Of a stretch of 64,000 nucleotides of DNA, positions 1 through 64,000 are shown in pieces. The stretch comes from Lachnospiraceae bacterium (GTDB taxonomy: Bacteria > Bacillota > Clostridia > Lachnospirales > Lachnospiraceae). The stretch is from NCBI GenBank assembly GCA_031272185.1, contig JAISUG010000058.1, forward strand, positions 8,203 to 72,202, given 5' to 3'. How positions within the stretch are numbered: position 1 is the first letter of the stretch; the number at the start of each line of letters is the position of its first letter. The notes below the pieces were generated by a model. That model had not been told where the DNA came from and searched no databases. It was given only the letters and a program-made list of their open reading frames with translations. The translations under genes and the position numbers were made by a program.

Positions 1-801
1 GGGGCGGGAGCCCTGGCGGGGACCACATACCCTTTGGACAGGGAATACACCGCACGGGAGCTGGGGTTTGACCGCCCCACCCGCAACAGCATGGACAGCG
101 TGTCTGACCGGGACTATCTGGCGGAAACGCTGTCCGCATTGGCCATCGTCGCCATGCACCTAAGCCGCCTGTGCGAGGAGGTCATCATCTGGAACAGCAA
201 CGAGTATCGGTTCATCGAGCTGGATGATGCGTATTCCACAGGGTCTTCCATCATGCCCCAAAAGAAAAACCCGGACATAGCGGAGCTGGCACGGGGCAAA
301 TGCGGGCGGGTGTACGGGGATCTGGTGTCGCTGCTGGTCACCATGAAAGGGCTGCCGCTGGCCTACGACAAAGACATGCAGGAGGACAAAGAGCCTGCGT
401 TTGACGCCATCGACACGGTGAAAGACTGCCTGTCCCTGGTGGCGGGGATGCTGTCCACCGCCGTGTTTCGCAAGGACGTGATGGCAAGGAGCGCCAAGCA
501 GGGGTTCATCAATGCCACGGATGCCGCGGACTACCTGGTGGTGCGGGGCGTCCCGTTCCGGGATGCCCATGGGATAGTGGGATCGCTGGTGCTGTTGGCG
601 GAAAGGCGGGGGGTGGCCCTGGATGAGCTGTCGCCGGAGGACTTCCGCGCCGCAAGCCCCGTGTTTGACGGGGGTATCTATGATGCCATCAGCCTGAAGA
701 CTTGCGTGGAGAAGCGGCTGAGCGCCGGGGCGCCGGCCCGGGCCCGGATGGAGGAAGCGATCGAGGCGTACAGGGGGATGCTGGGGCAGGGAAAGGCATG
801 A
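1..801 (+). CDS. argH: argininosuccinate lyase, C-terminal part (5' end outside window)
   Basis: Frame 1 is open from base 1. Translation carries the fumarate-lyase signature GSSIMPQKKNPD and ArgH-like flanks. Stop at 799-801. Confidence 0.9.
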   Translation, partial: GAGALAGTTYPLDREYTARELGFDRPTRNSMDSVSDRDYLAETLSALAIVAMHLSRLCEEVIIWNSNEYRFIELDDAYSTGSSIMPQKKNPDIAELARGKCGRVYGDLVSLLVTMKGLPLAYDKDMQEDKEPAFDAIDTVKDCLSLVAGMLSTAVFRKDVMARSAKQGFINATDAADYLVVRGVPFRDAHGIVGSLVLLAERRGVALDELSPEDFRAASPVFDGGIYDAISLKTCVEKRLSAGAPARARMEEAIEAYRGMLGQGKA

Positions 802-840
802 GAAAATGAAAGGCGCCGCCGGACGACGGCGCCTCATTGG

Positions 841-2061
<1,221 letters not shown>

Positions 2062-2101
2062 GATGGTTTCCTCCATAGGTGTGCAGAACAAGATTTTTAT
2101 A

Positions 2102-2130
2102 AATATACATCATAGCAAAATAAAATGCAA
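2102..2130 (-). promoter_or_regulatory. candidate sigma-A promoter for argG
   Basis: On the minus strand: TTGCAT, 17 nt spacer, TATATT, in the AT-rich divergent argG/argC spacer. Confidence 0.5.
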
Positions 2131-2179
2131 GAGGAAATTTGCTTATCTCGCATATTCTTGAAAATTTATGTTTTTCCTA

Positions 2180-2208
2180 TTGACTTTCATGAATTGATTA
2201 CGTATAAT
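2180..2208 (+). promoter_or_regulatory. candidate sigma-A promoter for argCJBD
   Basis: TTGACT (2180-2185), 17 nt spacer, TATAAT (2203-2208), about 70 nt upstream of the argC start. Confidence 0.65.
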
Positions 2209-2231
2209 CCAGAAGATACGCTGTACTGTGG

Positions 2232-2267
2232 AATGTATATTATGCATTGCTGATGCATAAATATACC
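2232..2267. promoter_or_regulatory. pair of ARG-box-like palindromes (candidate ArgR/AhrC operator)
   Basis: AATGTATATTATGCATT (2232-2248; 7 of 8 symmetric pairs) and GATGCATAAATATACC (2252-2267, near-inverted copy) are separated by 3 nt and lie just downstream of the argC -10. They resemble the TGAAT-AT-rich-ATTCA ARG box. Confidence 0.45.
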
Positions 2268-2278
2268 GAGGGGGGCAT

Positions 2279-3334
2279 ATGGTAAGGGTTGGTATCATCG
2301 GTGCGACGGGGTATGCGGGTGCGGAGCTGGTGCGGCTGCTGGCGCCCAGGGACGACGTGAAGCTGGTCTGGTTTGGTTCGAGGTCATACATCGGGCAGCC
2401 TTATGCATCCATATACAAGGGGTTTTTCGGGCGCGTGCTGGAAAACTGCAGGGACGACAGCCTGGAAGAGCTGGCGGGGGAGGCGGATGTGATCTTCACG
2501 GCGACGCCCCAGGGGTTTCTCTCGGGGGCCCTAACCGAGGGGATACTGTCAAAGGCGAAAGTGATCGACCTGAGCGCGGATTTTCGCATCAAGGACGTGG
2601 CCACATATGAGAAGTGGTACCAGCTGGAACACAAGACCCCTCAGTTTCTGGGGGAGGCGGTGTACGGCTTGCCGGAGCTGACCCGCCCTGACATCCCCGG
2701 GGCCAGGCTGGTGGCAAACCCAGGCTGCTACCCCACCTGCACGTTCCTGGCGATATACCCTCTGCTGAAAGAGGGGCTCATTGACCCGGACTCCATCATA
2801 GTCGACGCCAAGTCAGGGGTGACGGGTGCGGGACGGGGCGCGAAAGTGGCGAACCTTTTCTGCGAGGTCAATGAAAACGTGAAAGCCTATGGGGTGGCGA
2901 CGCACCGCCATACCCCGGAGATAGAGCAGCAGCTCTCCCTGGTTGCGGGCAGGCCGGTGACGGTGAACTTCACGCCCCACCTGATCCCCATGGAGCGGGG
3001 GATACTGGTGACGGCGTATGCGACGCTGGGGGGGCGGGCAGGGGTGGGCAAGTACACCCAGGAGGACGTCAAGGCGGTTTACGAGAAATACTATGGAAAA
3101 GAGTATTTCGTGCGGGTGCTGCCCGGGACAGACCCCCCGGAGACCAGGTGGGTGCAGGGCAGCAACTTCGTGGATGTGAATGCCGTGGTGGATGCCCGCA
3201 CAGGCCGGGTGATCATGATGGGGGCCATGGACAACCTGGTGAAAGGCGCCGCAGGGCAGGCCATCCAGAACATGAACCTGATGTGCGGTTTCGAGGAATC
3301 CAAAGGGCTGGATGGGATACCCATGGGGTTCTGA
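2279..3334 (+). CDS. argC: N-acetyl-gamma-glutamyl-phosphate reductase
   Basis: MVRVGIIGATGYAG Rossmann N-terminus and active-site NPGCYPT motif. RBS GAGGGGGG lies upstream. Confidence 0.95.
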   Translation: MVRVGIIGATGYAGAELVRLLAPRDDVKLVWFGSRSYIGQPYASIYKGFFGRVLENCRDDSLEELAGEADVIFTATPQGFLSGALTEGILSKAKVIDLSADFRIKDVATYEKWYQLEHKTPQFLGEAVYGLPELTRPDIPGARLVANPGCYPTCTFLAIYPLLKEGLIDPDSIIVDAKSGVTGAGRGAKVANLFCEVNENVKAYGVATHRHTPEIEQQLSLVAGRPVTVNFTPHLIPMERGILVTAYATLGGRAGVGKYTQEDVKAVYEKYYGKEYFVRVLPGTDPPETRWVQGSNFVDVNAVVDARTGRVIMMGAMDNLVKGAAGQAIQNMNLMCGFEESKGLDGIPMGF

Positions 3335-3483
3335 TGATGCGGGGAAGAATATGGCGCTGATGATGAGAAAACGACGACGACGAAGTGCATCGCCCGACTG
3401 CGCAGCCTTAATGTGTGACAGGCTGTTGGGATGTTTCATGTGAGCGTGTGCATGATCGTATGCCTTATATAGAGGGGACGGAT

Positions 3484-4887
3484 ATGTCAGAAACTGTGGA
3501 AGAAAACGCGAACCAAATACATATAGAGGCGGAGCCTGGCGGCGTGACGGCGGCGAAAGGGTTCTACGCCGCATCCTGTGCGGCGGGCATCAAGTATGCA
3601 GGGCGGCAGGATATGGCCCTGATTTACAGCGATGCGCCCTGTTCATATGGGGGGGTGTTCACCCGCAACGTGGTGAAAGCCGCGCCGGTGGTGTGGGACA
3701 GGGAAATCCTGGCATCCGGCGGCTGCGTGCGCGCGGTGGTGGTAAATGCAGGGATAGCCAATGCCTGCACGGGGGCAGAGGGGTACGGGTATTGCAAGGA
3801 AACCGCCGCCTCGGCGGCAAGGGCCCTGAATCAAGGGATCACCGGCGATGGCATCCCAGTGGCGGATCATCGCGGCGAGAAATGGCCGGTGGATACAGCC
3901 GGGGCGCCAGGCCGTGCAGCAACGGCGGGCGGATCTGATGCGATGGGATGGGCTTCGCAAGATACGGCCATGGTCATGCCATCCCAGGTGCTGGTGGCGT
4001 CCACCGGGGTCATCGGGAAGCAGCTGCCCATGGAGAGGATCCGGGCCGGCGTGGAAATGCTTGTCGGGGGGCTGGAGACCGGCCCGGAGGCAGGGAACCT
4101 GGCGGCCAAAGCCATCATGACCACGGACACAGTGGAAAAGGAGGCGGCCGCCACGGTGGACATCGGCGGGAAGCCGGTGAGGGTGGGCGGTATGTGCAAA
4201 GGCTCGGGCATGATACACCCGGACATGTGCACCATGCTGGCGTTCGTGACCACGGATGCGGACATCTCCCCCGCGCTGCTGCAGGAGGCGTTGGCCGCGG
4301 ACGTGCAAGACACATTCAACATGGTTTCCGTGGACGGGGACACATCCACCAACGACACATTGGTGGTGCTGGCGAACGGCAGGGCGGGAAACCAACCCAT
4401 CGTGGAAAAGGGCGAGGATTACCTGCGTTTCTGTGCCGCGCTGCACTATGTGAACGAAACATTGGCGAAGAAGATCGCCGGCGACGGCGAGGGGTGCACC
4501 GCATTGTTCGAAGTGAAGGTGGTGGGGGCGGCGGATAAGGCACAGGCGGCCACATTGGCCAAATCCGTCATCGGCTCCAGCCTGACCAAGGCGGCCATCT
4601 TCGGGCACGATGCCAACTGGGGCCGGATTCTCTGCGCCATGGGGTATTCCGGGGCGCAGTTCGACCCTGAGACTGTGGATCTGTGGTTCGAGAGCGCCGC
4701 CGGGAAGCTGCAGATCGTGGAAAACAGCGTGGCCTGCGACTACAGCGAGGAGACTGCCACACAGATCCTCTCCTGCCCCGCGGTGACGGCCATCATCGAC
4801 ATAAAGGCGGGCGACGCCCGCGCCACGGCGTGGGGCTGCGACCTGACTTATGACTATGTGAAGATCAATGCGGACTACAGGTCGTGA
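3484..4887 (+). CDS. argJ: bifunctional ornithine acetyltransferase / N-acetylglutamate synthase
   Basis: GVTAAKGF...KGSGMIHPDMCTMLAFVTTDA (self-cleavage Thr context) and C-terminal CDLTYDYVKINADYRS. ATG at 3484 follows AGAGGGGA. Contains an extra segment of about 50 aa at about 3838-3984. Confidence 0.93.
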   Translation: MSETVEENANQIHIEAEPGGVTAAKGFYAASCAAGIKYAGRQDMALIYSDAPCSYGGVFTRNVVKAAPVVWDREILASGGCVRAVVVNAGIANACTGAEGYGYCKETAASAARALNQGITGDGIPVADHRGEKWPVDTAGAPGRAATAGGSDAMGWASQDTAMVMPSQVLVASTGVIGKQLPMERIRAGVEMLVGGLETGPEAGNLAAKAIMTTDTVEKEAAATVDIGGKPVRVGGMCKGSGMIHPDMCTMLAFVTTDADISPALLQEALAADVQDTFNMVSVDGDTSTNDTLVVLANGRAGNQPIVEKGEDYLRFCAALHYVNETLAKKIAGDGEGCTALFEVKVVGAADKAQAATLAKSVIGSSLTKAAIFGHDANWGRILCAMGYSGAQFDPETVDLWFESAAGKLQIVENSVACDYSEETATQILSCPAVTAIIDIKAGDARATAWGCDLTYDYVKINADYRS

Positions 4888-5077
4888 CAGAGGGCAGTTG
4901 GTAGGGGAAGGATCCGGGGTGTAGTGAGCAGGGTGAAGGGGACAGACCCAGGGAGCAGGGAACAGACCCGGGGAGCAGGGCACAGAGGAAAGCCCCAGGT
5001 TGCAAGGGATAAGGAATAGTGAATGGAGAGCCGCTGGGAAATGAATGGTACGGCGGATGGATCTTCGGGAGGGTAAC

Positions 5078-5983
5078 ATGGAATTGGACGCAAGCATTAT
5101 GCAGAAGGCGGAGGTGCTCATCGAGGCGCTGCCTTACATACAGCGGTTCAACCGCAAGATCATAGTGGTGAAGTACGGCGGGAGCGCCATGGTGGACGAG
5201 GAGTTGAAGCGGCATGTCATCCAGGACGTGGTGCTCCTTAAACTGGTGGGGTTCAAGCCCATCATCGTCCACGGCGGGGGCAAGGAGATCAGCCGCTGGG
5301 TGGAAAAATCCGGGATGGAGCCGCATTTTGTGAACGGGCTGCGGGTCACAGACGCCGCCACCATGGAAATCGTGGAGATGGTGCTGAACAAAGTGAACAA
5401 GAGCCTGGTGCAGCTGGTGCACGAGCTGGGTGTGCGCGCAGTGGGCATCTCCGGGAAGGACGGCAGGCTTCTGAAATGCGAGCGGCGGCTCTCCGGAGGC
5501 GAGGACATAGGGTTCGTGGGCAACGTGACACAGGTGGACCCAAAGATCATATATGATTTGCTGGAAAAGGATTTCCTGCCCATCATCTGCCCTGTAGGGT
5601 TCGACGACCATTTCGAGAGCTACAATGTAAATGCGGACGATGCCGCCTGCGCATTGGCCAAGGCATTGAAAGCCGAAAAGCTGGCGTTTTTGACGGACGT
5701 GGAGGGTGTGTACAGGGACTTTGCAGACAAGGACTCATTGGTGAGCGAGCTGCCCCTGTCCGACGCCAGGGCGCTGGTGGCCCAGGGGAACCTGGGCGGG
5801 GGGATGCTGCCGAAACTGCAAAGCTGCATCGACGCCATCGAGGAGGGGGTGTCCAGGGTGCATATCATGGACGGGCGCATCGCCCACTGCCTGCTCCTGG
5901 AGATATTTACCAACAAAGGCATCGGGACGGCGATTTTCCGGGATGGCGAGGCGCGGTATTACTGGGTGCACGAGGGCAAGTAA
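5078..5983 (+). CDS. argB: acetylglutamate kinase
   Basis: [11 protein letters not shown] amino-acid-kinase motif. ATG at 5078 is preceded by GGGAGGG. Confidence 0.93.
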
Positions 5984-6176
5984 AACCAGTGCGATAAAGC
6001 CAAGATGGTACGGTAAAGCCAAGACGGCACGGGGAAGCGTAGGCGTGCGGGGAAGCCAAGACGCATGGGAACGCCAAGACGGCACGGTAAAGCCAAGACG
6101 GCACGGTAAAGCGTAGGCGTGCGGGGAAGCCAAGACGCGTGGGAACGCCAAGACGGCACGGGGAAGCGGGAACCTG
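5981..6176. repeat. tandem repeat array between argB and argD
   Basis: Units built on TAAAGCCAAGACGGCACGG and GCGTAGGCGTGCGGGGAAGCCAAGACGC recur with a higher-order period of about 75 nt. The first unit (TAAAACCAG...) starts at the argB stop codon. Confidence 0.85.
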
Positions 6177-6228
6177 TGTGGAGTAGCAAAGGGCATCAAT
6201 GGGAAGCAAATGGAAGCGAGGTCGAGAT

Positions 6229-7437
6229 ATGGCAAGTGAAAAAGAGAAACAGATATCTGCGGCGGAATCGTATTTTTACAAGACCTACAACCGCTACCCG
6301 GTGATTTTCGACCACGGGGAGGGTGTGTACCTCTATGACAGCGAAGGCAAGGCGTACCTGGATTTCGGGGCAGGGATCGCCGTGAATGGCCTGGGGTACG
6401 GCGACCCGGAGTACACAGCCGCCATCCAGGGGCAGGCGGGGAAGCTCCTGCACGTCTCCAACCTGTACTACAACGAGCCATCCATTGCGGCCGCCCAGAA
6501 ACTGCTGAAAGCCTCGGGCATGGACAGGGTGTTCTTCACCAACTCCGGCACCGAGGCGGTGGAGGGCGCGCTGAAAGTCGCCAAACGCTACGCTTTCAAC
6601 AAGGACGGGAAAGGCGACCATGAGATCATCGCCATGCGCCACTCTTTCCACGGGCGGAGCTTAGGGTCGCTCTCGGTCACGGGCAACGACCACTACCAGA
6701 AGCCGTTCATGCCGCTTATCCCGGGCATCAAGTTCGCCACGTTCAATGACCTGTTCAGCGTGAAACAGATGGTGAACGACCGGACCTGCGCCATCATACT
6801 GGAAACCATACAGGGCGAAGGCGGTATCCACCCCGCGGAAGCGGATTTCCTGGAGGGGGTGGGCACCCTTTGCAAAGAGAAAGGCATACTCCTCATACTG
6901 GACGAGATCCAGTGCGGCATGGGGCGCACCGGGGAAATGTTCGCATGGCAAAACTACGGCGTAAAGCCTGACGTGATGACTGTGGCCAAGGCACTGGGCA
7001 ATGGGCTGCCCATCGGGGCGTTCCTGGCCAGGGGCGAAGCGGCTCAGGCGATGGTGCCGGGGGATCACGGGGCCACCTATGGGGGGAACCCCATGGTCTG
7101 CGCAGGGGCGGATGCGGTGCTGTCGATTTTCGAGAAGCGCAATATAACCGAACACGTGAAGAAAACCACCCCGTACCTGGAAAAGGCGTTGGATGAGGTG
7201 GTGGAGATATACGAGGATGTGGTGGAGCGCAGGGGCATGGGGTTCATGCAGGGGCTGGAGTTTTCCGTGCCGGTGGCGGAGGTGGTGACCACCGCGCTGG
7301 TGCAGGAGGGGCTGGTGCTCATCAGCGCAGGGAACACTGTGATCCGTTTCGTGCCGCCACTCATCATCGAGGAGAAGCACATCGATGAGATGAAGGAGAA
7401 GCTCTGTAGCGCCATCAAAGGGGCGGGGCTGAAGTAA
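6229..7437 (+). CDS. argD: acetylornithine aminotransferase
   Basis: Class-III aminotransferase motifs (FTNSGTEAVE, LILDEIQCGMGRTG, PLP-Lys context MTVAKALGNG). ATG at 6229 follows GAGG. Confidence 0.93.
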   Translation: MASEKEKQISAAESYFYKTYNRYPVIFDHGEGVYLYDSEGKAYLDFGAGIAVNGLGYGDPEYTAAIQGQAGKLLHVSNLYYNEPSIAAAQKLLKASGMDRVFFTNSGTEAVEGALKVAKRYAFNKDGKGDHEIIAMRHSFHGRSLGSLSVTGNDHYQKPFMPLIPGIKFATFNDLFSVKQMVNDRTCAIILETIQGEGGIHPAEADFLEGVGTLCKEKGILLILDEIQCGMGRTGEMFAWQNYGVKPDVMTVAKALGNGLPIGAFLARGEAAQAMVPGDHGATYGGNPMVCAGADAVLSIFEKRNITEHVKKTTPYLEKALDEVVEIYEDVVERRGMGFMQGLEFSVPVAEVVTTALVQEGLVLISAGNTVIRFVPPLIIEEKHIDEMKEKLCSAIKGAGLK

Positions 7438-7598
7438 CGCACGGTCCCGGCGGGGGGCGGCGGGTTGCTTCATGGCGTCGCTTCCCGCGGTGACGATGCA
7501 GTGACGATGCAGAGTGGGGGGGCGCGGGCGGCGCCCGACGGGCGTCGGGTTGCTTGGCGGCACCGCACCCAGCAATGACGGTCCCGGCTGGGGGGCGC

Positions 7599-7629
7599 AA
7601 AAAACGGCTTGGCGTTTGCCAAGCCGTTT
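7599..7629 (-). terminator. Rho-independent terminator (minus-strand orientation)
   Basis: AAACGGCTTGGC-GTTT-GCCAAGCCGTTT hairpin. It is followed by a T-run on the minus strand (A-run 7595-7601 on plus), downstream of the C11 peptidase gene. Confidence 0.7.
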
Positions 7630-7653
7630 CCCGTGGACGAAATATGGAGCGGT

Positions 7654-7747
7654 GCCCGTTACCGCAGCCCGTTACCGTCGCCCGTTACCGCAGTCCGTTA
7701 CCGTCGCCCGTTACCGCAGTCTGTTACCGTCGCCCGTTACCGCAGCC
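7654..7747. repeat. 13-nt tandem repeat, about 7 copies (GCCCGTTACCGCA / GCCCGTTACCGTC alternating)
   Basis: Read directly. The last copy contains the TAA stop (7737-7739, minus strand) of the C11 peptidase gene. Confidence 0.9.
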
Positions 7748-10673
7748 CCTGGGTCCAGATCTCGTTGCCGTATATGTCCGTGAGGCGGGCCATGGAGATG
7801 GCCGGGAAGTCGCCTGTGGGGACATTGGAGATCTCCAGGCCGAACCCGCCACCTTCTTCCCAGGCGCTTTCGTCGGGGACCGTGACGGTGCGCCCGAACA
7901 GGTAGGAATCCTGGTATTCGCCGTCATAGCTGTAGTAGTCGCAGATGAAGTCGATACTGTCGCCGGGGTTTAGCAGGGTGTCCACCTTGGCGGCGATGGC
8001 AGAGGCGTCGCCGAGGCTCGCCATGCCGGAATACTCCGTGATGGCCCCCGCCACCACGCCATATGGGTGGTTGTTGTCAAAGACGATGAGCAGGTTCATG
8101 CGCTTTCCATCGCTTTCCCCCGCTTTCGTGACCATGGCAGGCACGTAGCCCATGTAGCGGTAGGCGGCCAGCTCCCCCGACGCGTCGTACTCCTGCTCCT
8201 CTGAAAGCAGGTTGTAGGACACCGCCTGGCCGTCGATGGCCAGCCAATCGCCGCTGTAGGTGAGTATCAGGTTGCCGTCGTCGTCATAGGAGTAGGCATT
8301 GTCCACGCCCATGTCCATGTAGCCTTCGCCGTCGTCCAGGAACAGCCCCAGCGCCACATGCTGCACCAGGGACCATTTTTCCTCGGTCAGAACCAGCACG
8401 GTCTGGCCGCCGGTGGTCTCATACCCCAGGTCTGTCTCCAGGAGGCTGTTGGCAGCAAAGAAGCCGGAGGCTTTCTGCACCCTGTCTACATCCAGCCATC
8501 CCCCCACGTCCGAGGCGGTGAAGCTCTCGTGGCCGCTGCCTGCGGTGGGGGTGGATTTGCCCGAAAGGAACGAGGTCAACAGGGAGGAGACGATTTCCCC
8601 GGTCAGGTCGGAAGAAGCAGCGCCGCCGGAAGAAGAGTCGCCCAGCACGGATCCCAAAAGGCCACCTGCGGCGTCTTGGCTGCCGGAACCTGTGGCCGAG
8701 CCGCCCAGCAGGCCGCCCAGGAGTGAGCCGATGTCGTCGGAGGAGGTGCTTCCGGAGAGCATGTCGAACAAGCCTGTGCCGGCATTGGTCTCGGAGGCCA
8801 CGATCTGGCCGCCGGCCGCCAGGCTGGCGAAACTCTTGATGCACTCGGTGTATTCCTCATCCATGCCGATCTTGTCATAGGTGGAGAGGGCCGTGCTCAC
8901 CTTGCCGATCTGCTGGTAGGGGAAATAGATGGTCAGGCCGTTGGCATTGGTCATGGAGGAGCAGATGCGGTTGTACTTCACGCACCCCCGCAGCGCCTGG
9001 GCGAAAGCCAGGGACTCCTCCGTGCCCAGGTTCTGGGCGAAATGGATCAGGTCAATCTGGTTGATCTTCGACGACGTGGAAAAGTCCCGCGCCGTGGAGC
9101 GGGCGTCCGACACCCGTGTGTATTCGTCGCTGTCCAGCAGTTTCGTGGTGGAGGAGGCAAATTCCCTGAAGGCGTCCGGCACGGTGCCATGGAGCTGGGC
9201 AAGGTCCGTCACGGAAAGGGTGGCCTGGCTGGTGGGTGCGGACCGGGCGCTGGCGGTGACGAACCCGTCGATGATGTCCTTGGCCACGTCCACCGTGGGG
9301 CGGGAGGTGTCGGCGCTAAGGTTGGTGAGCCAGTCGGTGTAATACCAACCTGTGCCGGGCTCCGTGGCTTCCGATGCGATGAGGTAGTCCGCATAGGGTT
9401 CCACCACCAGGGCGGTTTCCAGGGTGGCCATCAGGCAGGCGTCGAACCCCACGAAATCGAACTGCACGCCGCCGCTTTTGAGCGCCGATGCAATCTCGTC
9501 GATGGTCATGGAACCGCCCGGGAACACCTCGTCATAGCCGTACCCGGTGATGGAGCCGCCGCCGTGGTCCCAAAGCACCAGCATGTAGCGGTCTGCCGGG
9601 TAGTGCTGCTTGCCATACTGTATGAAAGAAACCAGGGTGGCGGGGTCGGTCATGGCCTTGGCGCCCAGGTTGCTCTCCAGGGCTTTCAGCCCCCCGCTGA
9701 CCACTTGGTAGATCTGGTTGGTGGAGCTGCTTATCACATCGTTTTTCCATTTCTTGGCACCACCGGTTTCCACTATCAGATTCACGTTGCCGGCGATGGT
9801 GGCTTTGGTCATCTCCTGCAGGTCTGCCGTGGCCATGCCGCCACTTGACTCCAGGTCCGTGCCGCACATGTAGACCAATATGGTCACGGTGTCGGCGCCC
9901 CCGCCCTTGATGGCGGTGTATTTCCCCCGTGACGCATCAGCAACGGTGTAGTCGGGCTCATGGGATTTGTAGTCCGAGGCCAATGTGGTGTTTCCGCCGG
10001 AGCTGGCGGATCCCGTGAGCGCGGAAAGCACGCCGGAGCCGGATGCCCCCGATGACTCAGATGTGCCTGCACTCGATGTCTGGCCGCCGAACAGTGACAC
10101 CAGGTCGCCCAAGCCCGAAGAAGCGGCGCCTGAACCATAGGTGCTTGCCGCATCGGATGCGTTGCCGAACAGGCCCGAGATGCCTGCCGCGCCGGAGGTT
10201 GTCTGGCTGGCGGCGGATGGGGCCGTGGTCCCAGCAGTCTGCAGGACGTCACTGTCCCCGGAAATGAGGCCCATCAGGGAGCTGTCCCCCGAGCACGAGC
10301 GCATGAAAGAAAACACCAACACGACGACAATGATCAGAAGTATGATGGTGAAACAGCCGCAGCCGCCGCGCTTCCGGCCCCCGCCGGAGGAAGACCCGCC
10401 GCCGGATAGTGCGCCGGAGAGCAGGCCGCCGGCCACGCCGCCGATGAGGCCGCCCAGGAGGCTGCCCCCCATGCCGGTTCCAAGGGAACCCCGGTCGGAG
10501 CCTGAACCGCCGCCGAGGCTGCCACCGCCGCCGAGGCTGCCACCGCCGCCCAACCCGGGTCCCCTGCCGCCGCCTACGGGGCCGCCGCCCAGTCCCGTAC
10601 CCTTGCGGTTAAGGTTGCCGTTGCTGCCCGTCACTTTCTTGTCCCTGCCCTGAGGCCTATTTGCTGGTGCCAT
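7737..10673 (-). CDS. membrane-anchored clostripain-like (peptidase C11) protein with low-complexity linkers
   Basis: Catalytic dyad contexts LVLWDHGGG (His) and FVGFDACLMAT (Cys). N-terminal Gly-rich tract of about 100 aa, then TM helix CFTIILLIIVVVLVFSFM and Ser/Gly/Ala linkers. RBS AAGGAAAGGG lies before the ATG at 10673. Confidence 0.8.
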   Translation of the reverse strand: MAPANRPQGRDKKVTGSNGNLNRKGTGLGGGPVGGGRGPGLGGGGSLGGGGSLGGGSGSDRGSLGTGMGGSLLGGLIGGVAGGLLSGALSGGGSSSGGGRKRGGCGCFTIILLIIVVVLVFSFMRSCSGDSSLMGLISGDSDVLQTAGTTAPSAASQTTSGAAGISGLFGNASDAASTYGSGAASSGLGDLVSLFGGQTSSAGTSESSGASGSGVLSALTGSASSGGNTTLASDYKSHEPDYTVADASRGKYTAIKGGGADTVTILVYMCGTDLESSGGMATADLQEMTKATIAGNVNLIVETGGAKKWKNDVISSSTNQIYQVVSGGLKALESNLGAKAMTDPATLVSFIQYGKQHYPADRYMLVLWDHGGGSITGYGYDEVFPGGSMTIDEIASALKSGGVQFDFVGFDACLMATLETALVVEPYADYLIASEATEPGTGWYYTDWLTNLSADTSRPTVDVAKDIIDGFVTASARSAPTSQATLSVTDLAQLHGTVPDAFREFASSTTKLLDSDEYTRVSDARSTARDFSTSSKINQIDLIHFAQNLGTEESLAFAQALRGCVKYNRICSSMTNANGLTIYFPYQQIGKVSTALSTYDKIGMDEEYTECIKSFASLAAGGQIVASETNAGTGLFDMLSGSTSSDDIGSLLGGLLGGSATGSGSQDAAGGLLGSVLGDSSSGGAASSDLTGEIVSSLLTSFLSGKSTPTAGSGHESFTASDVGGWLDVDRVQKASGFFAANSLLETDLGYETTGGQTVLVLTEEKWSLVQHVALGLFLDDGEGYMDMGVDNAYSYDDDGNLILTYSGDWLAIDGQAVSYNLLSEEQEYDASGELAAYRYMGYVPAMVTKAGESDGKRMNLLIVFDNNHPYGVVAGAITEYSGMASLGDASAIAAKVDTLLNPGDSIDFICDYYSYDGEYQDSYLFGRTVTVPDESAWEEGGGFGLEISNVPTGDFPAISMARLTDIYGNEIWTQGLR

Positions 10674-10687
10674 GGCTATCCCTTTCC

Positions 10688-10860
10688 TTTCGTTCGATCT
10701 CGATGATCATGCCCACCCGGTGGGTTCTCCCGGCCAAGTGCGACGTGCTTAGCTTTCTTTGCGATCGCTTTCCATGATCATGTCCACCCGGTGGGTTCTC
10801 CCGGCCAAGTGCGACGTGCTTAGCTTTCCCTTCGCTCGATTTCCATGATCATGTCCACCC
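10688..10860. repeat. about 70-nt tandem repeat (2.5 copies) spanning the rpiB 3' end to the C11-peptidase start
   Basis: TTCCATGATCATGTCCACCCGGTGGGTTCTCCCGGCCAAGTGCGACGTGCTTAGCTTTC recurs. One copy is the last 12 codons plus stop of rpiB. Confidence 0.9.
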
Positions 10861-11311
10861 TCCTGGCGTGGCGGCCGCCCTCGAATGTGGCGCCCAGCCA
10901 CTCATCCACGATCATCTTCGCCAATTCGTCGCCCACCACCCGGGCGCCGAGGCAAAGCACGTTTGAATTGTTGTGCATGCGGGAGAGCTTGGCGGTGTAT
11001 GGCTCGGAGCAGACGCAGGCGCGGATGCCCCGGACCTTGTTTGCCGCCAGGGAGATCCCGACCCCGGTGCCGCAGATGGCTATGCCGAGGTTTGCCCGCT
11101 CACCGGAGGCGCCATCTGTGTTCGCGCCACCCAGGGCGGCGCTTCCCCCCGCCACGGCGCGGGCTACCTTTTCCCCGTATATGGGGTAGTCGCAGCTGGC
11201 GGTGTCATTGGTCCCCAGGTCTATCACTTCGTGACCTTGTGTCGCCAGGTGATCCTTGATGGTGTTTTTCAGGGCGATGGCAGTGTGGTCGTTGCCTATG
11301 GCGATTTTCAT
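10820..11311 (-). CDS. rpiB: ribose-5-phosphate isomerase B
   Basis: MKIAIGNDH...CGTGVGISLAANK...RHARRV, typical RpiB/LacAB. Carries an extra Gly/Ala-rich segment of about 20 aa (about 11095-11160). Confidence 0.9.
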   Translation of the reverse strand: MKIAIGNDHTAIALKNTIKDHLATQGHEVIDLGTNDTASCDYPIYGEKVARAVAGGSAALGGANTDGASGERANLGIAICGTGVGISLAANKVRGIRACVCSEPYTAKLSRMHNNSNVLCLGARVVGDELAKMIVDEWLGATFEGGRHARRVDMIMEIERRES

Positions 11312-11467
11312 GGTCGCTCCTGTTCTATTCTGGTTTTATGTTTTCTCACTCGCTTTGTTCCGACTGTGGGATGCTTCGCCGTGCGTTCGTCGTGAATGCG
11401 GATGATAATCCCATAGAGTCTTGATATTTCGGGCATAGTCAGAAAACCCCTTTCAATACTGTCCGTA

Positions 11468-12724
11468 TCATACCCCCATGCTCTGACAGTAGCATCTTTC
11501 CAGGTTCTCCATGCGGGAGGTCATGTTCACCAGCAGCAGGTCGGCGACGGTGAATGCGGCCATGGATTCCACCACCACCACCGCCCTGGGCACGATGATG
11601 GGGTCGTGGCGGCCCTTGATTTCCGTAGTCACTTCCCGGGCATCCCTTGTCACGGTCCGCTGGGGCAATGATATGGATGCGGTGGGCTTGATGGCGGCCC
11701 GCACCGTGATGGGGCTGCCGTCGCTTAAGCCGCCCAGGATACCACCGGCGTGGTTGGTGGTCTTGGTGACGCGCCTGGTCGAATCCAGGGCGAATGCGTC
11801 GTTGTTTGTGGTACCCAGGCTTTCGGCTGCCTGGAAACCGTCGCCGATCTCGAAGCCCTTCACCGCGCCGATGGAGCAGATGGCCTGGGCCAGGCGTGCG
11901 CTTAGTTTGTCAAACACGGGCTCGCCGACGCCCGGGGGCATCCCGGTGATGACGCACTCCACCACGCCGCCTGCGGAGTCACAGTGCGCCATGATGCCTT
12001 CAAGGTAGGACTGTGCCCGCGCCGCCGCCCCTGCATCCGGCATGTACAGGGGGTTTTGGCGGCAGGTGGCGATGGCGGCAGCGAGTCGGTCATCCAGCGG
12101 GCCGGGTGGTCCGTCGGGGGATAGGGGGCTTTGCGTGCGGGCATATCCCGATCCGGCGTTTGCCGGCCGGTCATCGGAGCCGCCGGTATTGCCGGTGGTC
12201 ATGTGAGGCTGCCTATGGTGCAGGGGGCTTGGCGCATGTACGGGTCCCACGGACAGGGTGTAGGCATGTACTTCGATCCCCAGCCGTTCCAATAGTTTCT
12301 TGGCTATGGCTCCCGCCGCCACCCGCGCGGTGGTTTCCCGGCCGGAGGAGCGGCCGCCGCCCCGGTAATCCCTAAAGCCGTACTTCGCATCGAAACCGAA
12401 ATCAGCATGTCCCGGGCGGTAGATGTCCTTGATCTCGCTATAGTCCCTGCTGCGCTGGTCTGTGTTTCGTACCAGCAGCGAGATGGGCGTGCCGGTGGTC
12501 AGGCCCTCGAAAACGCCGGACAGGATCTCCACCAGGTCGGCTTCCTGCCTGGCTGTGGCATAGGGGCTTTGGCCGGGCCGGCGCCTGTCCAGCATCCCCT
12601 GTATGTCCGCCTCGCACAGCTCCAGCCCTGCGGGCACGCCGTCCACCACGGCGCCGATCCCTTTGCCGTGTGATTCGCCCCAGGTGGTCATGCGGAGGAT
12701 GGTGCCTATCGAAGAACCTGCCAT
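11468..12724 (-). CDS. aroC: chorismate synthase
   Basis: TTWGESHGKG N-terminal signature and conserved C-terminal RHDPIIVPRAV. RBS AAGGAAAGG. Insertion of about 50 aa at about 12090-12235. Confidence 0.92.
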   Translation of the reverse strand: MAGSSIGTILRMTTWGESHGKGIGAVVDGVPAGLELCEADIQGMLDRRRPGQSPYATARQEADLVEILSGVFEGLTTGTPISLLVRNTDQRSRDYSEIKDIYRPGHADFGFDAKYGFRDYRGGGRSSGRETTARVAAGAIAKKLLERLGIEVHAYTLSVGPVHAPSPLHHRQPHMTTGNTGGSDDRPANAGSGYARTQSPLSPDGPPGPLDDRLAAAIATCRQNPLYMPDAGAAARAQSYLEGIMAHCDSAGGVVECVITGMPPGVGEPVFDKLSARLAQAICSIGAVKGFEIGDGFQAAESLGTTNNDAFALDSTRRVTKTTNHAGGILGGLSDGSPITVRAAIKPTASISLPQRTVTRDAREVTTEIKGRHDPIIVPRAVVVVESMAAFTVADLLLVNMTSRMENLERCYCQSMGV

Positions 12725-12743
12725 GTACGTACCTTTCCTTAAA

Positions 12744-13799
12744 TTACCCCAGTTTCACCAGCGCGCAGCAGTTGGGTTCGTTGACCGGTTCGGGGTTGCC
12801 GTTCATGATGAGCAGCCCACGTTCGTAGTCCACCGCAAAGAACGTGATGGTGTTGCTCTCGTGGTTGATGCTGGCGATGTGCTGGGCATCGGGGAACACG
12901 CACAGATCCTTGGGGTATTCGCCGCTGATGGGCAGGCAAATGAGCAGCTCAAGCATCCCGGTCTTTTTATCCCTGGAAAACACGCTGACGGTGTCTTCGC
13001 CTGCGCTGGAGCAGTAAAGGTAATGCTGGTCGGCGGAAAAGCGGAACGTGCACGCCGCCCGCAGGGAGTTGGGTACATCGAAATCCGTGGTGGGGATGGT
13101 CTGGATCTTTTCCAGCTTCGGCACCCGGTCGCCGCTCTCGTATGTATACACTTCGATGATATTTTTCAGCTGGTACATCAGGTACATGTATCTGCCGTCG
13201 TCGCTGAAGCGGAACATCCGGGGCGCGGATTCCAGCTCGAAATGGATGGAGTCCGCCAGCATCATCCCATCGGTGTCTTTGGGGTGGCGGTAGACCTTGA
13301 TCTGGTCGATGCCCTCGTCGGCGGCCATGATGAATTTGCCGTCAGGGGAGAGGCGGATGCAGGTGACGTGTGGGCTGAAGTTGCGCTCCGCCACGCTGCC
13401 CAGGCCTTTGTGGAAGACGCCGGCGAGGATGGGCCCCACGGAACCGTCCGCCTGGAGCTTCAGGATCGTGGCTTTCCCGTCATGGTAGCCGGACACGAAG
13501 AGGTACTTTTCGTCCGGGTCGGTGGCCAGGTGGCAGCCACGCATGCCCTTGATGTTGCGGGTGTTCAGCAGGGAGAGGTTCCCGTCTTCCAGTATGCGAA
13601 AAGCAACGACCCCTTCGTCGGCGATGGAGTAGAGGGTTTTCTTGGTCCGGGAGGCAAGCAGGTAGGCGGAGTTGTTCACGTCCACTTCGCAGCGTTTTTG
13701 GAACCGGCCCCTTTTGGCGTCCGCATCATATACCGTGATGCCCCGGGCGGTGCCATTGTAAGAATATGAGCCGACATAAGCCATGTACGATGAATCCAT
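12744..13799 (-). CDS. lactonase, 7-bladed beta-propeller family (6-phosphogluconolactonase-like)
   Basis: Sequence pattern YVGSYS...GITVY...HLATDPDEKYLFVSGYHDG...PRMFRFSDDGRYMYL is typical of the YbhE/Pgl-type family. ATG at 13799 follows AAAGGGA. Confidence 0.7.
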   Translation of the reverse strand: MDSSYMAYVGSYSYNGTARGITVYDADAKRGRFQKRCEVDVNNSAYLLASRTKKTLYSIADEGVVAFRILEDGNLSLLNTRNIKGMRGCHLATDPDEKYLFVSGYHDGKATILKLQADGSVGPILAGVFHKGLGSVAERNFSPHVTCIRLSPDGKFIMAADEGIDQIKVYRHPKDTDGMMLADSIHFELESAPRMFRFSDDGRYMYLMYQLKNIIEVYTYESGDRVPKLEKIQTIPTTDFDVPNSLRAACTFRFSADQHYLYCSSAGEDTVSVFSRDKKTGMLELLICLPISGEYPKDLCVFPDAQHIASINHESNTITFFAVDYERGLLIMNGNPEPVNEPNCCALVKLG

Positions 13800-13900
13800 A
13801 CGGTGTCCCTTTCTGGGCTTTCCCCGGTGGGTGCCGGGCGTTGGTATTTTCATAGAGATGATAGCACAGAATTCCCAAAAAATCTAGCCATAAAAAACTA

Positions 13901-13928
13901 TTGACAGCAAGGGGATTTCGTATATAAT
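13901..13928 (+). promoter_or_regulatory. candidate sigma-A promoter upstream of the XRE/cupin regulator
   Basis: TTGACA (13901-13906), 16 nt spacer, TATAAT (13923-13928), in an AT-rich spacer. Confidence 0.55.
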
Positions 13929-13954
13929 GGATTCTGTTGCCTGTTTACTTTTAC

Positions 13955-13974
13955 TAAACTTTTTGTAAAGTTTA
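13955..13974. promoter_or_regulatory. perfect 8+8 palindrome TAAACTTT-TTGT-AAAGTTTA (candidate operator)
   Basis: Read directly. Lies about 30 nt downstream of the -10 and upstream of the HTH regulator gene. Confidence 0.4.
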
Positions 13975-14125
13975 TTCTTACCCGATTTTGGGAAATTATG
14001 GAGAGTTTGGCAACGGAACCACTGCTGCCTGGAAATTATTCGCCTATGGTGCGGGACCTGCCTGGCGGCTGCGATATGCAGCGGTGCCGGGTGGCGTTCG
14101 CTGTGGGCGGTAGTGCGGGGGGGAT

Positions 14126-14659
14126 ATGGACATTGGCGCAAAGATAAAGGAGCTGCGGGTCCTGAAAGGCCTGACACAGGAAGAGCTGGCGGACAGGGCG
14201 GAGCTTTCAAAGGGGTTCATCTCCCAGGTGGAGCGCGACCTGACCAGCCCGTCCATCGCCACGCTCACGGACATCCTCCAGTGCCTGGGGACCACATTGG
14301 GCGCCTTTTTCAATGATGCCCCGGAAGAGCAGATAGTGTTCACCAAAGCGGACTATTTCGAAAAGCACGATGGGGAACTGAAAAACGACATCCGCTGGAT
14401 CATCCCCAATGCCCAGAAAAACGGGATGGAGCCCATCATCCTGACGCTGGAAGCTGGGGGGTCCACGTACCCGGACACGCCCCACGAGGGGGAGGAGTTC
14501 GGATATGTGCTCTCAGGCGCGGTGCAGGTACATATCGGGGGCAATGCGCACAGGGCGAAAAAAGGGGAGTCCTTTTACTTCGTTTCGGACAAACAGCACT
14601 ATATCACCAGCGCCAGGGGCGCCACGCTTTTGTGGGTCAGCTCGCCGCCGAGTTTTTAG
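14126..14659 (+). CDS. XRE-family HTH transcriptional regulator with C-terminal cupin domain
   Basis: N-terminal LTQEELADRAELSKGFISQVERD helix-turn-helix and a C-terminal cupin-like GEEFGYVLSGAV...GESFYF. Sits upstream of potABCD. Confidence 0.85.
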   Translation: MDIGAKIKELRVLKGLTQEELADRAELSKGFISQVERDLTSPSIATLTDILQCLGTTLGAFFNDAPEEQIVFTKADYFEKHDGELKNDIRWIIPNAQKNGMEPIILTLEAGGSTYPDTPHEGEEFGYVLSGAVQVHIGGNAHRAKKGESFYFVSDKQHYITSARGATLLWVSSPPSF

Positions 14660-14832
14660 GCGGGGCACGAGGGTTGGCGGGCACGGGTAGCGCGCCGGCG
14701 GCCTTGTCGTCCTTGGGGTGCCATGTGCGGCCAGCACTGGGGTTGGCGGGGCATGGGTACCGTGCCGGCGGCCTTGGTTATGAGGTTGTATGATTGCTTA
14801 GATGGCGTGTGTGGGAAAGGGGAAGGGGAACC

Positions 14833-15909
14833 ATGGAACGATCATTGATCGAGCTATCGCATATCAGCAAATCCTTTGACGGCACCATGGTCTTGGACGA
14901 CCTGGAGCTGTCGGTGCGGGAGAATTCTTTCGTGACCCTCCTGGGGCCATCGGGCTGCGGCAAGACCACCACCTTGCGCATCATCGGCGGGTTCGAGAAA
15001 CCGGATGCCGGGCGGGTGGTATTTGACGGCATGGACATCACCGGTCTGCCGCCCAACAAGCGCCAGGTGAATACCGTGTTCCAGAAATACGCCCTGTTCT
15101 CCCATATGAACGTGGAGGAGAACATCGCTTTCGGCCTGAAGATCAAAAACAAGCCCAAGGCATATATCGCCGACAAGATCAAGTATTCCCTGAAGCTGGT
15201 GAACCTGGACGGGTTCGAAAAGCGCGGGGTGGCGTCCCTGTCGGGGGGGCAGCAGCAGCGGGTGGCCATCGCCCGGGCCATCGTGAACGAACCCAGGGTG
15301 CTGCTCCTGGACGAGCCGCTGGGGGCGCTGGACTTAAAGCTGCGCCAGGACATGCAGTACGAGCTCATCCGCCTGAAAAACGAGCTGGGCATCACTTTCA
15401 TCTATGTGACCCACGACCAGGAGGAGGCCCTCACCATGTCGGACACCATCGTGGTGATGAACCAGGGGTACATACAGCAGATGGGTTCGCCGGAGCAGAT
15501 CTACAATGAGCCGGAAAACGCCTTCGTGGCGGATTTCATCGGGGAGAGCAACATATTGGACGCATGTATGGTCCGGGACGAGCTGGTGAAGATATTCGGG
15601 GTGAACTTCCCCTGCGTGGATGTGGGGTTCGCGCCCAACTGCCCGGTGGATGCGGTCATCCGCCCGGAGGACATCGTGCTGGTGGAACCGGAAAACGGGC
15701 AGATCACCGGCACCTGCACGCATCTGATATTCAAGGGCGTGCACTACGAGATGGAAGTCACGGGGGAAAACGGTTTCGAGTGGCTGGTACATTCCACCAC
15801 TTTCTGCCCGGTGGGGGAGAAAGTGGGCATCCGGGTGGACCCCTTCAACATCCAGATCATGAACAAGCCCGCGTCGGTAGACGAGGAGGCCGTAGGGGTC
15901 GAGGAGTAA
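14833..15909 (+). CDS. potA: spermidine/putrescine ABC transporter ATP-binding protein
   Basis: Walker [10 protein letters not shown], signature LSGGQQQR, Walker B LLLDEP and a TOBE-like C-terminus. RBS GGAAAGGGGAAGGGGA. Confidence 0.9.
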
Positions 15910-16073
15910 GCCGTCAGATGGGGTTTGCCGACGGCGAGCAGGGCGGTCCGGCGATGGGCAGCGCCGTCAGGCGGCGGGATCGCCACTGGGCAAGGTATGA
16001 TGATGGGTTCGTCGCGGTTCTAGGCCGGTGGATGCCGTCGGTGGCGCCAAGCGGCCGGTGACTGGGGGATAGG

Positions 16074-16886
16074 ATGGGAAAGAAATTGCTGGCAGGGCCT
16101 TACCTGCTGTGGATGGTGGCATTTACGGTGATACCGCTGGCGCTCATCGTGTACTATGGGTTCACGGGCGTGGGGGGCGGTTTCACGCTGGCGAACGTGG
16201 CGGCCATCGCGCGCCCGGAACACAGCAAGGCGTTGGTCCTGTCCCTGGCGCTGTCCATGGTATCCACCGTCTGCTGCCTGGTGCTGGCATACCCCCTGGC
16301 CATGGTGCTGCGGGGGCGGGGCATCGGCAAAGGCAGCTTCATCGTGTTCATCTTCATCCTGCCCATGTGGATGAATTTCCTGCTGCGCACCATGGCGTGG
16401 CAGACACTATTGGAAAAAAACGGCGTCATCAATGCGTTTTTGGGGTTTTTCGGCCTTCCGAAACTGCAGATCATGAATACGCCCGCCGCCATCGTGCTGG
16501 GCATGGTCTACAACTTCCTGCCATTTATGGTATTGCCCATTTACAATGTATTGGCGAAGATCGACGATGACACCATCAACGCCGCCGCAGACCTGGGTGC
16601 GAACTTTTTCCAGACGCTCCTGCGGGTGTGGTTCCCACTTAGCCTGCCGGGCGTCATCAGCGGCATCACCATGGTGTTCGTGCCGTCGCTCACCACATTC
16701 GTCATCTCCAACCTGCTGGGGGGGAGCAAGATCCTCCTCATCGGAAACGTGATCGAGCAGGAGTTTACCAAGTCGGGTAACTGGCACATGGGCAGCGGCC
16801 TGTCCATGGTGCTGATGGTGTTCATCATGGCGTCCATGTTGCTGCTGGCGAAGTATGACCGAGGTGGCGAGGGGACTACATTCTAA
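16074..16886 (+). CDS. potB: spermidine/putrescine ABC transporter permease
   Basis: Multi-TM protein with an EAA-like loop (INAAADLGANFFQTLLRV). Second gene of the operon. Confidence 0.85.
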   Translation: MGKKLLAGPYLLWMVAFTVIPLALIVYYGFTGVGGGFTLANVAAIARPEHSKALVLSLALSMVSTVCCLVLAYPLAMVLRGRGIGKGSFIVFIFILPMWMNFLLRTMAWQTLLEKNGVINAFLGFFGLPKLQIMNTPAAIVLGMVYNFLPFMVLPIYNVLAKIDDDTINAAADLGANFFQTLLRVWFPLSLPGVISGITMVFVPSLTTFVISNLLGGSKILLIGNVIEQEFTKSGNWHMGSGLSMVLMVFIMASMLLLAKYDRGGEGTTF

Positions 16887-16952
16887 ATAGTGAAAGTGTA
16901 CGCGCCGCCTCGGTGGCGAGGGGACGACGTTCTGATAGAAAGGGGATAGGCG

Positions 16953-17735
16953 ATGGGGCAGAGGATCCTGCGGTGGGTAGAAAATTTCTATCTGTTTTTC
17001 ATCCTTCTATTTTTGTATATCCCCATGGCGACGCTGATGGTGCTGTCTTTCAACACCTCCAAAGCCAGGAACCAGTGGGGCGGGTTCACCCTGGGCTGGT
17101 ACCTGAAGATGTTTGACTCCCGCGCCATCAGCCAGGCGCTGTACAACACACTCATGATCGCTTTCCTGTCCGCGCTCATCGCGACGGTGCTGGGGACGCT
17201 GGCGGCCATCGGCATCGACAAGATGCGCCGCCTGCCAAAAAACGTCTACATGGGTGTGTCGGATATACCCATGCTCAATGCGGAGATCGTAACCGGGATC
17301 TCGCTGATGCTGGTGTTCATCGCTTTCGGCGTGTCCCTGGGGTTCCACACGGTGCTGATTTCCCATATCACGTTCAATGTGCCATATGTGATCCTCTCTG
17401 TGGCGCCGAAACTCAAGCAGACCAGCCAGACCACCTACGAGGCGGCCATGGATCTGGGGGCCCCCCCGATCCGCGCATTTTTCCAAGTGGTGCTGCCGGA
17501 CATCATGCCTGGGGTGCTGTCAGGGTTTTTGCTGGCGTTCACGTTGTCGCTGGATGATTTCATCATCACGCACTTCACCAAGGGTGCGGGGGTCAACACA
17601 TTGAGCACGCTGATCTACAGCGAGGTGCGGCGGGGCATCAGCCCCTCCATGTACGCATTGTCCACGGTGATTTTCGTGGTGGTGTTCGTGCTGCTGCTGG
17701 CGTCGAATTTCTTGCCGAAGAAGAAAGAGGCGTGA
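16953..17735 (+). CDS. potC: spermidine/putrescine ABC transporter permease
   Basis: Multi-TM protein with EAA loop YEAAMDLGAPPIRAFFQVVLP. Confidence 0.85.
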   Translation: MGQRILRWVENFYLFFILLFLYIPMATLMVLSFNTSKARNQWGGFTLGWYLKMFDSRAISQALYNTLMIAFLSALIATVLGTLAAIGIDKMRRLPKNVYMGVSDIPMLNAEIVTGISLMLVFIAFGVSLGFHTVLISHITFNVPYVILSVAPKLKQTSQTTYEAAMDLGAPPIRAFFQVVLPDIMPGVLSGFLLAFTLSLDDFIITHFTKGAGVNTLSTLIYSEVRRGISPSMYALSTVIFVVVFVLLLASNFLPKKKEA

Positions 17736-17835
17736 ACGGATGGCCGCACCGCCTGTGGGCGGCCCGTGATGGCGTGATGTGGGCAGGTGTGACCGGATGG
17801 CCGCGCCGCCTGGGGGCGGCCAGTGATGGCGGGTT
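17732..17835. repeat. 57-nt tandem duplication starting at the potC stop codon
   Basis: GTGAACGGATGGCCGCACCGCCTGTGGGCGGCCCGTGATGGCG and GTGACCGGATGGCCGCGCCGCCTGGGGGCGGCCAGTGATGGCG. Each copy contains a GGCCGC...GCGGCC hairpin. Confidence 0.85.
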
Positions 17836-17984
17836 CCGGAAAGGCATCGTGTGAAAACGTCAGCAAACGTTTTCATCACTATTTGTGCCGCCAGCGTCAG
17901 CGGCGGAATGAAGGTTGATATGAAAGAATTGATAGAACCAGGAAAACGGAAGAATTGAAAGGACCAAGAAAACGGAGGAGCGAG

Positions 17985-19214
17985 ATGAAAAAAAGAGGGA
18001 TGTCGGAGATTGTGGCGGTGGCAGCGGCGGTGGCGCTGGCGGTGTCCGGGTTGGTAGGCTGCGGAGGTTCCGGTGGTGCGGCCACCCAGGCGGCAGGCAC
18101 GTCAGGGGCCGGCGCCGGGGCGGATGCGAGCGCGGCGGGGCAAGGCAGCGCTTCCGGCGAGGGGACCGCTGCGGCAGGTGCGGGTACCGCGGCCGGGGAG
18201 TCTGCCAAACCACAGCCGGGCGGCGAGCTGTACGTGTACAACTGGGGCGAGTACATCGACGAGGACGTCATTGACATGTTCGAGGACGAAACCGGCATAC
18301 AGGTCATTTACGATGTGTTCGAGACCAACGAGGAGATGTACCCTGTCATCGAAGCGGGGGGCGTGTCCTATGACGTGGTGTGCCCGTCGGACTACATGAT
18401 CCAGAAGATGATCGAGAACAACCTGCTGGCGAAGCTGGATTTTTCCAACATCCCCAGTTTTGATCAGATAGATCCCAGGTTCGTGGAGGATTCCAAGAGC
18501 TTCGACCCGGACAACGCATATTCGGTCCCCTATACATGGGGCACGGTGGGGATCCTGTACAATACTTCCCTGGTGCCGGAGGACAAAGCCCCCACCAAGT
18601 GGGCGGACCTGTGGGACGAGTCATTCAAAGGCGAGATCCTCATGCAGGACAGCGTGCGGGATGCGTTCATGGTGGCCTTGAAAATGCTGGGGTATTCCCT
18701 GAACTCCACCGACGAAAAGGAGCTGGAAGAGGCCAAGGACCTGCTCATCGCCCAGAAGCCCCTGGTGCAGGCATATGTCATCGACCAGGTGCGGGACAAG
18801 ATGATCGGCGGCGAGGCGGCCATCGGCGTGATCTACTCCGGGGAGATGCTATACATCCAGGAGGAAGTGGAGTCGCTGGGCCTTGACTACGAACTGGAAT
18901 ACGTGCTGCCGGAGGAGGGGAGCAACGTCTGGATCGACGCCTGGGTCGTCCCCGCCAATGCCAAAAACAAATACAATGCGGAGCTGTGGATAGACTTCAT
19001 GTGCCGGCCTGAGATTGCGCTGAAGAACTTCGAGTATATCACCTACTCCACCCCCAACAAGGGCGCATTTGACATGCTGGACGAGGATCTGCAGACCAAC
19101 AAGGCCCTCTTCCCCGACGCAGAGGCCCTGAAAAACTGCGAGGTCTTCCGCTACATGGGCCCCGAGGCAGACGAACTGTACAACAACCTCTGGAAAGAGG
19201 TGAAGAGCAACTGA
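17985..19214 (+). CDS. potD: spermidine/putrescine ABC transporter substrate-binding lipoprotein
   Basis: Lipobox LVGC after a signal peptide and a PotD-like body (YVYNWGEYI...PYTWGTVGILYN). ATG at 17985 follows GGAGGAG. Gly/Ala/Ser linker of about 55 aa after the lipobox. Confidence 0.9.
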   Translation: MKKRGMSEIVAVAAAVALAVSGLVGCGGSGGAATQAAGTSGAGAGADASAAGQGSASGEGTAAAGAGTAAGESAKPQPGGELYVYNWGEYIDEDVIDMFEDETGIQVIYDVFETNEEMYPVIEAGGVSYDVVCPSDYMIQKMIENNLLAKLDFSNIPSFDQIDPRFVEDSKSFDPDNAYSVPYTWGTVGILYNTSLVPEDKAPTKWADLWDESFKGEILMQDSVRDAFMVALKMLGYSLNSTDEKELEEAKDLLIAQKPLVQAYVIDQVRDKMIGGEAAIGVIYSGEMLYIQEEVESLGLDYELEYVLPEEGSNVWIDAWVVPANAKNKYNAELWIDFMCRPEIALKNFEYITYSTPNKGAFDMLDEDLQTNKALFPDAEALKNCEVFRYMGPEADELYNNLWKEVKSN

Positions 19215-19229
19215 CTTGTATCCGTTATT

Positions 19230-19279
19230 TGGCCAACGACATATTAAACCGTGCTATGGCGACGATATGTCGTTGGCCA
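19230..19279. other. 15-bp perfect inverted repeat with a 20-nt loop
   Basis: TGGCCAACGACATAT ... ATATGTCGTTGGCCA, directly after potD at the edge of a lower-GC islet. No T-run follows. Confidence 0.6.
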
Positions 19280-19308
19280 TAGTACCGAAATGAAAGGACG
19301 CGCGAACA

Positions 19309-19587
19309 ATGATGTATCCATTCATGACATTAGACGACGGTACTGTGGTTGTGCACTCCGAAGCCATCCTCCATGGTGACAAAGAAAGTGTAAAGGTGTA
19401 TTTTGAAAAACCAGTGGTTGGGGGGTTTAACAGTGCTGTGTGCTGGCTGCCGGCATATCGGTGGGAGGATATAGTCGGCTTCTCACAAAGCGATATTGAC
19501 AAGTATCAGAGTTTTCTGGAAACGGTGGCACATGTCGTGGTCCAATTGTCGCGGGAAGGCGGGTTTGACAATGCCGCAAATTTTTAA
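19309..19587 (+). CDS. hypothetical small protein (92 aa)
   Basis: ORF with RBS-like GAAAGGA upstream, lying in a lower-GC segment. Overlaps the next gene by 17 nt. No family recognised. Confidence 0.5.
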   Translation: MMYPFMTLDDGTVVVHSEAILHGDKESVKVYFEKPVVGGFNSAVCWLPAYRWEDIVGFSQSDIDKYQSFLETVAHVVVQLSREGGFDNAANF

Positions 19588-19849
19588 GGTTGGTTCCTAC
19601 GTGATCTTTTTCTGGGCGAACGAAAACCTACCATTGGAACCAGTTCATGTGCATATATCGTACCGTATACCGTCCGAGGTCTCGAGCAAGGTTTGGATTA
19701 CGAAATCGAGGAAAGGGTTGCTATGCCACAACGATGCGCACATACCAAGACGGTTACTGACGATCATACTTGAGATTATATCGTCACGGAGTTCGGAAAT
19801 CATCGAAAAGTGGCTGGGGTTCTTTGGGCAAATCGATTATTATTGCTAA
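19571..19849 (+). CDS. DUF4160-family small protein
   Basis: MPQIFKVGSYVIFFWANENLPLEPVHVHI matches the characteristic DUF4160 N-terminus (MPxI...GxxxxFFxxNExxEPxHxH). Confidence 0.65.
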   Translation: MPQIFKVGSYVIFFWANENLPLEPVHVHISYRIPSEVSSKVWITKSRKGLLCHNDAHIPRRLLTIILEIISSRSSEIIEKWLGFFGQIDYYC

Positions 19850-19876
19850 AGTGCAAGGGGCTAAGATGAGGGGGGC

Positions 19877-21970
19877 ATGATGTTTGAGTATCCCATCGAC
19901 GGGGAGACGCTCCTGCGCAAGTACAGATCCATCCGGCGGGAACTTATGGGGGGATGCCAAGGGGACTGGCTGGACAAGCGCATCGCCATCCTGGGGGGCT
20001 CCACCACTGCGGAAGTGCGCAAGATGCTGGAACTGTTTTTGCTCTACCATGGGATCAGGCCTGTGTTTTATGAGTCGGAGTATGGGGCATACTGGCGGGA
20101 TGCCATGTTTGGCAATGATGCCCTGGCGGCATTTGCGCCGGACGTGATCTACATCCACACCACGGTGCGCGACATCGAACGCTTCCCGGAGGTGGGGGCT
20201 GCCGGCGGCGCAGGTGGGGCCGGCGAACCGACCCCGGGAAAGGGAGGACTCTTGGCCGGGGAAGCGCACCCCGATGGGGCGGGCACTGCCGAAGTGGCAG
20301 ATGCTTCGAAGTGCCCGGGTGGCGCCGTGGCAGACGTTTCGAAGTGCTCGGGTGGCACCGGGGCAGGCGCAGCATCTGCCGAGGATGCCCTCCTGGCGCA
20401 GGAGTTCGGGCGTTTTCGCGGCATGTGGGAAAAGCTGGCTGCGGATTACCATTGCCCCATCATACAGAACAACTTCGAGTACCCGGACGTGCGCCTGCTG
20501 GGCAATGCAGACGCATACATGCAGGGCGGGCGTGTGCGTTTCGTCTCCCGTCTGAACCTGATGTTCGCTGACTATGCGGCTACCCACGGCGGCCTGTATA
20601 TCAACGACATCAACTGGCTGTCGGCAGACTATGGGCTGGGGCGGTGGGCGGACCCGTTTTACTGGCATATGTACAAATACGCCATGGCCCTGCCGGCGAT
20701 CCCACACCTGGCGCAGAGTGTGGCCCGTATCGTCAAGTCCCTTTACGGAAAGAACAAAAAGGTGCTGGCGCTGGATCTGGACAATACCCTCTGGGGCGGC
20801 GTGGTGGGCGACGACGGGCCCGAAAACCTGGAGATGGGGCAGGAGACCTCCGCCGGGCAGGCTTTCGCCGCAATGCAGTCATACGTGAAGGCGCACCCAA
20901 AGCTCGGGGTGGTGCTGGGTGTCATTTCCAAAAACGACGAAGAAAACGCCCTCGCCGGGCTGCGCCGCCCGGACAGCGCGCTGGCGCCGGAAGACTTCGC
21001 ATCCATCAAGGCGAACTGGCAGCCGAAAAGCCAAAATCTGGTAGAGATGGCGGATGAGCTGGGGCTTTTGCCGGATAGTTTCGTGTTCGTGGACGACAAC
21101 CCCGCGGAGCGGGAGATCGTCAGGCGCCAGGTCCCGGGCGCGGCCGTGCCGGACATGGGGCAGCCGGAGCTCTACATCAGGGCGCTGGACCGCAATGGGT
21201 ATTTTGAGGTGACGGGGCTGTCGGCGGACGACCTGGCCCGGGGGGATATGTACCGGGAAAATGCCCGGCGCAAACAGGCCGAGACGGCATTTGCCGATTA
21301 CCATGCGTATTTGGAGTCGCTGGAAATGGCGGCGGAGATCGCACCGTTTGCGCCCATGTACATGTCCCGCATCGCACAGCTCACCAACAAAAGCAACCAG
21401 TTCAACCTGACCACCAGGCGGTATTCCCAGGAAGAGATCGAGGCCATGGCCGGGGACGGCAGGTATATCACCCTGTACGGGAAGCTGACGGACAGGTTCG
21501 GCGACAATGGGGTGGTGAGCGTGGTGGCGGGGGAGGTAGTTGGGGAAACCCTGCATATCCGTCTCTGGCTCATGTCCTGCCGGGTATTGAAGCGAAGCAT
21601 GGAACACGCCATGATGGACGAGCTGGTGCGGCGGGCGCAGGCACGGGGCGTCACGAGGATCGCGGGGTATTATTACCCGACCGCAAAAAACGGGATGGTG
21701 CGGGATTTCTACGGGGGGATGGGGTTTGAGAGGGTTTCGGGCGGTGCAACGGATGCCCTGGCGGATGGAGAAGCTGCCGGTGGTGCGGGTGGAGTATCGG
21801 GGCAGGCCGAAAGCGCGTCAGGGCAGGCCGAAAGCGCGTCAGGGCAGCCCGAAAATGCCGGAGGGACGGTCTGGGAGCTGGACATCGGGCGTGGGTATGA
21901 AGTGAAACAGGATGTGATAAAGATAGTGTGTGGCGGAAAGCCTGTGACGGATGAGGCCGGTGGCTCATAA
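19877..21970 (+). CDS. FkbH-like protein (HAD-IIIC phosphatase/acyl-loading domain plus GNAT-like C-terminal domain)
   Basis: HAD motif I LALDLDNTLWGG, ISKNDEENA, FVDDNPAERE, NQFNLTTRRY and a C-terminal LWLMSCRVLKRSME...YYYPTAKNGMVRDFY. RBS GAGGGGGG. Gly/Ala-rich insertions at about 20190-20400 and 21740-21870. Confidence 0.8.
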   Translation: MMFEYPIDGETLLRKYRSIRRELMGGCQGDWLDKRIAILGGSTTAEVRKMLELFLLYHGIRPVFYESEYGAYWRDAMFGNDALAAFAPDVIYIHTTVRDIERFPEVGAAGGAGGAGEPTPGKGGLLAGEAHPDGAGTAEVADASKCPGGAVADVSKCSGGTGAGAASAEDALLAQEFGRFRGMWEKLAADYHCPIIQNNFEYPDVRLLGNADAYMQGGRVRFVSRLNLMFADYAATHGGLYINDINWLSADYGLGRWADPFYWHMYKYAMALPAIPHLAQSVARIVKSLYGKNKKVLALDLDNTLWGGVVGDDGPENLEMGQETSAGQAFAAMQSYVKAHPKLGVVLGVISKNDEENALAGLRRPDSALAPEDFASIKANWQPKSQNLVEMADELGLLPDSFVFVDDNPAEREIVRRQVPGAAVPDMGQPELYIRALDRNGYFEVTGLSADDLARGDMYRENARRKQAETAFADYHAYLESLEMAAEIAPFAPMYMSRIAQLTNKSNQFNLTTRRYSQEEIEAMAGDGRYITLYGKLTDRFGDNGVVSVVAGEVVGETLHIRLWLMSCRVLKRSMEHAMMDELVRRAQARGVTRIAGYYYPTAKNGMVRDFYGGMGFERVSGGATDALADGEAAGGAGGVSGQAESASGQAESASGQPENAGGTVWELDIGRGYEVKQDVIKIVCGGKPVTDEAGGS

Positions 21971-22053
21971 TCAACTGGGTTTGGGGATTGATCTGCGAAC
22001 ACGAAAAGGCAATTGGTGTGAATAAACACGCAGAGTCTGGGATAGGTGTATGT

Positions 22054-22302
22054 ATGACGAAAGAAGCGGTTTACGAAGTGCTGCATGAAGTGTTCCGGGA
22101 TGTGTTTGACGACGAAAGCATAGTCCTCAAGGACCAAACCACGGCGGCGGATATCGATGGCTGGGATTCCCTGGAGCATGTGGGGCTGGTGCTGGCCATC
22201 GAGGAGGCTTTCGGGATGAAGTTCACCATGTCGGAAGTGCGGCACATGGAAAATGTGGGCGAGATGGTGGCCGTCCTCATGGAGCGGGGGCAGCTGCGGT
22301 AG
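22054..22302 (+). CDS. acyl carrier protein (DltC-like)
   Basis: 83 aa with the phosphopantetheine-attachment motif DIDGWDSLEHV. Lies immediately downstream of the FkbH-like gene. Confidence 0.8.
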   Translation: MTKEAVYEVLHEVFRDVFDDESIVLKDQTTAADIDGWDSLEHVGLVLAIEEAFGMKFTMSEVRHMENVGEMVAVLMERGQLR

Positions 22303-22387
22303 TGGTTATCAGGCGTATTGCAGGGGATCCGGCTGTTTGGCGGTCAGTCCGATATCATGGTTCGGCCATCGGGTTGGGGGTGGTGTT

Positions 22388-24664
22388 TTGTCAATAATTT
22401 CCTTGCCGTTCTTTGTTTTCGTGGCTGTGGTGTTGCTCCTATACTATATCGTGCCCATGAGGGTTCGCTGGTGCGTGCTGCTGGCGGCCAGCGCGGTTTT
22501 TTTCGTGTTGAATTCCATGTCGGCCGGAGCGGGCGCAGCAGCCGGAGCGGGCGCAGCAGCCGGGGCGGGTGCGGCAGCCGGGGCGGGCGGGATAGCCGGG
22601 GCAGGTGCGGCAGCCGTAGCAAGCGGGATAGCCGGGATAGCCTGGCAGCTGCCGCTCATTTTCCTGTGCCAGGTGGCGTTGGCCTATGTGGGGGGCCTGG
22701 CGGCAGGGGATGCAGGTTTGCCCGCCGGGGGCTTGGCGGCAGCAAGTCCGTCCGGACAGGTACAGCCAGGAGGAAATGACGTACCGCAGAGGGCAGGTGG
22801 GGGCGGTGTGGACGCCTCGCACGTGTCGGCAAGGTGGGGCGGAAGAAACAAGCATCTTATCGTCACGGCAGTTATCTTGCTGGAAATCGCAGCGCTTATC
22901 ATATGGAAAGAGAACTCCTTTTTCACCATCAACGCAAGGCTGGTGCGGGGGATGCTGGGGTTGTCCGCAGACGCCGCGTACTGGGGGTGGCTGGCACCCA
23001 TCGGCATGTCTTACTATACCCTGATGCTCGTGGGGTATGTGGCGGACGTAGCCTGGGGGGAGGGCAAGCCCCAGGAAAACTTCCTGAAACTCATGCTGTT
23101 TGCGGGGTATTTCCCCCAGATGGTGTCCGGACCGTTCACCAGGTACGCCGAAATCAGCCCGCAGCTGTATGGGGGGCATCGGTTCGACGGCAGGGAATTT
23201 TGCTTCGGCGTCCAGCGGTTTTTCTGGGGCCTTTTCAAGAAGCTGGTGCTGGCGGAGCGCCTGGCCGTGGTAGTGGCGGCGGTGTATGATGGAGGTGCCT
23301 GGGCGGGTGCGGCATCAGGCTCCGGGGCCGCTGTAGGTGCAGGCACAGGGGCCGCTGTAGGTGCAGGGGCACTGGCAGCGATGAGGTTGGGTGCCGTCAC
23401 CGTCTACGGGGCAGGAACTGCCGGGGCGGGTACAGCCGCCGCCGCAGGAGTTGCCGCTTTGGCAGGCGCCGGTGGGGGGTATGCCACGGGGGCGGCGGTC
23501 CTGGTGGGGTTTGCGGCCTATGCGCTGCAGCTGTATACGGATTTCGGCGGCTGCATGGACATGCTCATCGGCATCTCCCAGATGTTCGGCATACGCCTGC
23601 CCGAAAACTTCCGCACACCTTTTGCGTCCACCAGCCTGTCCGAGTTTTGGCGCCGCTGGCACATCACCCTGGGGCTGTGGCTCAAGGACTATGTGCTTTT
23701 CCCGTTCCAGCGGTCGCGTTTTGCGGGATGGGTGCGGGCGCGCATTTCCCATCGGGTGGGGCTGCGGTTGTTGAAGGCTTCCCAAGCCCGGCCCGGAAAC
23801 TACTTAAGTGCAACTTTCGTAAATGGTACTCAGAATGAACCGGGTCAGCCTACAGATGCCGCCCGAAAGCAATTGGAGAGGATGGCGCACAGGCAAGGCG
23901 AGAAAGCGGGGAACCGCATCGTCACTTACTTGGGGCTGTCCCTCCTCTGGTTTTCCATCGGGTTCTGGCACGGCGGTTCGTACAAATTCATCTTCTGGGG
24001 GCTGCTCACATTCGTCTTCATCGCTGGGGGGATGTTGCTGGATCCCGTTTTTCGGAAGATGGCGCAGGTGCTTCATGTAAGCACCACGTCCCGCGGGTTC
24101 CGGCTGTTTTCGAAGGTGCGGACGGCGGCGCTGTTCATCGTCAGCCTGAGCTTCCAGAGGGCACAGAGCCTGCCGGAAGGCTTGCGTATGTGGGGGCGGG
24201 TGTTCGGGGCAGGGGCAGGTGGGGCAAACGTGGCAAACCCTATCGGAACAAAGCTAACCGGTGCGGCGGCAGCTGTCGTGACTGCCGGGTTGCAGGGAGC
24301 TATGCCGGCCACACAGACTGCGGCAGGGGTGGTGATGCAGGGCGTAGGCGGTTTAGGGAATGCGCTTTGGCAGCGAACGTCTAACATGGATATAGCGGTT
24401 GGGATGCAGGGCGTAGGCAGTGTAGGGAATGCCTTGGCCGGGTTCGGCCTGGAGGGCAAAGACCTGTTGGTGCTGGTGTGCGGCCTGGCGGTGCTGTTCA
24501 TAGTATCCCATGTCCAGTCGCATGGTTCCGTCCGGGAAGCCATCTCACGCAAGCCCTGGCCCCTGCGTGGCCTACTCTGGGCAGCCCTGGTGGTGGCCGT
24601 GGTGGTCTTCGGGATGTACGGGCGGGGATATGACCCCGGTTCTTTCATTTACGGGGGGTATTGA
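22388..24664 (+). CDS. MBOAT-family membrane O-acyltransferase (DltB/AlgI-like)
   Basis: MBOAT histidine motif SEFWRRWHITLGLWLKDYV and many TM helices. The start is uncertain. TTG at 22388, after GGGGGTGG, gives a typical SIISLPFFVF N-terminus. The ATG at 22253 would add 45 W/C-rich residues and overlap the ACP gene. Three Ala/Gly-rich insertions. Confidence 0.8.
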   Translation: MSIISLPFFVFVAVVLLLYYIVPMRVRWCVLLAASAVFFVLNSMSAGAGAAAGAGAAAGAGAAAGAGGIAGAGAAAVASGIAGIAWQLPLIFLCQVALAYVGGLAAGDAGLPAGGLAAASPSGQVQPGGNDVPQRAGGGGVDASHVSARWGGRNKHLIVTAVILLEIAALIIWKENSFFTINARLVRGMLGLSADAAYWGWLAPIGMSYYTLMLVGYVADVAWGEGKPQENFLKLMLFAGYFPQMVSGPFTRYAEISPQLYGGHRFDGREFCFGVQRFFWGLFKKLVLAERLAVVVAAVYDGGAWAGAASGSGAAVGAGTGAAVGAGALAAMRLGAVTVYGAGTAGAGTAAAAGVAALAGAGGGYATGAAVLVGFAAYALQLYTDFGGCMDMLIGISQMFGIRLPENFRTPFASTSLSEFWRRWHITLGLWLKDYVLFPFQRSRFAGWVRARISHRVGLRLLKASQARPGNYLSATFVNGTQNEPGQPTDAARKQLERMAHRQGEKAGNRIVTYLGLSLLWFSIGFWHGGSYKFIFWGLLTFVFIAGGMLLDPVFRKMAQVLHVSTTSRGFRLFSKVRTAALFIVSLSFQRAQSLPEGLRMWGRVFGAGAGGANVANPIGTKLTGAAAAVVTAGLQGAMPATQTAAGVVMQGVGGLGNALWQRTSNMDIAVGMQGVGSVGNALAGFGLEGKDLLVLVCGLAVLFIVSHVQSHGSVREAISRKPWPLRGLLWAALVVAVVVFGMYGRGYDPGSFIYGGY

Positions 24665-24860
24665 AGCTGGGGAGGAGTGAAAATTATCGTGTCAATAATT
24701 TTTGAAAATGTCACCCCGCTGCATTCTACCATGGGGGGGGCGACATTTTCGCAGGTGAATTTACATACTGACATTATCACAGGTTAACAACATTGCCCAA
24801 TGCAACCCTTGCTATTTAGACGCAAAACCGCATGCAACGAGTTGAGCGAACGCTGGAGAT

Positions 24861-24986
24861 AATTCTCCAAATCTGACATGAAACAGGAGATTTGGTGAAT
24901 TATATTTTAGAAAATGATGAAAAATGTGGGCGATCTGCAATCATACTTCTCCAAATCTATCGAAATTTACGAGATTTGGAGAAGTA
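24861..24986. other. two related hairpins sharing the arm TTCTCCAAATCT
   Basis: AATTCTCCAAATCT-N12-AGATTTGGTGAATT (24861-24900) and a perfect ACTTCTCCAAATCT-N13-AGATTTGGAGAAGT (24946-24986), upstream of the ATPase gene. Confidence 0.7.
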
Positions 24987-25062
24987 TCCTTGCAATTTCA
25001 AGCAAGATCTGATAGAATACGCTATAGTGGTGGCTGATTCTGAGAGGGTTAGGGATGGCGTT

Positions 25063-26472
25063 ATGGGGATTGTCGCAAGGGATTTGGAGATAAAGTCGCT
25101 TAGAGAGTGGCTGGGGTCTGACCAATCGGAGTTTGTCGCGGTTTATGGACGACGCCGCATAGGGAAAACGTTCCTGGTGCGGGAGGTGCTGTCAGATCGG
25201 TTTGCTTTTTATGTGACCGGGCAGGAAAGTGGGGGCCGCAAGGAGCAACTGGCAGTGTTCAACCGCGCCCTCAATATATCTGCCACGGATTCCTCGGTCT
25301 TTGCGCAGAAAGATTCTTGGCTGGAAACGTTCTGGCAACTGGAAGACCTGATCCGCAACCATACGGACACTAGGAAGAAAGTGATTTTTATTGATGAGAT
25401 GCCGTGGCTGGATACACCTAAATCCGGGTTTATGTCGGGGCTGGAGTATTTTTGGAACTCCTTTGCAAGTGCCCGAAAGGACGTCATGCTCATTGCATGC
25501 GGCAGTTCTTCCTCGTGGTTGATCGAGAACCTGTTTGAAAACACCGGCGGGTTGTTCAACCGCATCACACAGCAGCTGAAACTCCCGCCTTTCACGCTGT
25601 CGGAGTGCGAACAATTATTCAAACACTATGATATTCGGATGACGCGATACCAGATCATACAAAGTTATATGATATTCGGCGGAATCCCCCACTACATGTC
25701 CCGATTTAGAAAAGAATACTCCTTGGCGCAGAATGTCGATGCGCTCTGTTTCGCAAATGATGCACCGATGAAAAATGAATACAAACGGCTGCTGTCCACG
25801 CTCTTTCGTAATGATGCGCACTACGACAAGCTCCTGCACACATTTGCGGCCCACCCCGGAGGGCGCAGCCGGGATGACCTGACGAAAGCCACCGGATTGT
25901 CAGGGGGACAATTGACAGGCGCACTCGAAAAACTAGAGGAGTGTGATTTCATCCGCCGGTATCACCCGTTCGGGAAAAAGAAAAAAGACACACTGTGGCA
26001 GCTCATGGATCCGTTCGTGCTGTTCCACCACCGGTTCATACGCGACGGCACCGGGCGAGACGCGAATTATTGGACAAGGAATGTCCAGTCCAGCCTCTTG
26101 CTCCCATGGAGCGGGTTTGCGTTTGAACGGGTTTGCCTGTGGCACAGCAGCCAGATCCGTGATGCCCTCGGGCTGGGCGGCGTATCGATCGATGTCTGTG
26201 CTTGGCGAGGGGATGGCGCACAGGTCGACCTCATCCTCGACCGCAGCGACATGACAGTGAACCTGATCGAAATCAAGTTTTCGATAAGCCCCTATCGCAT
26301 CACGGGGGCGTATATGGAAAAACTCCGAACCCGGCTGACCTTGTTTGTGGAGCAGACCGGTACGAGGAAAGCCTTGCACACTACGCTTCTGACGACATTC
26401 GGCCTCGCGGCAAACGAATATTCAGGCGAAATCCAGTCGTCGCTGACGCTGGAAGACCTGTTCAGGCACTGA
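25063..26472 (+). CDS. AAA-family ATPase with C-terminal DUF234/PD-(D/E)xK-like domain
   Basis: Walker A YGRRRIGKT, Walker B VIFIDEMPW and a C-terminal VDLILDRSDMTVNLIEIKF (D...ExK pattern). ATG at 25063 follows AGGGA. Codon usage is visibly less GC-biased than in neighbouring genes. Confidence 0.75.
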   Translation: MGIVARDLEIKSLREWLGSDQSEFVAVYGRRRIGKTFLVREVLSDRFAFYVTGQESGGRKEQLAVFNRALNISATDSSVFAQKDSWLETFWQLEDLIRNHTDTRKKVIFIDEMPWLDTPKSGFMSGLEYFWNSFASARKDVMLIACGSSSSWLIENLFENTGGLFNRITQQLKLPPFTLSECEQLFKHYDIRMTRYQIIQSYMIFGGIPHYMSRFRKEYSLAQNVDALCFANDAPMKNEYKRLLSTLFRNDAHYDKLLHTFAAHPGGRSRDDLTKATGLSGGQLTGALEKLEECDFIRRYHPFGKKKKDTLWQLMDPFVLFHHRFIRDGTGRDANYWTRNVQSSLLLPWSGFAFERVCLWHSSQIRDALGLGGVSIDVCAWRGDGAQVDLILDRSDMTVNLIEIKFSISPYRITGAYMEKLRTRLTLFVEQTGTRKALHTTLLTTFGLAANEYSGEIQSSLTLEDLFRH

Positions 26473-26572
26473 TACATCTATGCGGGTTGATACAACTTCG
26501 GAGGCTGATACATCTTTGGGGGCTGATACATCTTCGGGGGCCGATACATCTTCAGGGGCGGATATGGCTGGC
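26466..26572. repeat. 18-nt tandem repeat, about 5.5 copies (GGCTGATACATCTTCGGG)
   Basis: The first copy (GCACTGATACATCT) contains the TGA stop of the ATPase gene. TGATACA recurs at 26470, 26488, 26506 and 26524. Confidence 0.9.
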
Positions 26573-26655
26573 GTTGGTTGTGTTGCATATATTTGGCTTG
26601 GAAACTCAGCGATGCAAGTAGTTTTTCACATGCACTGATTGCGAGGTAAAGCACC

Positions 26656-28053
26656 ATGGGATTTATGGACAAAGACTTCCTGCTGACCACCGACTCGGCG
26701 AAACACCTGTTCCACACCTACGCCGAAAACCTGCCGGTCATCGACTACCACTGTCATATCGACCCCGCGCAAATCCTGGAAAACCACGAGTTTTCCGACA
26801 TCACGGAGGCATGGCTCGGCGCCGACCACTACAAATGGCGGTTGATGCGCGTCTGCGGCGCGGATGAAAAATACGTCACGGGGGACGCCTCGGCGCGGGA
26901 GAAGTTCCGCGAGTTCTGCCGTTTGCTGCCACTGGCGCCGGGGCACCCTGTCTACCACTGGTGCCACTTGGAGCTGCGGCGGTATTTTGGCTGCGAACTC
27001 ATCATCGGAGAAAAGACGGCTGACGAGATTTTTGACATTTGCGGCGAGAAACTCAAAAGCCTGCGTGTCCGGGACATCATCAAAGAGTCGAACGTCAAGG
27101 CCATCTGCACGACCGACGACCCGGCGGACGAACTTTCCAGCCACACTGCGCTGAAAGCCGACACGTCTTTTGGCACAGTCGTCCTCCCGGCGTTCCGCCC
27201 GGACAAATCCATAAACCTGCACAAGGGCGACTACCCGGAGTACCTTCAGAAGCTTGGATTGGCCGCGAACATACGGATCGCGACACTGGACGATTTGCTT
27301 GCGGCGCTTGAAAACCGCATCGACTATTTCGATGCCCACGGCTGCAGGGCCTCCGACCACGGGTTGGACTGCGTGAACGGCGAGATCCCGACCCAAAAAG
27401 AGGCAAGCGCCATTTTCGCAAAAGCCCTCTCTGGGGGCATCAGCCAGTCCGAACAGGATGCGTTCGCCAGCTTTATGCTGTGCTTCCTTGGCCGGGAATA
27501 TGCAAAGCGCGGCTGGGCCATGGAGATACACGTCGGCGCGGAACGCAACGTAAACGCAAAAATGTTTTCGCGCTTGGGCCCCGACACCGGGTTCGACGCC
27601 GTGCGGGACGGGCACAGTCTCAAAACCCTGCACAAAGTCCTGGACCAACTCGACCGGGAGTCCCTGCTGCCTAAAACGCTTGTGTTTTCGCTGAACCATA
27701 ACGACAACCTGACCATCACGACACTGACAAGCTGTTTCTCCCAAGGCGGCGTGCCGGGGAAAGTCCAACCGGGGGCGGCCTGGTGGTTCAACGACAGCAT
27801 TTTGGGCATGAGGGAGCATATGGAGCGCATGGCGAGCGTGCAGGCGCTGGGCAACTTCGTCGGTATGCTGACAGACTCGCGCAGCTTCCTTTCATATCCG
27901 CGGCACGAGTATTTCAGGCGCATTCTCTGCGGATACCTGGGGGATTTGGTCGAGGGCGGGCTCTACCCCGAAGATTATGAGACCCTTGGCAGAATAGTCC
28001 AAAACATTTCGTATTACAATGCGGCGAAGTTTATAGGATTTGATTTGAAATAA
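26656..28053 (+). CDS. uxaC: glucuronate (uronate) isomerase
   Basis: FLLTTDSAKHLFH...PVIDYHCHIDP...HYKWRLMR and C-terminal WWFND...TDSRSFLSY, typical UxaC. GAGG RBS. Confidence 0.92.
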   Translation: MGFMDKDFLLTTDSAKHLFHTYAENLPVIDYHCHIDPAQILENHEFSDITEAWLGADHYKWRLMRVCGADEKYVTGDASAREKFREFCRLLPLAPGHPVYHWCHLELRRYFGCELIIGEKTADEIFDICGEKLKSLRVRDIIKESNVKAICTTDDPADELSSHTALKADTSFGTVVLPAFRPDKSINLHKGDYPEYLQKLGLAANIRIATLDDLLAALENRIDYFDAHGCRASDHGLDCVNGEIPTQKEASAIFAKALSGGISQSEQDAFASFMLCFLGREYAKRGWAMEIHVGAERNVNAKMFSRLGPDTGFDAVRDGHSLKTLHKVLDQLDRESLLPKTLVFSLNHNDNLTITTLTSCFSQGGVPGKVQPGAAWWFNDSILGMREHMERMASVQALGNFVGMLTDSRSFLSYPRHEYFRRILCGYLGDLVEGGLYPEDYETLGRIVQNISYYNAAKFIGFDLK

Positions 28054-28234
28054 CGTTCCCCCGGCTAAACCTTGCGCAAAGTTGAGACTAATGTCGAACG
28101 CACATCGTTTGGTTGGCGGAGCAATAACGTCGCAAGCGGCCCTTCCGTAGAATCTGCGGGGGGCCGCTCTTAATGACACAGTGATGTGCAACTTCGTAAA
28201 ATCCAGCGATTTCAGCAAGGGGGCCGCCTGCCTG

Positions 28235-29188
28235 TCACTCCAGCACGGCGATGTATTCCACGGAGTCCACTCTCGCATCTTTGTCGAAGTGGAAGGTCAG
28301 CTTGGTCTTGCCCAGCGCATAGGTGATGAAGCCGGCCGCTTCCTGGGTGGCGTCCTTGGCCACCGGGGTGAGGGCGGTGCTGGCACCTTCGGTGCTGGCA
28401 CCTTCGGTGATGGCACCTTCGGTGCCGGCGGAGGTGACTCCGAGGACGGCGCCGGAGCCGGTGGACGCCGCCGCACCGGCCTGTCCGGCGGGGATGGACA
28501 CGGATTTGATGCCACCATCATAGGCGGCCACCACCTCGGCTTTCGTGGAGCCGATATGGATGCCCTCCTCCGTGTAGACGGTGCCGTCCAGGAAATAGAT
28601 GTCCTGGATGAAGTCTTTGCCGCCCAGGGGGTATGTTATGAGCTCAAAGGCCGCATAAGTGTATGTCTTGTCGATGCCCTGGTATGCGCAGCTTGGCGCC
28701 TCAAAATAGCCCGCTGGCTGACCCAGGCCCTCAATGACGGGGATGGCCTCGCCGTGGGGGGCGATGCGCACACGTGGGGCGTTCGGGTCTATGGGTGCGG
28801 CGGATGCCGCATTCGCCCCGGCCAGGGGGCCTGCGGCGGCGCTTGACGTGACTGCGGATCCGGCGGCTTTCGGGGCGGCGGACGATACGCCGGTTGGGGC
28901 GCTCGCCGCCGGGTCAGGGAGATAGAACGTGAAAGCGAACTCCGTGGCGGGGACGGTGATGGTGTCTGGGGCTGCCCCTGTGCCAGCGGCTGCCTCTGTG
29001 CCGGAAGCGGTATCGGTTTCCGAAGCAGACAGCTCCACGCTGTTATAGCTGGCGCCTGCGGGGGGGACATAGGCAGTCACCTTGCGGGTGGCGCCCAGGG
29101 TGGCCATAGGCCATGCCAGGGCTGAAGTCAGGGCTGCCGCAACCGCCCATCCAAAGAATCTCTTCCAAGTGCTGTGGGTGCGTTTCAT
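28235..29188 (-). CDS. secreted hypothetical protein with Ala/Ser/Thr/Gly-rich tracts
   Basis: Signal peptide (MKRTHSTWKRFFGWAVAAALTSALA) and RBS GAAAGGGGA. No family recognised. Confidence 0.6.
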   Translation of the reverse strand: MKRTHSTWKRFFGWAVAAALTSALAWPMATLGATRKVTAYVPPAGASYNSVELSASETDTASGTEAAAGTGAAPDTITVPATEFAFTFYLPDPAASAPTGVSSAAPKAAGSAVTSSAAAGPLAGANAASAAPIDPNAPRVRIAPHGEAIPVIEGLGQPAGYFEAPSCAYQGIDKTYTYAAFELITYPLGGKDFIQDIYFLDGTVYTEEGIHIGSTKAEVVAAYDGGIKSVSIPAGQAGAAASTGSGAVLGVTSAGTEGAITEGASTEGASTALTPVAKDATQEAAGFITYALGKTKLTFHFDKDARVDSVEYIAVLE

Positions 29189-29210
29189 AAGTGTTCCCCT
29201 TTCATATGCT

Positions 29211-30335
29211 TTACTCCCCCATGAAGCGGAGGATCCCGCCGTACCGCGCGATCTCGTCCAGCTGCTGCGCTTTCATGGCTTCGTAGCTGTGCGCTTTTGC
29301 ATCCCAGGCGGCCCGAAGCGCCGCTTCCTTGCGCCGGTCCGGTGGGCTGGGGGCAACCTGTCCACCTGCCACAATGGCCGGCTCGGCCGGCGCATCCTGC
29401 CGGTGGTCGGGCAAGCCGACCGTGCCGGATAGGTATGCACCCAGCCAATGCGCTGTCTTCTCGGCGCCGTAGGTGTTCAAGTGGAGGCCGCCGTCGTAAG
29501 TGTCCGTCAGGAAATCCAGCCCGATGCTGTCTTTTTGTTCCAATGCGTTCACATAGTCCAAGCCATGTGCGGCGGCAAAGGCGATAACCTGTTCCTCCCA
29601 CTGCTCATGCCACGCCGGGTACAGCGACGGCGCCTTGAAGAGAATCAGCCGTATGCCATTTTCCCTGCAGAGTGTGGCGATGCTTTCCAGTGCGGCCATG
29701 TTGCCCTCGTCGAAGCTGTAGTCAGGCAACCGCCTGGCTGCGGGGAACGTCCCGGCGGGCTTGGTGTCCATACGCATATAATACCCATTGAAACTGATGG
29801 TGTCAAGGGAAAAGAAATACCGCAGGTCATCGGATGTCAACTCCTTCCACCTGTCGTGGTAGCGCAGGATGGGGAATACGTAGTCCGCAAAGCGCTCGTC
29901 GGGCAGCTTGGTCTTGTGGATGGCTGCGGCTTTGTCCGGGGACCAGCGCATGCCGTCCAGGGTCATGCGGTTGTAGGCCTCGCTCTCCTGCGTGGGGCGG
30001 GTCATGGCCAGGACGCTCAGCACCAGGGCCCGGGGCGTCTCGGTGCGCAATGTGTCGCGCAGCAGGTAATAAGACTGCCACATCATCTGGCTGGCGCTGC
30101 CCCGGATATAGGAGGTGATGCCGTAGTCTTCCCACAGGGTGATGGGGGAGATGTTCTCGTACACTTCGCAGTCGCCCAGGAAAACCACGTCATGGGCGGT
30201 GGTTTCCCCATAATACTCCTGTATCAGGGCACCCTCGATGACCTTGCCCATATACTTCGGCATCAACAGGCGCTGCGCCGCGGCCAGGGCGGCGATGACC
30301 ATGATGAGGATGAGTGCGGGGCGCTGGTACTTCAT
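29211..30335 (-). CDS. membrane-anchored SGNH/GDSL-like protein (DltD/AlgX-like candidate)
   Basis: N-terminal TM helix (ALILIMVIAALAAA), block-I-like VVFLGDCEVYE and block-V-like DGGLHLNTYGAEK. ATG at 30335. The longer ORF start lies inside a repeat array. Confidence 0.6.
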   Translation of the reverse strand: MKYQRPALILIMVIAALAAAQRLLMPKYMGKVIEGALIQEYYGETTAHDVVFLGDCEVYENISPITLWEDYGITSYIRGSASQMMWQSYYLLRDTLRTETPRALVLSVLAMTRPTQESEAYNRMTLDGMRWSPDKAAAIHKTKLPDERFADYVFPILRYHDRWKELTSDDLRYFFSLDTISFNGYYMRMDTKPAGTFPAARRLPDYSFDEGNMAALESIATLCRENGIRLILFKAPSLYPAWHEQWEEQVIAFAAAHGLDYVNALEQKDSIGLDFLTDTYDGGLHLNTYGAEKTAHWLGAYLSGTVGLPDHRQDAPAEPAIVAGGQVAPSPPDRRKEAALRAAWDAKAHSYEAMKAQQLDEIARYGGILRFMGE

Positions 30336-30423
30336 GCAAGGGGCGGTTCCTTTCTGGGATATCCATGCGTCCGTTTTTTCCCAGGACGGATGAAGCCGAT
30401 AATACACATAGGCCAAACCGGTA

Positions 30424-30525
30424 AAGCGAGCCGACGGCCATGGGGCGAGCCGACGGCGGTGGGGCGTGCCGACGGCCATGGGGCGTGCCGACGGCGGTGG
30501 GGCGTGCCGACATCACGGCTTAGGG
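30424..30525. repeat. 19-nt tandem repeat, about 5 copies (GCCGACGGC[CA/GG]TGGGGCGWG)
   Basis: CCGACGG recurs at 30431, 30450, 30469 and 30488, with CCGACAT at 30507. The array abuts the stop (30520-30522) of the upstream minus-strand gene. Confidence 0.9.
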
Positions 30526-31737
30526 CGTGGGCGGGTACAGGCTGCGGTCGAATGCGAAGCAGTTGTAATGCCGGGCGGAGTAGGAGAGCATCTGGGCATC
30601 CGTCCAGAAGAGGAAGTCGCCGCCGCTGCCCCTGGGCGTGGTGTCAAAATGGTACCAGGCGCCGTCCAGGTTGATCAGGTTCCAGTAATGGTCGGCGTCC
30701 GTGGAGCGGATCACCTCGATGCTGGGGATGCCAATCCTGGAGAGCATCTCCACCGACAGGGAAAAATACACGAAGCAGTTGCCCCTGCGGCGGGTGATGC
30801 CATTGTACGCTTCCAGCACCCAGTCACGGGTGCAGGGCGTGCCCACGTAGTGGACGCTGCCGCGGATCCAGTAGTAGATGGCGGCGGCTTTCTGGCGCTG
30901 GGTCATGGAATCGTCGGTAATCTGGGCGATGATGCCGTCCGCGATGGAGTCCAGCTGCCGGTGCAGGTCGGACTTCTCGTCGTCGGGCGGGATATATACG
31001 GGCGCTTTGAAAGAAGATGCGGACGCCCCCGATGAATCGAAGGTGTAGTTGGCCCCGCCGATGTTCAAGGTGGCGTCGTGGACCATGGCCCCGGAATCGG
31101 AGAGGTAGTAGGTCTGGGCGCCGTCCTGGAGCCAACCGGTCTGCATGTAGCCGTCCCCGTCGAAATGGTACCAGTCGCCCTGCCAGTAAAACCAGGTGGC
31201 GGCGGGGTAGGAGCCGCCCCTATCCAGGTACCACCAGCCCCGGCCGTCCTGCACCCACCCGGAGTACAGCGGGTCCGGGGTGCACACGCCGTTTTCCGCT
31301 ATGTCGTATGCGGTTCCGCCGATGATGCGGTGCCCCGCAGTGGCCATGGTGCCGTCCTCGCCCAGCCAGTAAAGGCCGGGCCCGCTTCCGTACCAGCCGG
31401 TGAGCATGGCGCCGTCCGTGCCGAAACGGTACCAGGCGCCGTCAACCTGGGCCCAGGCATCCGTGATAAGTGCGCCGTCGGCGTCGAAGCGGTACCGGGC
31501 GCCGTCGATCTCCACCCATGCGTCCTTGATGGGCGCGCCGTAGGCGTCGAAGCGGTAGAGGGCGCCGTCGATCTCCATCCACGCGTCAACGACGGGCGCG
31601 CCGTCGTCGCCGATGTAGCGGGCCTGCCCGTCGGAAACCAGCCATTCCCCCGCAAACGCACTCAGCAAAAAAGCCGAAAATGAAAAAGCGCAAGTTAATG
31701 CGCCTATGGTAAATATGGTCTTGATTCGCCTGCCCAT
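30520..31737 (-). CDS. secreted protein with cell-wall-binding repeats and a transglutaminase-like cysteine-protease domain
   Basis: Several GW/YxF repeats (DGALYRFDAYG, DGARYRFDADG, DGAWYRFGTDG). C-terminal Cys-His-Asp core (RRGNCFVYF, DHYWNLI, WYHFD). Signal peptide present. RBS AAAGGAGGAA before the ATG at 31737. Confidence 0.8.
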   Translation of the reverse strand: MGRRIKTIFTIGALTCAFSFSAFLLSAFAGEWLVSDGQARYIGDDGAPVVDAWMEIDGALYRFDAYGAPIKDAWVEIDGARYRFDADGALITDAWAQVDGAWYRFGTDGAMLTGWYGSGPGLYWLGEDGTMATAGHRIIGGTAYDIAENGVCTPDPLYSGWVQDGRGWWYLDRGGSYPAATWFYWQGDWYHFDGDGYMQTGWLQDGAQTYYLSDSGAMVHDATLNIGGANYTFDSSGASASSFKAPVYIPPDDEKSDLHRQLDSIADGIIAQITDDSMTQRQKAAAIYYWIRGSVHYVGTPCTRDWVLEAYNGITRRRGNCFVYFSLSVEMLSRIGIPSIEVIRSTDADHYWNLINLDGAWYHFDTTPRGSGGDFLFWTDAQMLSYSARHYNCFAFDRSLYPPTP

Positions 31738-31960
31738 GGTTCCTCCTTTGTCATGCGGTGTACTGCCATGCCGGCCGCGGCAAGGGGATGGAGACAAGGG
31801 ATTTTGCAATATGCCGGCTTGTCAGTGCACTGGAAGCATTATACCGCTTTTGGCATGAATTGTCCATATTTTACGATAAAAAGTTCATTGCCATTTTTCG
31901 CTTTTCATTTTTGCGCCAATGCATTATACTACAAACATGTACCGGGGAAGGGGGATGGGT

Positions 31961-32671
31961 ATGGCGGAAAAACAGAAGGTGCTGATCGTGGATGACGACC
32001 CGCATATCGCGGAGCTTATTTCATTGTACCTGACCAAGGAATGTTACGAAACCAAGATCGCGGGCGACGGGGAAGAGGCGCTGAAGGTCTTCGGCGAGTT
32101 TGAGCCCAACATCATCATGCTGGACCTGATGCTGCCGGGGATCGACGGCTACCAGGTGTGCAGGGAGGTGCGGGCGCGTTCCCAGACGCCCATCATCATG
32201 CTGTCCGCCAAAGGGGAGATATTTGACAAGGTGCTGGGGCTGGAACTGGGGGCGGACGACTACATCATCAAGCCGTTCGATGCCAAGGAGCTGGTGGCGC
32301 GGGTGAAAGCGGTGCTGCGCCGTTACCATTTGCCCCAAGTGGCGGCGGCCGCCAAGACCGAGCAGCAGGGGGACTGCGTGGAGTACCCGGACCTGGTGGT
32401 GAACCTGACCAACTATTCCGTGACTTACCAGGGGGAGCCTGTGGAGATGCCCCCCAAAGAGCTGGAACTGCTGTACTTCCTGGCTAAGTCCCCGAACCAG
32501 GTGTTCACCAGGGAGCAGCTGCTGGACCATATCTGGGGGTATGATTACGTGGGCGACACCCGCACCGTGGACGTGCACGTCAAGCGCATCCGGGAGAAGA
32601 TCAAGGATAACTCGCACTGGGCCCTTGCGACGGTGTGGGGGATAGGGTACAAGTTCGAGGCCAGGAAATGA
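31961..32671 (+). CDS. OmpR-family response regulator
   Basis: Receiver domain (VLIVDDD, DLMLPGIDG, SAKG) and winged-helix C-terminus (TVDVHVKRIREKI, WGIGYKFE). Confidence 0.92.
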   Translation: MAEKQKVLIVDDDPHIAELISLYLTKECYETKIAGDGEEALKVFGEFEPNIIMLDLMLPGIDGYQVCREVRARSQTPIIMLSAKGEIFDKVLGLELGADDYIIKPFDAKELVARVKAVLRRYHLPQVAAAAKTEQQGDCVEYPDLVVNLTNYSVTYQGEPVEMPPKELELLYFLAKSPNQVFTREQLLDHIWGYDYVGDTRTVDVHVKRIREKIKDNSHWALATVWGIGYKFEARK

Positions 32672-32747
32672 TGAAACGCCCTGGGGCGCGCCAACCGGTG
32701 GCAATGTGGCTGGCATGGGGCATCCGGCACAGATTCGAGGCTAGGAC

Positions 32748-34148
32748 ATGAAATCCCTGTATTTCAAATTGATATTGGGCTATCTCGCTTTCGGGGCCAT
32801 CAGTTTCATATTGATCAGCACATTTTCGGCGGACCTGACAGACCGCTACCTGCTTGACGCCCAGGCGGGGGCGCTTTCTGATGCGGCCAATTCCCTTGCT
32901 TCCGATTACAGCGCGATCTATTCCACGGGTTCCAATCGCGCGGTTTCGCTCCCCACCGGCCAAAGGACCGTTTCCGCATACCAGGACCTGCAGGTCTGGG
33001 TGGCGGACCGGAAAGGCACCATCATCAGCGACAGCAACCGGGATATACGCAAATCCATGGAAATCCCGGGCTTTGACCCTGCCGCGGACAGCGTGAAGGC
33101 GTATACGGTCGGGTCTTACTATGGCATGTTCCCCGAAGACGTGCTTACGGTGTCCGCGCCCATCACGGGGAACTATACCACCTACGGCTATGTGATCATC
33201 CACCTGCCCATGCGGGAAATCAGGTCCCAGAGGGACAATATCCTCGACATCCTCTATCTGTCCCTGGTGGTGGTTTTCGGGCTGTCCCTCATCATCCTGC
33301 TGGTGTTCACCACCCAGGTGTATTTCCCGTTGAAGAAAATCACCGCCGCCGCCAACGAGTACGCCGCGGGGAACCTGGACTACAAGATCAAGTCCAACAG
33401 CCGGGACGAGATCGGCTACCTGGCCGGCACGCTTAACTATATGTCCGAGGAGCTGTCAAAGCTGGACGATTACCAGAAGCAGTTCATTTCCAATGTTTCC
33501 CATGATTTTCGGTCTCCCCTGACCTCCATCAAGGGCTACCTGGAGGCAATCCTGGACGGCACCATCCCGCCGGAACTCTACGACAAATACATAAACCTGG
33601 TGATCTCCGAGACGGAGCGGCTCAACAAGCTGACACAGAGTATGCTCACGTTGAACTCATTGGACTCCAAAGGGTACCTGCGCAGGGCCGCCTTCGACCT
33701 GAACCGGGTCATCAAGGCCACGGCGGCGGCTTTCGAGGGGACATGCAACGCCAAAGACATCATGCTGGACCTGACATTTGCCGACGACACAGAGATGGTG
33801 TACGCTGACATGGAAAAAATCCAGCAGGTACTCTACAACCTCATCGACAATGCCATCAAGTTCAGCCACCCCCGCTCGGTGATTTACATATCCACGGAGC
33901 CCAAATACGAGAAAGTTTTCGTGTCGGTGAAGGACACCGGCATCGGCATCCCCAAGGGGAGCCTGAAAAAGATCTGGGACCGGTTCTACAAGACGGACGT
34001 GTCCCGTGGCAGGGACAAAAAGGGCACGGGGCTGGGCCTTTCCATCGTGCGGGACATCATCCAGTCCCACGGCGAGCACATCGACGTCATCAGCACGGAA
34101 GGCGTGGGCACGGAATTCATTTTCTCGCTGCCCCGCAGCGGCGGGTGA
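32748..34148 (+). CDS. sensor histidine kinase (two TM helices, HAMP, HisKA, HATPase_c)
   Basis: H-box SHDFRSPLTSI, N-box NLIDNAIKF, G1 DTGIGI and G2 GTGLGLSIV. Confidence 0.92.
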   Translation: MKSLYFKLILGYLAFGAISFILISTFSADLTDRYLLDAQAGALSDAANSLASDYSAIYSTGSNRAVSLPTGQRTVSAYQDLQVWVADRKGTIISDSNRDIRKSMEIPGFDPAADSVKAYTVGSYYGMFPEDVLTVSAPITGNYTTYGYVIIHLPMREIRSQRDNILDILYLSLVVVFGLSLIILLVFTTQVYFPLKKITAAANEYAAGNLDYKIKSNSRDEIGYLAGTLNYMSEELSKLDDYQKQFISNVSHDFRSPLTSIKGYLEAILDGTIPPELYDKYINLVISETERLNKLTQSMLTLNSLDSKGYLRRAAFDLNRVIKATAAAFEGTCNAKDIMLDLTFADDTEMVYADMEKIQQVLYNLIDNAIKFSHPRSVIYISTEPKYEKVFVSVKDTGIGIPKGSLKKIWDRFYKTDVSRGRDKKGTGLGLSIVRDIIQSHGEHIDVISTEGVGTEFIFSLPRSGG

Positions 34149-34226
34149 GGCGGCGAACGCATTTGATATGATATTGAAGAACTGCGTATGGCTTTAAACC
34201 CATTAGGAAAGGATGGGAATTTGGGA

Positions 34227-34255
34227 TTGCCGAAACGTGGATTCTGTAATATAAT
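34227..34255 (+). promoter_or_regulatory. candidate sigma-A promoter for the DAHP synthase gene
   Basis: TTGCCG, 17 nt spacer, TATAAT (34250-34255), giving a leader of about 230-250 nt. Confidence 0.5.
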
Positions 34256-34484
34256 CGTGGTGGTTTCAGCGAAGGGGACAACGGTGCGGGCGGGGGTTAT
34301 GCCGGTGGTTTGGCTGCATGGCAGCGGATAGGCCGCGCAGGCATGGAAAGAGTTTCCGCTCACGGGTATAACAACGACTGAAGGCGCCCTTGACCAAGCT
34401 GCAAGGGGCCGATGAGGGACTTCATCCGGCAGACGAGGCCAGTCTGCGGCTGCCGTTTGGTTTTGACCAAGATGCAAGGGGCCG

Positions 34485-35540
34485 ATGAGGGACTTCATAG
34501 AAAGGGGTTTTATGGGTATCGAGTTTGTGAACAAGCTGCCTACGCCTGCGGAGATACGGGAGCAGTTCCCCCTGCCCGCCCACCTGGCGAAAGCGAAGGG
34601 GGCGCGGGACGAGGAAATCAAAAAGGTGTTTACCGGGGAGAGCGACAAATTCCTCGTGATCATAGGGCCTTGCTCCGCGGACAACGAAGACTCCGTGTGC
34701 GAGTACGTGAACCTGCTGGCCCCCGTGGCCGACCAGGTAAAGGACCGACTGATACTGATACCGCGGATATACACCAACAAACCCCGTACCACGGGGGAAG
34801 GCTACAAAGGCATGGTCCACCAGCCGGACCCGGAGAAGAAGCCGGACATGTACGAGGGGATCCTGGCGATCAGGCGGATGCACATGCGGGTGCTCTCCGA
34901 GACCGGGATGAGCACCGCCGACGAGATGCTCTACCCGGAAAACCTGCGATACCTGTCGGACATGATGTCCTACATCGCCGTGGGGGCGCGCTCCGTGGAG
35001 AACCAGCAGCACCGCCTGACGGTCAGCGGCTGCGACGTGCCCTGCGGCATGAAAAACCCCACCAGCGGGGACCTAAGCGTCATGCTCAATGCCATCGTGG
35101 CGGCGCAGCAGGAGCACACGTTCATTTTCCGGGGGTGGGAGGTGCGCACCGACGGGAACCCATACACCCACGCCATCCTGCGGGGGTCCGTGAACAAACA
35201 CGGCCAGAACCAGCCCAACTACCACTACGAGGACCTGATGCTGCTGCACCGGCTCTACCACGAGCGCAACCTGCAAAATGTGGCGTGCATCGTGGATGCC
35301 AACCACTCCAACTCCGACAAGCAGTACCAGGAGCAGATACGCATCGCCAAGGAAGTGATGCATTCCCGCCGCTACTCACCGGAGATCAAGGGGTTCGTGA
35401 AAGGGCTGATGATCGAGAGCTACCTGGAGCCCGGTTCCCAGAAGATCGGGGAGCATTGCTACGGCAAATCCATCACCGACCCATGCCTGGGGTGGGAGGA
35501 TTCCAAACGGCTGATCTTCGAGATCGCGGAGAGCCTGTAG
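34485..35540 (+). CDS. 3-deoxy-7-phosphoheptulonate (DAHP) synthase, class I
   Basis: VIIGPCSADN, IYTNKPRTT and GARSVENQQHR motifs. Two plausible starts: ATG 34485 (RBS AAGGGG) and ATG 34512 (RBS AAAGGGG). Confidence 0.9.
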   Translation: MRDFIERGFMGIEFVNKLPTPAEIREQFPLPAHLAKAKGARDEEIKKVFTGESDKFLVIIGPCSADNEDSVCEYVNLLAPVADQVKDRLILIPRIYTNKPRTTGEGYKGMVHQPDPEKKPDMYEGILAIRRMHMRVLSETGMSTADEMLYPENLRYLSDMMSYIAVGARSVENQQHRLTVSGCDVPCGMKNPTSGDLSVMLNAIVAAQQEHTFIFRGWEVRTDGNPYTHAILRGSVNKHGQNQPNYHYEDLMLLHRLYHERNLQNVACIVDANHSNSDKQYQEQIRIAKEVMHSRRYSPEIKGFVKGLMIESYLEPGSQKIGEHCYGKSITDPCLGWEDSKRLIFEIAESL

Positions 35541-35579
35541 GGCATGAAGCTGCATCTGGGGCTATAACTGAATCTGGGG

Positions 35580-36842
35580 CTACGACTGCATCCTGGGATG
35601 CAGCTGCATACCGGCTTTCACAAGGCGGAACATGCGGCGGGCGGCGCCCAGGTAGAGCTCTTCGCTGCGCCCCAGGGCTTCATCCAGGTCCATGGCACCG
35701 TTGATGGTGGTCATGATGCTGTCGATGCCGTGGTCGAAGAGCTTTTCGGCGCCTTCGCCCATGCCCCCCACGATGGCCACCGCAGGGATGCTTTTCTTTC
35801 GGCAGCGCTGCCCCACGCCGCTGGGGACCTTGCCAAAGGCCGACTGCCAGTCCATGCGGCCTTCGCCGGTGACTACCAGGTCGGTGCTTTCCAGCAAATC
35901 ATCAAACCCGATCAGGTCCAGGACGGTCTCGATGCCGGACTGCATCCGGGCGCCCAGGAACACAGTGAGGGCAGCACCTAGGCCGCCTGCCGCCCCTGTG
36001 CCGGGGACCTGGTCGGGGTCGATGCCGGTTTTTTCCGTCAGGAGCTTCGCATAGGCGCACATGTCCGCTTCCATCCGATCCAGGATGTCGGGGGTGCCGC
36101 CTTTTTGTTTGCCGAAAGTGTAGGTGGCGCCGTCGGGGCCGGTGAGTGGGTTTTGCACGTCGCACATGACGGTGAATGTGGCGGTCTTCACGCCGGGGTG
36201 CAGTTCGGAGAGGTCTATGTCGCGCACCCGTCCCAAGTCTTCCCCGAACCCTGTGAGAACATGGCCCTGCTCGTCCAGGAAGCGGATGCCCAGCGCGGAC
36301 ATCGCCCCCATGCCGCCGTCGTTGGTGGCGCTGCCGCCGATGGCCACGGCGATGTGGGAGATCCCGGCATCCAGTGCGTCCTTGATCAGTTCCCCTGTGC
36401 CGTATGTGGTGGTGTGCAGGGGGTTGCGTCTGTCAGGGGGGACCATGGGCAGCCCGGAGGCCGCCGCCATCTCGATGATGCAGTGGGAGTATGGTGCGCC
36501 GATGCACCGGGTAGGCGAACCGGGTGCGGCAGAGCCGGTGCCGGCGTCGATGTCCGGCATGGTGTCCGCCGCTGGGGGGGTGCGGCACAACGAGGGTTCC
36601 TCCCACACGCCGTAGGCTGCCTGGGTTTCCTCCATCAGGGGCCCGTGAACCGGCACGGTACGCAAAACCCCGCCGGTGGCGGCGATGACGGCAGATGTGG
36701 TGCCCTCCCCGCCGTCGGCGATGGGAACACCCAGGGTATGGCAGCCGGGGAAGACCTCTGTGGCGGCCTGTGTGAGCAGCGCGCTGATTTGTTCCGACGT
36801 CAGTGTTCCCTTGAAAGAATCCGAGGCAAAGAGGAAACGCAT
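35580..36842 (-). CDS. glxK: glycerate kinase
   Basis: MRFLFASDSFKGTL, PIADGGEGT and GGSATNDGG motifs. Insertion of about 40 aa at about 36480-36600. Confidence 0.88.
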   Translation of the reverse strand: MRFLFASDSFKGTLTSEQISALLTQAATEVFPGCHTLGVPIADGGEGTTSAVIAATGGVLRTVPVHGPLMEETQAAYGVWEEPSLCRTPPAADTMPDIDAGTGSAAPGSPTRCIGAPYSHCIIEMAAASGLPMVPPDRRNPLHTTTYGTGELIKDALDAGISHIAVAIGGSATNDGGMGAMSALGIRFLDEQGHVLTGFGEDLGRVRDIDLSELHPGVKTATFTVMCDVQNPLTGPDGATYTFGKQKGGTPDILDRMEADMCAYAKLLTEKTGIDPDQVPGTGAAGGLGAALTVFLGARMQSGIETVLDLIGFDDLLESTDLVVTGEGRMDWQSAFGKVPSGVGQRCRKKSIPAVAIVGGMGEGAEKLFDHGIDSIMTTINGAMDLDEALGRSEELYLGAARRMFRLVKAGMQLHPRMQS

Positions 36843-36887
36843 ATCCTGGAAAGCTCCTTTCGGGTGTTTCGGGTCTTCGGTGGGCGC

Positions 36888-37412
36888 CTATTCCCCTTCG
36901 TAGCGCGCGATGGACTCCACACGGTAGCCGGCAAGTTTCGCCCGGCCGCCCAGGTCTTCCAGCTCGATGACGAATGCGAACATCACCACCTCGCCGCCCA
37001 GCGCCTCCACCAGGTCTATCATGGCGCGGGAGGTGCCGCCGGTGGCGATGAGGTCGTCGATGATGACCACTTTCTGGCCGGGGAGGATTGCGTCCCGGTG
37101 GACCTCGATCTCCTCGCTGCCGTACTCCAAATCGTAGCGGACGGATATGGTCTCCCGGGGGAGCTTGCCCTTTTTGCGGATGGGGACGAATGCTTTGTGC
37201 AGGGCATAAGCGACCGGCACCCCGAAGATGAAGCCCCTGGATTCCGGGCCGGCGATGAGGTCAAACTCCACACCCCCCAGGAGGGCGCACAGTTCATCCA
37301 CCGCTAGTTTCAGGCCGTCCGCATCCTGCAGGATGGATGTGACGTCACGGAAGATGATCCCCTTTTTCGGGAAATCCGGGATGCTCTTGATATAATCTTT
37401 GATGGTTTTCAT
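36888..37412 (-). CDS. apt: adenine phosphoribosyltransferase
   Basis: IPDFPKKGIIFRD and PRPP-binding VVIIDDLIATGGT. ATG at 37412 follows AGAGGAGAA. Confidence 0.93.
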   Translation of the reverse strand: MKTIKDYIKSIPDFPKKGIIFRDVTSILQDADGLKLAVDELCALLGGVEFDLIAGPESRGFIFGVPVAYALHKAFVPIRKKGKLPRETISVRYDLEYGSEEIEVHRDAILPGQKVVIIDDLIATGGTSRAMIDLVEALGGEVVMFAFVIELEDLGGRAKLAGYRVESIARYEGE

Positions 37413-37575
37413 GGATTCTCCTCTTGTGTAGCAGACCCCGGGTATGGGCAACCCGCCTGTTTCCATATATCCGCAGCCTGCCCACCGGCCCCCGGGTATG
37501 GGCGACTCGGCAATACGCGGCGGCGTGGGTCGATGTGCGGCGGGGTGCCATGTGTGGGGTGCCATGGGTGGGGTT

Positions 37576-38118
37576 TCATTGCTCCGATGGAAACTTTGCG
37601 TGATATGCCATCACCGCGGCCACGGTCTTGCTGTCGGTGAGCTGGCCATCATAGGCCAGTTGCACCAAGTCTTCTATATCCCAGCGTTCCACGTCGATGG
37701 CTTCGTCCGCGTCCAGGCGCTGGGCCGTGGGGACCAGGTTCCTGGCCACATAGATGTCGATCTTTTCGTCGCAGAACGCCACGGTGCTGTGGACACGGAT
37801 CAGGAATTCCAGGTCGTCGCTGCGCTGTCCGGTCTCCTCTTCCAGTTCCCGGGCGGCGCAGACGATGGCAGGTTCGTCGGGGGTGTCCAGTTTGCCCGCG
37901 GGGATCTCCAGCGTGACCCGTTCCAGTGCGTTGCGGTACTGGCGCACCATGAGGATCTTGCCGTCTGCGTCCACCGGGACCACGGCTGCCGCGCCATTGT
38001 GATGGATGAAGTCCCAATGTGCTTCCCGCCCGTCGATCATCATCACGTCTTCATAGACGTCCAGCACGGTCCCTTTGTAACGGTGTATGCGGTCGATGCG
38101 TTTGATGTCCTGTATCAT
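37576..38118 (-). CDS. Nudix hydrolase (ADP-ribose pyrophosphatase-like)
   Basis: Nudix box GKLDTPDEPAIVCAARELEEETG. Its start ATG overlaps the proC stop (ATGA at 38115-38118). Confidence 0.85.
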   Translation of the reverse strand: MIQDIKRIDRIHRYKGTVLDVYEDVMMIDGREAHWDFIHHNGAAAVVPVDADGKILMVRQYRNALERVTLEIPAGKLDTPDEPAIVCAARELEEETGQRSDDLEFLIRVHSTVAFCDEKIDIYVARNLVPTAQRLDADEAIDVERWDIEDLVQLAYDGQLTDSKTVAAVMAYHAKFPSEQ

Positions 38119-39047
38119 TTTAGCTCCTGTGTTCGTTTGTGGCATGCCTGGGTGGCTTTCAGTACGCTGTTGCGGAAACCATATTCTTCCAGAGCCGCCA
38201 CCGCCGCGATGGTGGTGCCCCCCGGTGAGCATACATTGTCCTTGAGCGCGGCGGGGTGTTCGTGGGTCTGGAGCACCATCATGGCCGCACCCATCACCGC
38301 CTGGGCAGCCATCTCAATGGCCTGGGCGCGTGGCAGCCCATAGAGCACGCCGCCGTCGGCGAGGGCTTCGATGAGCATGTAGGCATAGGCGGGGGAAGAC
38401 CCGCTGACGCAGACCACCGCATCCATCAGGCGTTCCTCCACCTCCACCATCTTGCCGAAAGAGTTGAAGATGCGCCTCACCGTCTCCCGCTCCTGGGCGG
38501 TGAGGATGCCAGCCAAGGGCGCCGGTGCCGGCCCGGAAGCTGTTGGCTGTCGGTCCGGGGTACCTGAGGCGTCCGGGGCGGGCTCACCGGTTACGGTCAA
38601 TGGGCCGGGGGTGGGTGGGGCGGCGGTATCGGCAGGGGGCGCATCCCCCATGCACACCCCGCTCATACCTGCGCCCAGCAAGGCCGGTGTGTTGGGCATG
38701 GCGCGGACGACCTTGATATGTGCGCCCAGGGCGTCACGCAGCCGCCCGATGGTGATGCCCGGCGCGATGGAGACGACCACGTGGTCTTCGGTGAGGCTGT
38801 CCTTTATATCCGCAAGGACGCCGTCAAAAAACTGGGGCTTTACAGCCAAGACGATGTACTTCACCCGCCTCGCCAGGTCGGCGTTGCCCGCCGCCGCCGG
38901 GGCGCCTGTCTCGGCGGCCACCGAGGCGAGTTTTTCGGTGTCTTTGTCGACGATCAGGGCGGACCTGGGCCCGAAAGAAGCGAGGAGGCCGCACAGTATG
39001 GCCTTGCCCATGTTGCCGGTGCCGATGATGCCGATGTTTGGGTTCAT
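38115..39047 (-). CDS. proC: pyrroline-5-carboxylate reductase
   Basis: IGIIGTGNMG N-terminus and C-terminal SPGGTTIAAV motif. Pro/Ala/Thr-rich insertion of about 50 aa at about 38510-38660. Confidence 0.9.
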   Translation of the reverse strand: MNPNIGIIGTGNMGKAILCGLLASFGPRSALIVDKDTEKLASVAAETGAPAAAGNADLARRVKYIVLAVKPQFFDGVLADIKDSLTEDHVVVSIAPGITIGRLRDALGAHIKVVRAMPNTPALLGAGMSGVCMGDAPPADTAAPPTPGPLTVTGEPAPDASGTPDRQPTASGPAPAPLAGILTAQERETVRRIFNSFGKMVEVEERLMDAVVCVSGSSPAYAYMLIEALADGGVLYGLPRAQAIEMAAQAVMGAAMMVLQTHEHPAALKDNVCSPGGTTIAAVAALEEYGFRNSVLKATQACHKRTQELK

Positions 39048-39060
39048 ATTGCGATCCTCT

Positions 39061-40140
39061 CTAGTACCCGTAAGAATTCTGGAAGTCCTCCCAGCTCTGG
39101 TTTTCGTTGGCCCGCTGGGCTTCCAGCGCGGCTTGGTAGGCCAAGGTGTCCTTGACGGCCTGGTATGCCTCGGGCGTCATGTAGATGCCGTCGGGGCCGA
39201 TGTACCCCCCGTCGGATGTGGACTCATTGACCACCATCTCGCCGGTGTCGGGGGACATGTAGTACCAGTTCCCCTGGTACTCGATCCAGCCGGTGTACAT
39301 ATAGCCGTTCTCGTCGAAATAGTACCAGCGCCCGCCGATGAGGCGCCAGGCCGACGATGGCCAGGAGCCGTCCAGGTTCTGGAACCACCAGCCCCGGGCG
39401 TCCAGGTGCCATGAGTCGCCGCCCTTTTTGATGAGCTGGGCGGCGTCTTTCGTGACGTACTGGTCCGGCCCCTCCGCCCAGTCGCCTTTTTTGGTGAGGT
39501 CTGCGGCCGCCACCGGACGTACCTGGAACGAATAGCTCCCCTCTGATGCGACGGCCGTGTCAAAGGAATAGTACTCCTGTGTGGCGGCTTTGATCCCGCC
39601 GGTGACAGAGCCGTTTCGCAGGAGGCGGACCTCATAGGTGCCATCGGCCTGGGTGGAGTCCCATACCACACGGGTGGGGCTTTCCCAGCGCAGGTTATAT
39701 GCTGTCCCGGGTTGCTGGGCCATGGACGGCAGATCCATGGTGATGACCAGCGTCGTGGAAGAATCCTCGTAGGATGCCTTCACGTAGGTGGCGCCCGTCA
39801 GCGTGATGTTGCTCGCAGACACGCTGAAATAGCCGTCGTCCTCCGCCACCAGCGTCACCTGGAGACGGGGCACGGAATCCGCCTCCCAGGCGAATATGCC
39901 GTTGATGAACTCGTAGTTCTCCACATAGTACCTGCTGTTGGTGGTGGTCACTTCCACCTCCGAAGAGTCGATTTCCTGGCCTATGCGCAGGGTGGCCGTG
40001 ACTTTCAGCCTCACCGAAGAGATCTTTGACGCTGCATATGATGCCACACACATACAGCAAACCGCAGCGCCCACCAGGAGCGCCAGGGCCAGCCGTTTGG
40101 TTATCTTAGCGTAAGCAAATCCAAGACAAGTCCGATGCAT
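39061..40140 (-). CDS. secreted protein with C-terminal cell-wall-binding repeats
   Basis: Signal/TM segment LALALLVGAAVCCMCVASYA and repeats GGRWYYFDENGYMYTGW, GNWYYMSPDTGEM. RBS GAGAGGGGA before the ATG at 40140. Confidence 0.7.
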   Translation of the reverse strand: MHRTCLGFAYAKITKRLALALLVGAAVCCMCVASYAASKISSVRLKVTATLRIGQEIDSSEVEVTTTNSRYYVENYEFINGIFAWEADSVPRLQVTLVAEDDGYFSVSASNITLTGATYVKASYEDSSTTLVITMDLPSMAQQPGTAYNLRWESPTRVVWDSTQADGTYEVRLLRNGSVTGGIKAATQEYYSFDTAVASEGSYSFQVRPVAAADLTKKGDWAEGPDQYVTKDAAQLIKKGGDSWHLDARGWWFQNLDGSWPSSAWRLIGGRWYYFDENGYMYTGWIEYQGNWYYMSPDTGEMVVNESTSDGGYIGPDGIYMTPEAYQAVKDTLAYQAALEAQRANENQSWEDFQNSYGY

Positions 40141-40308
40141 GTCGTCCCCTCTCAAGCGTTTTTGCATTACACCCATACTTTATTATCTAAACCGTGTTTT
40201 GTCAATGATTGGGGGGGTTAAATTTTCATTACAAGAAACGCTTTGCAATCAATGGGAAAAGTGATATGATACTGGTCAAGGGAAGATGACTCGAAGAGGG
40301 GCGGCGAA

Positions 40309-40440
<132 letters not shown>

Positions 40441-40504
40441 AATATTATGGTTTGTGGCCGATGGGGAATGGTTTGGGACGGAATATTAAGGAAGGGCCGG
40501 GCAG

Positions 40505-40960
40505 ATGCGGTTTTTGATACAGAGGGTCGTAGGAGCCAAGGTGACTGTGGACGGCAAGACCGTCGGGGAGATCAAGCAGGGTTTCGTGGTGCTGGTGGGT
40601 GTGCGGGAAGCTGACACCCAGGCCATCGCCGAAAAGATGGTGAAAAAGATGCTGGCGCTGCGCATCTTCCAGGACAGCCAGGGCAAGACCAACCTGTCTT
40701 TGGGCCAGGTGGGCGGGGAGCTGTTGCTGGTTTCCCAGTTCACGCTCTATGCGGACATGCGGGGGGGGAACAGGCCCAGCTTCATCCGCGCCGGTGACCC
40801 GGCAAAGGCGCAGGAGCTGTATGACCACTGCGTCAAGCTGTGCAGGGTGAGTGTGCCGGTGGTGGAAACGGGGATATTCGGGGCGGAGATGGACATCGAG
40901 CTGGTAAATGCGGGGCCGTTCACGGTGATGCTGGACTCCGACGAGCTGTGGCCGGCATAG
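40505..40960 (+). CDS. dtd: D-aminoacyl-tRNA deacylase
   Basis: MRFLIQRV, SQFTLYAD and NAGPFT motifs. Confidence 0.93.
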   Translation: MRFLIQRVVGAKVTVDGKTVGEIKQGFVVLVGVREADTQAIAEKMVKKMLALRIFQDSQGKTNLSLGQVGGELLLVSQFTLYADMRGGNRPSFIRAGDPAKAQELYDHCVKLCRVSVPVVETGIFGAEMDIELVNAGPFTVMLDSDELWPA

Positions 40961-41031
40961 GGTATAGCTCTGTGTGAATGGCAGCCGGCTGCGGTATTTT
41001 TGCGGTATTTTGCGGATATGCGGATATTTGA

Positions 41032-41060
41032 TTGACAATGACGCCGGTTTTGGGTAAAAT
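41032..41060 (+). promoter_or_regulatory. candidate sigma-A promoter for thrC
   Basis: TTGACA (41032-41037), 17 nt spacer, TAAAAT (41055-41060). Confidence 0.6.
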
Positions 41061-41112
41061 CATCGCATCAGGCACGATGTACGTCCGGCCGGTGTTTGGA
41101 AAGGGCACTCAT

Positions 41113-42957
41113 ATGGGTATGACTTACAGCAGCACCAGGGGCATGGAAAAAGGCGTCACCGCATCCCAGGCGATCCTGAAAGGCATCGCATCGGACGGCG
41201 GGCTCTTCGTGCCGGACCGGCTCCCCAGGCTGTTTGCGGGAGGTGGTGCGGACGGGGCGGCAGGCACTGTCACGCTGCCGGATGCACCTGCGGTTGCGGG
41301 GGCCGCGCCCGGAGGGGGCGCACCGGAGGGTCCGGGGGCGGCAGACGGGGGCGGCGGGGCCTTGATCCCTTTGGGGGCCTTGGCCGGGATGGACTACCGG
41401 GAGGTGGCGTTTGCGGTCATGCGCCCGTTTTTGGCTGATTATACAGATGAGGAGCTGAAAGGCTGCATCGACAAAGCATACGACGACAAGTTTGACACAC
41501 CCGCCATCGCGCCGCTGCGCAAGGTGCGGTTCCCTGCGGGGGGATCCGGCAGTGCCGGCGATGGTCAAGGGGCCGCCGAATCGCCGGGCCCGGGGGCGTT
41601 GGGGCAGGCCAGGCGCCCGGACTGGCCCGGGGGTGTGGGCGCCCCGTCCTATGACGCATTTTTCCTGGAGCTGTTCCATGGCGCGACCATCGCATTCAAG
41701 GACATGGCATTGTCCATATTGCCCCACCTGCTGACGGTGGCGGCGCAGAAGAACCACGTGGGCGAAAAGATCGTCATATTGACTGCCACGTCGGGGGACA
41801 CCGGGAAGGCGGCCATGGCGGGGTTTGCGGACGTGCCGGGCACCGAGATCATAGTGTTTTACCCCAAGGGCGGGGTCAGCCGGGTGCAGGAGCTGCAGAT
41901 GACCACCCAAAAAGGCTCCAACACCCACGTGGTGGCCATCGAGGGCAATTTCGACGACGCCCAGACCGGCGTGAAGAAGATATTTGCGGACAAGGGGATG
42001 GGGGCGCTGCTTCTGGAAAAAGGCTGCCGCCTGTCCAGCGCCAATTCCATCAACATCGGGCGGCTCGTGCCGCAGGTGGCGTATTATGTCTATGCCTATG
42101 GGCAGCTGCTGCGGGGCGGCGAGATCGAACCGGGGGACGGGATCAACGTGGTGGTGCCCACCGGGAATTTCGGCAACATCTTGGCGGCATATTTCGCCAA
42201 GGGGATGGGGCTGCCCATCAAGACCCTGATATGTGCTTCCAATGACAACAAAGTGCTGTTTGATTTCTTCCAAAGCGGCGTGTATGACAAGAACCGGGAG
42301 TTCATCCTGACGGATTCGCCGTCCATGGACATACTGGTGTCCAGCAACCTGGAGCGGCTGCTGTACCTTAGCGCAGGGCGGGATGCGAAGCTGTGCGCAG
42401 ACCTCATGGCAGGGCTTTCCGGTTGCGGCGAATACCATGTGACGCCCGGGATGCGCGCGCATATGGCGGATTTCTGGGGCGGGTTCGCCAACCAGGATGA
42501 GGCCGGGGCGGCCATAGGGAGGGTGTTTGGGGACAATGGGTACGTGATAGACACCCACACGGGGGTGGCGGCGGCTGTTTACGGGAAATACCTGGCCCAG
42601 ACCCACGATGCGACGAAAACGGTCATAGCAGCCACCGCCAGCCCATATAAGTTTTCCGTGAGCGTGGTGAAGGCGATACGGGGTACGCAGCAAAGCGCAT
42701 GCCCGGCGGGGACAGACAGGTCTTCGGGCGGCGCATGGGGCAAAACGGGCGGCAGTTCGCCTGGGGCGGGGACACCGGTGGCAGGCGGCGGCGTGGCATC
42801 CGGTGACGAGTTTGCCAGCATCGAGGCGCTCCACGCACTGAGCGGGGTGCCCATCCCACAGGCCATAGAGGAAATCAAGACCGCACCGGTGCTGCACCAC
42901 AAGGTGTGCAGTGTGGAGGAGATGGCAGATGCCGTGAAGGAAGCGCTGGGGCTGTGA
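41113..42957 (+). CDS. thrC: threonine synthase (with three low-complexity insertions)
   Basis: YSSTRG N-terminus, PLP-lysine context HGATIAFKDMALS and SANSINIGRL. The start is either ATG 41113 or ATG 41119, after GGAAAGGG. Confidence 0.9.
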   Translation: MGMTYSSTRGMEKGVTASQAILKGIASDGGLFVPDRLPRLFAGGGADGAAGTVTLPDAPAVAGAAPGGGAPEGPGAADGGGGALIPLGALAGMDYREVAFAVMRPFLADYTDEELKGCIDKAYDDKFDTPAIAPLRKVRFPAGGSGSAGDGQGAAESPGPGALGQARRPDWPGGVGAPSYDAFFLELFHGATIAFKDMALSILPHLLTVAAQKNHVGEKIVILTATSGDTGKAAMAGFADVPGTEIIVFYPKGGVSRVQELQMTTQKGSNTHVVAIEGNFDDAQTGVKKIFADKGMGALLLEKGCRLSSANSINIGRLVPQVAYYVYAYGQLLRGGEIEPGDGINVVVPTGNFGNILAAYFAKGMGLPIKTLICASNDNKVLFDFFQSGVYDKNREFILTDSPSMDILVSSNLERLLYLSAGRDAKLCADLMAGLSGCGEYHVTPGMRAHMADFWGGFANQDEAGAAIGRVFGDNGYVIDTHTGVAAAVYGKYLAQTHDATKTVIAATASPYKFSVSVVKAIRGTQQSACPAGTDRSSGGAWGKTGGSSPGAGTPVAGGGVASGDEFASIEALHALSGVPIPQAIEEIKTAPVLHHKVCSVEEMADAVKEALGL

Positions 42958-43135
42958 CCCGGCGGCGGCATAGCACGGGCTTAAGGTTCTTGGCCGGTGG
43001 CTCCGACGTGGACCGGTATGGTGTGACCCGGCGGCGGCACGGCACGGGCTTAAGGTTCGTGGCCGGTGACACCGACGTGGACCGGTATGGTGTGATCCGT
43101 CAGCGGTACGGCACGGGCTTAAGGCCCATGCAGGC
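42953..43135. repeat. 69-nt tandem repeat, about 2.6 copies, beginning at the thrC stop codon
   Basis: TGACCCGGCGGCGGCA..GCACGGGCTTAAGGTTC.TGGCCGGTG..CCGACGTGGACCGGTATGGTG recurs at 42955, 43024 and 43093. Confidence 0.9.
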
Positions 43136-43242
43136 ATAAGATATGTAGTTTTGGACAAGTAGTCTGGCCTATGCGGCCGCTGCCCCCATGGGGGGGCTCG
43201 GCATGGCGGGCTGTGGGTTGGCAACGAAACGGAGGTACCAAA

Positions 43243-44106
43243 ATGTTAGTATCTGCAACAGAAATGCTCAAGAAGGCCATTGCGGGCAAGTATGCGGTGG
43301 GACATTTCAACATCAACAACCTGGAGTGGACGAAGGCCATACTGGAAGTCTCCCAGGAGCTGAATTCGCCCGTGATCCTGGGCGTGTCCGAAGGCGCCGG
43401 CAAATACATGGGCGGGTACAAAACCATCGTGGGCATGGTGAACGGGATGCTGGAAGGCCTGAAAATCACGGTGCCGGTGGCGCTGCACCTGGACCACGGG
43501 ACATATGACGGCTGCCTCAAGTGCATTGATGCCGGTTTCTCCTCCGTCATGTTCGACGGGTCCCATTACCCCATCGCAGAGAACGTGGAGAAGACCACCG
43601 AGCTGGTGAACCTGACACACAAGCTGGGACTGTCGATAGAGGCGGAAGTCGGCGCCATCGGCGGGGAGGAAGACGGCGTGATCGGCATGGGCGAGTGCGC
43701 AAACCCTGACGAGTGCAAGGCCATAGCGGACCTGGGCGTGGACTTCCTGGCCGCAGGCATAGGCAACATACATGGCAAATATCCCGCCAACTGGCCGGGA
43801 CTCTCTTTTGAGACACTGGCGGCGGTGAAGGACAAAGTGGGCGACCTGCCGCTGGTGCTCCACGGCGGTACGGGCATACCGGAAGACATGATCAAGAAAG
43901 CCATCTCCCTGGGCGTGGCGAAGATCAACGTGAACACAGAGTGCCAGCTGGCTTTCGCGGAGGCCACCCGCAAATACATCGAGGCCGGGAAAGACAGGGA
44001 AAGCAAGGGGTATGACCCCCGCAAGCTGTTGGCCCCCGGCGCTGCGGCCATCAAAGAGACCGTCAAAGGGAAGATCGAGCTGTTCGGTTCCGCCGGCAAG
44101 GCATGA
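43243..44106 (+). CDS. fba: class II fructose-bisphosphate aldolase
   Basis: GHFNINNLEW, ALHLDHG and VLHGGTGIP motifs. RBS ACGGAGGT. Confidence 0.93.
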   Translation: MLVSATEMLKKAIAGKYAVGHFNINNLEWTKAILEVSQELNSPVILGVSEGAGKYMGGYKTIVGMVNGMLEGLKITVPVALHLDHGTYDGCLKCIDAGFSSVMFDGSHYPIAENVEKTTELVNLTHKLGLSIEAEVGAIGGEEDGVIGMGECANPDECKAIADLGVDFLAAGIGNIHGKYPANWPGLSFETLAAVKDKVGDLPLVLHGGTGIPEDMIKKAISLGVAKINVNTECQLAFAEATRKYIEAGKDRESKGYDPRKLLAPGAAAIKETVKGKIELFGSAGKA

Positions 44107-44301
44107 GGCATTTTTAGAGGGCCATGTTGAAACCGGCAACCACGAGGTCCGGGACGAGAATCCGGGAACCGGGAACTCCCGGAACCCGGAAATCCGCAGC
44201 CCAGATCCATGCGACGGGTGCGGGGCATTTCTGACATACGGGGCCAATGCGGGCAATCGCCAGATATCTTGTGGGCTATTGCCCGTTTTTTGCGTCAAAG
44301 C

Positions 44302-44331
44302 CTTGACATAGGCGGCGTTTTGCGCTTATAA
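44302..44331 (+). promoter_or_regulatory. candidate sigma-A promoter for the amino-acid ABC operon
   Basis: TTGACA (44302-44307), 18 nt spacer, TATAAT (44326-44331). Confidence 0.6.
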
Positions 44332-44376
44332 TCCCTATTATGCTGACAGAAGGGCAGTCGGGTTGTGTAGGGAGAT

Positions 44377-44431
44377 CCGAAGCCGCAAGCCGGTTTCGGG
44401 GTGCAGATCCGAAGCCGCAAGCCGGTTTCGG
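44377..44431 (+). other. two identical tandem hairpins in the 5' leader
   Basis: CCGAAGCCG-CAAGC-CGGTTTCGG (9 bp stem including one G-U pair) at 44377-44399 and 44409-44431, period 32 nt. Confidence 0.75.
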
Positions 44432-44518
44432 GGGGCGGATCCCGGTTGGCGCTGTCGGGTTGTTTTAGAGGTTTGTGACATTTAGTATAAGACAAAGGTT
44501 GAAAGAGAGGGATTTACC

Positions 44519-45397
44519 ATGAAAAGGACTATCGCAATTATCTGCATGGCGGCACTGGTCATAGCTGCGTTTGCCGGGTGTTCGTCCGGTGCACAGACCA
44601 CCGCCACGACCGCCGCCGCGAGCAGCGCCGCCCAGGCAGGCGACCCCGGCGCAACAGCGAACAAAGACTACGACGGCAAAGTCTACAAGATCGCCTGCGA
44701 CGCCGCTTATGCGCCATTTTCCATCCAGGCGGGTGCGGACAGGACGCCCCCCGGGGAAGTGGTCACCTCCGGCAACGGTATGGGTGACTACTACGGCATC
44801 GACGTGGAGATCCTGGCTGCGGTGGCAGCGTATGAAGGGTTCAAGTTCGAGCTGACCCCCATGGATTTCTCCGGCATCATCCCCGCCATCACATCCGGCA
44901 CCATCGACGGGTCCATCGCGGGCATGAACATCACCGAGCCCCGCAAGGAGAGCGTGGATTTCTCCGACGGGTACTATGAGTCCGGTTCCGCCATCGTGGT
45001 GAACAAGGATGACACGACCATCTCCTCCTTTGAGGATCTGAAGGGCAAAGTCGCCGCATGCAAAGAGGGTACCACCGGCATGGCCTGGTGCCAGGATTTC
45101 TCCGAGCAGTACGGGTTCTCGGTTTCGGTCTACCCGGATTCCGCAAGCATGATGCTGGCCGTCTCCAACAAGCAGGCCGACTTCCTGATCGAGGACTACC
45201 CGGTCATCAGCTACCAGATCAAGATCGGCGAGCAGGCCGCCCTCAAGGTGGCTGTGGATGCCATCGAGCAGCCGCCCCAGAACGGGTTCGCAGTGAAAAA
45301 AGGCGAGAACCAGACGCTGCTGGCGATGTTCAACGAAGGCTTGGCGGCCATCCGCGCCAACGGGACTTACGACAAGATAATCAACCAGTACAAATAA
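44519..45397 (+). CDS. amino-acid ABC transporter substrate-binding lipoprotein
   Basis: Lipobox FAGC and family-3 SBP features (GIDVEILAAVA, FSGIIPAITSGTIDG, FAVKKGENQ). Confidence 0.85.
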   Translation: MKRTIAIICMAALVIAAFAGCSSGAQTTATTAAASSAAQAGDPGATANKDYDGKVYKIACDAAYAPFSIQAGADRTPPGEVVTSGNGMGDYYGIDVEILAAVAAYEGFKFELTPMDFSGIIPAITSGTIDGSIAGMNITEPRKESVDFSDGYYESGSAIVVNKDDTTISSFEDLKGKVAACKEGTTGMAWCQDFSEQYGFSVSVYPDSASMMLAVSNKQADFLIEDYPVISYQIKIGEQAALKVAVDAIEQPPQNGFAVKKGENQTLLAMFNEGLAAIRANGTYDKIINQYK

Positions 45398-45442
45398 TGT
45401 GATATTGGCGCAATCAGACCGATATGGTCAAAGGCAGATAAG

Positions 45443-45474
45443 CCGGGGAAGGCATCCAGAGCTTTCCCCGGTTT
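45443..45474 (+). terminator. possible intra-operon terminator/attenuating hairpin
   Basis: CCGGGGAA...TTCCCCGG stem followed by TTTC. The T-run is weak. Confidence 0.4.
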
Positions 45475-45640
45475 CTGGATGTATCGTTGCGTCGGGCGGG
45501 CGTTGCCTGGGATCAGAAGAATCTGGATGCATCGTTACGTCGGGCGGGCGTTACCTGGGACCAGAAGAATCTGGATGTATCGTTGCGTCGGGCGGACGTT
45601 GCCTGGGACCTGACGAATCGTCTGTATCCGGCAGTTGAGG
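45475..45640. repeat. 48-nt tandem repeat, about 3.3 copies
   Basis: CTGGATGTATCGTTGCGTCGGGCGGGCGTTGCCTGGGATCAGAAGAAT recurs at 45475, 45523 and 45571. Confidence 0.9.
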
Positions 45641-45674
45641 CATGCCGGGCGACCGGCCGCAGGTGGGGGTGCAT

Positions 45675-46334
45675 ATGATCGTGATCGAATATTTCATCAA
45701 TTTCGGGAAATACATTCCTGCGCTGCTGAAGGGCGCAAGGCTGACGATGATCATTGCGCTGGGCGGCGTCGCGCTGGCGGTGGTCATCGGCGTCGTGCTT
45801 TGCATCTTCGCCATCAGCGGTATCCGCATCCTCCAAAGAATCGCGAATTTCTACATCACGATGGTGAGGGGCATCCCCCTTATGATACTGGCGCTGTTCC
45901 TGTATTTCGGCGTCATCAAGAACTCGCTCAACCTGGTGGCCAGCGCCATATTGATATTGTCCATCAACGCTTCCGCATACATGGCTGAGATCTTCCGGGC
46001 GGGCATCCAAGCCATAGACCCCGGACAGATGGAGGCGGCCAGGAGTTTGGGGCTGGGGTATTTCCGCACCATGCAGAAAATCATACTGCCCCAGGCATTC
46101 AAGATCATGATCCCTTCGCTGATGAACCAGTTCATCAGCAGCCTGAAAGACACGGCCATACTGTCGGCCATCAGCGTCAACGAGCTGACCATGACAGCCA
46201 AGGTCATCATCGCCCGGAACTACAAGGCTTTCGAGCTGTATTCCTATGCGGCGATCATGTACCTGGTGATCATTGCCGTATTGACATACCTGTCGAAAAT
46301 AGTGGAGCGCAAGCTCAGTTACGACAAGAGATAA
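45675..46334 (+). CDS. amino-acid ABC transporter permease (His/Glu/Gln/Arg/opine family)
   Basis: Conserved [17 protein letters not shown] and EAARSLGL loop. ATG at 45675 follows GGTGGGGGTG. Confidence 0.88.
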
Positions 46335-46339
46335 GATGA

Positions 46340-46600
46340 AGGGCTCCGTTGGCACTGTGCCTATCGGTGCGGGAGTGGATGGGGCGGCTTGTGCGGCAGA
46401 TGTGGTAAGTGCGGTAGATGCGGCGGCTTGTGCGGCAGATGCGGCTGGTGGTGCGGTGGATGAGGCGGTTGGTACGTCAGATGTGGTAAGTGCGGTAGAT
46501 GCGGTAAGTGCTGTAGGTGTGGTGAGTGAGATAGGTGCGGTAGGTGCGGTGGATGCAGTAGGTGCGGTAAGTGCGGCAGATGCGGATGTGATGGTGAAAG
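46340..46600. repeat. degenerate short-period repeat array (GTGCGGTAGATGCGG-type units)
   Basis: About 260 nt of related 9-15-nt units between the permease stop and the ATPase RBS. Open in frame with the ATPase gene. Confidence 0.85.
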
Positions 46601-46608
46601 GGGGACAT

Positions 46609-47337
46609 ATGGCGCCCATCGTGGAAGTGAAAAACGTCCGGAAAGTCTTCGGGGACCTGGAAGTCATCAAAGATATTTCATTTACCCTGGACGAGGGAGA
46701 AGTGGTCTGCCTCATCGGGCCTTCCGGGTCGGGAAAGTCCACCATGCTGCGGTGCATGAACCGGCTGGAGCACATCCAGGGAGGCGCCATCAAGATCCTG
46801 GGGGAAGACCTTCACCAGGTGAAGAACATCAACGTCTTCCGGGAAAACATTGGCATGGTTTTCCAGCATTTCAACCTGTTCCCCAACTACACCGTGCTGG
46901 GCAACCTGACCCTGGCCCCCACCACACTGGGAAAATATGGCAAGGATGAGGCTGTGAAAAAGGCAGAGGCGCTGCTGGAACGCGTGGGGCTTTCGGACAA
47001 ACGTGATGCGTTCCCGGCCACGCTGTCCGGAGGGCAGAAGCAGCGGGTCGCCATCGCCAGGGCATTGGCCATGGACCCCAAGATCATGCTTTTTGACGAA
47101 CCCACCAGCGCACTGGATCCGGAGATGGTGGGCGAGGTGCTGGATGTGATGAAGGCGCTGGCCAAGGATGGCATGACCATGATGGTGGTCACCCATGAGA
47201 TGGGGTTCGCCAGGGAGGTGGCCAGGCGGGTGATTTTCATGGACGACGGGTACATTGTGGAAGAGGCCCCGCCTTTGGAGATGTTTGAGAACCCGAAGAC
47301 GGATAGGTGTCGGGCTTTCCTGTCCAGTGTACTCTAA
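46609..47337 (+). CDS. amino-acid ABC transporter ATP-binding protein
   Basis: Walker [10 protein letters not shown], signature [15 protein letters not shown] and Walker [15 protein letters not shown] at 46609 follows AAAGGGGGA. An alternative ATG at 46336 would add a 91-aa repeat-encoded extension. Confidence 0.88.
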
Positions 47338-47386
47338 ACTATTAGGTTGATGTGGGGACGCCCTGGCTTGAAAGGAACTTGGATTT

Positions 47387-48589
47387 ATGGGTAGTTATGG
47401 AAAAATCGCATTGACGCATGAGGATGAAGAGACGGTCATCCGCATTTGCCAGGATCTGATACGTGCCAAGGGCGGCTCGGGGCACGAGGAGGCCGCTGGG
47501 CAGGTGTTGGTTTCTTATTATAGACAGTTGGGTTACGACGAGGCCCTCATAGATGACTATGGGAACGCCGTCGGGGTGATAAACGGGAACAGGCCGGGGA
47601 AGTGCCTGGTTTTCGACGGGCACATCGACACGGTGCAGGCGGTTGAAAGCCAATGGAGTGTGGACCCCTTTGGGGGCGTGCGCAAGGACGGGCGCATCTA
47701 TGGGCGGGGGACCAGCGACATGAAAGGAGCCATCGCCGCATTCACTCTGGCCGCGCCGGTGTTTGCCCGGGCTTGCGGGAGGGATTTCCACGGCAAGATC
47801 GTGGTGGCGGGAACCGTCCAGGAAGAGGCATATGAAGGCGTGGCCTCGGTGGGCATAAACGACGCATACCACCCCGACTTGGTGATCATCGGCGAGGCAT
47901 CGGACATGAACCTGAAGATCGGCCAGCGGGGCCGTGCGGAGATATTGGTGGAGACCATCGGCACCACCGCACATAGCGCACACCCGGAGCGGGGGAACAA
48001 CGCCATACTGGCCATGTGCAAGGTGATCGACGCCATCGGGCGCATACCCACACCGGAAGATCCCAAGCTGCACAAAGGGATCATGGTGCTGACGGACATC
48101 ATTTCCGAACCGTTCCCGGCGAAAAGCTGCGTGCCATACCGCTGCCTGGCCACTTATGACAGGCGGCTTCTGAAAGGAGAAACCAGGGAGAGCGTGCTGG
48201 CGCCCATATCGGAGGCGCTTGCGGCGCTGGAGGCCGCAGACCCCACGGTCCGGACCAAGGTTTCCTATGCCCATGAGACATCCCGGTGCTATACGGGGAA
48301 GACGATTTCATCGGAGAAATTCTTCCCGGCGTGGCTGTTTGAGGAGTCTGAGGGGTTCGTGCAGACCGCGCTGGCCGGCCTGCGTGCAGATGGGTTTGAC
48401 CCCCTGCTTAGCGTGTATGATTTTTGCACCAACGGCTCGCTGTACGCCGGGGAGCTGGGCATCCCCACCCTGGGGTTCGGGCCGTCAAGGGAGGACCTGG
48501 CCCACAGCGTAGACGAGTATATCGAAATCGGGGAACTGACGAAAGCGGCGGCGTGCTACGTGTCCGTGCTTGGGGCTCTGACGAAGTAG
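47387..48589 (+). CDS. M20-family peptidase, YgeY-like
   Basis: FDGHIDTV, GRGTSDMKG and EEAYEG motifs, with overall resemblance to the YgeY/ArgE/DapE group. Confidence 0.75.
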   Translation: MGSYGKIALTHEDEETVIRICQDLIRAKGGSGHEEAAGQVLVSYYRQLGYDEALIDDYGNAVGVINGNRPGKCLVFDGHIDTVQAVESQWSVDPFGGVRKDGRIYGRGTSDMKGAIAAFTLAAPVFARACGRDFHGKIVVAGTVQEEAYEGVASVGINDAYHPDLVIIGEASDMNLKIGQRGRAEILVETIGTTAHSAHPERGNNAILAMCKVIDAIGRIPTPEDPKLHKGIMVLTDIISEPFPAKSCVPYRCLATYDRRLLKGETRESVLAPISEALAALEAADPTVRTKVSYAHETSRCYTGKTISSEKFFPAWLFEESEGFVQTALAGLRADGFDPLLSVYDFCTNGSLYAGELGIPTLGFGPSREDLAHSVDEYIEIGELTKAAACYVSVLGALTK

Positions 48590-48598
48590 CGATATAGG

Positions 48599-48790
48599 TA
48601 TTGGCAGATGGGCCGATGGGTTGAGGCGGTTTGGGCGCGAGCCGGCGAAAGAGACGTATGCGCTTGAGGGTATTGGCCGATGGGCCGATGGGTTGGGACG
48701 GTTTGGGCGCGAGCCGGCGAAAGAGACGTATGCGCTTGTGGGTATTGGCCGGTGGCCGATGGGTTGGGACGGTTTGGTGGTGTGGGTATG
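48599..48790. repeat. about 70-nt tandem repeat, 2.7 copies, filling the peptidase-racemase spacer
   Basis: GGTATTGGC.GATGGGCCGATGGGTTG.G.CGGTTTGGGCGCGAGCCGGCGAAAGAGACGTATGCGCTTG.G. The last partial copy runs into the ATG at 48788. Confidence 0.9.
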
Positions 48791-49876
48791 CCGAGGTTGA
48801 CCATAGATTTGGGCATCATCAGGTCCAATGTGCGCGCCGTGCGGGATTTGTGCGCCGGGCATGGCATAGGGATCACCGGGGTGACGAAAGTGTTTTGCGG
48901 CGACCCGGTGGTGGCGAAAGCGTTCCTGGACGCCGGGGTCACCAGGCTGGGGGATTCTCGTGTCGCAAACCTAAGGAGGCTGCAGTTCCTGGATGGGGAG
49001 AAATGGCTCATCCGTATGCCTGCCCCCTCGGAGATCCCCGATGTGGTGCGGTATGCGGACGTTTCCTTAAACAGCGAATGGCATACGCTGTCTCTGCTTT
49101 CCGAAGAGGCGCTGCGCCAGGGGAAACGCCACAAGGTGATCCTGATGGCGGACCTGGGCGACCTGCGGGAAGGGTATGTGGACTACGGCGAACTGCGCAG
49201 GGTGGCGCAGATGGTGGTCCGGGCCGATGGGCTGGAACTCTATGGCATCGGCACGAACCTGAGCTGTTTCTCATTCATACACCCGGATACCGGGAAGATG
49301 CGGCAGCTGCTGGGGCTGGCGGGTTTGGGGAACGAAACCCTTTCGGCGGCTGCGGATGTGCCGATGTCACCGGTGGCTTTCGTGATTTCCGGGGGCAATT
49401 CCGCCTCATTGCACCTCATGATGGAAAATGGCATCCCCCCAGGGGTGAACAACCTTCGTCTGGGGGAAAGCCTGCTGTTCGGCAAGGAGCGCTGCCACTA
49501 CACATATCTGCCGGGGACCAGGCGGGATGCGTTCATCCTGTCGGCAGAGGTCATCGAGCTCAAGGAAAAGCCCTCCGTCCCTTGGGGGGAAGCCGGGGTG
49601 GACAGCTACGGGAACCCACCGCCGGTGCGTGAGGACAAGGGGGTGCGCTCACGTGCGATACTGGCCCTGGGCAAACAGGACTGCGACGTGGAGACCATGC
49701 GCCCGGTGGACGGCGCTGTCGCGATCTTAGGCGCCAGCAGCGACCATATGGTGCTGGACGTGACGGACAGCGCCCGCCGCTATGCCCTGGGGGATACGGT
49801 GGAGTTCGAGCTGGGGTATTTTGCCCTGATGCGGGCATACACCAGCGGGTATGTGGAGAAAGTGTACGTGGGGTGA
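48788..49876 (+). CDS. alanine-racemase-fold PLP enzyme (ornithine racemase / YhfX-like)
   Basis: N-terminal IDLGIIRSNVRAV...GVTKVFCGD (PLP-Lys context) and C-terminal beta domain. ATG at 48788. Confidence 0.7.
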   Translation: MPRLTIDLGIIRSNVRAVRDLCAGHGIGITGVTKVFCGDPVVAKAFLDAGVTRLGDSRVANLRRLQFLDGEKWLIRMPAPSEIPDVVRYADVSLNSEWHTLSLLSEEALRQGKRHKVILMADLGDLREGYVDYGELRRVAQMVVRADGLELYGIGTNLSCFSFIHPDTGKMRQLLGLAGLGNETLSAAADVPMSPVAFVISGGNSASLHLMMENGIPPGVNNLRLGESLLFGKERCHYTYLPGTRRDAFILSAEVIELKEKPSVPWGEAGVDSYGNPPPVREDKGVRSRAILALGKQDCDVETMRPVDGAVAILGASSDHMVLDVTDSARRYALGDTVEFELGYFALMRAYTSGYVEKVYVG

Positions 49877-49985
49877 GTGTGCTAGGCGGGTCTTTGCCCG
49901 CCAGACAGCATGAAGCTACTGATAGACGAGCTACGCGGTGTGTGTGAGTGTGCTGGGCAGACCTTTGCTCGCCAGACAGGGGATC
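49868..49985. repeat. 70-nt duplication starting at the racemase stop codon
   Basis: GTGAGTGTGCTAGGCGGGTCTTTGCCCGCCAGACAG (49873-) and GTGAGTGTGCTGGGCAGACCTTTGCTCGCCAGACAG (49943-). The first copy holds a GGCGGG/CCCGCC hairpin. Confidence 0.85.
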
Positions 49986-50042
49986 TGCGTCAAATCACGG
50001 ACATGCAGACATGTGGAAACGGAAGTGTATGGGTTCGATAAC

Positions 50043-50066
50043 CGGGGCGGTTGCCCCGATTTTTTG
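50043..50066 (+). terminator. Rho-independent terminator
   Basis: CGGGGC-GGTT-GCCCCG followed by ATTTTTTG. Confidence 0.7.
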
Positions 50067-50267
50067 TTGGATAAGTACTACGGTGGTTACAATTTACACC
50101 CATGGAAACCCTCCGCCGCTTAAGTCATTGCGAGGAGCATAACCACATCTGCTGCGAGCGAAGCGCGGAAGGACGAAGCAATCCACGTCCATAAATATCT
50201 TACGACCGAAGATGATCTGTGAATTGTAACCTGCGGCGGGTCGCTTGAAATTTCTTTGGGGAAAGCC

Positions 50268-50296
50268 TTGACAATCCGTGCAAGGGTGGATATAAT
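50268..50296 (+). promoter_or_regulatory. consensus sigma-A promoter
   Basis: TTGACA (50268-50273), exactly 17 nt spacer, TATAAT (50291-50296). About 510 nt upstream of the oxidoreductase start. Confidence 0.7.
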
Positions 50297-50315
50297 AGCC
50301 ATATAAAATATACTA

Positions 50316-50336
50316 TTCATATTAAAATAATATGAA
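50316..50336. promoter_or_regulatory. 9+9 perfect palindrome TTCATATTA-AAA-TAATATGAA (candidate operator)
   Basis: Read directly. About 20 nt downstream of the -10 element. Confidence 0.45.
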
Positions 50337-50520
50337 ATATGAAGCGGGGGAAGCATGGGCCAGGGGAAGGAAATATGAAAACGCCGGGTGCAGCTTCGAT
50401 GATGCGGAGCGGTTCATGGGGAAGCATGAAACAAGGAAAAGAAATATGCAAACGCATTATGGCCAGTGGAACAGAAATATGAAAACGCATTGTGGCAAGG
50501 GGAAAGAAATATGAAAACGC
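50334..50520 (+). repeat. five dispersed/tandem copies of GAAATATGAAAACGC in the leader
   Basis: Copies at 50334, 50370, 50441, 50474 and 50506. The last three are spaced 32-33 nt apart. Each is preceded by a purine-rich GGAA/GGAAA tract and contains an ATG. Confidence 0.85.
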
Positions 50521-50808
50521 ATTATGGCCAGGGGCTGCAGGGGCTGCTCGACCAGACTGGCCAGCCCGGCCAGCCCGGCCAGCCCAGCTAGTCTGGTGAC
50601 TACGATTTTGGCCGCATCGCCCAAAGGCGGGGCACCCGATGTATCAAATGGGACACCGTGCCGGAGGGGGTCATCCCATTGTCCATAGCTGACAGCGAGC
50701 GAGAAAAGACAGGCGAGAAGAGACGGGCGGGAAGTGACAGGCGACGGGCGAAGAGGTTCCTGGCCCAGTTCAGTCTTTCGGACAATTATACCATTTAGGG
50801 GGTTTGAT

Positions 50809-53766
50809 ATGGCTAGGTTTGGGATGTTGGTGGATTTGGACCGTTGCACGAACTGCTATTCCTGCGTGGTGACGTGCAAGCAGTATTTCCACACGAGGGA
50901 CGGGGTGGACTACAACCAGGGGGCGACCATCGAGTGGGGGGAGGGGGCGGACGCCCACGTGAAGTACCTCTCCACTTCCTGCAACCACTGCGACGATGCG
51001 CCCTGCCATGCGGTTTGCCCCACGGGGGCCACGTCCAAGAGCCCGGAGGGGCTGGTGCTCACCAATGACGACCTGTGCATTGGCTGCGGCGCCTGCGTCA
51101 AGGCATGCCGGTACAACCAGCGGTTCTTGACCGAACTGGGGGACGGGCGGTTCGTCGCGGAAAAATGCACGTTGTGCCAGGACAGGCTGGCCAGGGGGGA
51201 AGAGCCCATATGCGTGGCGCTTTGCCCGGGCAGGTGCCGGATATTTGGCGACCTGGACGACCCGGAGAGCGAGATCAATTACTACATCAAGCTCTATGGT
51301 GCGATGAGGCTGAAAGGCACCCGCACGTATTACGTGGTGCCGGAGGGGATGCCCATCCCGGAGGTCGCAAGGCGGGGGGGATTGGGAACCGCAGCCGCAA
51401 ACAATGTGGCTGTGCCCACCGTGGAGTGGCGCCATGCGACGGTGGCCGACGGCGTGAAGCCGGGGTGGGAACTGGAAGACCTGGGGCAGTGGAAGCGCAC
51501 CCCTGCCGATGATGACTACCAGGAGCTGGTGGACGGTTTGTTCCGGGCCAGGGACTTGGGGCGCGACCTGCTGCGGGTGAACCACCCGGACCCGCCCAAA
51601 GAGGGAGGGCAGTACAAATACAGCCACTGCGTCATGTGCAACCACGTGCCCCGCTGCGGCGTGAAGGCATTGGTCAAAGACGACAAGATCATTCGACTGG
51701 AACGGCGGGAAAAATACGGCAATGAGACGCTGTGCCCCATCGGGGCGGCCTCGGTGCAGGACATCTATGCGCCTGACAGGCTCCTTCACCCCATGCGGCG
51801 CACCAACCCCAAAGGCGAGCCCAGCCGGTGGGAGCGCATCTCTTGGGAAGAGGCCTATGCCGAGATAGCCGAGAAGTTCAATGACATCAAGGCCAGGTAC
51901 GGCGCGGAGAAAGTGCTCTTCATGACCGGGGACCCGAAAGAGCCCCGGGCCATCATGCAGCGGCTGGCGTACACATTCGGCAGCCCCAATTTCGGCACGG
52001 AGTCCTCCACCTGCTCCACGGCCACCACCATCGCCAGCAAGCTCATCTACGGGATCAATGGGCGCGCGGCGGTGATGGCGGGCGCCATGGGCGCGGCGCC
52101 GGACATCAACGACACGTCGGTGTGCATCATCTGGGGCAACAACCCGGGCAACAGCGCGGCGTGGAGCTATGACCGCCTGAAGACCACCAAGGAGTTCGGC
52201 AGCGTGAAATACATCGTGGTGGACCCCCGCGTCACCAGCACCGTGGAGAACTTCGCGGACGTGCACATCCAGCTAAGGTGCGGCACCGACGGGGCGTTGG
52301 CGCTGTTCTTCGCCGACCGGATCATAAAAAGCGGCAACTACGACAAGGAATTCATCGAGAAATGGGCACATGGGTTTGAAGAGTATGCGCAGCTGGCGGC
52401 CGAGTACACATTGGAAAAGACCGCCCGTATCTGCGACGTGCCCGAGCAGGTGCTGGAGGAGGCGGCGAAACTGCTGACGCAGCGGACGAAACCCATCACC
52501 ATAAAGGGGTCATCCGCCCAGCCCCACCACACCAATGGCACGGACAACTACCGCGCCATGATGCTGCTCATCCCCCTGACGGGCAGCCTGGACGTGGAGG
52601 GCGGACATGTGATACCCACCGACATGCTGGACATCGACCTGTCGGGGTCGTCTTTCAAATTCGCCAGGCTGGACCTCTACCCCGGGATCCGCCACCTGAG
52701 GGTGGACACGCCCTACCATAAGATGTGGGACGTGGTGGACATCGACGGGAACATCCAGATCAATTCCCTGCCGGAGTATGTGAAGACCGGCGCGATCCGC
52801 GCATGCCTGATGCTGGGCGGCAACGCCATGATGTGGGGCCAGACCCATGAGTACCAGCAGGCTTTCAAGGACATGGACTTCGTGGCGGCGGTGGATTTCC
52901 GCGACAACCCATGGACCCATGACTATGTGGATATGCTGCTGCCGGCGGCCATGAGCTACGAGCGCAGCGCGCCGCTGACTTTCGCCGGACGCCGGATCTT
53001 CCTGCGGGAGCCCATCGTGCCGCCCCGCGGGGAGGCGCGCTCGGATTATCGCATCTGCTGCGACATCGGCGCTACGCTGGGGTACCCCGAGGTGTTTTTC
53101 GGGGGCGGGGAGAAAGCGGAGGAGGAGTGCATCCGGGAGGTGCTGCGCACGCTGGGTGGTTCCAGGGAAATCACACTGGAGGAGCTGCGGGCGGCACACC
53201 CCGACGGGGTGATGCTGCCCATGCGGGGCGGCCCGAAATACAAAAAATGGGAACTGGGGCTACTGCGCCTGGACGGGAAACCGGGGTTTGAGACGCCCAC
53301 CGGCAAAGTGGAGTTCGCATCGGAGGTGCTGCGGGAAAACGGGCTGGACCCACTGCCCCGCTACAGGGAACCCGTGTACAGCCCGCTGTCCACGCCGGAT
53401 GTGGCGAAGCGTTTCCCGCTGGTTATGTGCTGCGGCTCCCGCACGCCATTCTACTCCAATGCGAAGGAGCGGGAACTGCCATGGCTGCGCCGGTTCCTCC
53501 CCGAACCCGTGGTGAAGCTCAACCCCAAGGATGCGCAGTCTCGGGGGCTTCGCGACGGCGACACGGTGCGGGTGAACGCGCCGGTGAACGAAAAGGGCAT
53601 CACGCTGAAGCTCAAAACCAGCGAGACCATCAAGCCGGGGATGATCGACATCCTCCACGGCTGGCCCCAGGCGGACGCCAACGAGCTCATCACCAGGGAT
53701 TTCGACCCCATCAGTGGGTTCGTGCCGTTCAGGGAGGGGCTGTGCGAGGTCAGCGCGGCAAGGTGA
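50809..53766 (+). CDS. fused 4x[4Fe-4S] ferredoxin (DmsB/NrfC-like) and molybdopterin oxidoreductase (DmsA-family) protein
   Basis: N-terminus has four Cys clusters (CTNCYSCVVTC, CNHCDDAPCHAVCP, CIGCGACVKAC, CTLCQDRL...CVALCP). Next comes a Mo/W bis-MGD [4Fe-4S] motif (HCVMCNHVPRCGV...CPIG), then MopB and the C-terminal molybdopterin-binding barrel. ATG at 50809 follows AGGGGG. No Tat signal. Confidence 0.85.
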   Translation: MARFGMLVDLDRCTNCYSCVVTCKQYFHTRDGVDYNQGATIEWGEGADAHVKYLSTSCNHCDDAPCHAVCPTGATSKSPEGLVLTNDDLCIGCGACVKACRYNQRFLTELGDGRFVAEKCTLCQDRLARGEEPICVALCPGRCRIFGDLDDPESEINYYIKLYGAMRLKGTRTYYVVPEGMPIPEVARRGGLGTAAANNVAVPTVEWRHATVADGVKPGWELEDLGQWKRTPADDDYQELVDGLFRARDLGRDLLRVNHPDPPKEGGQYKYSHCVMCNHVPRCGVKALVKDDKIIRLERREKYGNETLCPIGAASVQDIYAPDRLLHPMRRTNPKGEPSRWERISWEEAYAEIAEKFNDIKARYGAEKVLFMTGDPKEPRAIMQRLAYTFGSPNFGTESSTCSTATTIASKLIYGINGRAAVMAGAMGAAPDINDTSVCIIWGNNPGNSAAWSYDRLKTTKEFGSVKYIVVDPRVTSTVENFADVHIQLRCGTDGALALFFADRIIKSGNYDKEFIEKWAHGFEEYAQLAAEYTLEKTARICDVPEQVLEEAAKLLTQRTKPITIKGSSAQPHHTNGTDNYRAMMLLIPLTGSLDVEGGHVIPTDMLDIDLSGSSFKFARLDLYPGIRHLRVDTPYHKMWDVVDIDGNIQINSLPEYVKTGAIRACLMLGGNAMMWGQTHEYQQAFKDMDFVAAVDFRDNPWTHDYVDMLLPAAMSYERSAPLTFAGRRIFLREPIVPPRGEARSDYRICCDIGATLGYPEVFFGGGEKAEEECIREVLRTLGGSREITLEELRAAHPDGVMLPMRGGPKYKKWELGLLRLDGKPGFETPTGKVEFASEVLRENGLDPLPRYREPVYSPLSTPDVAKRFPLVMCCGSRTPFYSNAKERELPWLRRFLPEPVVKLNPKDAQSRGLRDGDTVRVNAPVNEKGITLKLKTSETIKPGMIDILHGWPQADANELITRDFDPISGFVPFREGLCEVSAAR

Positions 53767-53872
53767 GGCAAGCCGCATCCGTGAGCGACGGGCAGCGTTG
53801 AAAAAGGCGGTCGATGGGGCGGGGTTGGCATAGGTTCACATGATATGCGTCTTAGAAAAAATACTTTTCAAA

Positions 53873-53913
53873 ACACCCGCAGCCGCAGCTGTTACAACGG
53901 CTGCGGTGTTTTT
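53873..53913 (+). terminator. Rho-independent terminator
   Basis: ACACCCGCAGCCG...CGGCTGCGGTGT stem (one bulge) followed by TTTTT. Confidence 0.75.
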
Positions 53914-54088
53914 GGCTGTCAAACTCGGGGGACACTTCCGGCGCACCGGAGAGCCCCTGCGGGTCTCCCATCGCAGTGCCTAATGTGCGCTAGAGTGGGC
54001 CCATGCCCGCCCGGAGGCTCATCGGCTGGATAGGGAGTGGCCTGTAACCTGTGTGGAGTTTATATGGAAATTTCCAGTGGCACGCCCC

Positions 54089-54117
54089 TTGACAGGGGGG
54101 TGCTTTTGTGTTATAGT
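54089..54117 (+). promoter_or_regulatory. candidate sigma-A promoter for clpB
   Basis: TTGACA (54089-54094), 17 nt spacer, TATAGT (54112-54117). Confidence 0.65.
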
Positions 54118-54181
54118 GTGAATGTGTTATAGTTAGAATAGAACAGATAAAACACAATATCATCCGTTGAGGAGGGATTGC

Positions 54182-56768
<2,587 letters not shown>

Positions 56769-56779
<11 letters not shown>

Positions 56780-57668
56780 CTGACCCGGTCATGACTGACC
56801 CGGTCATGAATGTCTCGCCCCGGGCGTGGATTGGCACGATGCGGTCTTTGTAGGGGGCGGCGGCCGGCAGCGCTTTCAGCCGGTCTATGATGGCGAGGTC
56901 ATCCCACATGTGCATGGGGAACACGGTTTTTGCGCCCACGGTGCGCATGAAGTCGTCGATGCCCAGGTAGAAGTTGTCTTCCAGCCTGGGGTCCAGTGGC
57001 AGGAAAGCCGCGTCCGCGCCGCCGTTTGGTACGGGGGCCGTCGCCCTCCCGGCCGGGGAGACCTGGGGCGGGAAGCCTGCGTCCGTGCCGCCGCTTGGTA
57101 CGGGGGGAATGTCCAGCGGGCGGTCCTTTTCCGAAATACTGCGGTGGAAACTCATGACATCTTGGGCGATCAGCCCCAGTTCATGGTGGTAGTCTGTGGT
57201 CATCCGGCGCAGCCAGTCCTCCGGCTCGCCCTCCCAGTACCAGTGGTTGAGGTCGCCGGCATGGAAAATGAGTTGGTGGGATACGGCGATCAGGAAAGCG
57301 ACGCCCTCGTCGGTGGAGCGGTATGTCTTGACGGTCATCCCATTGATTTCGAGGGTTTGCCGGGGTTTGACAAATGTGGTCAGTTCTTTGCATTCCGGCG
57401 GGACCCTCCGTGGGGGTATGTCGTCGGAGAGGATGAAAAACACGCCGGACGGGGGGGATGGTTGGGGCGCTGCATGTGGCGCCGCTTGCCGCGGCGCCAA
57501 TCCGAAGATCTTCTGGGAAAAATGGTCCCCGTGGACGTGGCTGGCGAACACGTACAGTGTCTTGCCGCCATCAAATGCGGGCAGCTGCCCCTCGAACCAG
57601 TCGAAGAGCAGATATCGGTCGGCCAGTTCCACCAAAAAGCCGCTGTGGTGCAGGTATGTGACCTTCAT
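56769..57668 (-). CDS. MBL-fold metallo-hydrolase
   Basis: [11 protein letters not shown] and HVHGDH (HxHxDH) motifs. Low-complexity insertions. The C-terminus [13 protein letters not shown] is encoded by a 15-nt repeat and overlaps the clpB 3' end by 11 nt. Confidence 0.8.
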
Positions 57669-57694
57669 ATTCGTACCCTTTCAAAGTGTCATCA

Positions 57695-57961
57695 TCACTC
57701 TTCGATGACCTGGATCTCCAGGAAGTCGAAGGGGATGCTTTCGATGAAGTTGTCCCCGGTGAAGCGTGTCCGCGAAAGGCGCTGGAACCCCCGGACGTTT
57801 GCATCCAGCCACAAGGGGCTGGCCAGGTCAAAGCTGTGGCAGATGCGGCCCAGCGCGGAGAGGACCTTTTGGGTACGCCCCATGTCGGGGTCGGGCATCT
57901 CCACCACCATGTCTTTTTGCAGTTTGTTGTCTGTGATGATTTTCCCCCAGAGCCTGAACAT
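57695..57961 (-). CDS. conserved-looking hypothetical protein (88 aa)
   Basis: Compact ORF with coding-like composition (MFRLWGKIITDNKL...FLEIQVIEE). No family name recognised. Confidence 0.55.
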   Translation of the reverse strand: MFRLWGKIITDNKLQKDMVVEMPDPDMGRTQKVLSALGRICHSFDLASPLWLDANVRGFQRLSRTRFTGDNFIESIPFDFLEIQVIEE

Positions 57962-58049
57962 AAGCGTCCTTTCTGTCGGCAGCCGGAATGCGCCCCGAAC
58001 ATGCCCTTATCTGTGCAACCGTGTTTTACGCCATCTGTCCCATCAGGCA

Positions 58050-59756
58050 TCACCCAAAGATCCGCCACCCCACGATGAAGTGGTCGGCCCACCACTGGCC
58101 CAGGCTGCGGTGGATCACGCGGCCGTTGCCCGAGGAGGCGTCGATGATGGTGCCGCCGCCCGCGATGATGCCCACATGGCCCCGCACCACGATGATGTCG
58201 CCCGCCCGCAGGTCATAGTAGCTGGAAACACGTTCGTACCTGCCCACGTTTTGCCAGCCATAGGAGGTGATGTAGCTTTGCTGCACCCCCACCTGGTTCA
58301 AGCACCAGTAGACGAATCCCGAGCAGTCGAATGAGTTGGGGCCTTTGCCGCCCCAGGAGTATGGCGCGCCCAGTTTGGAGGAGGCCACCGCCAGGAGCGC
58401 ATCCACGCTGGCGTTGCCGGATGGCAGGACGGAGCCCACGGCGGTGGCGCCCCCGGAGCCGGCATCCGCCGCCTGGGTGGGGGAGGTGGCGCCGGATGAC
58501 CCCGCCGAGGCCGAGGCGCCTGAGCCGGAGCCGGAGGCCCCTGAGCCGGAGGAACCCGCCCCGGAGGAGGTGGAGGTCGAGCCGCCGCTGTTGGCCAGCG
58601 CCGCCGCGCCGGATGCGGCTTTCTTCGCATCCTGGCTGGTGAGGCGCGCCATGGTCTGGCGGCCCACCGAACCGTCTGCGGACAGGCCGTTTCGTGTCTG
58701 GAACGCTTTCACCGCGCGCTGGGTGATGTCGCCGAAATACCCGGTGACATTGGCGTCATACAGGTAGCCGAGCTTCGCAAGGAGTTCCTGGACCCGGGAG
58801 ATGGCATCCCCCTCGTCGCCCAGGCGCAGGCCGTTGGGCTTTGCGGCGGAGGAATCCAAAGCCATGCGGGTGGAAGGCCCCAGGTAGCCGTCCACCACCA
58901 GGTCGTTGCGGGACTGGAACTGCTTCACCGCCAGGATGGTGTCGTTGCCATAGGCGCCGTCCGGTTCGGTGGTGAGGTAGCCCAGGTCTTTCAGGCGCAC
59001 CTGGCAGGCCAGCACCACTTCGCTGTGTTCGCCGTATGCCAGGAGGTTTGGCTTCACGTCCCCGCTGTAGAGCAGGTTGGTGGTCTGGCGGCCCACCTTT
59101 CCGTCGATTTCCAGGCCGTTGAGCTCCTGCAGTTTTTTCACGGAATTTTCCGTGACGTCGCCGAAGTTGCCCGTCACCATGTCGGCGGAGGGCAGGTAGC
59201 CCAGCTCGTAGAGGCGGTACTGGATCAGCTGCACGTCCTCGCCGGAATCGCCATTGGTCACGGTGTAGTACCCGGCCGCCGGGTCCATGATGGCCTCCCA
59301 GGTCAGGGGGCCCACCCGCCCGTCCTGGTTTAAGTCATTTTGGCGCTGGAACAGCTTCACCGCGGCCACGGTCATGTTACCGTAGTGGTATGTGGGCTCG
59401 TCATAGTCCATGAACCCCAGGTCCATGAGTCGTTCCTGAAGTTTCGCCACGTTCGGGTGGGAAATCCCCAGGTAATAGATCTCCGGCGGGGGCACGGGGA
59501 TGTCCTTGATGAGGCGGTACACCGGGCCCTGGGGGGTCAGCACGGGGATCTCGGCGGGGGCGATGGCATCCTCGATGGTATAGACCGGCTGGGTCTGGGG
59601 GGGCGTCTGCGGTTCGGTGGCAGCTTTCCCGCCGCCGGCACATGACGTGAGCAGGGCCAGGGCCAGGAAAGCGGGTAGGGCGGTGCGCGCCAGGGGGCGG
59701 CGTAGGTTAAACGCCTGTATGTGAACCCGAATGTTTCGGCGGTTGGCATTTCTCAT
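58050..59756 (-). CDS. lipoprotein with peptidoglycan-binding repeats and C-terminal NlpC/P60 endopeptidase domain
   Basis: Lipobox LLTSC, about five PG_binding_1-like repeats (VKxLQxxLxxLGY...DGxxGxxT) and NlpC/P60 Cys/His contexts (FDCSGFVYW, GHVGII). ATG at 59756. The ORF's TTG at 59777 overlaps the patatin gene. Confidence 0.85.
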   Translation of the reverse strand: MRNANRRNIRVHIQAFNLRRPLARTALPAFLALALLTSCAGGGKAATEPQTPPQTQPVYTIEDAIAPAEIPVLTPQGPVYRLIKDIPVPPPEIYYLGISHPNVAKLQERLMDLGFMDYDEPTYHYGNMTVAAVKLFQRQNDLNQDGRVGPLTWEAIMDPAAGYYTVTNGDSGEDVQLIQYRLYELGYLPSADMVTGNFGDVTENSVKKLQELNGLEIDGKVGRQTTNLLYSGDVKPNLLAYGEHSEVVLACQVRLKDLGYLTTEPDGAYGNDTILAVKQFQSRNDLVVDGYLGPSTRMALDSSAAKPNGLRLGDEGDAISRVQELLAKLGYLYDANVTGYFGDITQRAVKAFQTRNGLSADGSVGRQTMARLTSQDAKKAASGAAALANSGGSTSTSSGAGSSGSGASGSGSGASASAGSSGATSPTQAADAGSGGATAVGSVLPSGNASVDALLAVASSKLGAPYSWGGKGPNSFDCSGFVYWCLNQVGVQQSYITSYGWQNVGRYERVSSYYDLRAGDIIVVRGHVGIIAGGGTIIDASSGNGRVIHRSLGQWWADHFIVGWRIFG

Positions 59757-59773
59757 TAAACGTGTCTCTCTTT

Positions 59774-60637
59774 TCAATATGATCCGGATTCATGACCCAG
59801 GTATTCCATCATTTTCGCATAGCCCGCCTGTGCATCGCGGTAGCCCTTGGTATACAGGGCCTGGAGTTTCTTGCGGTCACGCTCGATGCGGTTGATCCCC
59901 TCGGTTTCGTCCGGGCGGAAGACGAAGATCCGGCCCTCTTTTTCCAGTTGGTCGATGTAGTCCAGGGTTTCGTTGTAGGCGGCGTGGCGGTTGGCCATGA
60001 CCTCCACCAGCCGGGGGAAACGGGCGTAGCGGGCGGCGGACATCCCGATGGTGCGGTTGGGCTTTTTGCGGTAACCCACGGGCCGGGTCAGTATCACCAC
60101 GTTTTTCTCATTCCCGCTTTCGATGGAGCGGCGCAGGGGGATGGAGTCAGAGAGCCCGCCGTCCAGGTACAGGTTATCCCCGATGGGCACCATCCGGGAA
60201 AGCAAAGGAAGGGAGGCTGAGGCCCGCACCGCATTTATGTCTTCTTCCATGTCCCTTACTTCCATGTATTCCGGCTGCCCTGTGGCGCAGTTGGTGACAA
60301 CGGCGTAGAACCTGCCGGGATGGTGGGCGAACGCCCCGTAGTCGTATGGGTGCAGGACCTTGGGTATCAGCTCGTAGCACATCTTCACCCCGAAGAGGTC
60401 GCCGGTGCGCAGCAGGCTTCGCACGCTGCAGTAGCGCGGGTCGTCTAAGTAGTCCACGCTGATGCGAAACGCCCTGCGAAACTGCCTGGAGAGGTAACTG
60501 CAGGCGTGGCAGGCCCCTGCGGACACGCCGTAGATTTCGGCAAAAAACAGGTCATGTTCCAGAAAATAATCCAGTATGCCGGTGGTGTAGATGCCCCGCA
60601 TCCCACCGCCTTCCAGTATCAACCCTGCTGCGACCAT
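59774..60637 (-). CDS. patatin-like phospholipase
   Basis: GGGMRG oxyanion motif, GVSAGA (GxSxG) and catalytic-Asp context YLDGGLSD. ATG at 60637 follows AGAAAGGA. Confidence 0.88.
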   Translation of the reverse strand: MVAAGLILEGGGMRGIYTTGILDYFLEHDLFFAEIYGVSAGACHACSYLSRQFRRAFRISVDYLDDPRYCSVRSLLRTGDLFGVKMCYELIPKVLHPYDYGAFAHHPGRFYAVVTNCATGQPEYMEVRDMEEDINAVRASASLPLLSRMVPIGDNLYLDGGLSDSIPLRRSIESGNEKNVVILTRPVGYRKKPNRTIGMSAARYARFPRLVEVMANRHAAYNETLDYIDQLEKEGRIFVFRPDETEGINRIERDRKKLQALYTKGYRDAQAGYAKMMEYLGHESGSY

Positions 60638-60790
60638 GGGGAATCCTTTCTGTGCCAATGCTGAATAAGGTGTTTACCTTAGGTAGCGGGGAACAAGCCA
60701 AGCGTGGTTTTGTTTTGCCCGTTTACCTTAGTATGCATGAAAACCGCCGAAATTTCAATAGGCAATCTGTACAGTGGCAAAATTTCCATA

Positions 60791-60820
60791 TTGACAGTGG
60801 TGTGGGGGATGTGGTAGATT
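60791..60820 (+). promoter_or_regulatory. candidate promoter upstream of the riboswitch-like element
   Basis: TTGACA (60791-60796), 18 nt spacer, TAGATT with an extended -10 TGG. Confidence 0.5.
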
Positions 60821-60834
60821 ATAGACAGTGAAGC

Positions 60835-60918
60835 GGGCTTGTATATGCCCATGATCGTGTCTTTTGACCGTCGGATGGGCGTTTCTACCAACTGCCGTAA
60901 CAGTTGACTACAAGGGCC
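60835..60918 (+). ncRNA. purine (guanine/xanthine-type) riboswitch-like aptamer with enlarged P2/L2
   Basis: P1 is CTTGTA / TACAAG and P2 is GCCCAT / ATGGGC. J2/3 is GTTTCTAC. P3 is CAACTG-CCGTAA-CAGTTG. J3/1 is ACT. The J2/3, L3 and J3/1 strings match the conserved core of the B. subtilis xpt guanine aptamer (..GUUUCUACC...CCGUAA...GACUA..). Confidence 0.6.
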
Positions 60919-61014
60919 ACCAAAGAGCGGGATGCCAAAGCGGGTGAAGGTGTCTGCGGCGATTTGCGGTGGGAGGTCGATTGCGGGCGGTTTTTTTATT
61001 TAACAGGAGACGAT

Positions 61015-63906
61015 ATGGGGATCGGGACGTCGCAGGTGCGGGTGGACGCATACGAAAAGGTAACGGGCGGGGCGAAATACACGGCGGACATGGAGCCCAA
61101 AGGCACGCTGGTGGCGAAACTGGTGCGCAGCACCGTCGCCAATGGCCGGGTGCTGGGGTTTGATTTGAAAGAGGCTTGGGCTGTGGAGGGTGTGGAGGAC
61201 ATCGTCACCTGCTTCGACGTGCCGGAACACCCCTACCCCACACCCGGGCACCCCTGGTCGGTGGAACCCTCCCACCAAGACGTGGCGGACCGGCGGATGC
61301 TCAATGAACGTGTGCGCATATACGGGGACGACATTGCGGTGGTGGTGGCCCGTGACGAGGTGGCCGCCAAGAGGGCCGCGGGGAAGATACGGGTGGAGTA
61401 CGAGGAGTACAGGCCGCTCCTGACGGTGGCACAGGCGCTGGGCAGGGACATCTCGCCATGGTGGGCGAAAGAGGCGGCACAGTCTTTGCCGCCGGGGTCG
61501 CTAGGTACCCCTGCCGGTGAAGAGTCAGGCGCGGCCCGAAATACATTCGTCCGTGAACGGGCACCGGCCCCTGACTGTATTGGGGACGACAGGACAGGGT
61601 GGGGCGAAGGCGATGCCACGGCGATCCACGAGGAGTGTGCGGACAACTGCCTGAAGCACACCGGGTTTCGCCTGGGGGAGGGCGCATTCCACGACTTCGA
61701 GGGCATGGACGGCGTGGCGGTGGTGCAGAAAGTGTACAGGACCCAGACCGTGCAGCATTGCCACATCGAGGTCCCGGTGTCTTTCGCATACATGGAACAT
61801 GACAGGGTGACGGTGGTGAGCTCCACCCAGATCCCCCACATCGTGCGGCGGGTGATCTCCCAGGCCTTGGGGCTGGACATGGGGCGCATCCGGGTGATAA
61901 AGCCCTACATCGGCGGCGGGTTCGGCAACAAGCAGGAAGTGCTCTACGAACCGCTCAATGCGTTCCTGGCCATGCGCCTGGGCCGCCCGGTGAAAATCGA
62001 GCTAAGCAGGGAGGAGACCCTGGCCTGCACCAGGGTGCGGCACGCCATGGAGTTCCAGCTGGGCGCCGCGGCCACGCCTGACGGGCGGCTTCTGGGGCGC
62101 AAATTCGTGGCCTACTCCAACCAAGGGGGCTACGCCTCCCACGGCCATGCGTTGATTGCCAATGCCGCGGGGGAGTTCAAACAGATCTACCGGGACGAAA
62201 AGGTGCTGGAATCCGACAGCTACACGGTATACACGAACATTTCCACAGGCGGGGCCATGCGGGGATATGGGATCCCCCAGGGCGTCTTCGCAGGGGAGGC
62301 GTTGATGGACGACCTCGCGCGAAAGATCAGCATGGACCCCCTGGAGTTTCGCCTGCGCAACTGCGTCCGGGAGGGGTACGAAGACCCCCACACACATGTG
62401 ATGTTCCGCAGCTACGGCCTGCGCCGCTGCATCGAGGTGGGGCGGGAGCGGTTCGGGTGGGACGAGAAGAGGGCGAGGTACACCCGGGAAAACGCGGATC
62501 TTGCGGATGGGGCGGGGACAGACAAAGGCACCGATGCCGCGGGTGCGGGGGTATCGACAGGCGCTGTGAAGACAGACGTTGCGGCGATGACAGGCGTATG
62601 CGCTGATACGGCAGGTGCGGGGGCCGGACAAAAGCGCCGGGGCGTGGGCATGTCCATATTCATATACAAGACGGGCGTCTACCCCACCTCGCTGGAAACG
62701 GCATCTTGCCGCATGGTGCTCAACCAAGACGGTTCGGTGCAGCTCCAGATGGGCGCCACGGAGATCGGCCAGGGGGCAGACACGGTGTTCACCCAGATGG
62801 CGGCCCAGGTGCTGGGGATACCCGAAAGCAAGGTACACATCATCTCTTTCCAGGACACGGACGTGACGCCTTTTGACACGGGTGCATACGCATCCCGCCA
62901 GTCCTACGTCAGCGGGAAAGCGCTCAAGCAGACGGGGGAACTCCTGAAAGAAAAGATCCTGGGGTATGCGGCCGGGATGCTCCGGGGCGAATCGCAGGGC
63001 GGACCGCAGGGCAAATCGCAGGGCGGATCGCAGGGCAAATCGCAGGGCAAATCGCAGGGCGAATCGCAGGGCGGACCGCAGGACGGACCGCAGGGCGGAC
63101 CGCAGGACGGATCGCAGGTCGAATCGCTGGGCGAATCGCAAGCCGAGGCCGAGGGGGCGGCAGCGGGGGGCGTAGCTGTCCCGTATGACGTTCTGGGTAC
63201 AGATGGTGCAGGCCCCGGGGCGGCGCATGCTGCCAGCATAGCTGCGCATGGACGGCACCCGGCGGTGTCCGGCCTGGATATCGCAGGTGATTTCATCGTC
63301 GAGAAAGCGACGGGGCGACGGCTATTGAGCGTGGGCGACGTGGCCATGACGGCATTATACAGTCTGGATGAATCGGTGCACATCACCGCGGAGTCCACGG
63401 TGCATTGCAAGGACAACACGTTTTCCTCCGGGGCGTGCTTCGCGGAGGTGGAGGTGGACATCCCCCTGGGCAAGGTGAAAGTGCTGAACTTGCTCAATGT
63501 ACACGACTCCGGCACCCTCTTAAACCCGCAGCTGGCCAGGGCGCAGGTGCACGGGGGCATGAGCATGGGGCTGGGGTTCGGGATGTATGAGGAGCTGCTC
63601 TACGACGAAAAGGGCCGCCCCCTCAACGACAACCTGCTGGACTACAAGCTGCCCACTGCCATGGACACGCCAGACCTGCAGGTGGAGTTCGTGGAGGTGG
63701 AGGACCCCACGGGGCCTTTCGGCAACAAGGCGCTGGGCGAGCCGCCGGCCATCCCGGTGGCCCCGGCCATACGCAATGCGATCCTCCACGCCACGGGGGT
63801 GGCGTTTGACAGCCTGCCCATGACGCCCCAGAAACTGGTGGAAGGGTTCTGGAAAGCGGGGCTGACGAAGCGGCCCCAACCACATGTACAGGGAATGGCC
63901 GGGTGA
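61015..63906 (+). CDS. xanthine dehydrogenase-family molybdopterin-binding subunit
   Basis: N-terminal a/b-hammerhead (VDAYEKVTGGAKYTAD), Moco motifs (YIGGGFGNKQE, GATEIGQGADT) and C-terminal GEPPAIPVAPAIRNA. ATG at 61015 follows AGGAGA. Two low-complexity insertions, including a 12-nt in-frame repeat at 62987-63150. Confidence 0.88.
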   Translation: MGIGTSQVRVDAYEKVTGGAKYTADMEPKGTLVAKLVRSTVANGRVLGFDLKEAWAVEGVEDIVTCFDVPEHPYPTPGHPWSVEPSHQDVADRRMLNERVRIYGDDIAVVVARDEVAAKRAAGKIRVEYEEYRPLLTVAQALGRDISPWWAKEAAQSLPPGSLGTPAGEESGAARNTFVRERAPAPDCIGDDRTGWGEGDATAIHEECADNCLKHTGFRLGEGAFHDFEGMDGVAVVQKVYRTQTVQHCHIEVPVSFAYMEHDRVTVVSSTQIPHIVRRVISQALGLDMGRIRVIKPYIGGGFGNKQEVLYEPLNAFLAMRLGRPVKIELSREETLACTRVRHAMEFQLGAAATPDGRLLGRKFVAYSNQGGYASHGHALIANAAGEFKQIYRDEKVLESDSYTVYTNISTGGAMRGYGIPQGVFAGEALMDDLARKISMDPLEFRLRNCVREGYEDPHTHVMFRSYGLRRCIEVGRERFGWDEKRARYTRENADLADGAGTDKGTDAAGAGVSTGAVKTDVAAMTGVCADTAGAGAGQKRRGVGMSIFIYKTGVYPTSLETASCRMVLNQDGSVQLQMGATEIGQGADTVFTQMAAQVLGIPESKVHIISFQDTDVTPFDTGAYASRQSYVSGKALKQTGELLKEKILGYAAGMLRGESQGGPQGKSQGGSQGKSQGKSQGESQGGPQDGPQGGPQDGSQVESLGESQAEAEGAAAGGVAVPYDVLGTDGAGPGAAHAASIAAHGRHPAVSGLDIAGDFIVEKATGRRLLSVGDVAMTALYSLDESVHITAESTVHCKDNTFSSGACFAEVEVDIPLGKVKVLNLLNVHDSGTLLNPQLARAQVHGGMSMGLGFGMYEELLYDEKGRPLNDNLLDYKLPTAMDTPDLQVEFVEVEDPTGPFGNKALGEPPAIPVAPAIRNAILHATGVAFDSLPMTPQKLVEGFWKAGLTKRPQPHVQGMAG

Positions 63907-64000
63907 TGGCATCGGCATCCACGACTCGGCGGCCTTCCGGCAGGTTCGGCTGAGCGAAGAAAACCTGCGGGGCAGGAAGCCGGCAGGGCTGGAAGCCGGC

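Follow-up and report, generated by a model that had tools for sequence, protein, structure and literature searches.

Many housekeeping proteins of Plasmodium falciparum are longer than their orthologues through low-complexity inserts (Pizzi and Frontali, via PMC2705789). The inserts are described as non-globular segments extruded from globular enzymes, probably as surface loops, with a composition that mirrors the base bias of the genome, and slippage or recombination is proposed as their source. PMC5656822 cites an example of Rickettsia palindromic elements, which lie in frame within protein-coding genes. Prokaryotic low-complexity proteins show a Gly/Ala/Pro/Ser bias, a dependence on genomic GC, and an enrichment of GGC and CCG codons attributed to slippage, and the corresponding regions are found mainly in surface, membrane, and transport proteins and are underrepresented in metabolism (PMC1524752, PMC6821194). 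Here, we analyze a window of 64,000 nucleotides (the whole stretch of DNA under study) from a high-GC gut Firmicute of Lachnospiraceae type, with inserts in about one-third of its enzymes.

Low-complexity segments in the window

Translations and boundary mapping place all 11 proteins and 17 of 17 segments listed in the initial annotation within about 30 nt of where it had put them. Three more segments (XDH-like insert 1, MBOAT insert 2, and MBL insert 1 below) bring the total to 20. The inserts are Gly/Ala/Pro-rich and span 15–97 residues, with a Gly/Ala/Pro/Ser/Thr content of 67% compared to 35% in the protein cores. Low-complexity windows, defined as 20 residues with at least 75% of these five amino acids, hold 1176 residues, whereas shuffling each protein internally gives a mean of 224 (maximum 417). 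Such windows occur in 16 proteins compared to a mean of 5.8 after shuffling. This excess exceeds chance. Low-complexity residues make up 6.2% here and 0.3–1.4% in comparator loci of 53–64% GC, which, along with published surveys (PMC1524752, PMC6821194), bears out the initial view that it is unusual for a bacterium to carry such segments in so wide a range of metabolic enzymes. The description of the host proteins as canonical housekeeping enzymes does not extend to the FkbH-like, MBOAT, and MBL proteins.

The PotD segment had been taken as an insertion between motifs, a reading that we reject; it sits after the lipoprotein Cys as an ordinary lipoprotein tether, and the Pfam SBP domains begin at aa 100–105. 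The Gly/Ser/Ala/Thr-rich PotD, SBP_bac_3, NlpC/P60, and C11 protease segments resemble Gram-positive lipoprotein and cell-wall linkers, joining the lipobox or a domain to the next domain. Linkers of this type are ordinary and distinct from the internal enzyme inserts, and the strand rule described below is less clear in them. In the repeat-bearing ABC ATPase ORF, Pfam ABC_tran begins at aa 112, and the repeat region has a + strand GC skew of +0.56.

18063–18230, + strand: PotD N-terminal linker, Gly/Ala/Ser/Thr, after the lipobox Cys (LVGC|GGSGG; translation)
44558–44668: SBP_bac_3 linker, Gly/Ser/Ala/Thr-rich tether
58404–58631: NlpC/P60 linker, Gly/Ser/Ala/Thr-rich tether
46336–46608, + strand: ABC ATPase ORF repeats, about 91 codons, periods 9/18/21/39, open N-terminal part (TRF)

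Net insertions relative to solved structures are found in ThrC (three), ArgJ, AroC, ProC, RpiB, GlxK, the XDH-like subunit (three), the FkbH-like protein, and the DltB-like MBOAT. For ThrC, ProC, ArgJ, and AroC, alignment to homologues identifies the segments as lineage-specific insertions rather than conserved family features, as first proposed; these inserts are absent from all of the approximately 120–150 nearest homologues listed.

41233–41379, + strand: ThrC insert 1, ORF aa 68–116, about 43–49 aa, Gly/Ala/Pro-rich (structure and homologue alignments)
41527–41658, + strand: ThrC insert 2, ORF aa 166–209, about 40–44 aa (structure and homologue alignments)
42688–42795, + strand: ThrC insert 3, ORF aa 553–588, 36 aa (structure and homologue alignments)
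38505–38645, − strand: ProC insert, ORF 38115–39047, aa 135–181, 44–47 aa, Pro/Ala/Thr-rich (split alignment to 3gt0)
3832–3981, + strand: ArgJ insert, ORF 3415–4887, aa 140–189, about 47 aa (split alignment to 1vz6)
12065–12229, − strand: AroC insert, ORF 11468–12724, aa 166–220, about 48–55 aa, Pro/Ser/Gly-rich (split alignment to 5z9a)

ThrC is 614–641 aa long, compared to 494–504 aa in typical listed homologues; about 10 listed matches reach 507–552 aa, and the eight aligned ones are longer through an N-terminal extension or internal duplication. The ProC insert is a clean 44-column gap in 15 of 15 homologues (263–288 aa compared to 310 here). In AlphaFold2 models, ThrC residues 70–106, 169–200, and 551–588 are coil with pLDDT below 50, flanked by confident secondary structure, and ProC residues 137–177 are likewise coil with pLDDT below 50, between E128–132 and H184–195. 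The models place these four inserts in predicted disordered loops between well-folded elements, in agreement with the loop placement suggested at the outset. The ArgJ insert, which has the lowest low-complexity character of all, is missing in all seven close homologues aligned; 118 typical listed homologues measure 407–427 aa compared to 467 here, and one outlier of 486 aa owes its extra length to internal duplications. For AroC (418 aa here, 367–370 aa in the best matches), 147 of the 150 best representatives match in at least two stretches, breaking at the insert site. A different, non-low-complexity insert occupies the same AroC loop in P0398.

11099–11143, − strand: RpiB insert, ORF 10820–11311, aa 57–71, 15 aa, Gly/Ala-rich (15-residue gap in the 1nn4 alignment)
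36483–36605, − strand: GlxK insert, ORF 35580–36842, aa 80–120, about 33–41 aa, Pro/Ala/Thr-rich (split alignment to 3cwc)
61429–61611, + strand: XDH-like Mo-subunit insert 1, ORF aa 176–236, about 55 aa, newly found (1rm6 gap, query 139–199 vs chain 136–143)
62482–62631, + strand: XDH-like insert 2, ORF aa 527–576, about 48 aa, Ala/Gly/Thr/Asp-rich (query 490–539 vs 1rm6 chain 431–433)
62983–63273, + strand: XDH-like insert 3, ORF aa 694–790, about 77–97 aa (148 residues vs 71 in 1rm6)
20186–20386, + strand: FkbH-like insert 1, about 64 extra aa (98 residues vs 34 between aligned 3slr blocks)
21734–21862, + strand: FkbH-like insert 2, about 43 aa, candidate insert (TRF, internal repeat p < 0.005)
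22514–22645, + strand: MBOAT insert 1, (AGAGAA)n, 18/36-nt array (TRF; DltB 6bug comparison)
22688–22849, + strand: MBOAT insert 2, Gly/Ala-rich, newly found (internal repeat offset 36, p = 0.005; DltB comparison)
23291–23503, + strand: MBOAT insert 3, about 54–70 aa, 24-nt and 15-nt arrays by TRF (116 residues vs 62 between aligned 6bug blocks)
24173–24442, + strand: MBOAT insert 4, about 90 aa, 69-nt-spaced duplication (30-nt repeat, 93% identity)
57444–57503, − strand: MBL-fold hydrolase insert 1, about 20 aa, Pro/Ala-rich, newly found, candidate insert with approximate boundaries (composition)
57015–57128, − strand: MBL-fold hydrolase insert 2, about 38 aa, diverged 69-nt tandem duplication, candidate insert (repeat evidence)

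In GlxK, 370 positions of the Pfam model are stretched over 405 residues. XDH-like insert 3 contains 13 copies of a 12-nt unit (GESQ/GGPQ) at 62985–63140 (TRF score 193, internal repeat score 83), a copy number that comes from one assembly. TRF finds a 33-nt array of 2.3 copies (20294–20370) in FkbH-like insert 1 (internal repeat p < 0.005) and a 21-nt array of three copies with SGQAESA units (21800–21865) in insert 2. The MBOAT has four or five extra regions totaling about 330 aa relative to DltB, its N-terminal part being about 81 residues longer than that of 6bug and its C-terminal part about 137 residues longer; the internal repeat score of insert 1 is 41 compared to a null maximum of 18. 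In MBL insert 2, a 20-nt repeat has 95% identity at offset 69, and 61 nt match 56978–57037 at 79% identity; this duplication, with two 12-residue units, extends into native sequence. The MBL-fold hydrolase gave no PDB match for homologue comparison of its two segments.

Over 6542 and 6897 nt (13.4 kb), arrays included, Logan contigs L001 and L027 match the window at 100% identity, although the assemblies may share reads. The identical stretches cover ten segments, among them ThrC inserts 1–3 in L001 and the PotD linker and FkbH-like inserts 1 and 2 in L027. The Logan assembly also encodes the exact RpiB and MBL proteins, and the XDH protein has no match there. The segments are not an assembly artefact.

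Repeat periods and strand-dependent composition

Tandem arrays occur at 4.7 per 10 kb, approximately five times their density in relatives; the median across 25 comparator loci is about 1. The period is divisible by 3 in 15 of 17 coding arrays compared to 5 of 21 intergenic (spacer) arrays (p = 9e-5), and all eight offsets of significant internal repeats are divisible by 3. That coding arrays are filtered in this way, whereas spacer arrays are not, fits one process in both places plus selection. The initial impression that several segments are visibly tandem holds for 8 of 20 (both FkbH-like, all four MBOAT, MBL 2, and XDH-like 3; each p ≤ 0.005), with GlxK marginal (p = 0.03). We detected no internal repeat beyond composition in ArgJ, RpiB, AroC, ProC, the three ThrC inserts, PotD, MBL 1, or XDH-like 1 and 2, and the 12 inserts lacking significant repeats show no similarity to flanking sequence either. 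The further proposal that slippage acts in genes as in spacers agrees with the repeat-rich genome and with the period-3 filter in coding arrays only, but direct repeats occur in only those eight; because ArgJ, RpiB, AroC, GlxK, ProC, and ThrC have none, slippage in these is something that we infer. In line with decay of the repeats, the inserts range from XDH-like insert 3 (13 copies at 85% identity) through MBL 2 (two copies at 79%) to ThrC (none).

G exceeds C on the + strand in 19 of 20 inserts. Read on the coding strand, G exceeds C in 14 of 14 inserts of + genes and 1 of 6 inserts of − genes (Fisher p = 0.0004 by insert and 0.015 by gene, with a − strand sample of five insert-bearing genes). 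Being GC-rich and G-rich on the + strand, the inserts encode Gly/Ala in + genes and Pro/Ala/Thr in − genes: Gly and Pro stand at 25.5% and 5.8% in the former compared to 13.0% and 19.9% in the latter, and at about 10% and 4% in cores on both strands alike. Synonymous choices in + versus − genes are biased in the same direction (GGG 0.50 vs 0.26; CCC 0.46 vs 0.63), and the + strand skew is +0.07 and +0.24 at third positions and +0.17 in intergenic DNA. The leading strand is probably the + strand. Two cases depart from the strand rule, namely RpiB and the Gly-rich tail of the − strand C11 protease.

Inserts have 72% GC compared to 55% in spacers, indicating that they are not simply unconstrained DNA and that selection on residue type is needed. 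Their GC3 is 0.67 compared to 0.80 in cores, with A/T-ending Gly, Ala, and Thr codons 2–3 times commoner; the inserts are thus less adapted in codon use than the cores.

Origin of the inserts

We consider it likely that the inserts are lineage-specific, in-frame expansions produced by slippage or duplication and filtered by selection. Tandem duplication or replication slippage would be unusually frequent in the DNA of this genome. Arrays of any period would persist in spacers, while purifying selection in genes would keep only frame-preserving events in indel-tolerant surface loops that encode Gly, Ala, Pro, Ser, or Thr, residues that are small and flexible. The repeats would then be worn down by point mutation to non-repetitive low-complexity sequence, and composition would be fixed at the nucleotide level as GC-rich and G-rich on the + strand. 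By extrapolation, the 12 non-repetitive inserts may have begun as repeats. As the amino acid make-up tracks DNA strand and not protein function, the inserts look like side effects of a repeat-prone genome; they are probably neutral and most likely persist as tolerated disordered loops without shared function.

It is rather unlikely that the loops were instead selected for function, as entropic bristles (solubility or crowding), interaction or condensation tags, or an adaptation tied to the high-GC shift. Such selection could account for the enrichment in GC and small residues over spacers and for the frame being maintained in about one-third of enzymes whose conserved cores suggest that they are probably functional. 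However, the amino acid make-up flips with gene orientation and the inserts have no common motif or sequence, observations that also contradict the shared functional tag envisaged in the initial annotation. Insert codon use is less adapted than that of the core, and no insert-bearing homologue is among the matches listed for ThrC, ProC, ArgJ, and AroC (databases of 5.8 and 1.8 billion sequences).

The Rickettsia palindromic elements, reportedly first described by Ogata et al. in 2000, offer another model, in which the inserts are relics of a small mobile element that entered genes in frame and favored one orientation with respect to replication. This model would suit the many similarly sized in-frame insertions (about 33–55 aa) at loops of housekeeping genes and the uniform + strand polarity, but it is largely refuted and highly improbable. 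Pairs of inserts are no more alike than (GSN)n low complexity would make them (mean local score 12.3 vs 11.4 for the null); terminal inverted repeats, hairpins, and target-site duplications are not above shuffled expectation; and the rest of the window contains no related copies. With no common sequence, hairpins, or target duplications, the inserts are not a mobile element.

Least probable of all is the reading that the draft genome contains errors of sequencing or assembly, or frameshifts that compensate one another. Repeats are poorly resolved by short-read assembly, and the XDH array (156 nt), in the protein missing from Logan, approximates read length, but the conserved protein is read in frame on either side of every insert, assembly is easy for the majority of inserts, which are non-repetitive, and the Logan identities described above, possibly from the same reads, include arrays.

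Comparison with known systems

The in-frame expansions favored here share with Rickettsia palindromic elements a short length (tens of residues), an occurrence in many housekeeping genes, and surface tolerance. Those elements are copies of a recognizable palindromic consensus, whereas the present inserts have no such common sequence, hairpin, or target duplication. Prokaryotic low-complexity proteins share the Gly/Ala/Pro/Ser bias, the link to genomic GC, and the GGC and CCG enrichment put down to slippage, but here inserts occur in 9 of about 26 cytosolic enzymes, and the residue fraction is 4–20 times that of comparator loci of similar GC. The account of Plasmodium falciparum matches this locus in length exceeding that of orthologues, loop position, base-bias composition, and proposed slippage origin. 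The differences are that this is a bacterium of 60% GC, giving Gly/Ala/Pro-rich rather than Asn/Lys-rich inserts, that composition is also strand-dependent, and that most inserts are not homopolymeric. Overall, the enzyme inserts resemble the low-complexity inserts of Plasmodium and are unusual in a bacterium.

Additional segments in housekeeping enzymes

About 46 genes can be called in the window from the codon-position GC pattern (GC3 ~0.8), 30 of them on the + strand, and the window as a whole has 60% GC. Pfam and NCBIfam assigned the identities below.

Arginine biosynthesis cluster: argH, argG, argC, argJ, argB, argD
Further genes: rpiB, aroC, potABCD, uxaC, DAHP synthase, glxK, apt, proC, dtd, thrC, fba, clpB
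Further genes: amino-acid ABC transporters, molybdopterin oxidoreductase, XDH-family Mo subunit, several cell-wall proteins

The best homologues of ThrC, ProC, and ArgJ belong to Lachnospiraceae (Enterocloster, Hungatella, Lacrimispora) and are only 60-73% identical over the conserved core, so the source is a divergent, unusually GC-rich member of this family. No near relative was found in any collection, with 90% identity clusters holding only the identical sequence; one candidate cluster relative (P0122) was a spurious 51-aa fragment. A ProC scan of genome contigs gave matches only in Lachnospiraceae and others at no more than 50% identity, and the insert-free DAHP synthase was the only gene in common with the fetched relative loci.

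The Gly/Ala/Pro/Ser/Thr-rich segments described in the initial annotation are present in the translations where it placed them, and three more were found.

61429-61611: XDH-like Mo subunit
22688-22849: DltB-like MBOAT
57444-57503: MBL-fold hydrolase

Windows rich in these five residues cover 1176 residues in 16 proteins, compared with means of 224 residues and 5.8 proteins when residues are shuffled within proteins; the clustering exceeds chance. Alignment to solved structures gave the following sizes.

ThrC: three insertions of ~43, ~40, and ~36 aa (alignment to 8g1y)
ArgJ ~47 aa; AroC ~48 aa; ProC ~44-47 aa; RpiB 15 aa; GlxK ~33 aa
XDH-like subunit: three insertions of ~55, ~48, and ~77 aa
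FkbH-like protein: ~64 aa inserted
DltB-like MBOAT: ~330 surplus residues across four or five sites

A PDB search with the MBL-fold protein returned zero matches. Conserved sequence lies on both sides of the extra segments in the PDB alignments, in close homologues of ThrC, ProC, and ArgJ, and in split AroC matches. One listed segment did not hold up as an insertion: PotD reads ...AVSGLVGC|GGSGGAATQ..., a signal peptide and lipobox Cys followed by an ordinary Gly/Ser/Ala/Thr tether, with the SBP domains beginning at aa 100-105. Linkers of the SBP_bac_3, NlpC/P60, and C11 protease proteins, also caught by the scan, are ordinary tethers of this kind.

Homologues of four enzymes align or match without the segments. 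ThrC has 614-641 aa, compared with 494-504 aa typical among the best 120 homologues listed from a database of 5.8 billion sequences. About 10 listed matches reach 507-552 aa; in the eight long homologues that were aligned, the extra sequence is N-terminal over-extension or internal duplication away from the insert sites, and the longest, P0002 (552 aa), does not owe its length to low-complexity inserts. ProC (310 aa) exceeds its homologues (263-288 aa) by a clean 44-column alignment gap. ArgJ has 467 aa compared with 407-427 aa, with one outlier, P0253 (486 aa), lengthened by exact internal duplications and likewise not by low-complexity inserts. The best 150 AroC representatives (of 1.84 billion clusters) include 147 that match in at least two pieces, split at the insert, and the top matches have 367-370 aa. 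In the distant AroC homologue P0398, this loop has a different insert that is not of low complexity, an indication that the site tolerates indels. As the initial annotation had proposed, the alignments show insertions rather than family features, and these are specific to this lineage.

Assembly artefact is an unlikely source of the inserts. Two Logan contigs (run SRR14710912), from a second assembly that may derive from the same reads, match the window at 100% identity across 6542 and 6897 nt and span the ThrC, FkbH, MBOAT, and PotD segments with their arrays; the exact RpiB and MBL proteins occur in the Logan assembly too. Downstream conserved sequence stays in frame after every insert. For the 12-nt x13 array in XDH, the copy number comes from one assembly.

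AlphaFold2 models of ThrC and ProC, built on homologue alignments, have confident cores. ThrC residues 70-106, 169-200, and 551-588 and ProC residues 137-177 have pLDDT <50 and no secondary structure, and each of the four segments is flanked by well-predicted helices or strands. Placement in surface loops, as originally suggested, is thus borne out by the models for these four inserts, which are predicted to be disordered and non-globular; the alignment gaps suggest that the remaining 16 also lie in loops.

To compare other genomes, we used frame-aware gene calling alike for the window and for nine loci of 53-64% GC; it replaced a longest-ORF census because the latter overstated low complexity in high-GC comparators. 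Low-complexity windows hold 6.2% of residues here compared with 0.3-1.4% in the nine comparators, and occur in 16 of 46 genes compared with 13 of 147 (p = 7e-5). Low-GC Lachnospiraceae loci have essentially zero low-complexity residues. Inserts are carried by 9 of ~26 cytosolic enzymes: ThrC, with ~120-145 surplus residues in three loops, and eight others with similar loops. The breadth across metabolism noted at the outset is therefore unusual, as surveys associate prokaryotic simple-sequence proteins with transport and the cell surface and report a negative association with metabolism (PMC1524752; PMC6821194).

Composition, strand, and repeats

The inserts have 72% GC and 67% G/A/P/S/T, compared with 61% and 35% in the protein cores outside them. 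GC3 is 0.67 in inserts and 0.80 in cores, and insert codon use is less adapted. On the + strand, G exceeds C in 19 of the 20 inserts regardless of gene orientation. Inserts in + strand genes contain 25.5% Gly and 5.8% Pro and those in - strand genes 13.0% Gly and 19.9% Pro, whereas the cores are alike on both strands. The association with gene orientation is significant whether counted by insert (p = 0.0004) or by gene (p = 0.015), with only five insert-bearing genes on the - strand; RpiB and the Gly-rich tail of the C11 protease are exceptions to the rule.

The same strand bias recurs at synonymous sites and in spacers. GC skew is positive in 15 of 16 4-kb blocks and close to zero in the remaining one (8-12 kb); skew and gene orientation lead us to infer that the + strand is the leading strand. 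Synonymous codon use differs strongly between + and - strand genes (GGG, 0.50 and 0.26; CCC, 0.46 and 0.63). This difference suggests that strand-specific mutation bias is unusually strong in this host of 60% GC, whose family normally has 32-50% GC.

Tandem arrays occur at 4.7 per 10 kb in the window, compared with a median of ~1 in 25 comparator loci, and are ~9 times denser in spacers than in genes. The period is a multiple of 3 in 15 of 17 coding arrays and in 5 of 21 spacer arrays (Fisher p = 9e-5). Such a period filter in genes, and none in spacers, is as expected from one mutational process combined with selection against frameshifts.

Spacer arrays, examples: 5996-6167, 10682-10860, 40309-40444, 42953-43124, 45474-45619, 48597-48777, 50438-50534

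The 7.4 kb of intergenic DNA contains 21 spacer arrays, a density of 2.8 per kb, and nearly all spacers have one. Several have units of ~70 nt (69, 71, 72, 74), one is a CGAGATA heptamer x19, and most are G-rich on the + strand. Array coverage is somewhat raised (0.75-3.9% of bases) in four moderately GC-rich Lachnospiraceae loci, from Candidatus Eisenbergiella MAGs of 53-57% GC (L014-L017), which have no enzyme inserts and may show the tendency in milder form.

Within the inserts, internal direct repeats are significant in 8 of 20, at offsets of 12, 18, 21, 24, 33, 36, 69, and 69 nt, all divisible by 3. The other 12, which include every ArgJ, RpiB, AroC, ProC, and ThrC insert, are indistinguishable from codon shuffles. 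The proposal that slippage or duplication acts inside genes thus finds support in eight segments and none from repeats in the remaining 12. No insert aligned significantly to its 150-nt flanks as a copy of flanking coding sequence; by blastn, only the second MBL-fold insert (57015-57128, - strand) resembles such sequence.

Neighboring loci

Several observations concern the surrounding genes.

60819-60930 (+): RF00167 aptamer of a purine riboswitch, scoring 40.9 bits (over the gathering threshold), immediately 5' of the XDH-like Mo-subunit gene
46336-46608 (+): first ~91 codons of an ABC ATPase ORF, all tandem repeats with periods of 9, 18, 21, and 39 (multiples of 3)
19877-24664 (+): FkbH-like protein, small acyl-carrier-like protein (21988-22302), and DltB-like MBOAT in a row
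56769-56809: end of the MBL-fold gene, three MTGSV units (perfect 15-nt x2.5 array)
7737-10673 (-): clostripain-family (C11) protease

The aptamer supports a putative purine or xanthine dehydrogenase role for the XDH-like gene, and also shows the ORF start at 60904 to be over-extended, the true start being near 61015. The ABC ATPase repeats begin 2 nt past the permease stop with a very strong G excess on the + strand (skew +0.56); either they are translated, as an N-terminal extension built of repeats, or they form an intra-operon spacer that happens to be open. The FkbH-MBOAT locus, the most insert-laden in the window, probably encodes a system that transfers O-acyl or alanyl groups to a cell-envelope polymer by way of a carrier. 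The MBL-fold gene and the convergent clpB overlap by 11 nt at their 3' ends. The C11 protease has a ~100-aa Gly-rich tail before a transmembrane helix, with further Ser/Gly/Ala-rich stretches, and its coding strand is G-rich though the gene is on the - strand, unlike the enzyme inserts.

Origin of the inserts and known precedents

We argue that the insert sequence arises at the DNA level and that the protein only tolerates it. Slippage with tolerance, the idea of the initial annotation, is the best explanation and a probable one, with direct evidence in only 8 of 20 segments. Repeat expansion at the level of mutation would write the segments, and selection would remove frameshifting events in genes. 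Because the inserts have 72% GC compared with 55% in spacers, a residue-type filter would have to act beside the frame filter. A shared functional tag, another option first raised, is contradicted by the lack of shared sequence, strand-dependent composition, repeats, and codon use taken together. In-frame mobile palindromic elements resembling RPEs are rejected: all-against-all blastn and Smith-Waterman comparison of the 20 inserts yielded only 13-14-nt low-complexity (GSN)n matches and no shared consensus (mean pairwise local score 12.3, compared with 11.4 for shuffles), no source copies occur elsewhere in the window, and in all 20 neither inverted repeats nor direct repeats at the boundaries are longer than shuffling predicts, without hairpins, terminal inverted repeats, or target-site duplications. 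Inteins, which have at least ~130 aa, an N-terminal Cys/Ser/Thr, and a C-terminal His-Asn followed by Cys/Ser/Thr, and other excised intervening sequences do not fit inserts of 15-97 aa without intein junction residues.

A broader reading, which we offer tentatively as somewhat short of probable, is that a free-living gut Firmicute undergoes genome-wide, strand-oriented repeat expansion, perhaps through some oddity of replication or repair linked to its shift to 60% GC. This process would write disordered loops of 15-97 residues (typically ~35-55) into about one-third of proteins, core enzymes included, Gly-rich on the leading and Pro-rich on the lagging strand. If true, the organism would be a tractable system for the birth and tolerance of new disordered sequence within enzymes. 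If genome-wide, the phenomenon would offer a clean test of nucleotide-level mutation pressure, versus protein function, as the author of low-complexity sequence, because the strand-dependent Gly/Pro switch is a direct signature of that pressure. The inserts make proteins longer, break up HMM matches, and depress identity scores, and in this lineage they could lead automated annotation, orthology assignment, and MAG quality control astray.

Literature searches for a bacterial precedent or for this organism returned general surveys only. Rickettsia palindromic elements, too, are inserted in frame into genes (PMC5656822); these form a recognizable repeat family, whereas the inserts here do not. 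The inserts are a new bacterial, GC-rich, strand-dependent variant of a known evolutionary phenomenon rather than a new molecular system. Enzymes with low-complexity inserts are a familiar feature of Plasmodium and of a small number of other eukaryotes of extreme base composition. Those in Plasmodium housekeeping proteins are thought to form extruded surface loops (PMC2705789). This is the nearest precedent, sharing extra segments, base-bias-directed composition, and predicted disordered loops, and if our reading is true, the organism would be the bacterial counterpart of the Plasmodium phenomenon.

Follow-up and report, generated by a model that had tools for sequence, protein, structure and literature searches.

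A putative FkbH-loaded, carrier-protein-dependent MBOAT-SGNH acylation system in a gut Lachnospiraceae bacterium

Gene content of the locus

The window, i.e., the whole 64 kb stretch of DNA analysed, contains three co-directional genes (19877-24664) with all open reading frames present and intact, and a second gene group on the opposite strand. The features are as follows:

19215..19870, plus strand: lower-GC islet 5' of the cassette, with genes for a 92-aa protein of unknown function and a DUF4160 protein
19877..21970, plus strand: FkbH-like loader, 697 aa, with FkbH_N, HAD-IIIC phosphatase and GNAT-fold C-terminal domains
22054..22302, plus strand: stand-alone acyl carrier protein (ACP), 82 aa, phosphopantetheine-site Ser39 in a WDSL motif
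22388..24664, plus strand: DltB-like MBOAT, 758 aa from TTG 22388 (ORF open from 22253)
24665..26650, plus strand: lower-GC islet with a 526-aa PF01637-type ATPase (Pfam), then an 18-nt tandem repeat
28235..29188, minus strand: secreted protein, 317 aa, following the SGNH gene; homologue of the 170-190-aa protein 3' of SGNH in Dlt-like operons
29211..30335, minus strand: N-terminally anchored SGNH-fold protein, 374 aa, probable extracytoplasmic partner (structure model, invariant residues)
30419..30513: a 19-nt unit repeated five times in tandem; the wall-binding and SGNH genes on either side are 185 nt apart
30520..31809, minus strand: protein with Choline_bind cell-wall-binding repeats and a transglutaminase core, the conserved first gene of a locus frame common with Dlt-like operons

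The 697-aa protein matches the TIGR01686 'FkbH domain' with 275 bits (cut-off 146.65) over model positions 3-320 of 323, and HMM searches also matched it to TIGR01681 (HAD-IIIC) and PF21211 (FkbH_N); at NCBI it is named 'HAD-IIIC family phosphatase'. Residues 299-308 read LDLDNTLWGG, and the HAD-IIIC motifs are D300-x-D302-x-T304, S351-K352, and D406-D407. These motifs are unchanged across 23 homologues, as is Cys568, which is situated in the GNAT-fold C-terminal domain (LWLMSCRVLKR). The predicted fold is that of BF1531/HAD-IIIC plus GNAT: in the model, the N-terminal and HAD parts resemble PDB 3SLR, and the C-terminal domain resembles GNAT acetyltransferases (TM-score on target 0.7-0.79).

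Concerning the carrier, the PP-binding HMM scores slightly under its cut-off (19.6 bits), ACP models give E about 1e-8, and Ser39 of the DSL motif is unchanged in 77 of 77 homologues; an identical protein at NCBI is named 'acyl carrier protein'. Against the DltC and DltB equivalog models, neither carrier nor MBOAT reaches the curated cut-off.

The MBOAT is matched by PF03062, and its family profile matches the DltB structures 8JEM and 6BUG with E about 1e-27. TTG 22388 is its likely start, with a Shine-Dalgarno-like site (GGGGGTGG) 5' of it, and homologues have a matching N-terminus, MSI(I/V)S. The histidine motif RRWHITLGLWLKDY is present, and the catalytic residues His425 (RRWHITLG) and His528 (GFWHGG) are both unchanged among homologues. 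The protein ends in the hexapeptide FIYGGY, including Tyr755; a C-terminus of the form FxYxx[FY] is shared by 40 of 40 ACP-linked MBOATs. In PatA and DltX, FxYxxF has been shown to serve as acyl-Tyr shuttle motif (PMC12148441), and FIYGGY corresponds to this motif of PatA-type MBOATs. In a neighbour-joining tree, the window MBOAT falls within an ACP/FkbH-linked clade (up to 52% identity to FkbH-linked members), the sister group of which consists of adenylation-linked Dlt-like MBOATs (about 30% identity).

In-frame low-complexity inserts occur in both large proteins, two in the FkbH-like protein (about residues 105-165 and 625-665) and five, Gly/Ala-rich and 40-60 aa each, in the MBOAT. They could harm function; frames and catalytic residues are intact.

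A sequence-only reading of this locus had proposed three co-directional genes encoding an FkbH-like protein with a DxDxT core and GNAT-like C-terminus, a carrier of 83 aa with a DSL motif, and an MBOAT with a histidine motif. All identities were confirmed by the profile searches it had suggested, the architecture of the first protein also by its predicted fold, and only the carrier length had to be corrected. It had further taken the two lower-GC islets bracketing the cassette as consistent with an accessory or exchangeable locus. The islets are real (GC 0.46-0.51 versus about 0.6), but this interpretation is not upheld: they are separate small insertions, the upstream one probably unrelated to the cassette, and do not show the cassette itself to be mobile.

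Gene linkage in related genomes

Among 78 related loci with enough sequence, an ACP homologue is situated at most 3.5 kb 3' of the FkbH gene in 67 and directly 3' of it in 55; where at least 5 kb are available on both sides (50 loci), both ACP and MBOAT occur in 39. This association is far above chance. The cassette type is common and not peculiar to the window genome, with at least 576 relatives in a collection of one genome per GTDB species. Such cassettes are widespread across gut Clostridia, chiefly within glycopolymer loci; their neighbours in 80 genomes include glycosyltransferases, SGNH or DltD-like proteins, GtrA, DegT, and epimerases, and an SGNH homologue follows 0-46 nt 3' of the MBOAT in about 20 fetched FkbH loci. 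No published description of FkbH-ACP-MBOAT cassettes was found in the literature searched. The outcomes that would have refuted the sequence-only reading in silico (a loader that is not FkbH-like, a carrier that is none, no conserved co-occurrence of the triad) did not occur; the triad is strongly conserved across genomes.

The SGNH protein of the minus strand carries Cys56 at the nucleophile position of block I (G-D-C56-E), and its invariant D274, D278, and H285 lie within DTYDGGLHLNxxGAEK; Cys56 is likewise invariant. The structural matches of its predicted model (pTM 0.83) are solely SGNH/GDSL proteins, PatB and DltD included. For the 317-aa secreted protein, a Pfam search gave no match.

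Of 55 informative metagenomic loci with the closest relatives of this SGNH protein, 54 show a Dlt-like operon in the order wall-binding protein, adenylation enzyme, carrier, MBOAT, SGNH, small protein. The operon of gut Lachnospiraceae (L087-L089, L091-L169) comprises a wall-binding/transglutaminase protein, an amino-acid adenylation enzyme, a 75-aa carrier, an MBOAT with the likewise shuttle-type C-terminus FIYNQF, a Cys-type SGNH protein of the same subfamily as that of the window (47-59% identical), and a small secreted protein. The flanking frame is common to both: the window keeps the wall-binding, SGNH, and small-protein genes, whereas the adenylation-carrier-MBOAT trio, which in the relatives occupies the exact site of the 19-nt repeat gap, is missing between them, and an FkbH-ACP-MBOAT module with an MBOAT of a different subclade is situated nearby. 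In two other genomes (L070 and L079), the FkbH cassette is joined directly to this frame, with wall-binding protein, SGNH(Cys), small protein, FkbH, ACP, and MBOAT all in one direction. Within the window itself, 4.5 kb separate the cassette from the SGNH operon on the opposite strand, and the ATPase islet and uxaC (26656-28053) lie between them. The functional unit probably reaches past the three cassette genes and includes the minus-strand genes at 28235-31809; that the cassette works with this very SGNH gene is nevertheless inferred, the sole support for co-function here being the synteny seen in just two further genomes, L070 and L079.

Comparison with known systems and proposed mechanism

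As in Dlt D-alanylation (DltA, DltC, DltB, DltX, DltD), a small phosphopantetheinylated protein would hold the acyl thioester, the MBOAT and DltB are homologues, an SGNH-fold extracytoplasmic partner occurs, and the locus frame is common with Dlt-like operons of Lachnospiraceae. Despite this similarity, there are several differences: an FkbH-type loader takes the place of the adenylating DltA; a neutral hydroxy-acid is expected as acyl group where Dlt has a cationic amino acid; DltX is absent and not needed, since the MBOAT bears its own C-terminal FxYxxF shuttle motif; and the SGNH partner is not a PF04914 DltD, Cys replacing Ser at the nucleophile position. An MBOAT with C-terminal FxYxxF and a separate anchored SGNH transferase is also the arrangement of PatA/PatB-type O-acetyltransferases (PMC12148441), with which AlgI/AlgJ and WssH are grouped (acetylation of secondary cell-wall polysaccharide, alginate, and cellulose). 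These systems use acetyl-CoA as donor without a carrier protein (PMC12148441), whereas the MBOAT of the window is immediately preceded by genes for a dedicated ACP and loader, and its clade groups with carrier-dependent Dlt-like MBOATs. Because of its PatA-type shuttle motif, the system is a Dlt/Pat hybrid and not simply Dlt-like.

With the FkbH/OzmB/Mad7-type glyceryl-ACP synthases of methoxymalonyl-ACP and tetronate pathways, the loader shares its domain family (TIGR01686, PF21211), its catalytic motifs, and the pairing with a stand-alone ACP (PMC7489565). The window cassette is, however, without PKS, FabH-like tetronate synthase, or FkbG/I/K-type tailoring genes; its acyl-ACP user would be a membrane MBOAT, and the context is that of cell-envelope loci.

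The locus most likely encodes a carrier-protein-dependent MBOAT-SGNH system acylating a cell-envelope glycopolymer, its donor made by an FkbH-type and not an adenylating DltA-type enzyme. In the proposed scheme, Cys568 in the GNAT-like domain of the FkbH-like protein would capture a phosphorylated acid from glycolysis, with 1,3-bisphosphoglycerate as the most likely candidate; the HAD-IIIC domain would strip the phosphate, and the glyceryl group would move to the phosphopantetheine arm at Ser39 of the ACP. Glyceryl-S-ACP would then bind the cytoplasmic face of the MBOAT, whose His528/His425 site may carry the acyl group across the membrane to Tyr755 in its own FIYGGY peptide; the anchored SGNH-fold protein would accept it, at Cys56 in its subfamily, and form an ester with a hydroxyl group on a glycopolymer linked to wall or membrane. 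Domain identities, catalytic residues, the presence of the shuttle motif, and conserved gene linkage are shown; the glyceryl group and the envelope polymer as target are inferred, the FkbH substrate being assumed by analogy with distant polyketide-pathway relatives. To our knowledge, there is no biochemistry for any member of this system. The target polymer is unknown, as no glycopolymer biosynthesis cluster was found within the window.

That FkbH replaces DltA, as the sequence-only reading had suggested, gains independent support because the SGNH subfamily normally occurs in adenylation-carrier-MBOAT-SGNH operons and is accompanied by FkbH-ACP-MBOAT in the window, L070, and L079; it is the whole loader-carrier-MBOAT module that differs, however, not the ligase alone. 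The absence of an adenylation-domain gene from the cassette was likewise confirmed and extends to the whole window (a DltA-like query in tblastn retrieved no AMP-binding homologue); as the genome beyond these 64 kb is not visible, an adenylation-type module may exist elsewhere. The designation as Dlt-like held in part, the transfer of a glyceryl or similar hydroxy-acyl group onto an envelope polymer is still inference, and the remark that this chemistry is not known to be characterised for an MBOAT system agrees with the lack of a describing paper. New are the FIYGGY motif, the SGNH partner outside 19877-24664, and the Dlt-like operons of its relatives. We consider the locus to be, in all probability, a real, uncharacterised variant of MBOAT-SGNH envelope acylation. 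With FkbH in place of an amino-acid-activating enzyme, the cell surface would probably receive a glycerate-type ester, which, if this reading is true, has so far gone undescribed for Dlt-like machinery.

Alternative explanations

The machinery and membrane route might be as proposed with an acyl group other than glyceryl, i.e., another small phospho-acid-derived unit or a glyceryl-ACP tailored before transfer. The ACP-bound unit clearly varies in the cassette family, since tailoring genes are interposed between FkbH/ACP and MBOAT in related cassettes (MaoC dehydratase plus SDR, split transketolase, or Glyoxalase_4), and the substrate pocket of FkbH is seen in no structure, 3SLR lacking the C-terminal domain. 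Against this stand the absence of a tailoring gene from the window cassette, the full-length TIGR01686 match with all catalytic motifs of the FkbH domain retained, and the fact that glyceryl-ACP formation is the sole FkbH reaction known biochemically (PMC7489565), such that this alternative appears unlikely.

FkbH and ACP could also serve cytoplasmic glycan modification (e.g., N- or O-glyceroylation of a nucleotide sugar), the MBOAT being an independent acetyl-CoA-dependent O-acetyltransferase. Some loci (e.g., L005, L006, and several others) possess FkbH-ACP without MBOAT, flagellin-glycan loci contain FkbH-domain genes (cj1302, PMC7099621), the triad of L001 comes after nonulosonic-acid genes, and the PatA-type shuttle motif fits an acetyltransferase. 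However, the ACP gene is almost always directly 5' of MBOATs of the window protein's clade, this clade is sister to adenylation/carrier-linked Dlt-like MBOATs, and no sugar-nucleotide or glycosyltransferase genes to use a cytoplasmic acyl-ACP exist in the window, which makes this explanation highly improbable.

Finally, a decaying or inactive remnant, broken by repeat expansions (seven low-complexity inserts across two large proteins; tandem repeats with periods of 15-36 nt) and parted from its partners by the insertions before the SGNH operon, is very unlikely, as in a genome of 60% GC the three ORFs all stay open across 4.8 kb, every repeat period of the inserts is a multiple of three, catalytic residues and terminal shuttle motif are all intact, the inserts fall in low-confidence predicted loops and are not hydrophobic enough for extra membrane helices, and the window encodes further, presumably functional proteins with comparable inserts.

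Components of the cassette

The cassette consists of three open reading frames (19877-24664), which are co-directional, as the sequence-only reading had claimed, and intact according to ORF calling:

19877-21970, + strand: FkbH-like loader, 697 aa (ORF calling, HMM matches)
22054-22302, + strand: acyl carrier protein (ACP), 82 aa (NCBI name of an identical sequence, conserved Ser39)
22388-24664, + strand: MBOAT acyltransferase, 758 aa from TTG 22388, the most likely start (family profile, catalytic His, C-terminal motif)

The loader, labelled generically as HAD-IIIC family phosphatase at NCBI, meets the full-length model of the FkbH family: The FkbH domain TIGR01686 is matched with 275.2 bits (cut-off 146.65; model positions 3-320 of 323), FkbH_N (PF21211) with 29.3 against 27, and the HAD-IIIC model TIGR01681 is matched as well, such that the claimed FkbH identity and HAD-IIIC core held. 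The sole solved sequence relative is BF1531 of Bacteroides fragilis (3SLR, an N-terminal/phosphatase fragment; E 2e-40). In the AlphaFold model (mean pLDDT 70), the front part resembles 3SLR and MDP-1 according to a structure search, and the C-terminal domain resembles many GNAT acetyltransferases (TM-score on target 0.7-0.79), in agreement with the GNAT-like domain proposed earlier. An alignment with 22 homologues shows the HAD motifs D300-x-D302-x-T304, S351-K352, and D406-D407 to be invariant, and equally Cys568 of the C-terminal domain (LWLMSCRVLKR), which, from what is generally known of OzmB biochemistry, we take to be the acyl-S-enzyme cysteine; its catalytic role is inferred. FkbH enzymes known to form glyceryl-S-ACP from 1,3-bisphosphoglycerate all belong to polyketide pathways (PMC7489565), and the same activity is inferred for the present protein by analogy alone.

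The second protein is confirmed as a carrier with a DSL motif, although its length is 82 aa and not, as first stated, 83 aa. It is identical to a protein of a Lachnospiraceae MAG named acyl carrier protein by NCBI, and Ser39 of the WDSL motif is kept in 77/77 homologues. Compared with Dlt D-alanylation, the carrier possesses the conserved Ser yet falls below the DltC cut-off (NF003464; E 0.004, 17 bits against 68).

The MBOAT assignment with its histidine motif also held. A search of the family profile against PDB found DltB structures only (8JEM and 6BUG, E about 1e-27), and His425 (RRWHITLG) and His528 (GFWHGG) are invariant among homologues. With the DltB model TIGR04091, the window MBOAT reaches 109.6 bits (cut-off 375) and is therefore a relative of DltB, not an equivalog. 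Of the pair compared earlier with DltC-DltB, both carrier and MBOAT thus remain below the equivalog cut-offs.

The MBOAT ends in ...DPGSFIYGGY, and a C-terminal FxYxx[FY] was found in 40/40 ACP-linked MBOATs of related loci; in the window and for 40 related MBOATs, a dedicated ACP gene is situated directly 5' of the MBOAT gene. In the Dlt system, the acyl group goes from the MBOAT to the Tyr of an FxYxxF hexapeptide on the microprotein DltX, whereas in PatA-type MBOATs this hexapeptide is fused at their own C-terminus; according to the same 2025 JBC paper (PMC12148441), a carrier protein is absent from non-Dlt MBOAT/SGNH pathways. Because the ACP-linked MBOATs, including that of the window, end in the shuttle motif, we read the window system as a Dlt/Pat hybrid, with a carrier-protein donor as in Dlt and a fused shuttle as in Pat; the use of this donor is inferred from gene linkage.

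Loader and MBOAT contain two and five low-complexity inserts, respectively, which are absent from all homologues and add around 100 aa to the former and around 250 aa to the latter:

20180-20370, 21750-21870, 22520-22640, 22690-22830, 23290-23460, 23700-23840, 24200-24440: in-frame Gly/Ala-rich inserts

Their repeats have periods of 15-36 nt (33, 21, 18/36, 24, 15), each a multiple of three. The inserts are situated in predicted loops of low confidence, and their hydrophobicity is too low for extra membrane helices. A functional cost cannot be excluded, although reading frames and active sites are intact. Similar stretches occur in a PotD-like lipoprotein (17955-19214) and in a 317-aa secreted protein (28235-29188; relatives 170-190 aa), and repeat expansions in loops might be tolerated genome-wide.

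Gene neighbourhoods of FkbH relatives

Relatives of the loader number at least 8000 in 90%-identity clusters and at least 576 in a genome collection with one genome per GTDB species. Hosts are mostly Lachnospiraceae and Oscillospiraceae, with a minority of Synergistaceae, Kiritimatiellae, Bacteroides, Flexilinea, and other MAGs. Cultivable carriers are also among the loci, namely Eubacterium plexicaudatum ASF492 (L037), Lachnospiraceae bacterium 28-4 (L029), and Gallintestinimicrobium propionicum (L031). Neighbourhood counts come from the 80 best genomic loci and rest on ORF calling, phmmer, and clustering.

Neighbourhood of FkbH relatives (78 loci: at least 500 nt downstream; 50 loci: at least 5 kb on both sides)
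Same-strand ACP homologue up to 3.5 kb downstream of FkbH: 67/78
ACP directly adjoining FkbH: 55/78
MBOAT homologue present: 44/50
ACP and MBOAT both present (the statistic that the sequence-only reading had named as a check): 39/50
SGNH, GDSL or DltD-like gene also present: 36/50

The related loci contain GT4 and GT2 glycosyltransferases, GtrA, DegT aminotransferases, and epimerases, as well as ABC-type polysaccharide exporters and membrane proteins of DUF6044/DUF6020, and the cassette is therefore usually part of a glycopolymer locus. A polyketide or tetronate origin was rejected because neither the window nor the 80 related loci contain PKS or FabH-like genes.

The window cassette represents the minimal form, without inserted tailoring genes. 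According to the gene maps, variant cassettes (L008, L019, L022, L028, L055, L057, L084, and L003) carry additional genes between FkbH/ACP and MBOAT: a MaoC dehydratase together with an SDR, and/or a transketolase split into N and C genes, or a Glyoxalase_4 protein. This suggests that the ACP-bound unit is tailored in some lineages. The combined action of dehydratase and reductase on glyceryl-ACP, yielding lactyl-ACP, has been proposed for FkbH-containing PKS loading modules, and variant cassettes could install different hydroxy-acyl esters. In four further loci (L021, L026, L031, L033), an MBOAT of a different clade directly follows FkbH without a detectable ACP between them, and conserved unknown families (clusters c30, c27, c36) come next; these loci may constitute another architectural variant.

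A Cys-type SGNH protein in a Dlt-like frame

With HMMs of neighbour families, an unexpected strong match was obtained in the window (29211-30479, - strand), where Pfam at standard thresholds finds none; no HMM from DltD-like neighbours matched the window.

29211-30335, - strand: Cys-type SGNH protein, 374 aa from the MKYQRP start at 30335 (neighbour-family HMMs, fold search)

An identical protein is listed at NCBI as 'SGNH/GDSL hydrolase family protein'. Concerning Pfam, 8/13 family members show weak Lipase_GDSL_2 matches alone, and DltD (PF04914) is not among them. A sequence-based PDB profile search with the family yielded only noise, such that the assignment needed a fold search: The model (pLDDT 81.5, pTM 0.83, with a predicted N-terminal helix) retrieved SGNH/GDSL structures only, including PatB (7TLV) and DltD (3BMA). 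The block-V motif DTYDGGLHLNxxGAEK is invariant. At the nucleophile position of block I, most FkbH-linked homologues possess Gly-x-Ser, whereas the window protein and its subfamily exhibit an invariant G-D-C-E with Cys56; compared with the Ser-His-Asp triad, the His and Asp residues are present, and Cys56 replaces Ser. Family members lie 0-46 nt 3' of the MBOAT gene in about 20 retrieved FkbH loci. The SGNH protein is likely a fourth component, outside the coordinates 19877-24664 of the sequence-only reading; its pairing in the window genome is inferred.

Its nearest relatives (47-59% identity) are found in a conserved operon of gut Lachnospiraceae:

Gene 1: choline-binding-repeat/transglutaminase protein
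Gene 2: amino-acid adenylation enzyme (exceeds the cut-off of TIGR01733, but not those of DltA-like models)
Gene 3: 75-aa carrier
Gene 4: MBOAT with FIYNQF end
Gene 5: SGNH protein (Cys-type)
Gene 6: 170-190-aa secreted protein

This Dlt-like operon (L087-L089, L091-L169; e.g., L088:3158-9710) is very common in gut Lachnospiraceae and has a non-canonical layout, with a fused FIYNQF shuttle, a Cys-type SGNH protein in the place of DltD, and no DltX; the choline-binding/transglutaminase gene is always situated 5'.

Arrangements in 80 metagenomic loci retrieved by SGNH alignment
Adenylation-carrier-MBOAT-SGNH: 54
Sequence too short for judgement: 25
Neither loader type: 1
FkbH arrangement: 0

Two further members of the frame are found beside the SGNH gene in the window:

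30520-31809, - strand: wall-binding/transglutaminase gene
28235-29188, - strand: small secreted protein homologue

The adenylation-carrier-MBOAT trio is missing from this frame. Using tblastn, neither an AMP-binding/DltA-type homologue (queries: DltA-like proteins of L088 and L087) nor a match to the Dlt-like carriers of the same two loci (E <= 1e-3) was found in the 64 kb window, which extends the earlier claim that the cassette itself lacks an adenylation gene; the rest of the genome is outside view. At the expected site of the trio, between the wall-binding/transglutaminase gene and the SGNH gene, a gap of 185 nt contains a tandem array of a 19-nt unit (CGGTGGGGCGTGCCGACGG-like; five copies; 30419-30513), possibly a deletion scar or a regulatory element. 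The FkbH-ACP-MBOAT cassette is situated 4.5 kb off, on the opposite strand and convergent with the SGNH frame, with a low-GC ATPase islet and uxaC between them. Flanking inverted or direct repeats that might mark an inversion or mobile-element boundary were not found around the cassette.

In two other genomes, the Enterocloster MAG L070 and the Lachnospiraceae MAG L079, the genes are co-directional and contiguous in the order wall-binding protein, SGNH(Cys), small protein, FkbH, ACP, MBOAT. A neighbour-joining tree with 85 MBOATs places the window protein within the ACP/FkbH-linked clade, where the MBOATs of L008, L001-L004, and L007 are next to it; the sister of this clade is a pair of adenylation-linked Dlt-like MBOATs, and carrier-less MBOATs paired with DltD-like or GDSL genes are placed elsewhere. 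Identity of the window MBOAT is around 30% to adenylation-linked and up to 52% to FkbH-linked MBOATs. As it is closer to the latter, the loader was not swapped alone; the entire loader-carrier-MBOAT cartridge differs. Comparative genomics thus favours, as the likely reading, a module swap in a Dlt-like frame. The cassette type is widespread and not unique to the window genome; its placement within this frame is rare.

Proposed acyl route and features nearby

Protein identities, residues, shuttle motif, and gene linkages are shown. In the proposed route, FkbH would form acyl-S-ACP, namely glyceryl-S-ACP from 1,3-bisphosphoglycerate by analogy with characterised FkbH/ACP pairs (PMC7489565), the substrate being inferred. 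The MBOAT would then transfer the acyl group onto Tyr755 in its own C-terminal shuttle peptide, and the anchored SGNH protein would accept it on Cys56 and esterify an envelope glycopolymer. The pairing with the window SGNH gene and the target polymer are inferred as well; no polysaccharide cluster pointing to a target was found in the 64 kb window.

Published MBOAT-SGNH models recognise two donor types, D-alanyl-DltC and acyl-CoA (PMC12148441). Dlt D-alanylation differs from the window system in its DltA-type adenylation enzyme, absent from the 64 kb window, and in its separate DltX, which is replaced by the shuttle motif on the MBOAT C-terminus; a PF04914 DltD is lacking, too. With the PatA/PatB type, the window MBOAT shares the catalytic His and the C-terminal FxYxxF-type hexapeptide. 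However, PatA/PatB systems use an acyl-CoA donor without a carrier, whereas the window MBOAT gene has its dedicated ACP gene (the donor is inferred). As for their anchored SGNH partner with a Ser-His-Asp triad, the window protein has the fold, a predicted N-terminal helix, and the His and Asp residues, with Cys56 at the nucleophile position and its gene 4.5 kb away on the other strand.

In the literature searched, no publication connected FkbH with an MBOAT envelope system; matches to both terms were natural-product papers, including cyanobacterial clusters where the terms refer to unrelated genes. By inference, with the chemistry assumed by analogy, the system would give MBOAT-SGNH envelope acylation a new route for the donor, together with an SGNH partner of an unusual Cys type. 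A bolder reading, which we hold to be as easily wrong as right, is that a large, unstudied MBOAT-SGNH family of gut Clostridia esterifies surface glycopolymers with glycolysis-derived hydroxy-acids via an FkbH-loaded carrier, with glyceryl in minimal cassettes and lactyl or other groups where dehydratase/reductase or transketolase genes are inserted. The window module would then have taken the place of the amino-acid-adenylating module in a Dlt-like locus, changing a cationic aminoacyl into a neutral hydroxyacyl ester via a Cys-nucleophile SGNH protein.

Acyl groups on envelope polymers, such as D-alanine and acetate, govern surface charge and immune recognition, the adsorption of phages, and resistance to lysozyme and antimicrobial peptides. 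If true, a third donor route would mean a new surface chemistry fed directly by glycolysis and shared by hundreds of species among gut Lachnospiraceae and Oscillospiraceae, and loader-carrier-MBOAT modules would be cartridges that can be exchanged within one shared SGNH/wall-protein frame. The system is a tractable test case for the choice of carrier-protein donors by MBOATs, as its four parts are small and either soluble or reconstitutable; the SGNH subfamily with its Cys nucleophile is a further enzymological oddity.

The two lower-GC islets reported on either side of the cassette are real; the upstream one contains a DUF4160 gene pair, the downstream one an ATPase of the PF01637 type:

19221-19288: 24-nt inverted repeat, 5' of the DUF4160 module
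19309-19849: upstream islet, two-gene module of a 92-aa unknown and a DUF4160 protein
24892-26472: islet 3' of MBOAT, 526-aa PF01637 'archaeal-type' ATPase with MarR-like winged helix
24936-24994: 23-nt inverted repeat, near the 5' end of the ATPase islet
26456-26564: 18-nt tandem repeat, 5.3 copies, after the ATPase

The DUF4160 module resembles small mobile or toxin-antitoxin-like pairs. Near the cassette, glucuronate isomerase uxaC (26656-28053, + strand) and a glycerate kinase gene (35580-36842, - strand) are found, probably sugar-acid catabolism genes; a link to a glycerate-derived donor is conceivable, though speculative. Rfam revealed no regulatory RNA near the cassette; a purine riboswitch (RF00167; 60819-60930, + strand; 40.9 bits) is situated 5' of a 1000-aa open reading frame (60904-63906).

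Follow-up and report, generated by a model that had tools for sequence, protein, structure and literature searches.

Mo/W-bisPGD reductases are textbook multi-subunit, Tat-exported enzymes, which raises the question of how to read a Lachnospiraceae gene that encodes a four-cluster ferredoxin and a molybdopterin catalytic subunit in one leaderless chain: is the fusion genuine, where would the protein work, and on what substrate? The gene, whose product is referred to here as P0001, lies in a 64,000-nt stretch of contig JAISUG010000058.1 (the window), with the following features.

50268..50296, + strand: sigma-70-type promoter TTGACA-17 nt-TATAAT, 12/12 consensus positions in a promoter scan (a consensus match only)
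50297..50808, + strand: leader of ~510 nt with repeats
50797-50802, + strand: ribosome-binding site AGGGGG, upstream of ATG 50809
50809..53766, + strand: coding sequence of the fused reductase P0001, 985 aa, a frame open over 2958 nt without internal stop
50809..51363, + strand: beta part, residues 1-185, DmsB/PsrB/NrfC-type ferredoxin (Fer4_11, Fer4_7 and Cys groups)
51364..51612, + strand: linker, residues 186-268 (AlphaFold, alignments and hydropathy comparison)
51628..51735, + strand: FS0 motif C274-x2-C277-x5-C283-x25-C309, proximal [4Fe-4S] of the catalytic part (alignment)
51778..53070, + strand: MopB (molybdopterin oxidoreductase) domain, residues 324-754 (PF00384, 145.9 bits, above cut-off)
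52012..52014, + strand: codon of Cys402 in the motif GTESSTC, predicted Mo/W ligand (invariance and alignment)
53440..53733, + strand: molybdopterin-dinucleotide-binding barrel (Molydop_binding), residues 878-975 (PF01568, 63.1 bits, above cut-off)
53882..53917, + strand: intrinsic-terminator-like hairpin of 11 pairs (7 G-C) with a T-rich tail behind it; terminator call at 53882-53907 (terminator scan)

P0001 is a true beta-then-alpha single polypeptide and matches a database protein at 100% identity. Its frame, domains and Cys groups confirm the preliminary description of this DNA, which had placed both subunits in one 985-aa chain. Translation probably begins at ATG 50809, with AGGGGG 6 nt upstream and the homologues' start, MARYGM..., coinciding with it in the alignment. 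An in-frame GTG at 50734 was considered as the source of a leader and rejected, since it would add only 25 hydrophilic residues without a hydrophobic h-region and would therefore create neither a Tat nor a Sec leader. No hydrophobic segment occurs anywhere in P0001, the Kyte-Doolittle 19-residue mean peaking at 1.16 inside an Fe-S motif. Lacking a Tat or Sec leader, the protein is therefore placed in the cytoplasm, as had been proposed from the absence of a signal peptide.

The beta part carries 16 Cys in four groups (C13/16/19/23, C58/61/66/70, C90/93/96/100 and C120/123/135/139), enough for four [4Fe-4S] clusters, and profile searches assign Fer4_7 to residues 12-74 and Fer4_11 to residues 51-148 (66 bits), which places it in the DmsB/PsrB/NrfC family. 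ArrB (6cz7_B) and PsrB (2vpw_B) are the best structure-database matches of residues 1-160, and the ArrB, DsrO, NrfC and TtrB models all match below their cut-offs. A linker was expected and is present, although at ~80 aa (residues 186-268) it is shorter than the ~100 aa first suggested, and only residues 185-218 are disordered (pLDDT <50); pLDDT reaches 83-91 at about 221-250, and a conserved helix is confidently predicted at 237-255. The AlphaFold model as a whole has a pLDDT of 85.7 and a pTM of 0.89, and the beta and catalytic parts are therefore predicted to be docked.

Judged from profiles, alignment and fold, the catalytic part (~715 residues) is a Cys-ligated representative of the acetylene-hydratase/polysulfide-reductase-like part of the MopB superfamily. 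Membership of the MopB/DMSO-reductase superfamily follows from PF00384 and PF01568 above cut-off, from a fold that matches many solved members, and from the FS0 Cys4 set together with a metal ligand. None of the four FS0 Cys (C274, C277, C283 and C309) varies among 38 sequences, and in the alignment C283 corresponds to the third cluster Cys of acetylene hydratase. Cys402 is invariant in the family; its counterpart in acetylene hydratase (2e7z) is the Cys of ...AMYMC... at chain index 138, taken here to be Cys141, so that the predicted ligand is Cys, not the Ser of DmsA. By fold, the nearest PDB entries are acetylene hydratase (TM 0.82) and PsrA (TM 0.80). The label 'DmsA-family' consequently holds for the broad DMSO-reductase superfamily and fails for DmsA proper: DmsA/YnfE was rejected on the TIGR02166 score (181.7 bits vs a cut-off of 777.7), the Cys ligand and the missing Tat leader. 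Two other assignments were also rejected: acetylene hydratase, as the position of its catalytic Asp13 is Asn278 here (conserved in at least 90% of the 38 sequences) and a four-cluster domain is fused; and PsrA/PhsA proper, with NF012032 at 217.9 bits vs a cut-off of 694 and no anchor gene nearby. The genome also encodes a MobA-like protein, below the model cut-off.

A database search recovered about 35 full-length fused homologues with 55-83% identity to P0001, and a single 921-1013-aa ORF with both domains was found at 23 other genome loci, mostly in Oscillospiraceae and Family XIII MAGs. The fused sequences form one clade in the tree (SH-aLRT 100; 22 fused rows and two rows truncated by contig ends). 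This architecture thus marks a clade that spans no fewer than 24 genomes; beta-alpha and alpha-beta fusions of independent origin occur in more distant MopB clades. The architecture survey thus returned the same fusion in 23 other genomes, yet we found no characterised member, and the possibility raised earlier of a common, already characterised enzyme class was not borne out. Although the genome is a 119-contig draft, an artefact (missed stop, frameshift or chimeric assembly) or a decaying pseudogene is so improbable that we set it aside, because 23 independent assemblies from several studies share the same fused frame, in addition to which the frame is uninterrupted, conservation extends to all 20 cluster Cys and to the ligand Cys, and the linker has its conserved helix.

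Comparison with the closest unfused relatives (49-63% identity over the catalytic part) shows how this architecture arose. In the sister sequences, found in Raoultibacter, Lachnospiraceae, Tissierellaceae, Christensenellaceae, Desulfovibrio and Neomoorella, the B gene immediately precedes the A gene, and the A subunit bears an RRxFLK twin-arginine motif; B often ends in a membrane helix (KD19 1.8-2.2) that P0001 lacks, and some of the loci also have a cytochrome-b-like gene, tatC or mobA. The P0001 linker sits where the split relatives have the C-terminal membrane helix of B and the Tat leader of A. TatC was absent from the genome studied here (0/1) and detected in 4/23 other fusion-bearing genomes (4/24 in total), as against 21/23 split-form genomes (Fisher p = 2e-7, a correlation confounded with lineage). 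Genome incompleteness does not explain this result, since SecY was detected in 22/24 fusion-bearing genomes. The fusion looks like an exported two-subunit reductase relocated to the cytoplasm in Tat-less gut bacteria. In the split enzyme, A is exported via Tat and B is held by its C-terminal membrane helix; fusion of the neighbouring B and A genes removed both tether and twin-arginine leader, with a hydrophilic linker containing the conserved helix replacing the two.

The immediate surroundings of the gene say less about its function. The consensus promoter, the repeat-rich 510-nt leader and the terminator of the preliminary description were all located by our scans, the leader holding four copies of a ~33-nt unit at 50364-50534, with a 14-nt-spaced unit present three times at 50696-50744. 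No Rfam family matched the leader (50297..50808) at E <= 1, and the repeat core GAAATATGAAAACGC occurs in this genome only among 93 loci compared; being genome-specific and unconserved in homologues, the leader therefore tells little about the enzyme. Between its own promoter and terminator the gene stands alone. A terminator separates it from an upstream amino-acid ABC transporter, which is not orthologous to the importers in the homologues' operons, and the other upstream genes, a YgeY selenium-linked hydrolase (2 kb upstream) and an ornithine-racemase-like enzyme, do not encode sulfur enzymes; a xanthine dehydrogenase gene lies 7 kb downstream. The scanned flanking genes include no membrane-anchor or TorD-like domain, in agreement with the earlier remark that neither adjoins the gene, and the whole genome has no match to the TorD-like chaperone model PF02613.

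With the gene standing alone and no sulfur enzyme among these upstream genes, inference of its substrate draws wholly on homologues 60-76% identical to it. ABC importer genes are neighbours at about 13 unique fused loci, the operonic ones being polar-amino-acid or SsuA-like, and sulfur PLP enzyme genes at seven: a PatB C-S lyase in L001 (after the fusion, 2-nt gap) and L017, a cystathionine-lyase-type enzyme in L039 and L008, and a CysK/M-like (cysteine-synthase-type) enzyme in L005, L006 and L024. Searches with these proteins, two importer substrate-binding proteins among them, gave no match across 27 loci of the split form with a comparable total length. Fused homologues also have nitrogenase-like genes and MtaA-type corrinoid methyltransferase sets nearby; the latter would also fit aryl methyl-ether demethylation. 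Since importers and C-S lyase or cysteine-synthase-type enzymes are operon partners, the substrate is most likely a small organosulfur compound taken up from outside, and the enzyme probably reduces this imported sulfur compound. Our first guess would be methionine sulfoxide, S-methylcysteine sulfoxide or DMSO, as a methyl-sulfoxide or a sulfur amino acid in oxidised form. There is a precedent in gut Eggerthellaceae, which respire these three compounds via a tungstate-sensitive, unidentified molybdoenzyme (10.1101/2022.12.26.521950). To our knowledge, all characterised S-oxide reductases of the superfamily have a Ser (or Asp) ligand and none has Cys; the Cys ligand of P0001 speaks rather for S-S chemistry of the Psr/Phs type or for something else.

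Taken together, we consider it reasonably probable that P0001 is a soluble, cytoplasmic, single-chain Mo/W-bis-pyranopterin reductase, a B+A fusion without Tat, acting on an organosulfur substrate. Ferredoxin or a partner flavoprotein, as a soluble low-potential donor, could load electrons onto the distal cluster, from which they would pass through the four clusters and FS0 to the Mo/W centre for a two-electron reduction. With the active site in the cytoplasm, the substrate must be imported, and the reduced product would enter C-S cleavage or sulfur assimilation. More tentatively, we propose as a possible, if still doubtful, extension that in Tat-less Clostridia a once extracytoplasmic, membrane-tethered, respiratory-type enzyme relocated by a single gene fusion may form, with importers and C-S lyases, an undescribed cytoplasmic organosulfur-reducing pathway with Cys-ligated Mo/W. 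Candidate substrates of such a pathway include methionine or S-methylcysteine sulfoxide, DMSO and persulfide/thiosulfonate.

The Cys ligand, as in PsrA and PhsA, also fits Psr/Phs-type chemistry, that is, cytoplasmic reductive cleavage of an S-S or S-SO3 bond in cysteine persulfide (from imported cystine and a PatB-type lyase), S-sulfocysteine, thiosulfate or polysulfide, with the neighbouring cysteine synthase fixing the sulfide set free. PhsA is the second-best NCBIfam match (218 bits), PsrA the second-closest distinct fold, and the beta part is nearest to ArrB and PsrB; the binding proteins encoded beside the homologues bear a weak resemblance to those for cystine, and CysM/CysK-like and PatB genes are among the adjacent ones. 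However, the Psr, Phs and Ttr models all score far under their cut-offs, an NrfD/PsrC-type partner is missing, no rhodanese or sulfur-carrier genes were seen, and the MtaA-type methyltransferase and nitrogenase-like neighbours better suit methyl-thioether products, so that we regard this chemistry as unlikely, while worth keeping in view.

Appreciably less probable is an aromatic dehydroxylase of the catechol type working in the cytoplasm, as a fused counterpart of the two-subunit Gordonibacter-type enzymes that would act on hydroxylated aromatics from O-demethylation of lignin-derived methoxy-aromatics. Many MAG labels resemble those of termite-gut samples, which would count in favour of this reading, and four unique fused loci are flanked by sets of corrinoid methyltransferase, RACo and B12-protein genes. 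Among characterised proteins, acetylene hydratase is the nearest relative of the catechol dehydroxylases (PMC7028382) as well as of P0001, which is 31% identical to a Gordonibacter-type enzyme over 334 aa and 34% identical to an Eggerthella-type one over 251 aa, and the Gordonibacter-type enzymes are pairs of a cytoplasmic catalytic and an Fe-S subunit (PMC11887054). The FS0 motif, however, is CxxCx5C here vs C-x6-C-x3-C in the Gordonibacter-type sequences of the published supplement, and the accessions of the Raoultibacter orthologue did not turn up in the supplementary files, the table of catechol dehydroxylase accessions included. Furthermore, the nearest split relatives are Tat-exported whereas Gordonibacter-type enzymes are not, neither an MFS transporter nor a LuxR-type regulator adjoins the fused genes, and sulfur-enzyme neighbours are commoner and more tightly coupled.

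Cytoplasmic reduction of an inorganic oxyanion (selenate/selenite, arsenate, nitrate or chlorate) for assimilation or detoxification appears very improbable. The YgeY 'selenium metabolism-linked' hydrolase and the xanthine dehydrogenase on either side of the gene would fit it, as would the proximity of the beta part to ArrB, the nitrate binders among NMT1-type binding proteins and the B-then-(C)-then-A gene order, which is that of ttrBCA and srdBCA. Against it, the ArrA, NasC, NapA and YnfE/F models all score far under their cut-offs, the YgeY block is a separate transcription unit with a terminator at its end, and the homologues' operon partners are amino-acid-type importers and C-S lyases.

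A natural leaderless single-chain form with the whole electron wire would be a handy minimal model for intramolecular electron transfer, and its expression might prove simpler, since neither Tat export nor, apparently, a TorD-type chaperone is required. The division between fused, TatC-less and two-gene, TatC-bearing forms offers a clean example of export capacity shaping enzyme architecture and, via the importers that were added, the topology of the pathway. Members of the family, in fused or split form, are widely distributed among anaerobes of animal guts and digesters, and none has been characterised; the operon partners of fused homologues supply a short, testable list of organosulfur substrates. 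If true, the relocated organosulfur pathway would add a new catalytic class to this part of the MopB family and could serve to salvage sulfur or dispose of electrons in gut ecosystems poor in sulfur.

Among known systems, acetylene hydratase of Pelobacter acetylenicus (2e7z) is the best PDB sequence match (E = 4e-50; 24% identity in the structural comparison). Like P0001 it is cytoplasmic, with an FS0 cluster and a Cys metal ligand at the aligned position; unlike P0001, it is a non-redox monomer without a four-cluster partner, its FS0 spacing is CxxCx3C instead of CxxCx5C, and Asp13, beside the second cluster Cys, takes the place of Asn278. Gordonibacter-type catechol dehydroxylases (Dodh, Gp Hcdh, Cldh) also combine a cytoplasmic Mo-bisPGD subunit with a four-cluster protein, and the N-terminal identity of P0001 to catechol dehydroxylases is 31-34%. 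These acetylene hydratase relatives have a catalytic subunit of about 750-800 aa and a small four-cluster partner (PMC7028382, PMC11887054), and differ from P0001 in their separate subunits, another FS0 motif, and MFS transporter and LuxR-type regulator neighbours. ActB of alternative complex III is a natural single-chain fusion of MopB-like and PsrB/ArrB-like modules (PMC10100899); however, it runs alpha then beta, is part of a membrane complex, and is non-catalytic, having lost the pterin cofactor and most clusters.

PsrAB(C), PhsAB(C) and ArrAB share with P0001 a Cys-ligated Mo-bisPGD catalytic subunit and a four-cluster beta subunit, but these are separate, Tat-exported polypeptides in the order A then B, with an NrfD-type anchor in Psr/Phs, whereas P0001 is one leaderless chain, beta first, without an anchor. 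The split B-then-A relatives of Raoultibacter, Lachnospiraceae, Christensenellaceae, Desulfovibrio, Neomoorella and Desulfitobacterium, annotated 'formate dehydrogenase', 'acetylene hydratase' or 'molybdopterin oxidoreductase', have FS0, GTESSTC and beta-before-alpha order in common with P0001, and differ in their two genes, the twin-arginine leader on A, the usual membrane helix on B and their TatC-bearing hosts.

P0001, the fused protein, is encoded by one open frame of 985 codons in the translated window, and ATG 50809 is its likely start, with AGGGGG 6 nt upstream and homologues that begin with the same MARYGM sequence. By sequence reading, its N-terminal part is a DmsB/PsrB-type four-cluster ferredoxin with 16 cysteines, and the motif of the catalytic [4Fe-4S] cluster (FS0) lies C-terminal to a hydrophilic stretch.

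Features of the fusion gene, its spacers and P0001 (window coordinates, or residues where stated)
49873-49979, spacer repeat, 36-nt unit, two copies
50268-50296, consensus promoter (promoter scan)
50364-50534, spacer repeat, ~33-nt unit, four copies, carrying an RBS-like tract and ATG
50696-50744, spacer repeat, 14-nt-spaced unit, three copies
50809-53766, + strand, fusion gene
53882-53907, terminator of the fusion gene (terminator scan)
Residues 12-148, Fer4_7/Fer4_11 (Pfam)
C13/16/19/23, C58/61/66/70, C90/93/96/100 and C120/123/135/139, four-cluster ferredoxin
C274-x2-C277-x5-C283-x25-C309, FS0 motif
Residues 324-754, MopB domain (Pfam)
Residues 878-975, dinucleotide-binding barrel (Pfam)

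The preliminary description of this gene as leaderless and equipped with its own signals agrees with these features. A hydropathy scan of P0001 detected no 19-residue window with the hydrophobicity of a signal or membrane helix, and the extra residues from an alternative GTG start (50734) are all hydrophilic, so that a Tat signal is lacking from either start. The gene is monocistronic in the window, where the promoter, the repeat-rich leader in the upstream spacer and the terminator were all recovered, and the scanned flanking genes encode no anchor or TorD-like domain, as had been claimed. The spacers around the gene are long and contain short tandem or dispersed repeats; those of the leader were rejected as a conserved regulatory device of the family since the core of the ~33-nt unit was found only in this genome and is absent from homologous loci. 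Rfam searches gave no match to a known RNA or riboswitch in the leader at E ≤ 1 and only tRNAs over 24 fused loci. No SAM or Moco riboswitch was thus seen, and leader RNA provides no clue to the substrate.

The sequences indicate that the fusion is neither an artefact nor a singleton. A missed stop or frameshift is contradicted by the open frame here and by the same fused ORF at 23 other loci, identified as single ORFs of 921-1013 aa spanning both parts among the 80 related loci that turned up when each species was represented by one genome. Nearly all of these genomes are MAGs of one accession block (JAIR/JAIS/JAIT), which may be of termite-gut origin. Searching 5.8 billion proteins with a word index recovered ~35 fused homologues of full length (55-83% identity), whose annotations are Oscillospiraceae, Clostridiales Family XIII, Gracilibacteraceae, Clostridia and Coriobacteriaceae. 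The family is compact, since in a 50%-identity representative library it is reduced to a handful of clusters, beyond which identity drops to ≤ 42%. The architecture therefore recurs, but it does not represent a characterised class in the literature searched, which yielded no characterised family member and no account of the beta-alpha fusion or of a link to Tat loss. A review of MopB proteins discusses fusions of the ActB and FdsA/Nqo3 types only (PMC10100899). Remoter MopB branches also include beta-alpha and alpha-beta fusions, and the wider acetylene-hydratase-like MopB proteins comprise many more uncharacterised fusions (P0168, P0285, P0286, P0148, P0149, P0151, P0240, P0271, P0272), with partners including a class-V aminotransferase (cysteine-desulfurase-like), a GltD-like NAD(P)H flavoprotein, an [FeFe]-hydrogenase module and Fer4_11 in both orders.

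The fusion originated from a split Tat-type enzyme. Its nearest unfused relatives (49-63% identity over the catalytic part) occur in Raoultibacter, mouse-gut Lachnospiraceae, Tissierellaceae/Sedimentibacter, Christensenellaceae, Fretibacterium, Desulfovibrio, Deferribacteraceae, Neomoorella and Desulfitobacterium, and encode a ferredoxin subunit (B, 217-360 aa) directly upstream of the catalytic subunit (A, ~760 aa). The split A proteins start with a twin-arginine motif, e.g. MPKITRRQFLK or SRRTFLKGSAALTG, and many of the B proteins have a C-terminal membrane helix (19-residue Kyte-Doolittle mean 1.8-2.2). Some split loci have a cytochrome-b-like gene inserted between the two, and nearby genes often include tatC, mobA and moaC. 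Remoter relatives (≤ 46% identity) have the usual order, A then B. A maximum-likelihood tree built from the catalytic parts groups the fused sequences into a single clade (SH-aLRT 100), which is nested within the B-then-A, Tat-type radiation and joins split Raoultibacter sequences and a long-branched fused Coriobacteriales sequence at an unresolved node (SH-aLRT 99). The tree is most simply read as one main fusion between neighbouring B and A genes, perhaps accompanied by another, in which B would have lost its tether and A its leader. AlphaFold predicts the P0001 chain as a single docked assembly (pLDDT 85.7, pTM 0.89), and in its linker residues 185-218 are disordered, while a helix at 237-255 is conserved and predicted with confidence. 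At the Raoultibacter split orthologue (L002/L029), an opposite-strand 507-aa LuxR/GerE-type regulator and a TorD-like chaperone precede the reductase (5366-6889 and 4628-5335), a layout typical of Eggerthellaceae respiratory reductase loci.

The fused form is associated with TatC-less genomes. Of the 23 other genomes that carry the fusion, 4 have TatC, compared with 21 of 23 split-form genomes (Fisher p = 2e-7, own genome counted), a correlation that is confounded with lineage, and SecY, the completeness control, was present in 22 of 24 fusion-bearing genomes. The window's genome (3.12 Mb) is 94.8% complete, and neither TatC nor a PF02613 match to a TorD/NarJ-type chaperone was found in it. 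The leaderless single chain is the form that occurs in lineages without Tat. Despite this lack of TatC and chaperone, the genome encodes three MopB proteins; besides P0001 these are a 758-aa Fdh/Phs-like protein adjoining a MATE transporter (contig C3) and a GltD-like flavoprotein fused to a NuoG/Fdh-like MopB (contig C13).

The catalytic part had been assigned to the DmsA family, which stands as a broad relationship but not in the strict sense. P0001 reached the cut-off of no NCBIfam profile (best scores: Fdh-alpha, 273 bits, cut-off 666; PhsA, 218 bits, cut-off 694; DmsA/YnfE, 182 bits, cut-off 778), and its predicted metal ligand is a cysteine. This residue, Cys402 (GTESSTC), is invariant in the family, the cofactor ligands being conserved, and the alignment suggested in the preliminary description matches it to the tungsten-ligand cysteine of acetylene hydratase. 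The latter is the best solved relative of P0001 by sequence (E = 4e-50) and fold (TM 0.82), followed by PsrA (TM 0.80). However, the essential Asp13 that follows the second FS0 cysteine of acetylene hydratase is replaced by Asn278, conserved in at least 90% of the family, and this replacement together with the fused four-cluster wire excludes a hydratase function. Against partial 400-aa references (PMC11887054 supplement), P0001 shares 31% identity over 334 aa with a Gordonibacter-type and 34% over 251 aa with an Eggerthella-type catechol dehydroxylase, whose FS0 motifs differ from its own. The Raoultibacter orthologue's accessions were not found in the supplementary files of PMC11887054, which speaks against membership in this published set. 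Since no model reaches its cut-off, the ligand is Cys, the hydratase Asp is missing and FS0 differs, the family, judged by sequence, forms a separate branch that is Cys-ligated and uncharacterised and lies close to acetylene hydratase, Psr and the catechol dehydroxylases.

Fused genes are associated with importers and sulfur-related PLP enzymes.

Neighbours at fused loci (percentages, identity)
L001 (74%), fusion, 2-nt gap, PatB-family C-S lyase, then polar-amino-acid ABC importer
L017 (75%), PatB and importer of the L001 kind upstream of the fusion
L053 (71%), importer downstream of the fusion
L039 (62%), cystathionine-lyase/synthase-type PLP enzyme within an importer operon just upstream of the fusion
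L005, L006/L035, L024, CysK/CysM-like genes adjoining the fusion
Family XIII and Coriobacteriaceae loci, SsuA-like ABC importers and AprA/FrdA-like flavoprotein
L006, L024, nitrogenase-like genes
L005, L008, L026, MtaA-type corrinoid methyltransferase sets
L023, B12-binding corrinoid protein beside the fusion

BLAST of the partner proteins detected sulfur PLP enzymes in 7 and binding proteins in 10 unique fused loci, whereas 27 loci of the split form, comparable in summed length, gave no match except one flavoprotein (L032). Binding-protein genes adjoining the fusion lie at 12089-12937 in L001 and at 15769-16848 in L006. These partner genes point to a small, amino-acid-like organosulfur compound as the putative substrate. 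Glycyl-radical enzymes beside two fused loci had no equivalog match and so gave no clue; on the L005 metagenome contig, two paralogous fused reductases (1-605; 10001-12925) flank such an enzyme and its activase, with a complete corrinoid methyltransferase set (two URO-D/MtaA-like genes, RACo, B12-binding protein, DUF1638) between them. NifD/K-like (Oxidored_nitro) pairs adjoin the fused reductase in L006 (11830-18877) and L024, accompanied by an SsuA-like binding protein, a CysK-like enzyme and AprA/FrdA-like flavoproteins with a small ferredoxin, and this region may be a sulfur-salvage island with a methylthio-alkane-reductase-like system.

In the window itself, the block upstream of the fusion encodes a GlnH-like binding protein, permease, ATPase, YgeY selenium-linked hydrolase and ornithine-racemase-like enzyme, and ends in its own terminator. 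Its transporter is not supported as the cognate importer, because this terminator lies between it and the fusion gene, its binding protein does not resemble those encoded in the homologues' operons and its permease is only ~33% identical. The YgeY-family hydrolase (420 bits, above cut-off) and racemase-like PLP enzyme (47387-49876), together with an xdhA under guanine-riboswitch control (60904-63906), resemble parts of the E. coli ygeW-ygfT purine/selenium region.

As P0001 is cytoplasmic, its substrate must be imported. We infer that a soluble donor would reduce the distal cluster, from which electrons would pass through the four clusters and FS0 to the Mo/W centre, where an organosulfur compound brought in by an importer would be reduced by two electrons, and that the reduced product could be cleaved at its C-S bond or supply sulfide/methanethiol assimilation. 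Our first guess for this compound is a sulfoxide, because it accounts both for neighbours that process methyl thioethers and for the C-S lyases. Psr/Phs-like cleavage of S-S or S-SO3 bonds is a serious rival, favoured by the Cys ligand of the metal, while aromatic dehydroxylation and oxyanion reduction are possible reactions. Sulfoxide reduction has a precedent, though no evidence of identity, in gut Eggerthellaceae, which can use methionine sulfoxide, S-methylcysteine sulfoxide or DMSO for respiration via an unidentified tungstate-sensitive molybdoenzyme (10.1101/2022.12.26.521950).

Follow-up and report, generated by a model that had tools for sequence, protein, structure and literature searches.

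The pbuE (ydhL) adenine riboswitch of Bacillus subtilis is a classic transcriptional ON switch, in which P3, J3/1, and the 3' strand of P1 of the aptamer form the 5' arm of the terminator; ligand binding prevents termination ahead of an efflux pump gene, and position 74 is U. The xpt-pbuX riboswitch of B. subtilis (guanine-I) is an OFF switch with a three-way junction and an L2 loop of 6-7 nt. In the xpt aptamer, L2 and L3 are joined through two base quadruples, U34/G37/C61/A65 and A33/G38/C60/A66, on which G32 stacks (PMC1802621), and this loop-loop contact is essential to ligand binding (PMC2018637). Variants of the same scaffold have been described (Hamal Dhakal et al. 2022, 2023). The xanthine-II riboswitch is defined by U51G with insertions in J2-3 and J3-1, and the guanine-II riboswitch has a single-nucleotide insertion in J2-3 with xanthine-II-like changes in J3-1 (PMC9295807). 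The 8-oxoguanine riboswitch has no U at the equivalent of position 47 and is associated with an 8-oxoguanine deaminase gene (PMC10556655).

In this study, a 64-kb stretch of DNA from a Lachnospiraceae bacterium (the whole stretch is hereafter called the window) was analyzed. The leader of xdhA carries, at 60838-60914 of the window, a purine riboswitch of the guanine-I class. Its three-way junction, J1/2, J2/3, and J3/1 are identical to those of xpt-pbuX, and it has the residues that make the loop-loop contact in xpt, namely, the GG of L2 and the CC of L3 as well as A33, U34, A65, and A66. In contrast to xpt, its L2 has 22 nt, because 16 extra nucleotides predicted to form a hairpin stand between U34 and G37, and its control is predicted to be ON. 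P2 of 6 bp and L3 of 6 nt also differ from xpt and are the same as in the Lachnospiraceae subgroup to which the aptamer belongs (in xpt numbering, A35 and A64 are missing). The predicted platform follows the same logic as that of pbuE; however, position 74 is C, the regulated gene is catabolic, and the spacer, which has a predicted hairpin of its own, far exceeds that of pbuE in length (61 nt). The xanthine-II, guanine-II, and 8-oxoguanine variants have the scaffold in common with the window aptamer, but they are changed in the binding core, whereas the window aptamer is changed in the peripheral L2 only. Thus, a known class gains a member with a peripheral oddity, detectable by any Rfam-based annotation.

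Identification of the aptamer

When the whole window was compared with all Rfam families, the purine family (RF00167) matched at 60819-60930 on the + strand with 40.9 bits (gathering score, 37) and an E-value of 0.0029, and it was the sole family reaching its gathering score in the 64 kb. The 22-nt L2 was placed as an insertion in this alignment. With R1, a covariance model built from 18 canonical members of the subgroup (the closest relatives), the window aptamer scored 73.2 bits (E = 3.5e-15) over the full length, within the range of the members themselves. RNAfold predicted for 60835-60918 the three-way junction and a mini-hairpin in L2 (-28.3 kcal/mol; the z-score of -2.05 is weak taken alone). 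All 18 pairs of P1, P2, and P3 are Watson-Crick pairs, and the canonical guanine-I nucleotides of the pocket and the junction (U22, U47, U51, and C74) are all in place. The G+C content of the aptamer was 48%, as compared with 60% for the window, which fits constraint on the element. The features are summarized in Table 1.

An initial annotation, made from the letters alone, had described a three-way junction of the guanine/adenine class with an expanded L2 in front of a xanthine-dehydrogenase-family gene. The strings it quoted for P1, P2, J2/3, P3, and L3 were all found in the sequence; the likeness of J2/3 and J3/1 to the xpt core turned out to be identity; and the C at the specificity position, the 22-nt L2 with the terminal GG kept, and the extra mini-hairpin (as a prediction by RNAfold) were likewise recovered. 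The covariance-model match, together with the covariation described below, bore out the assignment, against which the annotation had set the lack of either.

Table 1. Positions of the aptamer, its expression platform, and the neighboring features in the window
Feature	Sequence or residues	Position	Strand	Basis and remarks
Sigma-70-like promoter	-35 TTGACA (60791-60796), 18-nt spacer, TG-extended -10 TAGATT (60815-60820)	60791-60820	+	Consensus scan; prediction
P1, 5' strand	CUUGUA	60838-60843	+	Rfam and subgroup model alignments; pairs with 60909-60914
J1/2	UAU (xpt U22, A23, U24)	60844-60846	+	Rfam alignment
P2, 5' strand	GCCCAU	60847-60852	+	Six Watson-Crick pairs with 60875-60880
L2 (22 nt)	G32 A33 U34 (60853-60855), extra segment (60856-60872), G37 G38 (60873-60874)	60853-60874	+	Sequence; residue roles from PMC1802621
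16-nt insertion in L2		60856-60871	+	Comparison with L2 of relatives (GAUCGG); removal gives 56/61 identity to L097
L2 insert hairpin	5 bp, one bulge, loop UUUU	60856-60870	+	RNAfold predictions
P2, 3' strand	AUGGGC	60875-60880	+	Rfam alignment, folding
J2/3	GUUUCUAC (G46 U47 U48 U49 C50 U51 A52 C53)	60881-60888	+	Same as Rfam consensus
P3	CAACUG/CAGUUG	60889-60894/60901-60906	+	Rfam alignment, folding; same in L097, L110, and L113
L3 (6 nt)	CCGUAA (C60 C61 G62 U63 A65 A66)	60895-60900	+	Rfam alignment, folding; same in L097, L110, and L113
J3/1	AC (C60908, specificity nucleotide C74)	60907-60908	+	Rfam alignment
P1, 3' strand	UACAAG	60909-60914	+	Rfam alignment, folding
Spacer, apical hairpin of terminator		60917-60973	+	Prediction
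Terminator 3' arm	GGUCGAUUGCGGGCGGUU	60975-60992	+	Minimum-energy fold of 60830-61000, RNAduplex
U7 tract of intrinsic terminator	U7	60991-60997	+	Sequence
RBS	AGGAG	61005-61009	+	Sequence; ends 5 nt ahead of ATG
xdhA	Xanthine dehydrogenase molybdenum-binding subunit, 963 aa	61015-63906	+	Pfam and NCBIfam; start codon ATG at 61015

Downstream gene and promoter

The product of the downstream gene contained the Pfam domains Ald_Xan_dh_C, MoCoBD_1, and MoCoBD_2 and matched the NCBIfam equivalog of XdhA (NF043082) with 1115 bits (cutoff, 780), in agreement with the initial annotation. One database entry, belonging to a Lachnospiraceae MAG, was 100% identical to it. The next XdhA had 62% identity, and the homologues that followed, of 762 aa, had about 60%; as compared with them, the window XdhA had three low-complexity inserts. 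In the homologues, the operon consists of the purine riboswitch and the genes for an amidohydrolase, a xanthine/uracil permease, XdhA, the FAD subunit, and the 2Fe-2S subunit, and the canonical aptamers of these homologous xdh operons scored 51-60 bits with RF00167. The amidohydrolase was just below the guanine deaminase cutoff in one of the related loci (L001) and belonged to the 8-oxoguanine-deaminase equivalog in another (L097). In L001 and L002, canonical-size aptamers stand ahead of guanine-deaminase/xdh operons, and in L028, such an aptamer stands directly ahead of xdhA. A literature search found no report of guanine-I aptamers before xdhA in Lachnospiraceae; since its coverage was incomplete, this is weak evidence of absence.

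The putative promoter had 10 of 12 hexamer matches in the consensus scan, with TG ahead of the -10 element. Transcription would start at about 60827-60832, so that 6-11 nt or so would precede P1 in the transcript.

Related aptamers and covariation

A pattern scan for long P2 regions in species-representative genomes gave at least 119 loci with purine aptamers, and 123 aptamers were parsed for the distance between J1/2 and J2/3. This distance was 18-22 nt in 114 of the 123, and genuine L2 expansions were found only in the window and, among the matches listed, in L014 and L029. Note that L116 was masked with N and was left out of the judgement on L2. Most of the matches listed were canonical aptamers preceded by a fortuitous TATA, to which the other long distances were due. 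In the JGI metagenomes, a stricter scan anchored on CUURUAUAW gave two matches, both canonical, and no expansion. No close relative of the window leader was found in the collections searched, this metagenome pattern scan included.

The nearest aptamers among the matches listed were L097, L110, L113, L067, and L101 (Lachnospiraceae, Dorea, and Sporofaciens), in which P1, P3, L3, and J3/1 are the same as in the window and L2 has 6 nt (GAUUGG or GAUCGG). When 60856-60871 were removed, the identity of the window aptamer to L097 and L110 was 55-56/61. The five differences from L097 are at the variable positions 24 and 48 and at three positions in P2, where pairing is kept or improved (U-A to C-G, which is compensatory, and U.G to C-G); U at position 24 is within the published consensus (PMC2018637). 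L097, L110, L113, and L067 are grouped with L001, L002, and L028 in a Lachnospiraceae/Clostridia subgroup of ON type sharing P1, P3, L3, and J3/1 with the window, and the pathway is also shared (a guanine-deaminase-like gene, a permease, and xdhABC, or xdhA directly in L028). In this subgroup, L2 has 6 nt, and position 48 is G in the closest relatives. The window differs from it in having U48, the 22-nt L2, an aptamer directly ahead of xdhA, and an enlarged spacer rich in G+C.

For the covariation analysis, 50 distinct related aptamers were aligned to R1. In this alignment, the fitting of which to the covariance model itself favours the structure, 94.8% of the cells were paired, as compared with 24-38% in slid controls, and compensatory changes were seen in 16 of the 18 pairs. 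The covariance-model alignment (A3) was used because MAFFT (A1) placed the 5' halves of the expanded aptamers (the window, L014, and L029) wrongly. The J2/3 columns were invariant across the subgroup, and all of the 22 subgroup-invariant columns (alignment A2) were unchanged in the window. The terminator and the insert of the window had no covariation support of their own.

Enlarged L2 loop

L2 of the window reads GAU-CGUGUCUUUUGACCGU-CGG. The predicted pairs of the insert hairpin are C56-G70, G57-C69, G59-C68, U60-A67, and C61-G66, with U58 bulged (last two digits of the window positions). Although L2 has 22 nt instead of the usual 7 or so, G32, A33, U34, G37, G38, C60, C61, A65, and A66 are all kept, since the insert is located between U34 and G37 and replaces only the apical A35/U36 segment, outside the quadruples. 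The insert hairpin could plausibly project from the tip of P2/P3 without breaking the docking of the loops. A literature search found no report of L2 insertions in this class; its coverage was incomplete, so that this, too, is weak evidence of absence.

The two other expanded aptamers, L014 (a Lachnospiraceae MAG) and L029 (a Clostridiaceae MAG), belong to the same subgroup as the window and resemble it in having an enlarged L2 with the terminal GG and ON-type terminators. However, the insert sequences are unrelated and lie in other places in L2, namely, in L014 within an A-rich L2 of 25 nt (RF00167, 52.2 bits) and in L029 at the 5' edge of L2, where the insert has 24 nt and can form a hairpin (56.3 bits), and both aptamers precede a gene for an FAD-dependent oxidoreductase, whereas the window aptamer precedes xdhA. 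Five independent assemblies had the L029 insert with the same sequence, and it was absent where the downstream protein was 98% or 95% identical, i.e., it was specific to one species. Thus, this insert is real, fixed, and recent, and it does not point to a conserved class of variants. The window insert was a singleton in the collections searched, and its hairpin found no comparative support there. L2 insertions were rare and sporadic, and the two checked against relatives were confined to single lineages.

The loop-loop contact could be weakened by 16 additional nucleotides in L2. If the docking were in fact broken, the element would be a decayed one, and the leader would no longer respond to a ligand, acting as a constitutive attenuator or being read through. 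The singleton state of the window insert, the recent origin of the L029-type insert and its absence from a relative with a 98% identical downstream protein (as expected if the event was neutral or slightly deleterious), and a terminator arm more degenerate in the window than in the relatives are consistent with decay. On the other hand, the 22 invariant columns are intact, every difference from L097 preserves the structure despite surroundings of 60% G+C, the insert spares all of the quadruple residues, and the L029-type insert has become fixed. Decay thus appears unlikely, and the 16-nt insert is most likely lineage-specific and tolerated rather than functional.

Functions for the insert were also considered. 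If the insert hairpin were a working fourth helix ('P2a') that tunes the switch, and the recurrence of L2 insertions in the window, L014, and L029 reflected selection, this would be, to our knowledge, the first case in nature of a branched P2 in a guanine-class aptamer; docking could become slower or weaker, shifting the response range, and the insert together with the 5' strand of P2 could mask the RBS, adding a translational layer. We regard this as quite improbable. A mechanism in which the insert (GACCGUC) pairs with the terminator arm was dropped, since complementarity as good was found in 27% of shuffles and was thus not significant.

Two other roles were suggested by sequence matches. 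The segment 60845-60868, i.e., the 5' half of the insert with the 5' strand of P2, is complementary to the RBS/start region (61000-61022) with -19.4 kcal/mol, as compared with -14.4 +/- 2.8 kcal/mol for the null, in which 6% of random 150-nt stretches equaled this value, and could act as an anti-RBS. The insert could instead supply the third copy of an operator-like DNA motif, TWGACMGTS-N4-GGG, of which the copies at 60791, 60822, and 60864 (spacing, 31 and 42 nt) are the only matches in the 64 kb; a like family was seen in 2 of 200 shuffles. However, the two signals are marginal and were noticed only post hoc, and the complementarity to the terminator arm mentioned above adds nothing significant. 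The three copies themselves served to define the motif pattern, and part of the third copy (GGAUGGG) is ancestral L2/P2 rather than insert. As for the anti-RBS, P2 is paired in both predicted states and would thus rarely be free to mask the RBS. Either role is very improbable.

Ligand

With its canonical pocket (U22, U47, U51, and C74), the aptamer would bind guanine, hypoxanthine, or xanthine. The adenine class was rejected because position 74 (60908) is C, not U. The initial annotation had called a change of ligand specificity plausible in front of a purine-oxidizing enzyme. Such a variant would sense xanthine, urate, 8-oxoguanine, or another oxidized purine instead of guanine and hypoxanthine. 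The purine-oxidation context of the gene fits such a variant, and the xanthine-II and 8-oxoguanine variants of this fold are also linked to purine-degradation genes (PMC9295807 and PMC10556655). However, the core is that of guanine-I and has none of the changes defining the variant classes: for xanthine-II, U51 is present and J2/3 (8 nt) and J3/1 (2 nt) have no insertions; for guanine-II, the junction lengths are canonical; and for 8-oxoguanine, U47 is present (60882) and the downstream gene is xdhA. The altered part, L2, is far from the binding pocket, as is established from the xpt structure (PMC1802621). Furthermore, canonical-size aptamers already precede xdhA and xdh operons in the relatives, so that the gene context needs no new ligand, and guanine-I aptamers discriminate guanine from hypoxanthine or xanthine only about 10-fold (PMC9295807), so that a canonical pocket already senses substrates of the xdh pathway. 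A change of specificity was thus unsupported and is extremely improbable.

Terminator and direction of regulation

The initial annotation had reported no convincing terminator stem; however, a terminator is present, with its 5' arm inside the aptamer and its 3' arm downstream of the spacer. The run of seven T residues that it noted ahead of the RBS exists, although at 60991-60997 and not at 60993-60999. The minimum-energy fold of 60830-61000 without constraint (-56.6 kcal/mol) consisted of helix A (60986-60992 with 60890-60896), helix B (60975-60983 with 60901-60909), and the apical hairpin, and it retained P2 and the insert hairpin. The fold with the aptamer enforced was nearly isoenergetic (-55.4 kcal/mol); when the 3' arm was kept free as well, the apical hairpin was again formed. 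With RNAduplex, the pairing of the arm with the aptamer was -20.5 kcal/mol; the local alternative of the arm (-16.3 kcal/mol) was not much weaker. A consensus terminator scan did not detect the terminator of the window because the stem encloses a long structured loop. By eye, 60957-60973 in the spacer repeats part of the terminator 3' arm in direct orientation.

In the relatives with catabolic genes, a U tract follows an arm complementary to L3, the 3' strand of P3, J3/1, and the 3' strand of P1. The arms of L097 and L110 are UAGUUGAUUGUUACGGCAG followed by a U-run (U5 in L097), and the window segment GGUCGAUUGCGGGCGG followed by U7 (60975-60997) resembles them, as judged by eye and not by a computed alignment. 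The window arm is more degenerate than those of the relatives, with a 4 x 2 internal loop, G-U pairs, and the 61-nt spacer. In the RNAduplex classification, the window arm was ON-like. Sorted by first gene, the leaders of amidohydrolase (11 ON-like, 0 OFF-like), FAD oxidoreductase (7 and 0), and XdhA (2 and 0) genes were ON-like, and the leaders of GuaB (0 ON-like, 7 OFF-like) and PurE (0 and 5) genes were OFF-like. From these predictions and comparisons, it is likely that the element is an ON switch for xdhA.

The proposed mechanism is as follows. Without ligand, the 3' arm would invade P3, L3, and J3/1 by pairing with 60890-60909, the invaded helix would stack on the apical hairpin, and the resulting long hairpin, ending at the U7 tract, would halt transcription. 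With ligand, the locked aptamer would withhold the 5' arm, and RNA polymerase would read through into xdhA. Such ON control would amount to substrate induction of purine oxidation, and the ON design fits substrate induction of XdhA. Energy alone cannot decide between ON and OFF, since the fold of the whole leader was no better than that of shuffles (z = -0.16). Furthermore, in the state with a folded aptamer, a local G-U-rich hairpin at 60951-60989 (-21.5 kcal/mol) can adjoin the U tract, and by thermodynamics alone a hairpin precedes the U run in both states. The ON reading therefore needs the apical hairpin to form first during transcription, sequestering 60951-60965.

The same local hairpin is the basis of the opposite reading, in which the ligand-bound aptamer would leave it free beside U7 to terminate transcription, and the P3 and J2/3 region would pair, without ligand, with 60951-60978 as an antiterminator. 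This hairpin is present in the aptamer-enforced fold, the minimum-energy fold of a longer transcript pairs 60878-60902 with 60951-60978, and most of the described guanine-I riboswitches are OFF switches (PMC9295807). However, in that antiterminated fold the 3' arm pairs with 60866-60876, which leaves a hairpin in front of the U tract, so that termination would not be relieved. The ON architecture of all of the relatives with catabolic genes and the resemblance (by eye) of the window 3' arm to the arms of their ON switches also argue against OFF control, and repression of xanthine dehydrogenase by its own substrates would make little physiological sense. OFF control is distinctly unlikely. Taken together, the account combining a guanine-I aptamer, an ON-switch terminator, a tolerated L2 insert, and control of xdhA is moderately likely as a whole.

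Implications for purine degradation in Lachnospiraceae

The window riboswitch reveals no new ligand or new mechanism. It is a natural experiment in which L2 accepts a 16-nt hairpin with every quadruple residue kept, and if binding is retained, the insert site could guide scaffold engineering. As for the family, the locus extends what is known of purine degradation in Lachnospiraceae by a xanthine dehydrogenase under riboswitch control, and the comparison suggests that a subgroup of guanine-class aptamers in gut Clostridia acts as ON switches for catabolic genes, which comprise a guanine-deaminase-like gene, xdhABC, and the gene for an uncharacterized FAD oxidoreductase.

Repeats and duplications around the window riboswitch and xdhA

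Three direct copies of the pattern TWGACMGTS-N4-GGG lie in the promoter and aptamer region of the window riboswitch, with spacings of 31 and 42 nt (approximately 3 and 4 helical turns) and without any fourth match in the 64 kb. The pattern was drawn from these same three copies and noticed after the fact, and of 200 dinucleotide shuffles, 2 yielded a family as good as this trio. The first copy overlaps the -35 box and the second the region of the transcription start; the third overlaps the L2 insert in its 3' half as well as the 3' strand of P2. The copies could be operator sites, or a vestige of the origin of the L2 insert. Separately, the intergenic region that separates the divergent patatin-like gene from the riboswitch promoter contains a perfect 11-nt direct repeat whose starts are 49 nt apart. 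The 3' arm of the window terminator is partly duplicated in direct orientation. In one of the comparison loci (L101), two complete terminator arms stand in tandem, and a separate U tract follows each of them.

The window XdhA consists of 963 aa, compared with 762 aa in relatives, because of three low-complexity inserts (e.g., GESQGGPQGKSQGGSQGKSQGKSQGESQGGPQ), and its cluster in a collection of 5.8 billion proteins has one member sequence, from one contig. The region immediately 3' of the xdhA stop up to the window end (63906-64000) contains no more than a GC-rich palindrome (GCCGGC...GCCGGC) and an ORF of 15 codons; no start of xdhB or xdhC is visible there, whereas both genes are present in the homologous operons.

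Nearest aptamer relatives and their downstream genes

Among the matches listed, the aptamers most closely related to that of the window combine G48 (xpt numbering) with C74, their J2/3 being GUGUCUAC; the window aptamer has U at position 48. The combination of G48 and C74 is reported to be strictly avoided in phylogeny and to impair ligand binding because G48 mimics the ligand (PMC2018637; PMC2847212). In the relatives' loci, it is recurrent in ON-type leaders of the 8-oxoG-deaminase-like and FAD-oxidoreductase genes.

Of the 123 purine aptamers parsed among the matches listed, 15 have the latter gene, encoding an FAD-dependent oxidoreductase of about 460 aa, as their first downstream gene. 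Its precomputed Pfam matches include PF21688 (FAD-depend_C), and no NCBIfam match was found. Hungatella, Lacrimispora and Lachnoclostridium have homologues of the L029 enzyme with >90% identity. The leaders before this gene differ: some have CCUCAA as L3 in place of CCGNAA, and in the variant leader of L127 no terminator was seen, the RBS lying about 20 nt past P1. At the two Hungatella loci checked (L129 and L130), the 260 nt that precede the gene contain no match to the aptamer J2/3 pattern. At L014, the expanded-L2 purine aptamer has a SAM riboswitch as a neighbour at a distance of about 100 nt; the SAM riboswitch is on the other strand and directed away from the aptamer. By the RNAduplex classification, 7 of the 15 leaders were ON-like and none OFF-like (8 without a call). 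We regard the FAD-dependent oxidoreductase as a candidate purine-responsive enzyme.

Features of the window and of the comparison loci (L-numbers: loci with purine aptamers or homologous genes)
Feature	Position	Detail
TWGACMGTS-N4-GGG copies 1 to 3	window 60789-60806; 60820-60837; 60862-60879	
Direct repeat	window 60672-60682; 60721-60731	GTTTACCTTAG
Terminator arm duplication	window 60957-60973; 60974-60990	GGCGAUUUGCGGUGGG; GGUCGAUUGCGGGCGG
xdhA	window 61015-63906	
G48 + C74 aptamers	L097:3331-3391; L110:6903-6963; L113:1861-1921; L067:1171-1231; L101:7544-7604	parsed J2/3
Further G48 + C74 aptamers	L024; L104	parsed J2/3
FAD-dependent oxidoreductase genes	L113:1983-3353; L067:1292-2662; L014:6012-7403 (-); L029:3615-4997	11 other loci in addition
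Variant FAD-oxidoreductase leaders	L127:913-973; L139:458-518	Lacrimispora-like
SAM riboswitch	L014:7710-7817	RF00162, 85.3 bits
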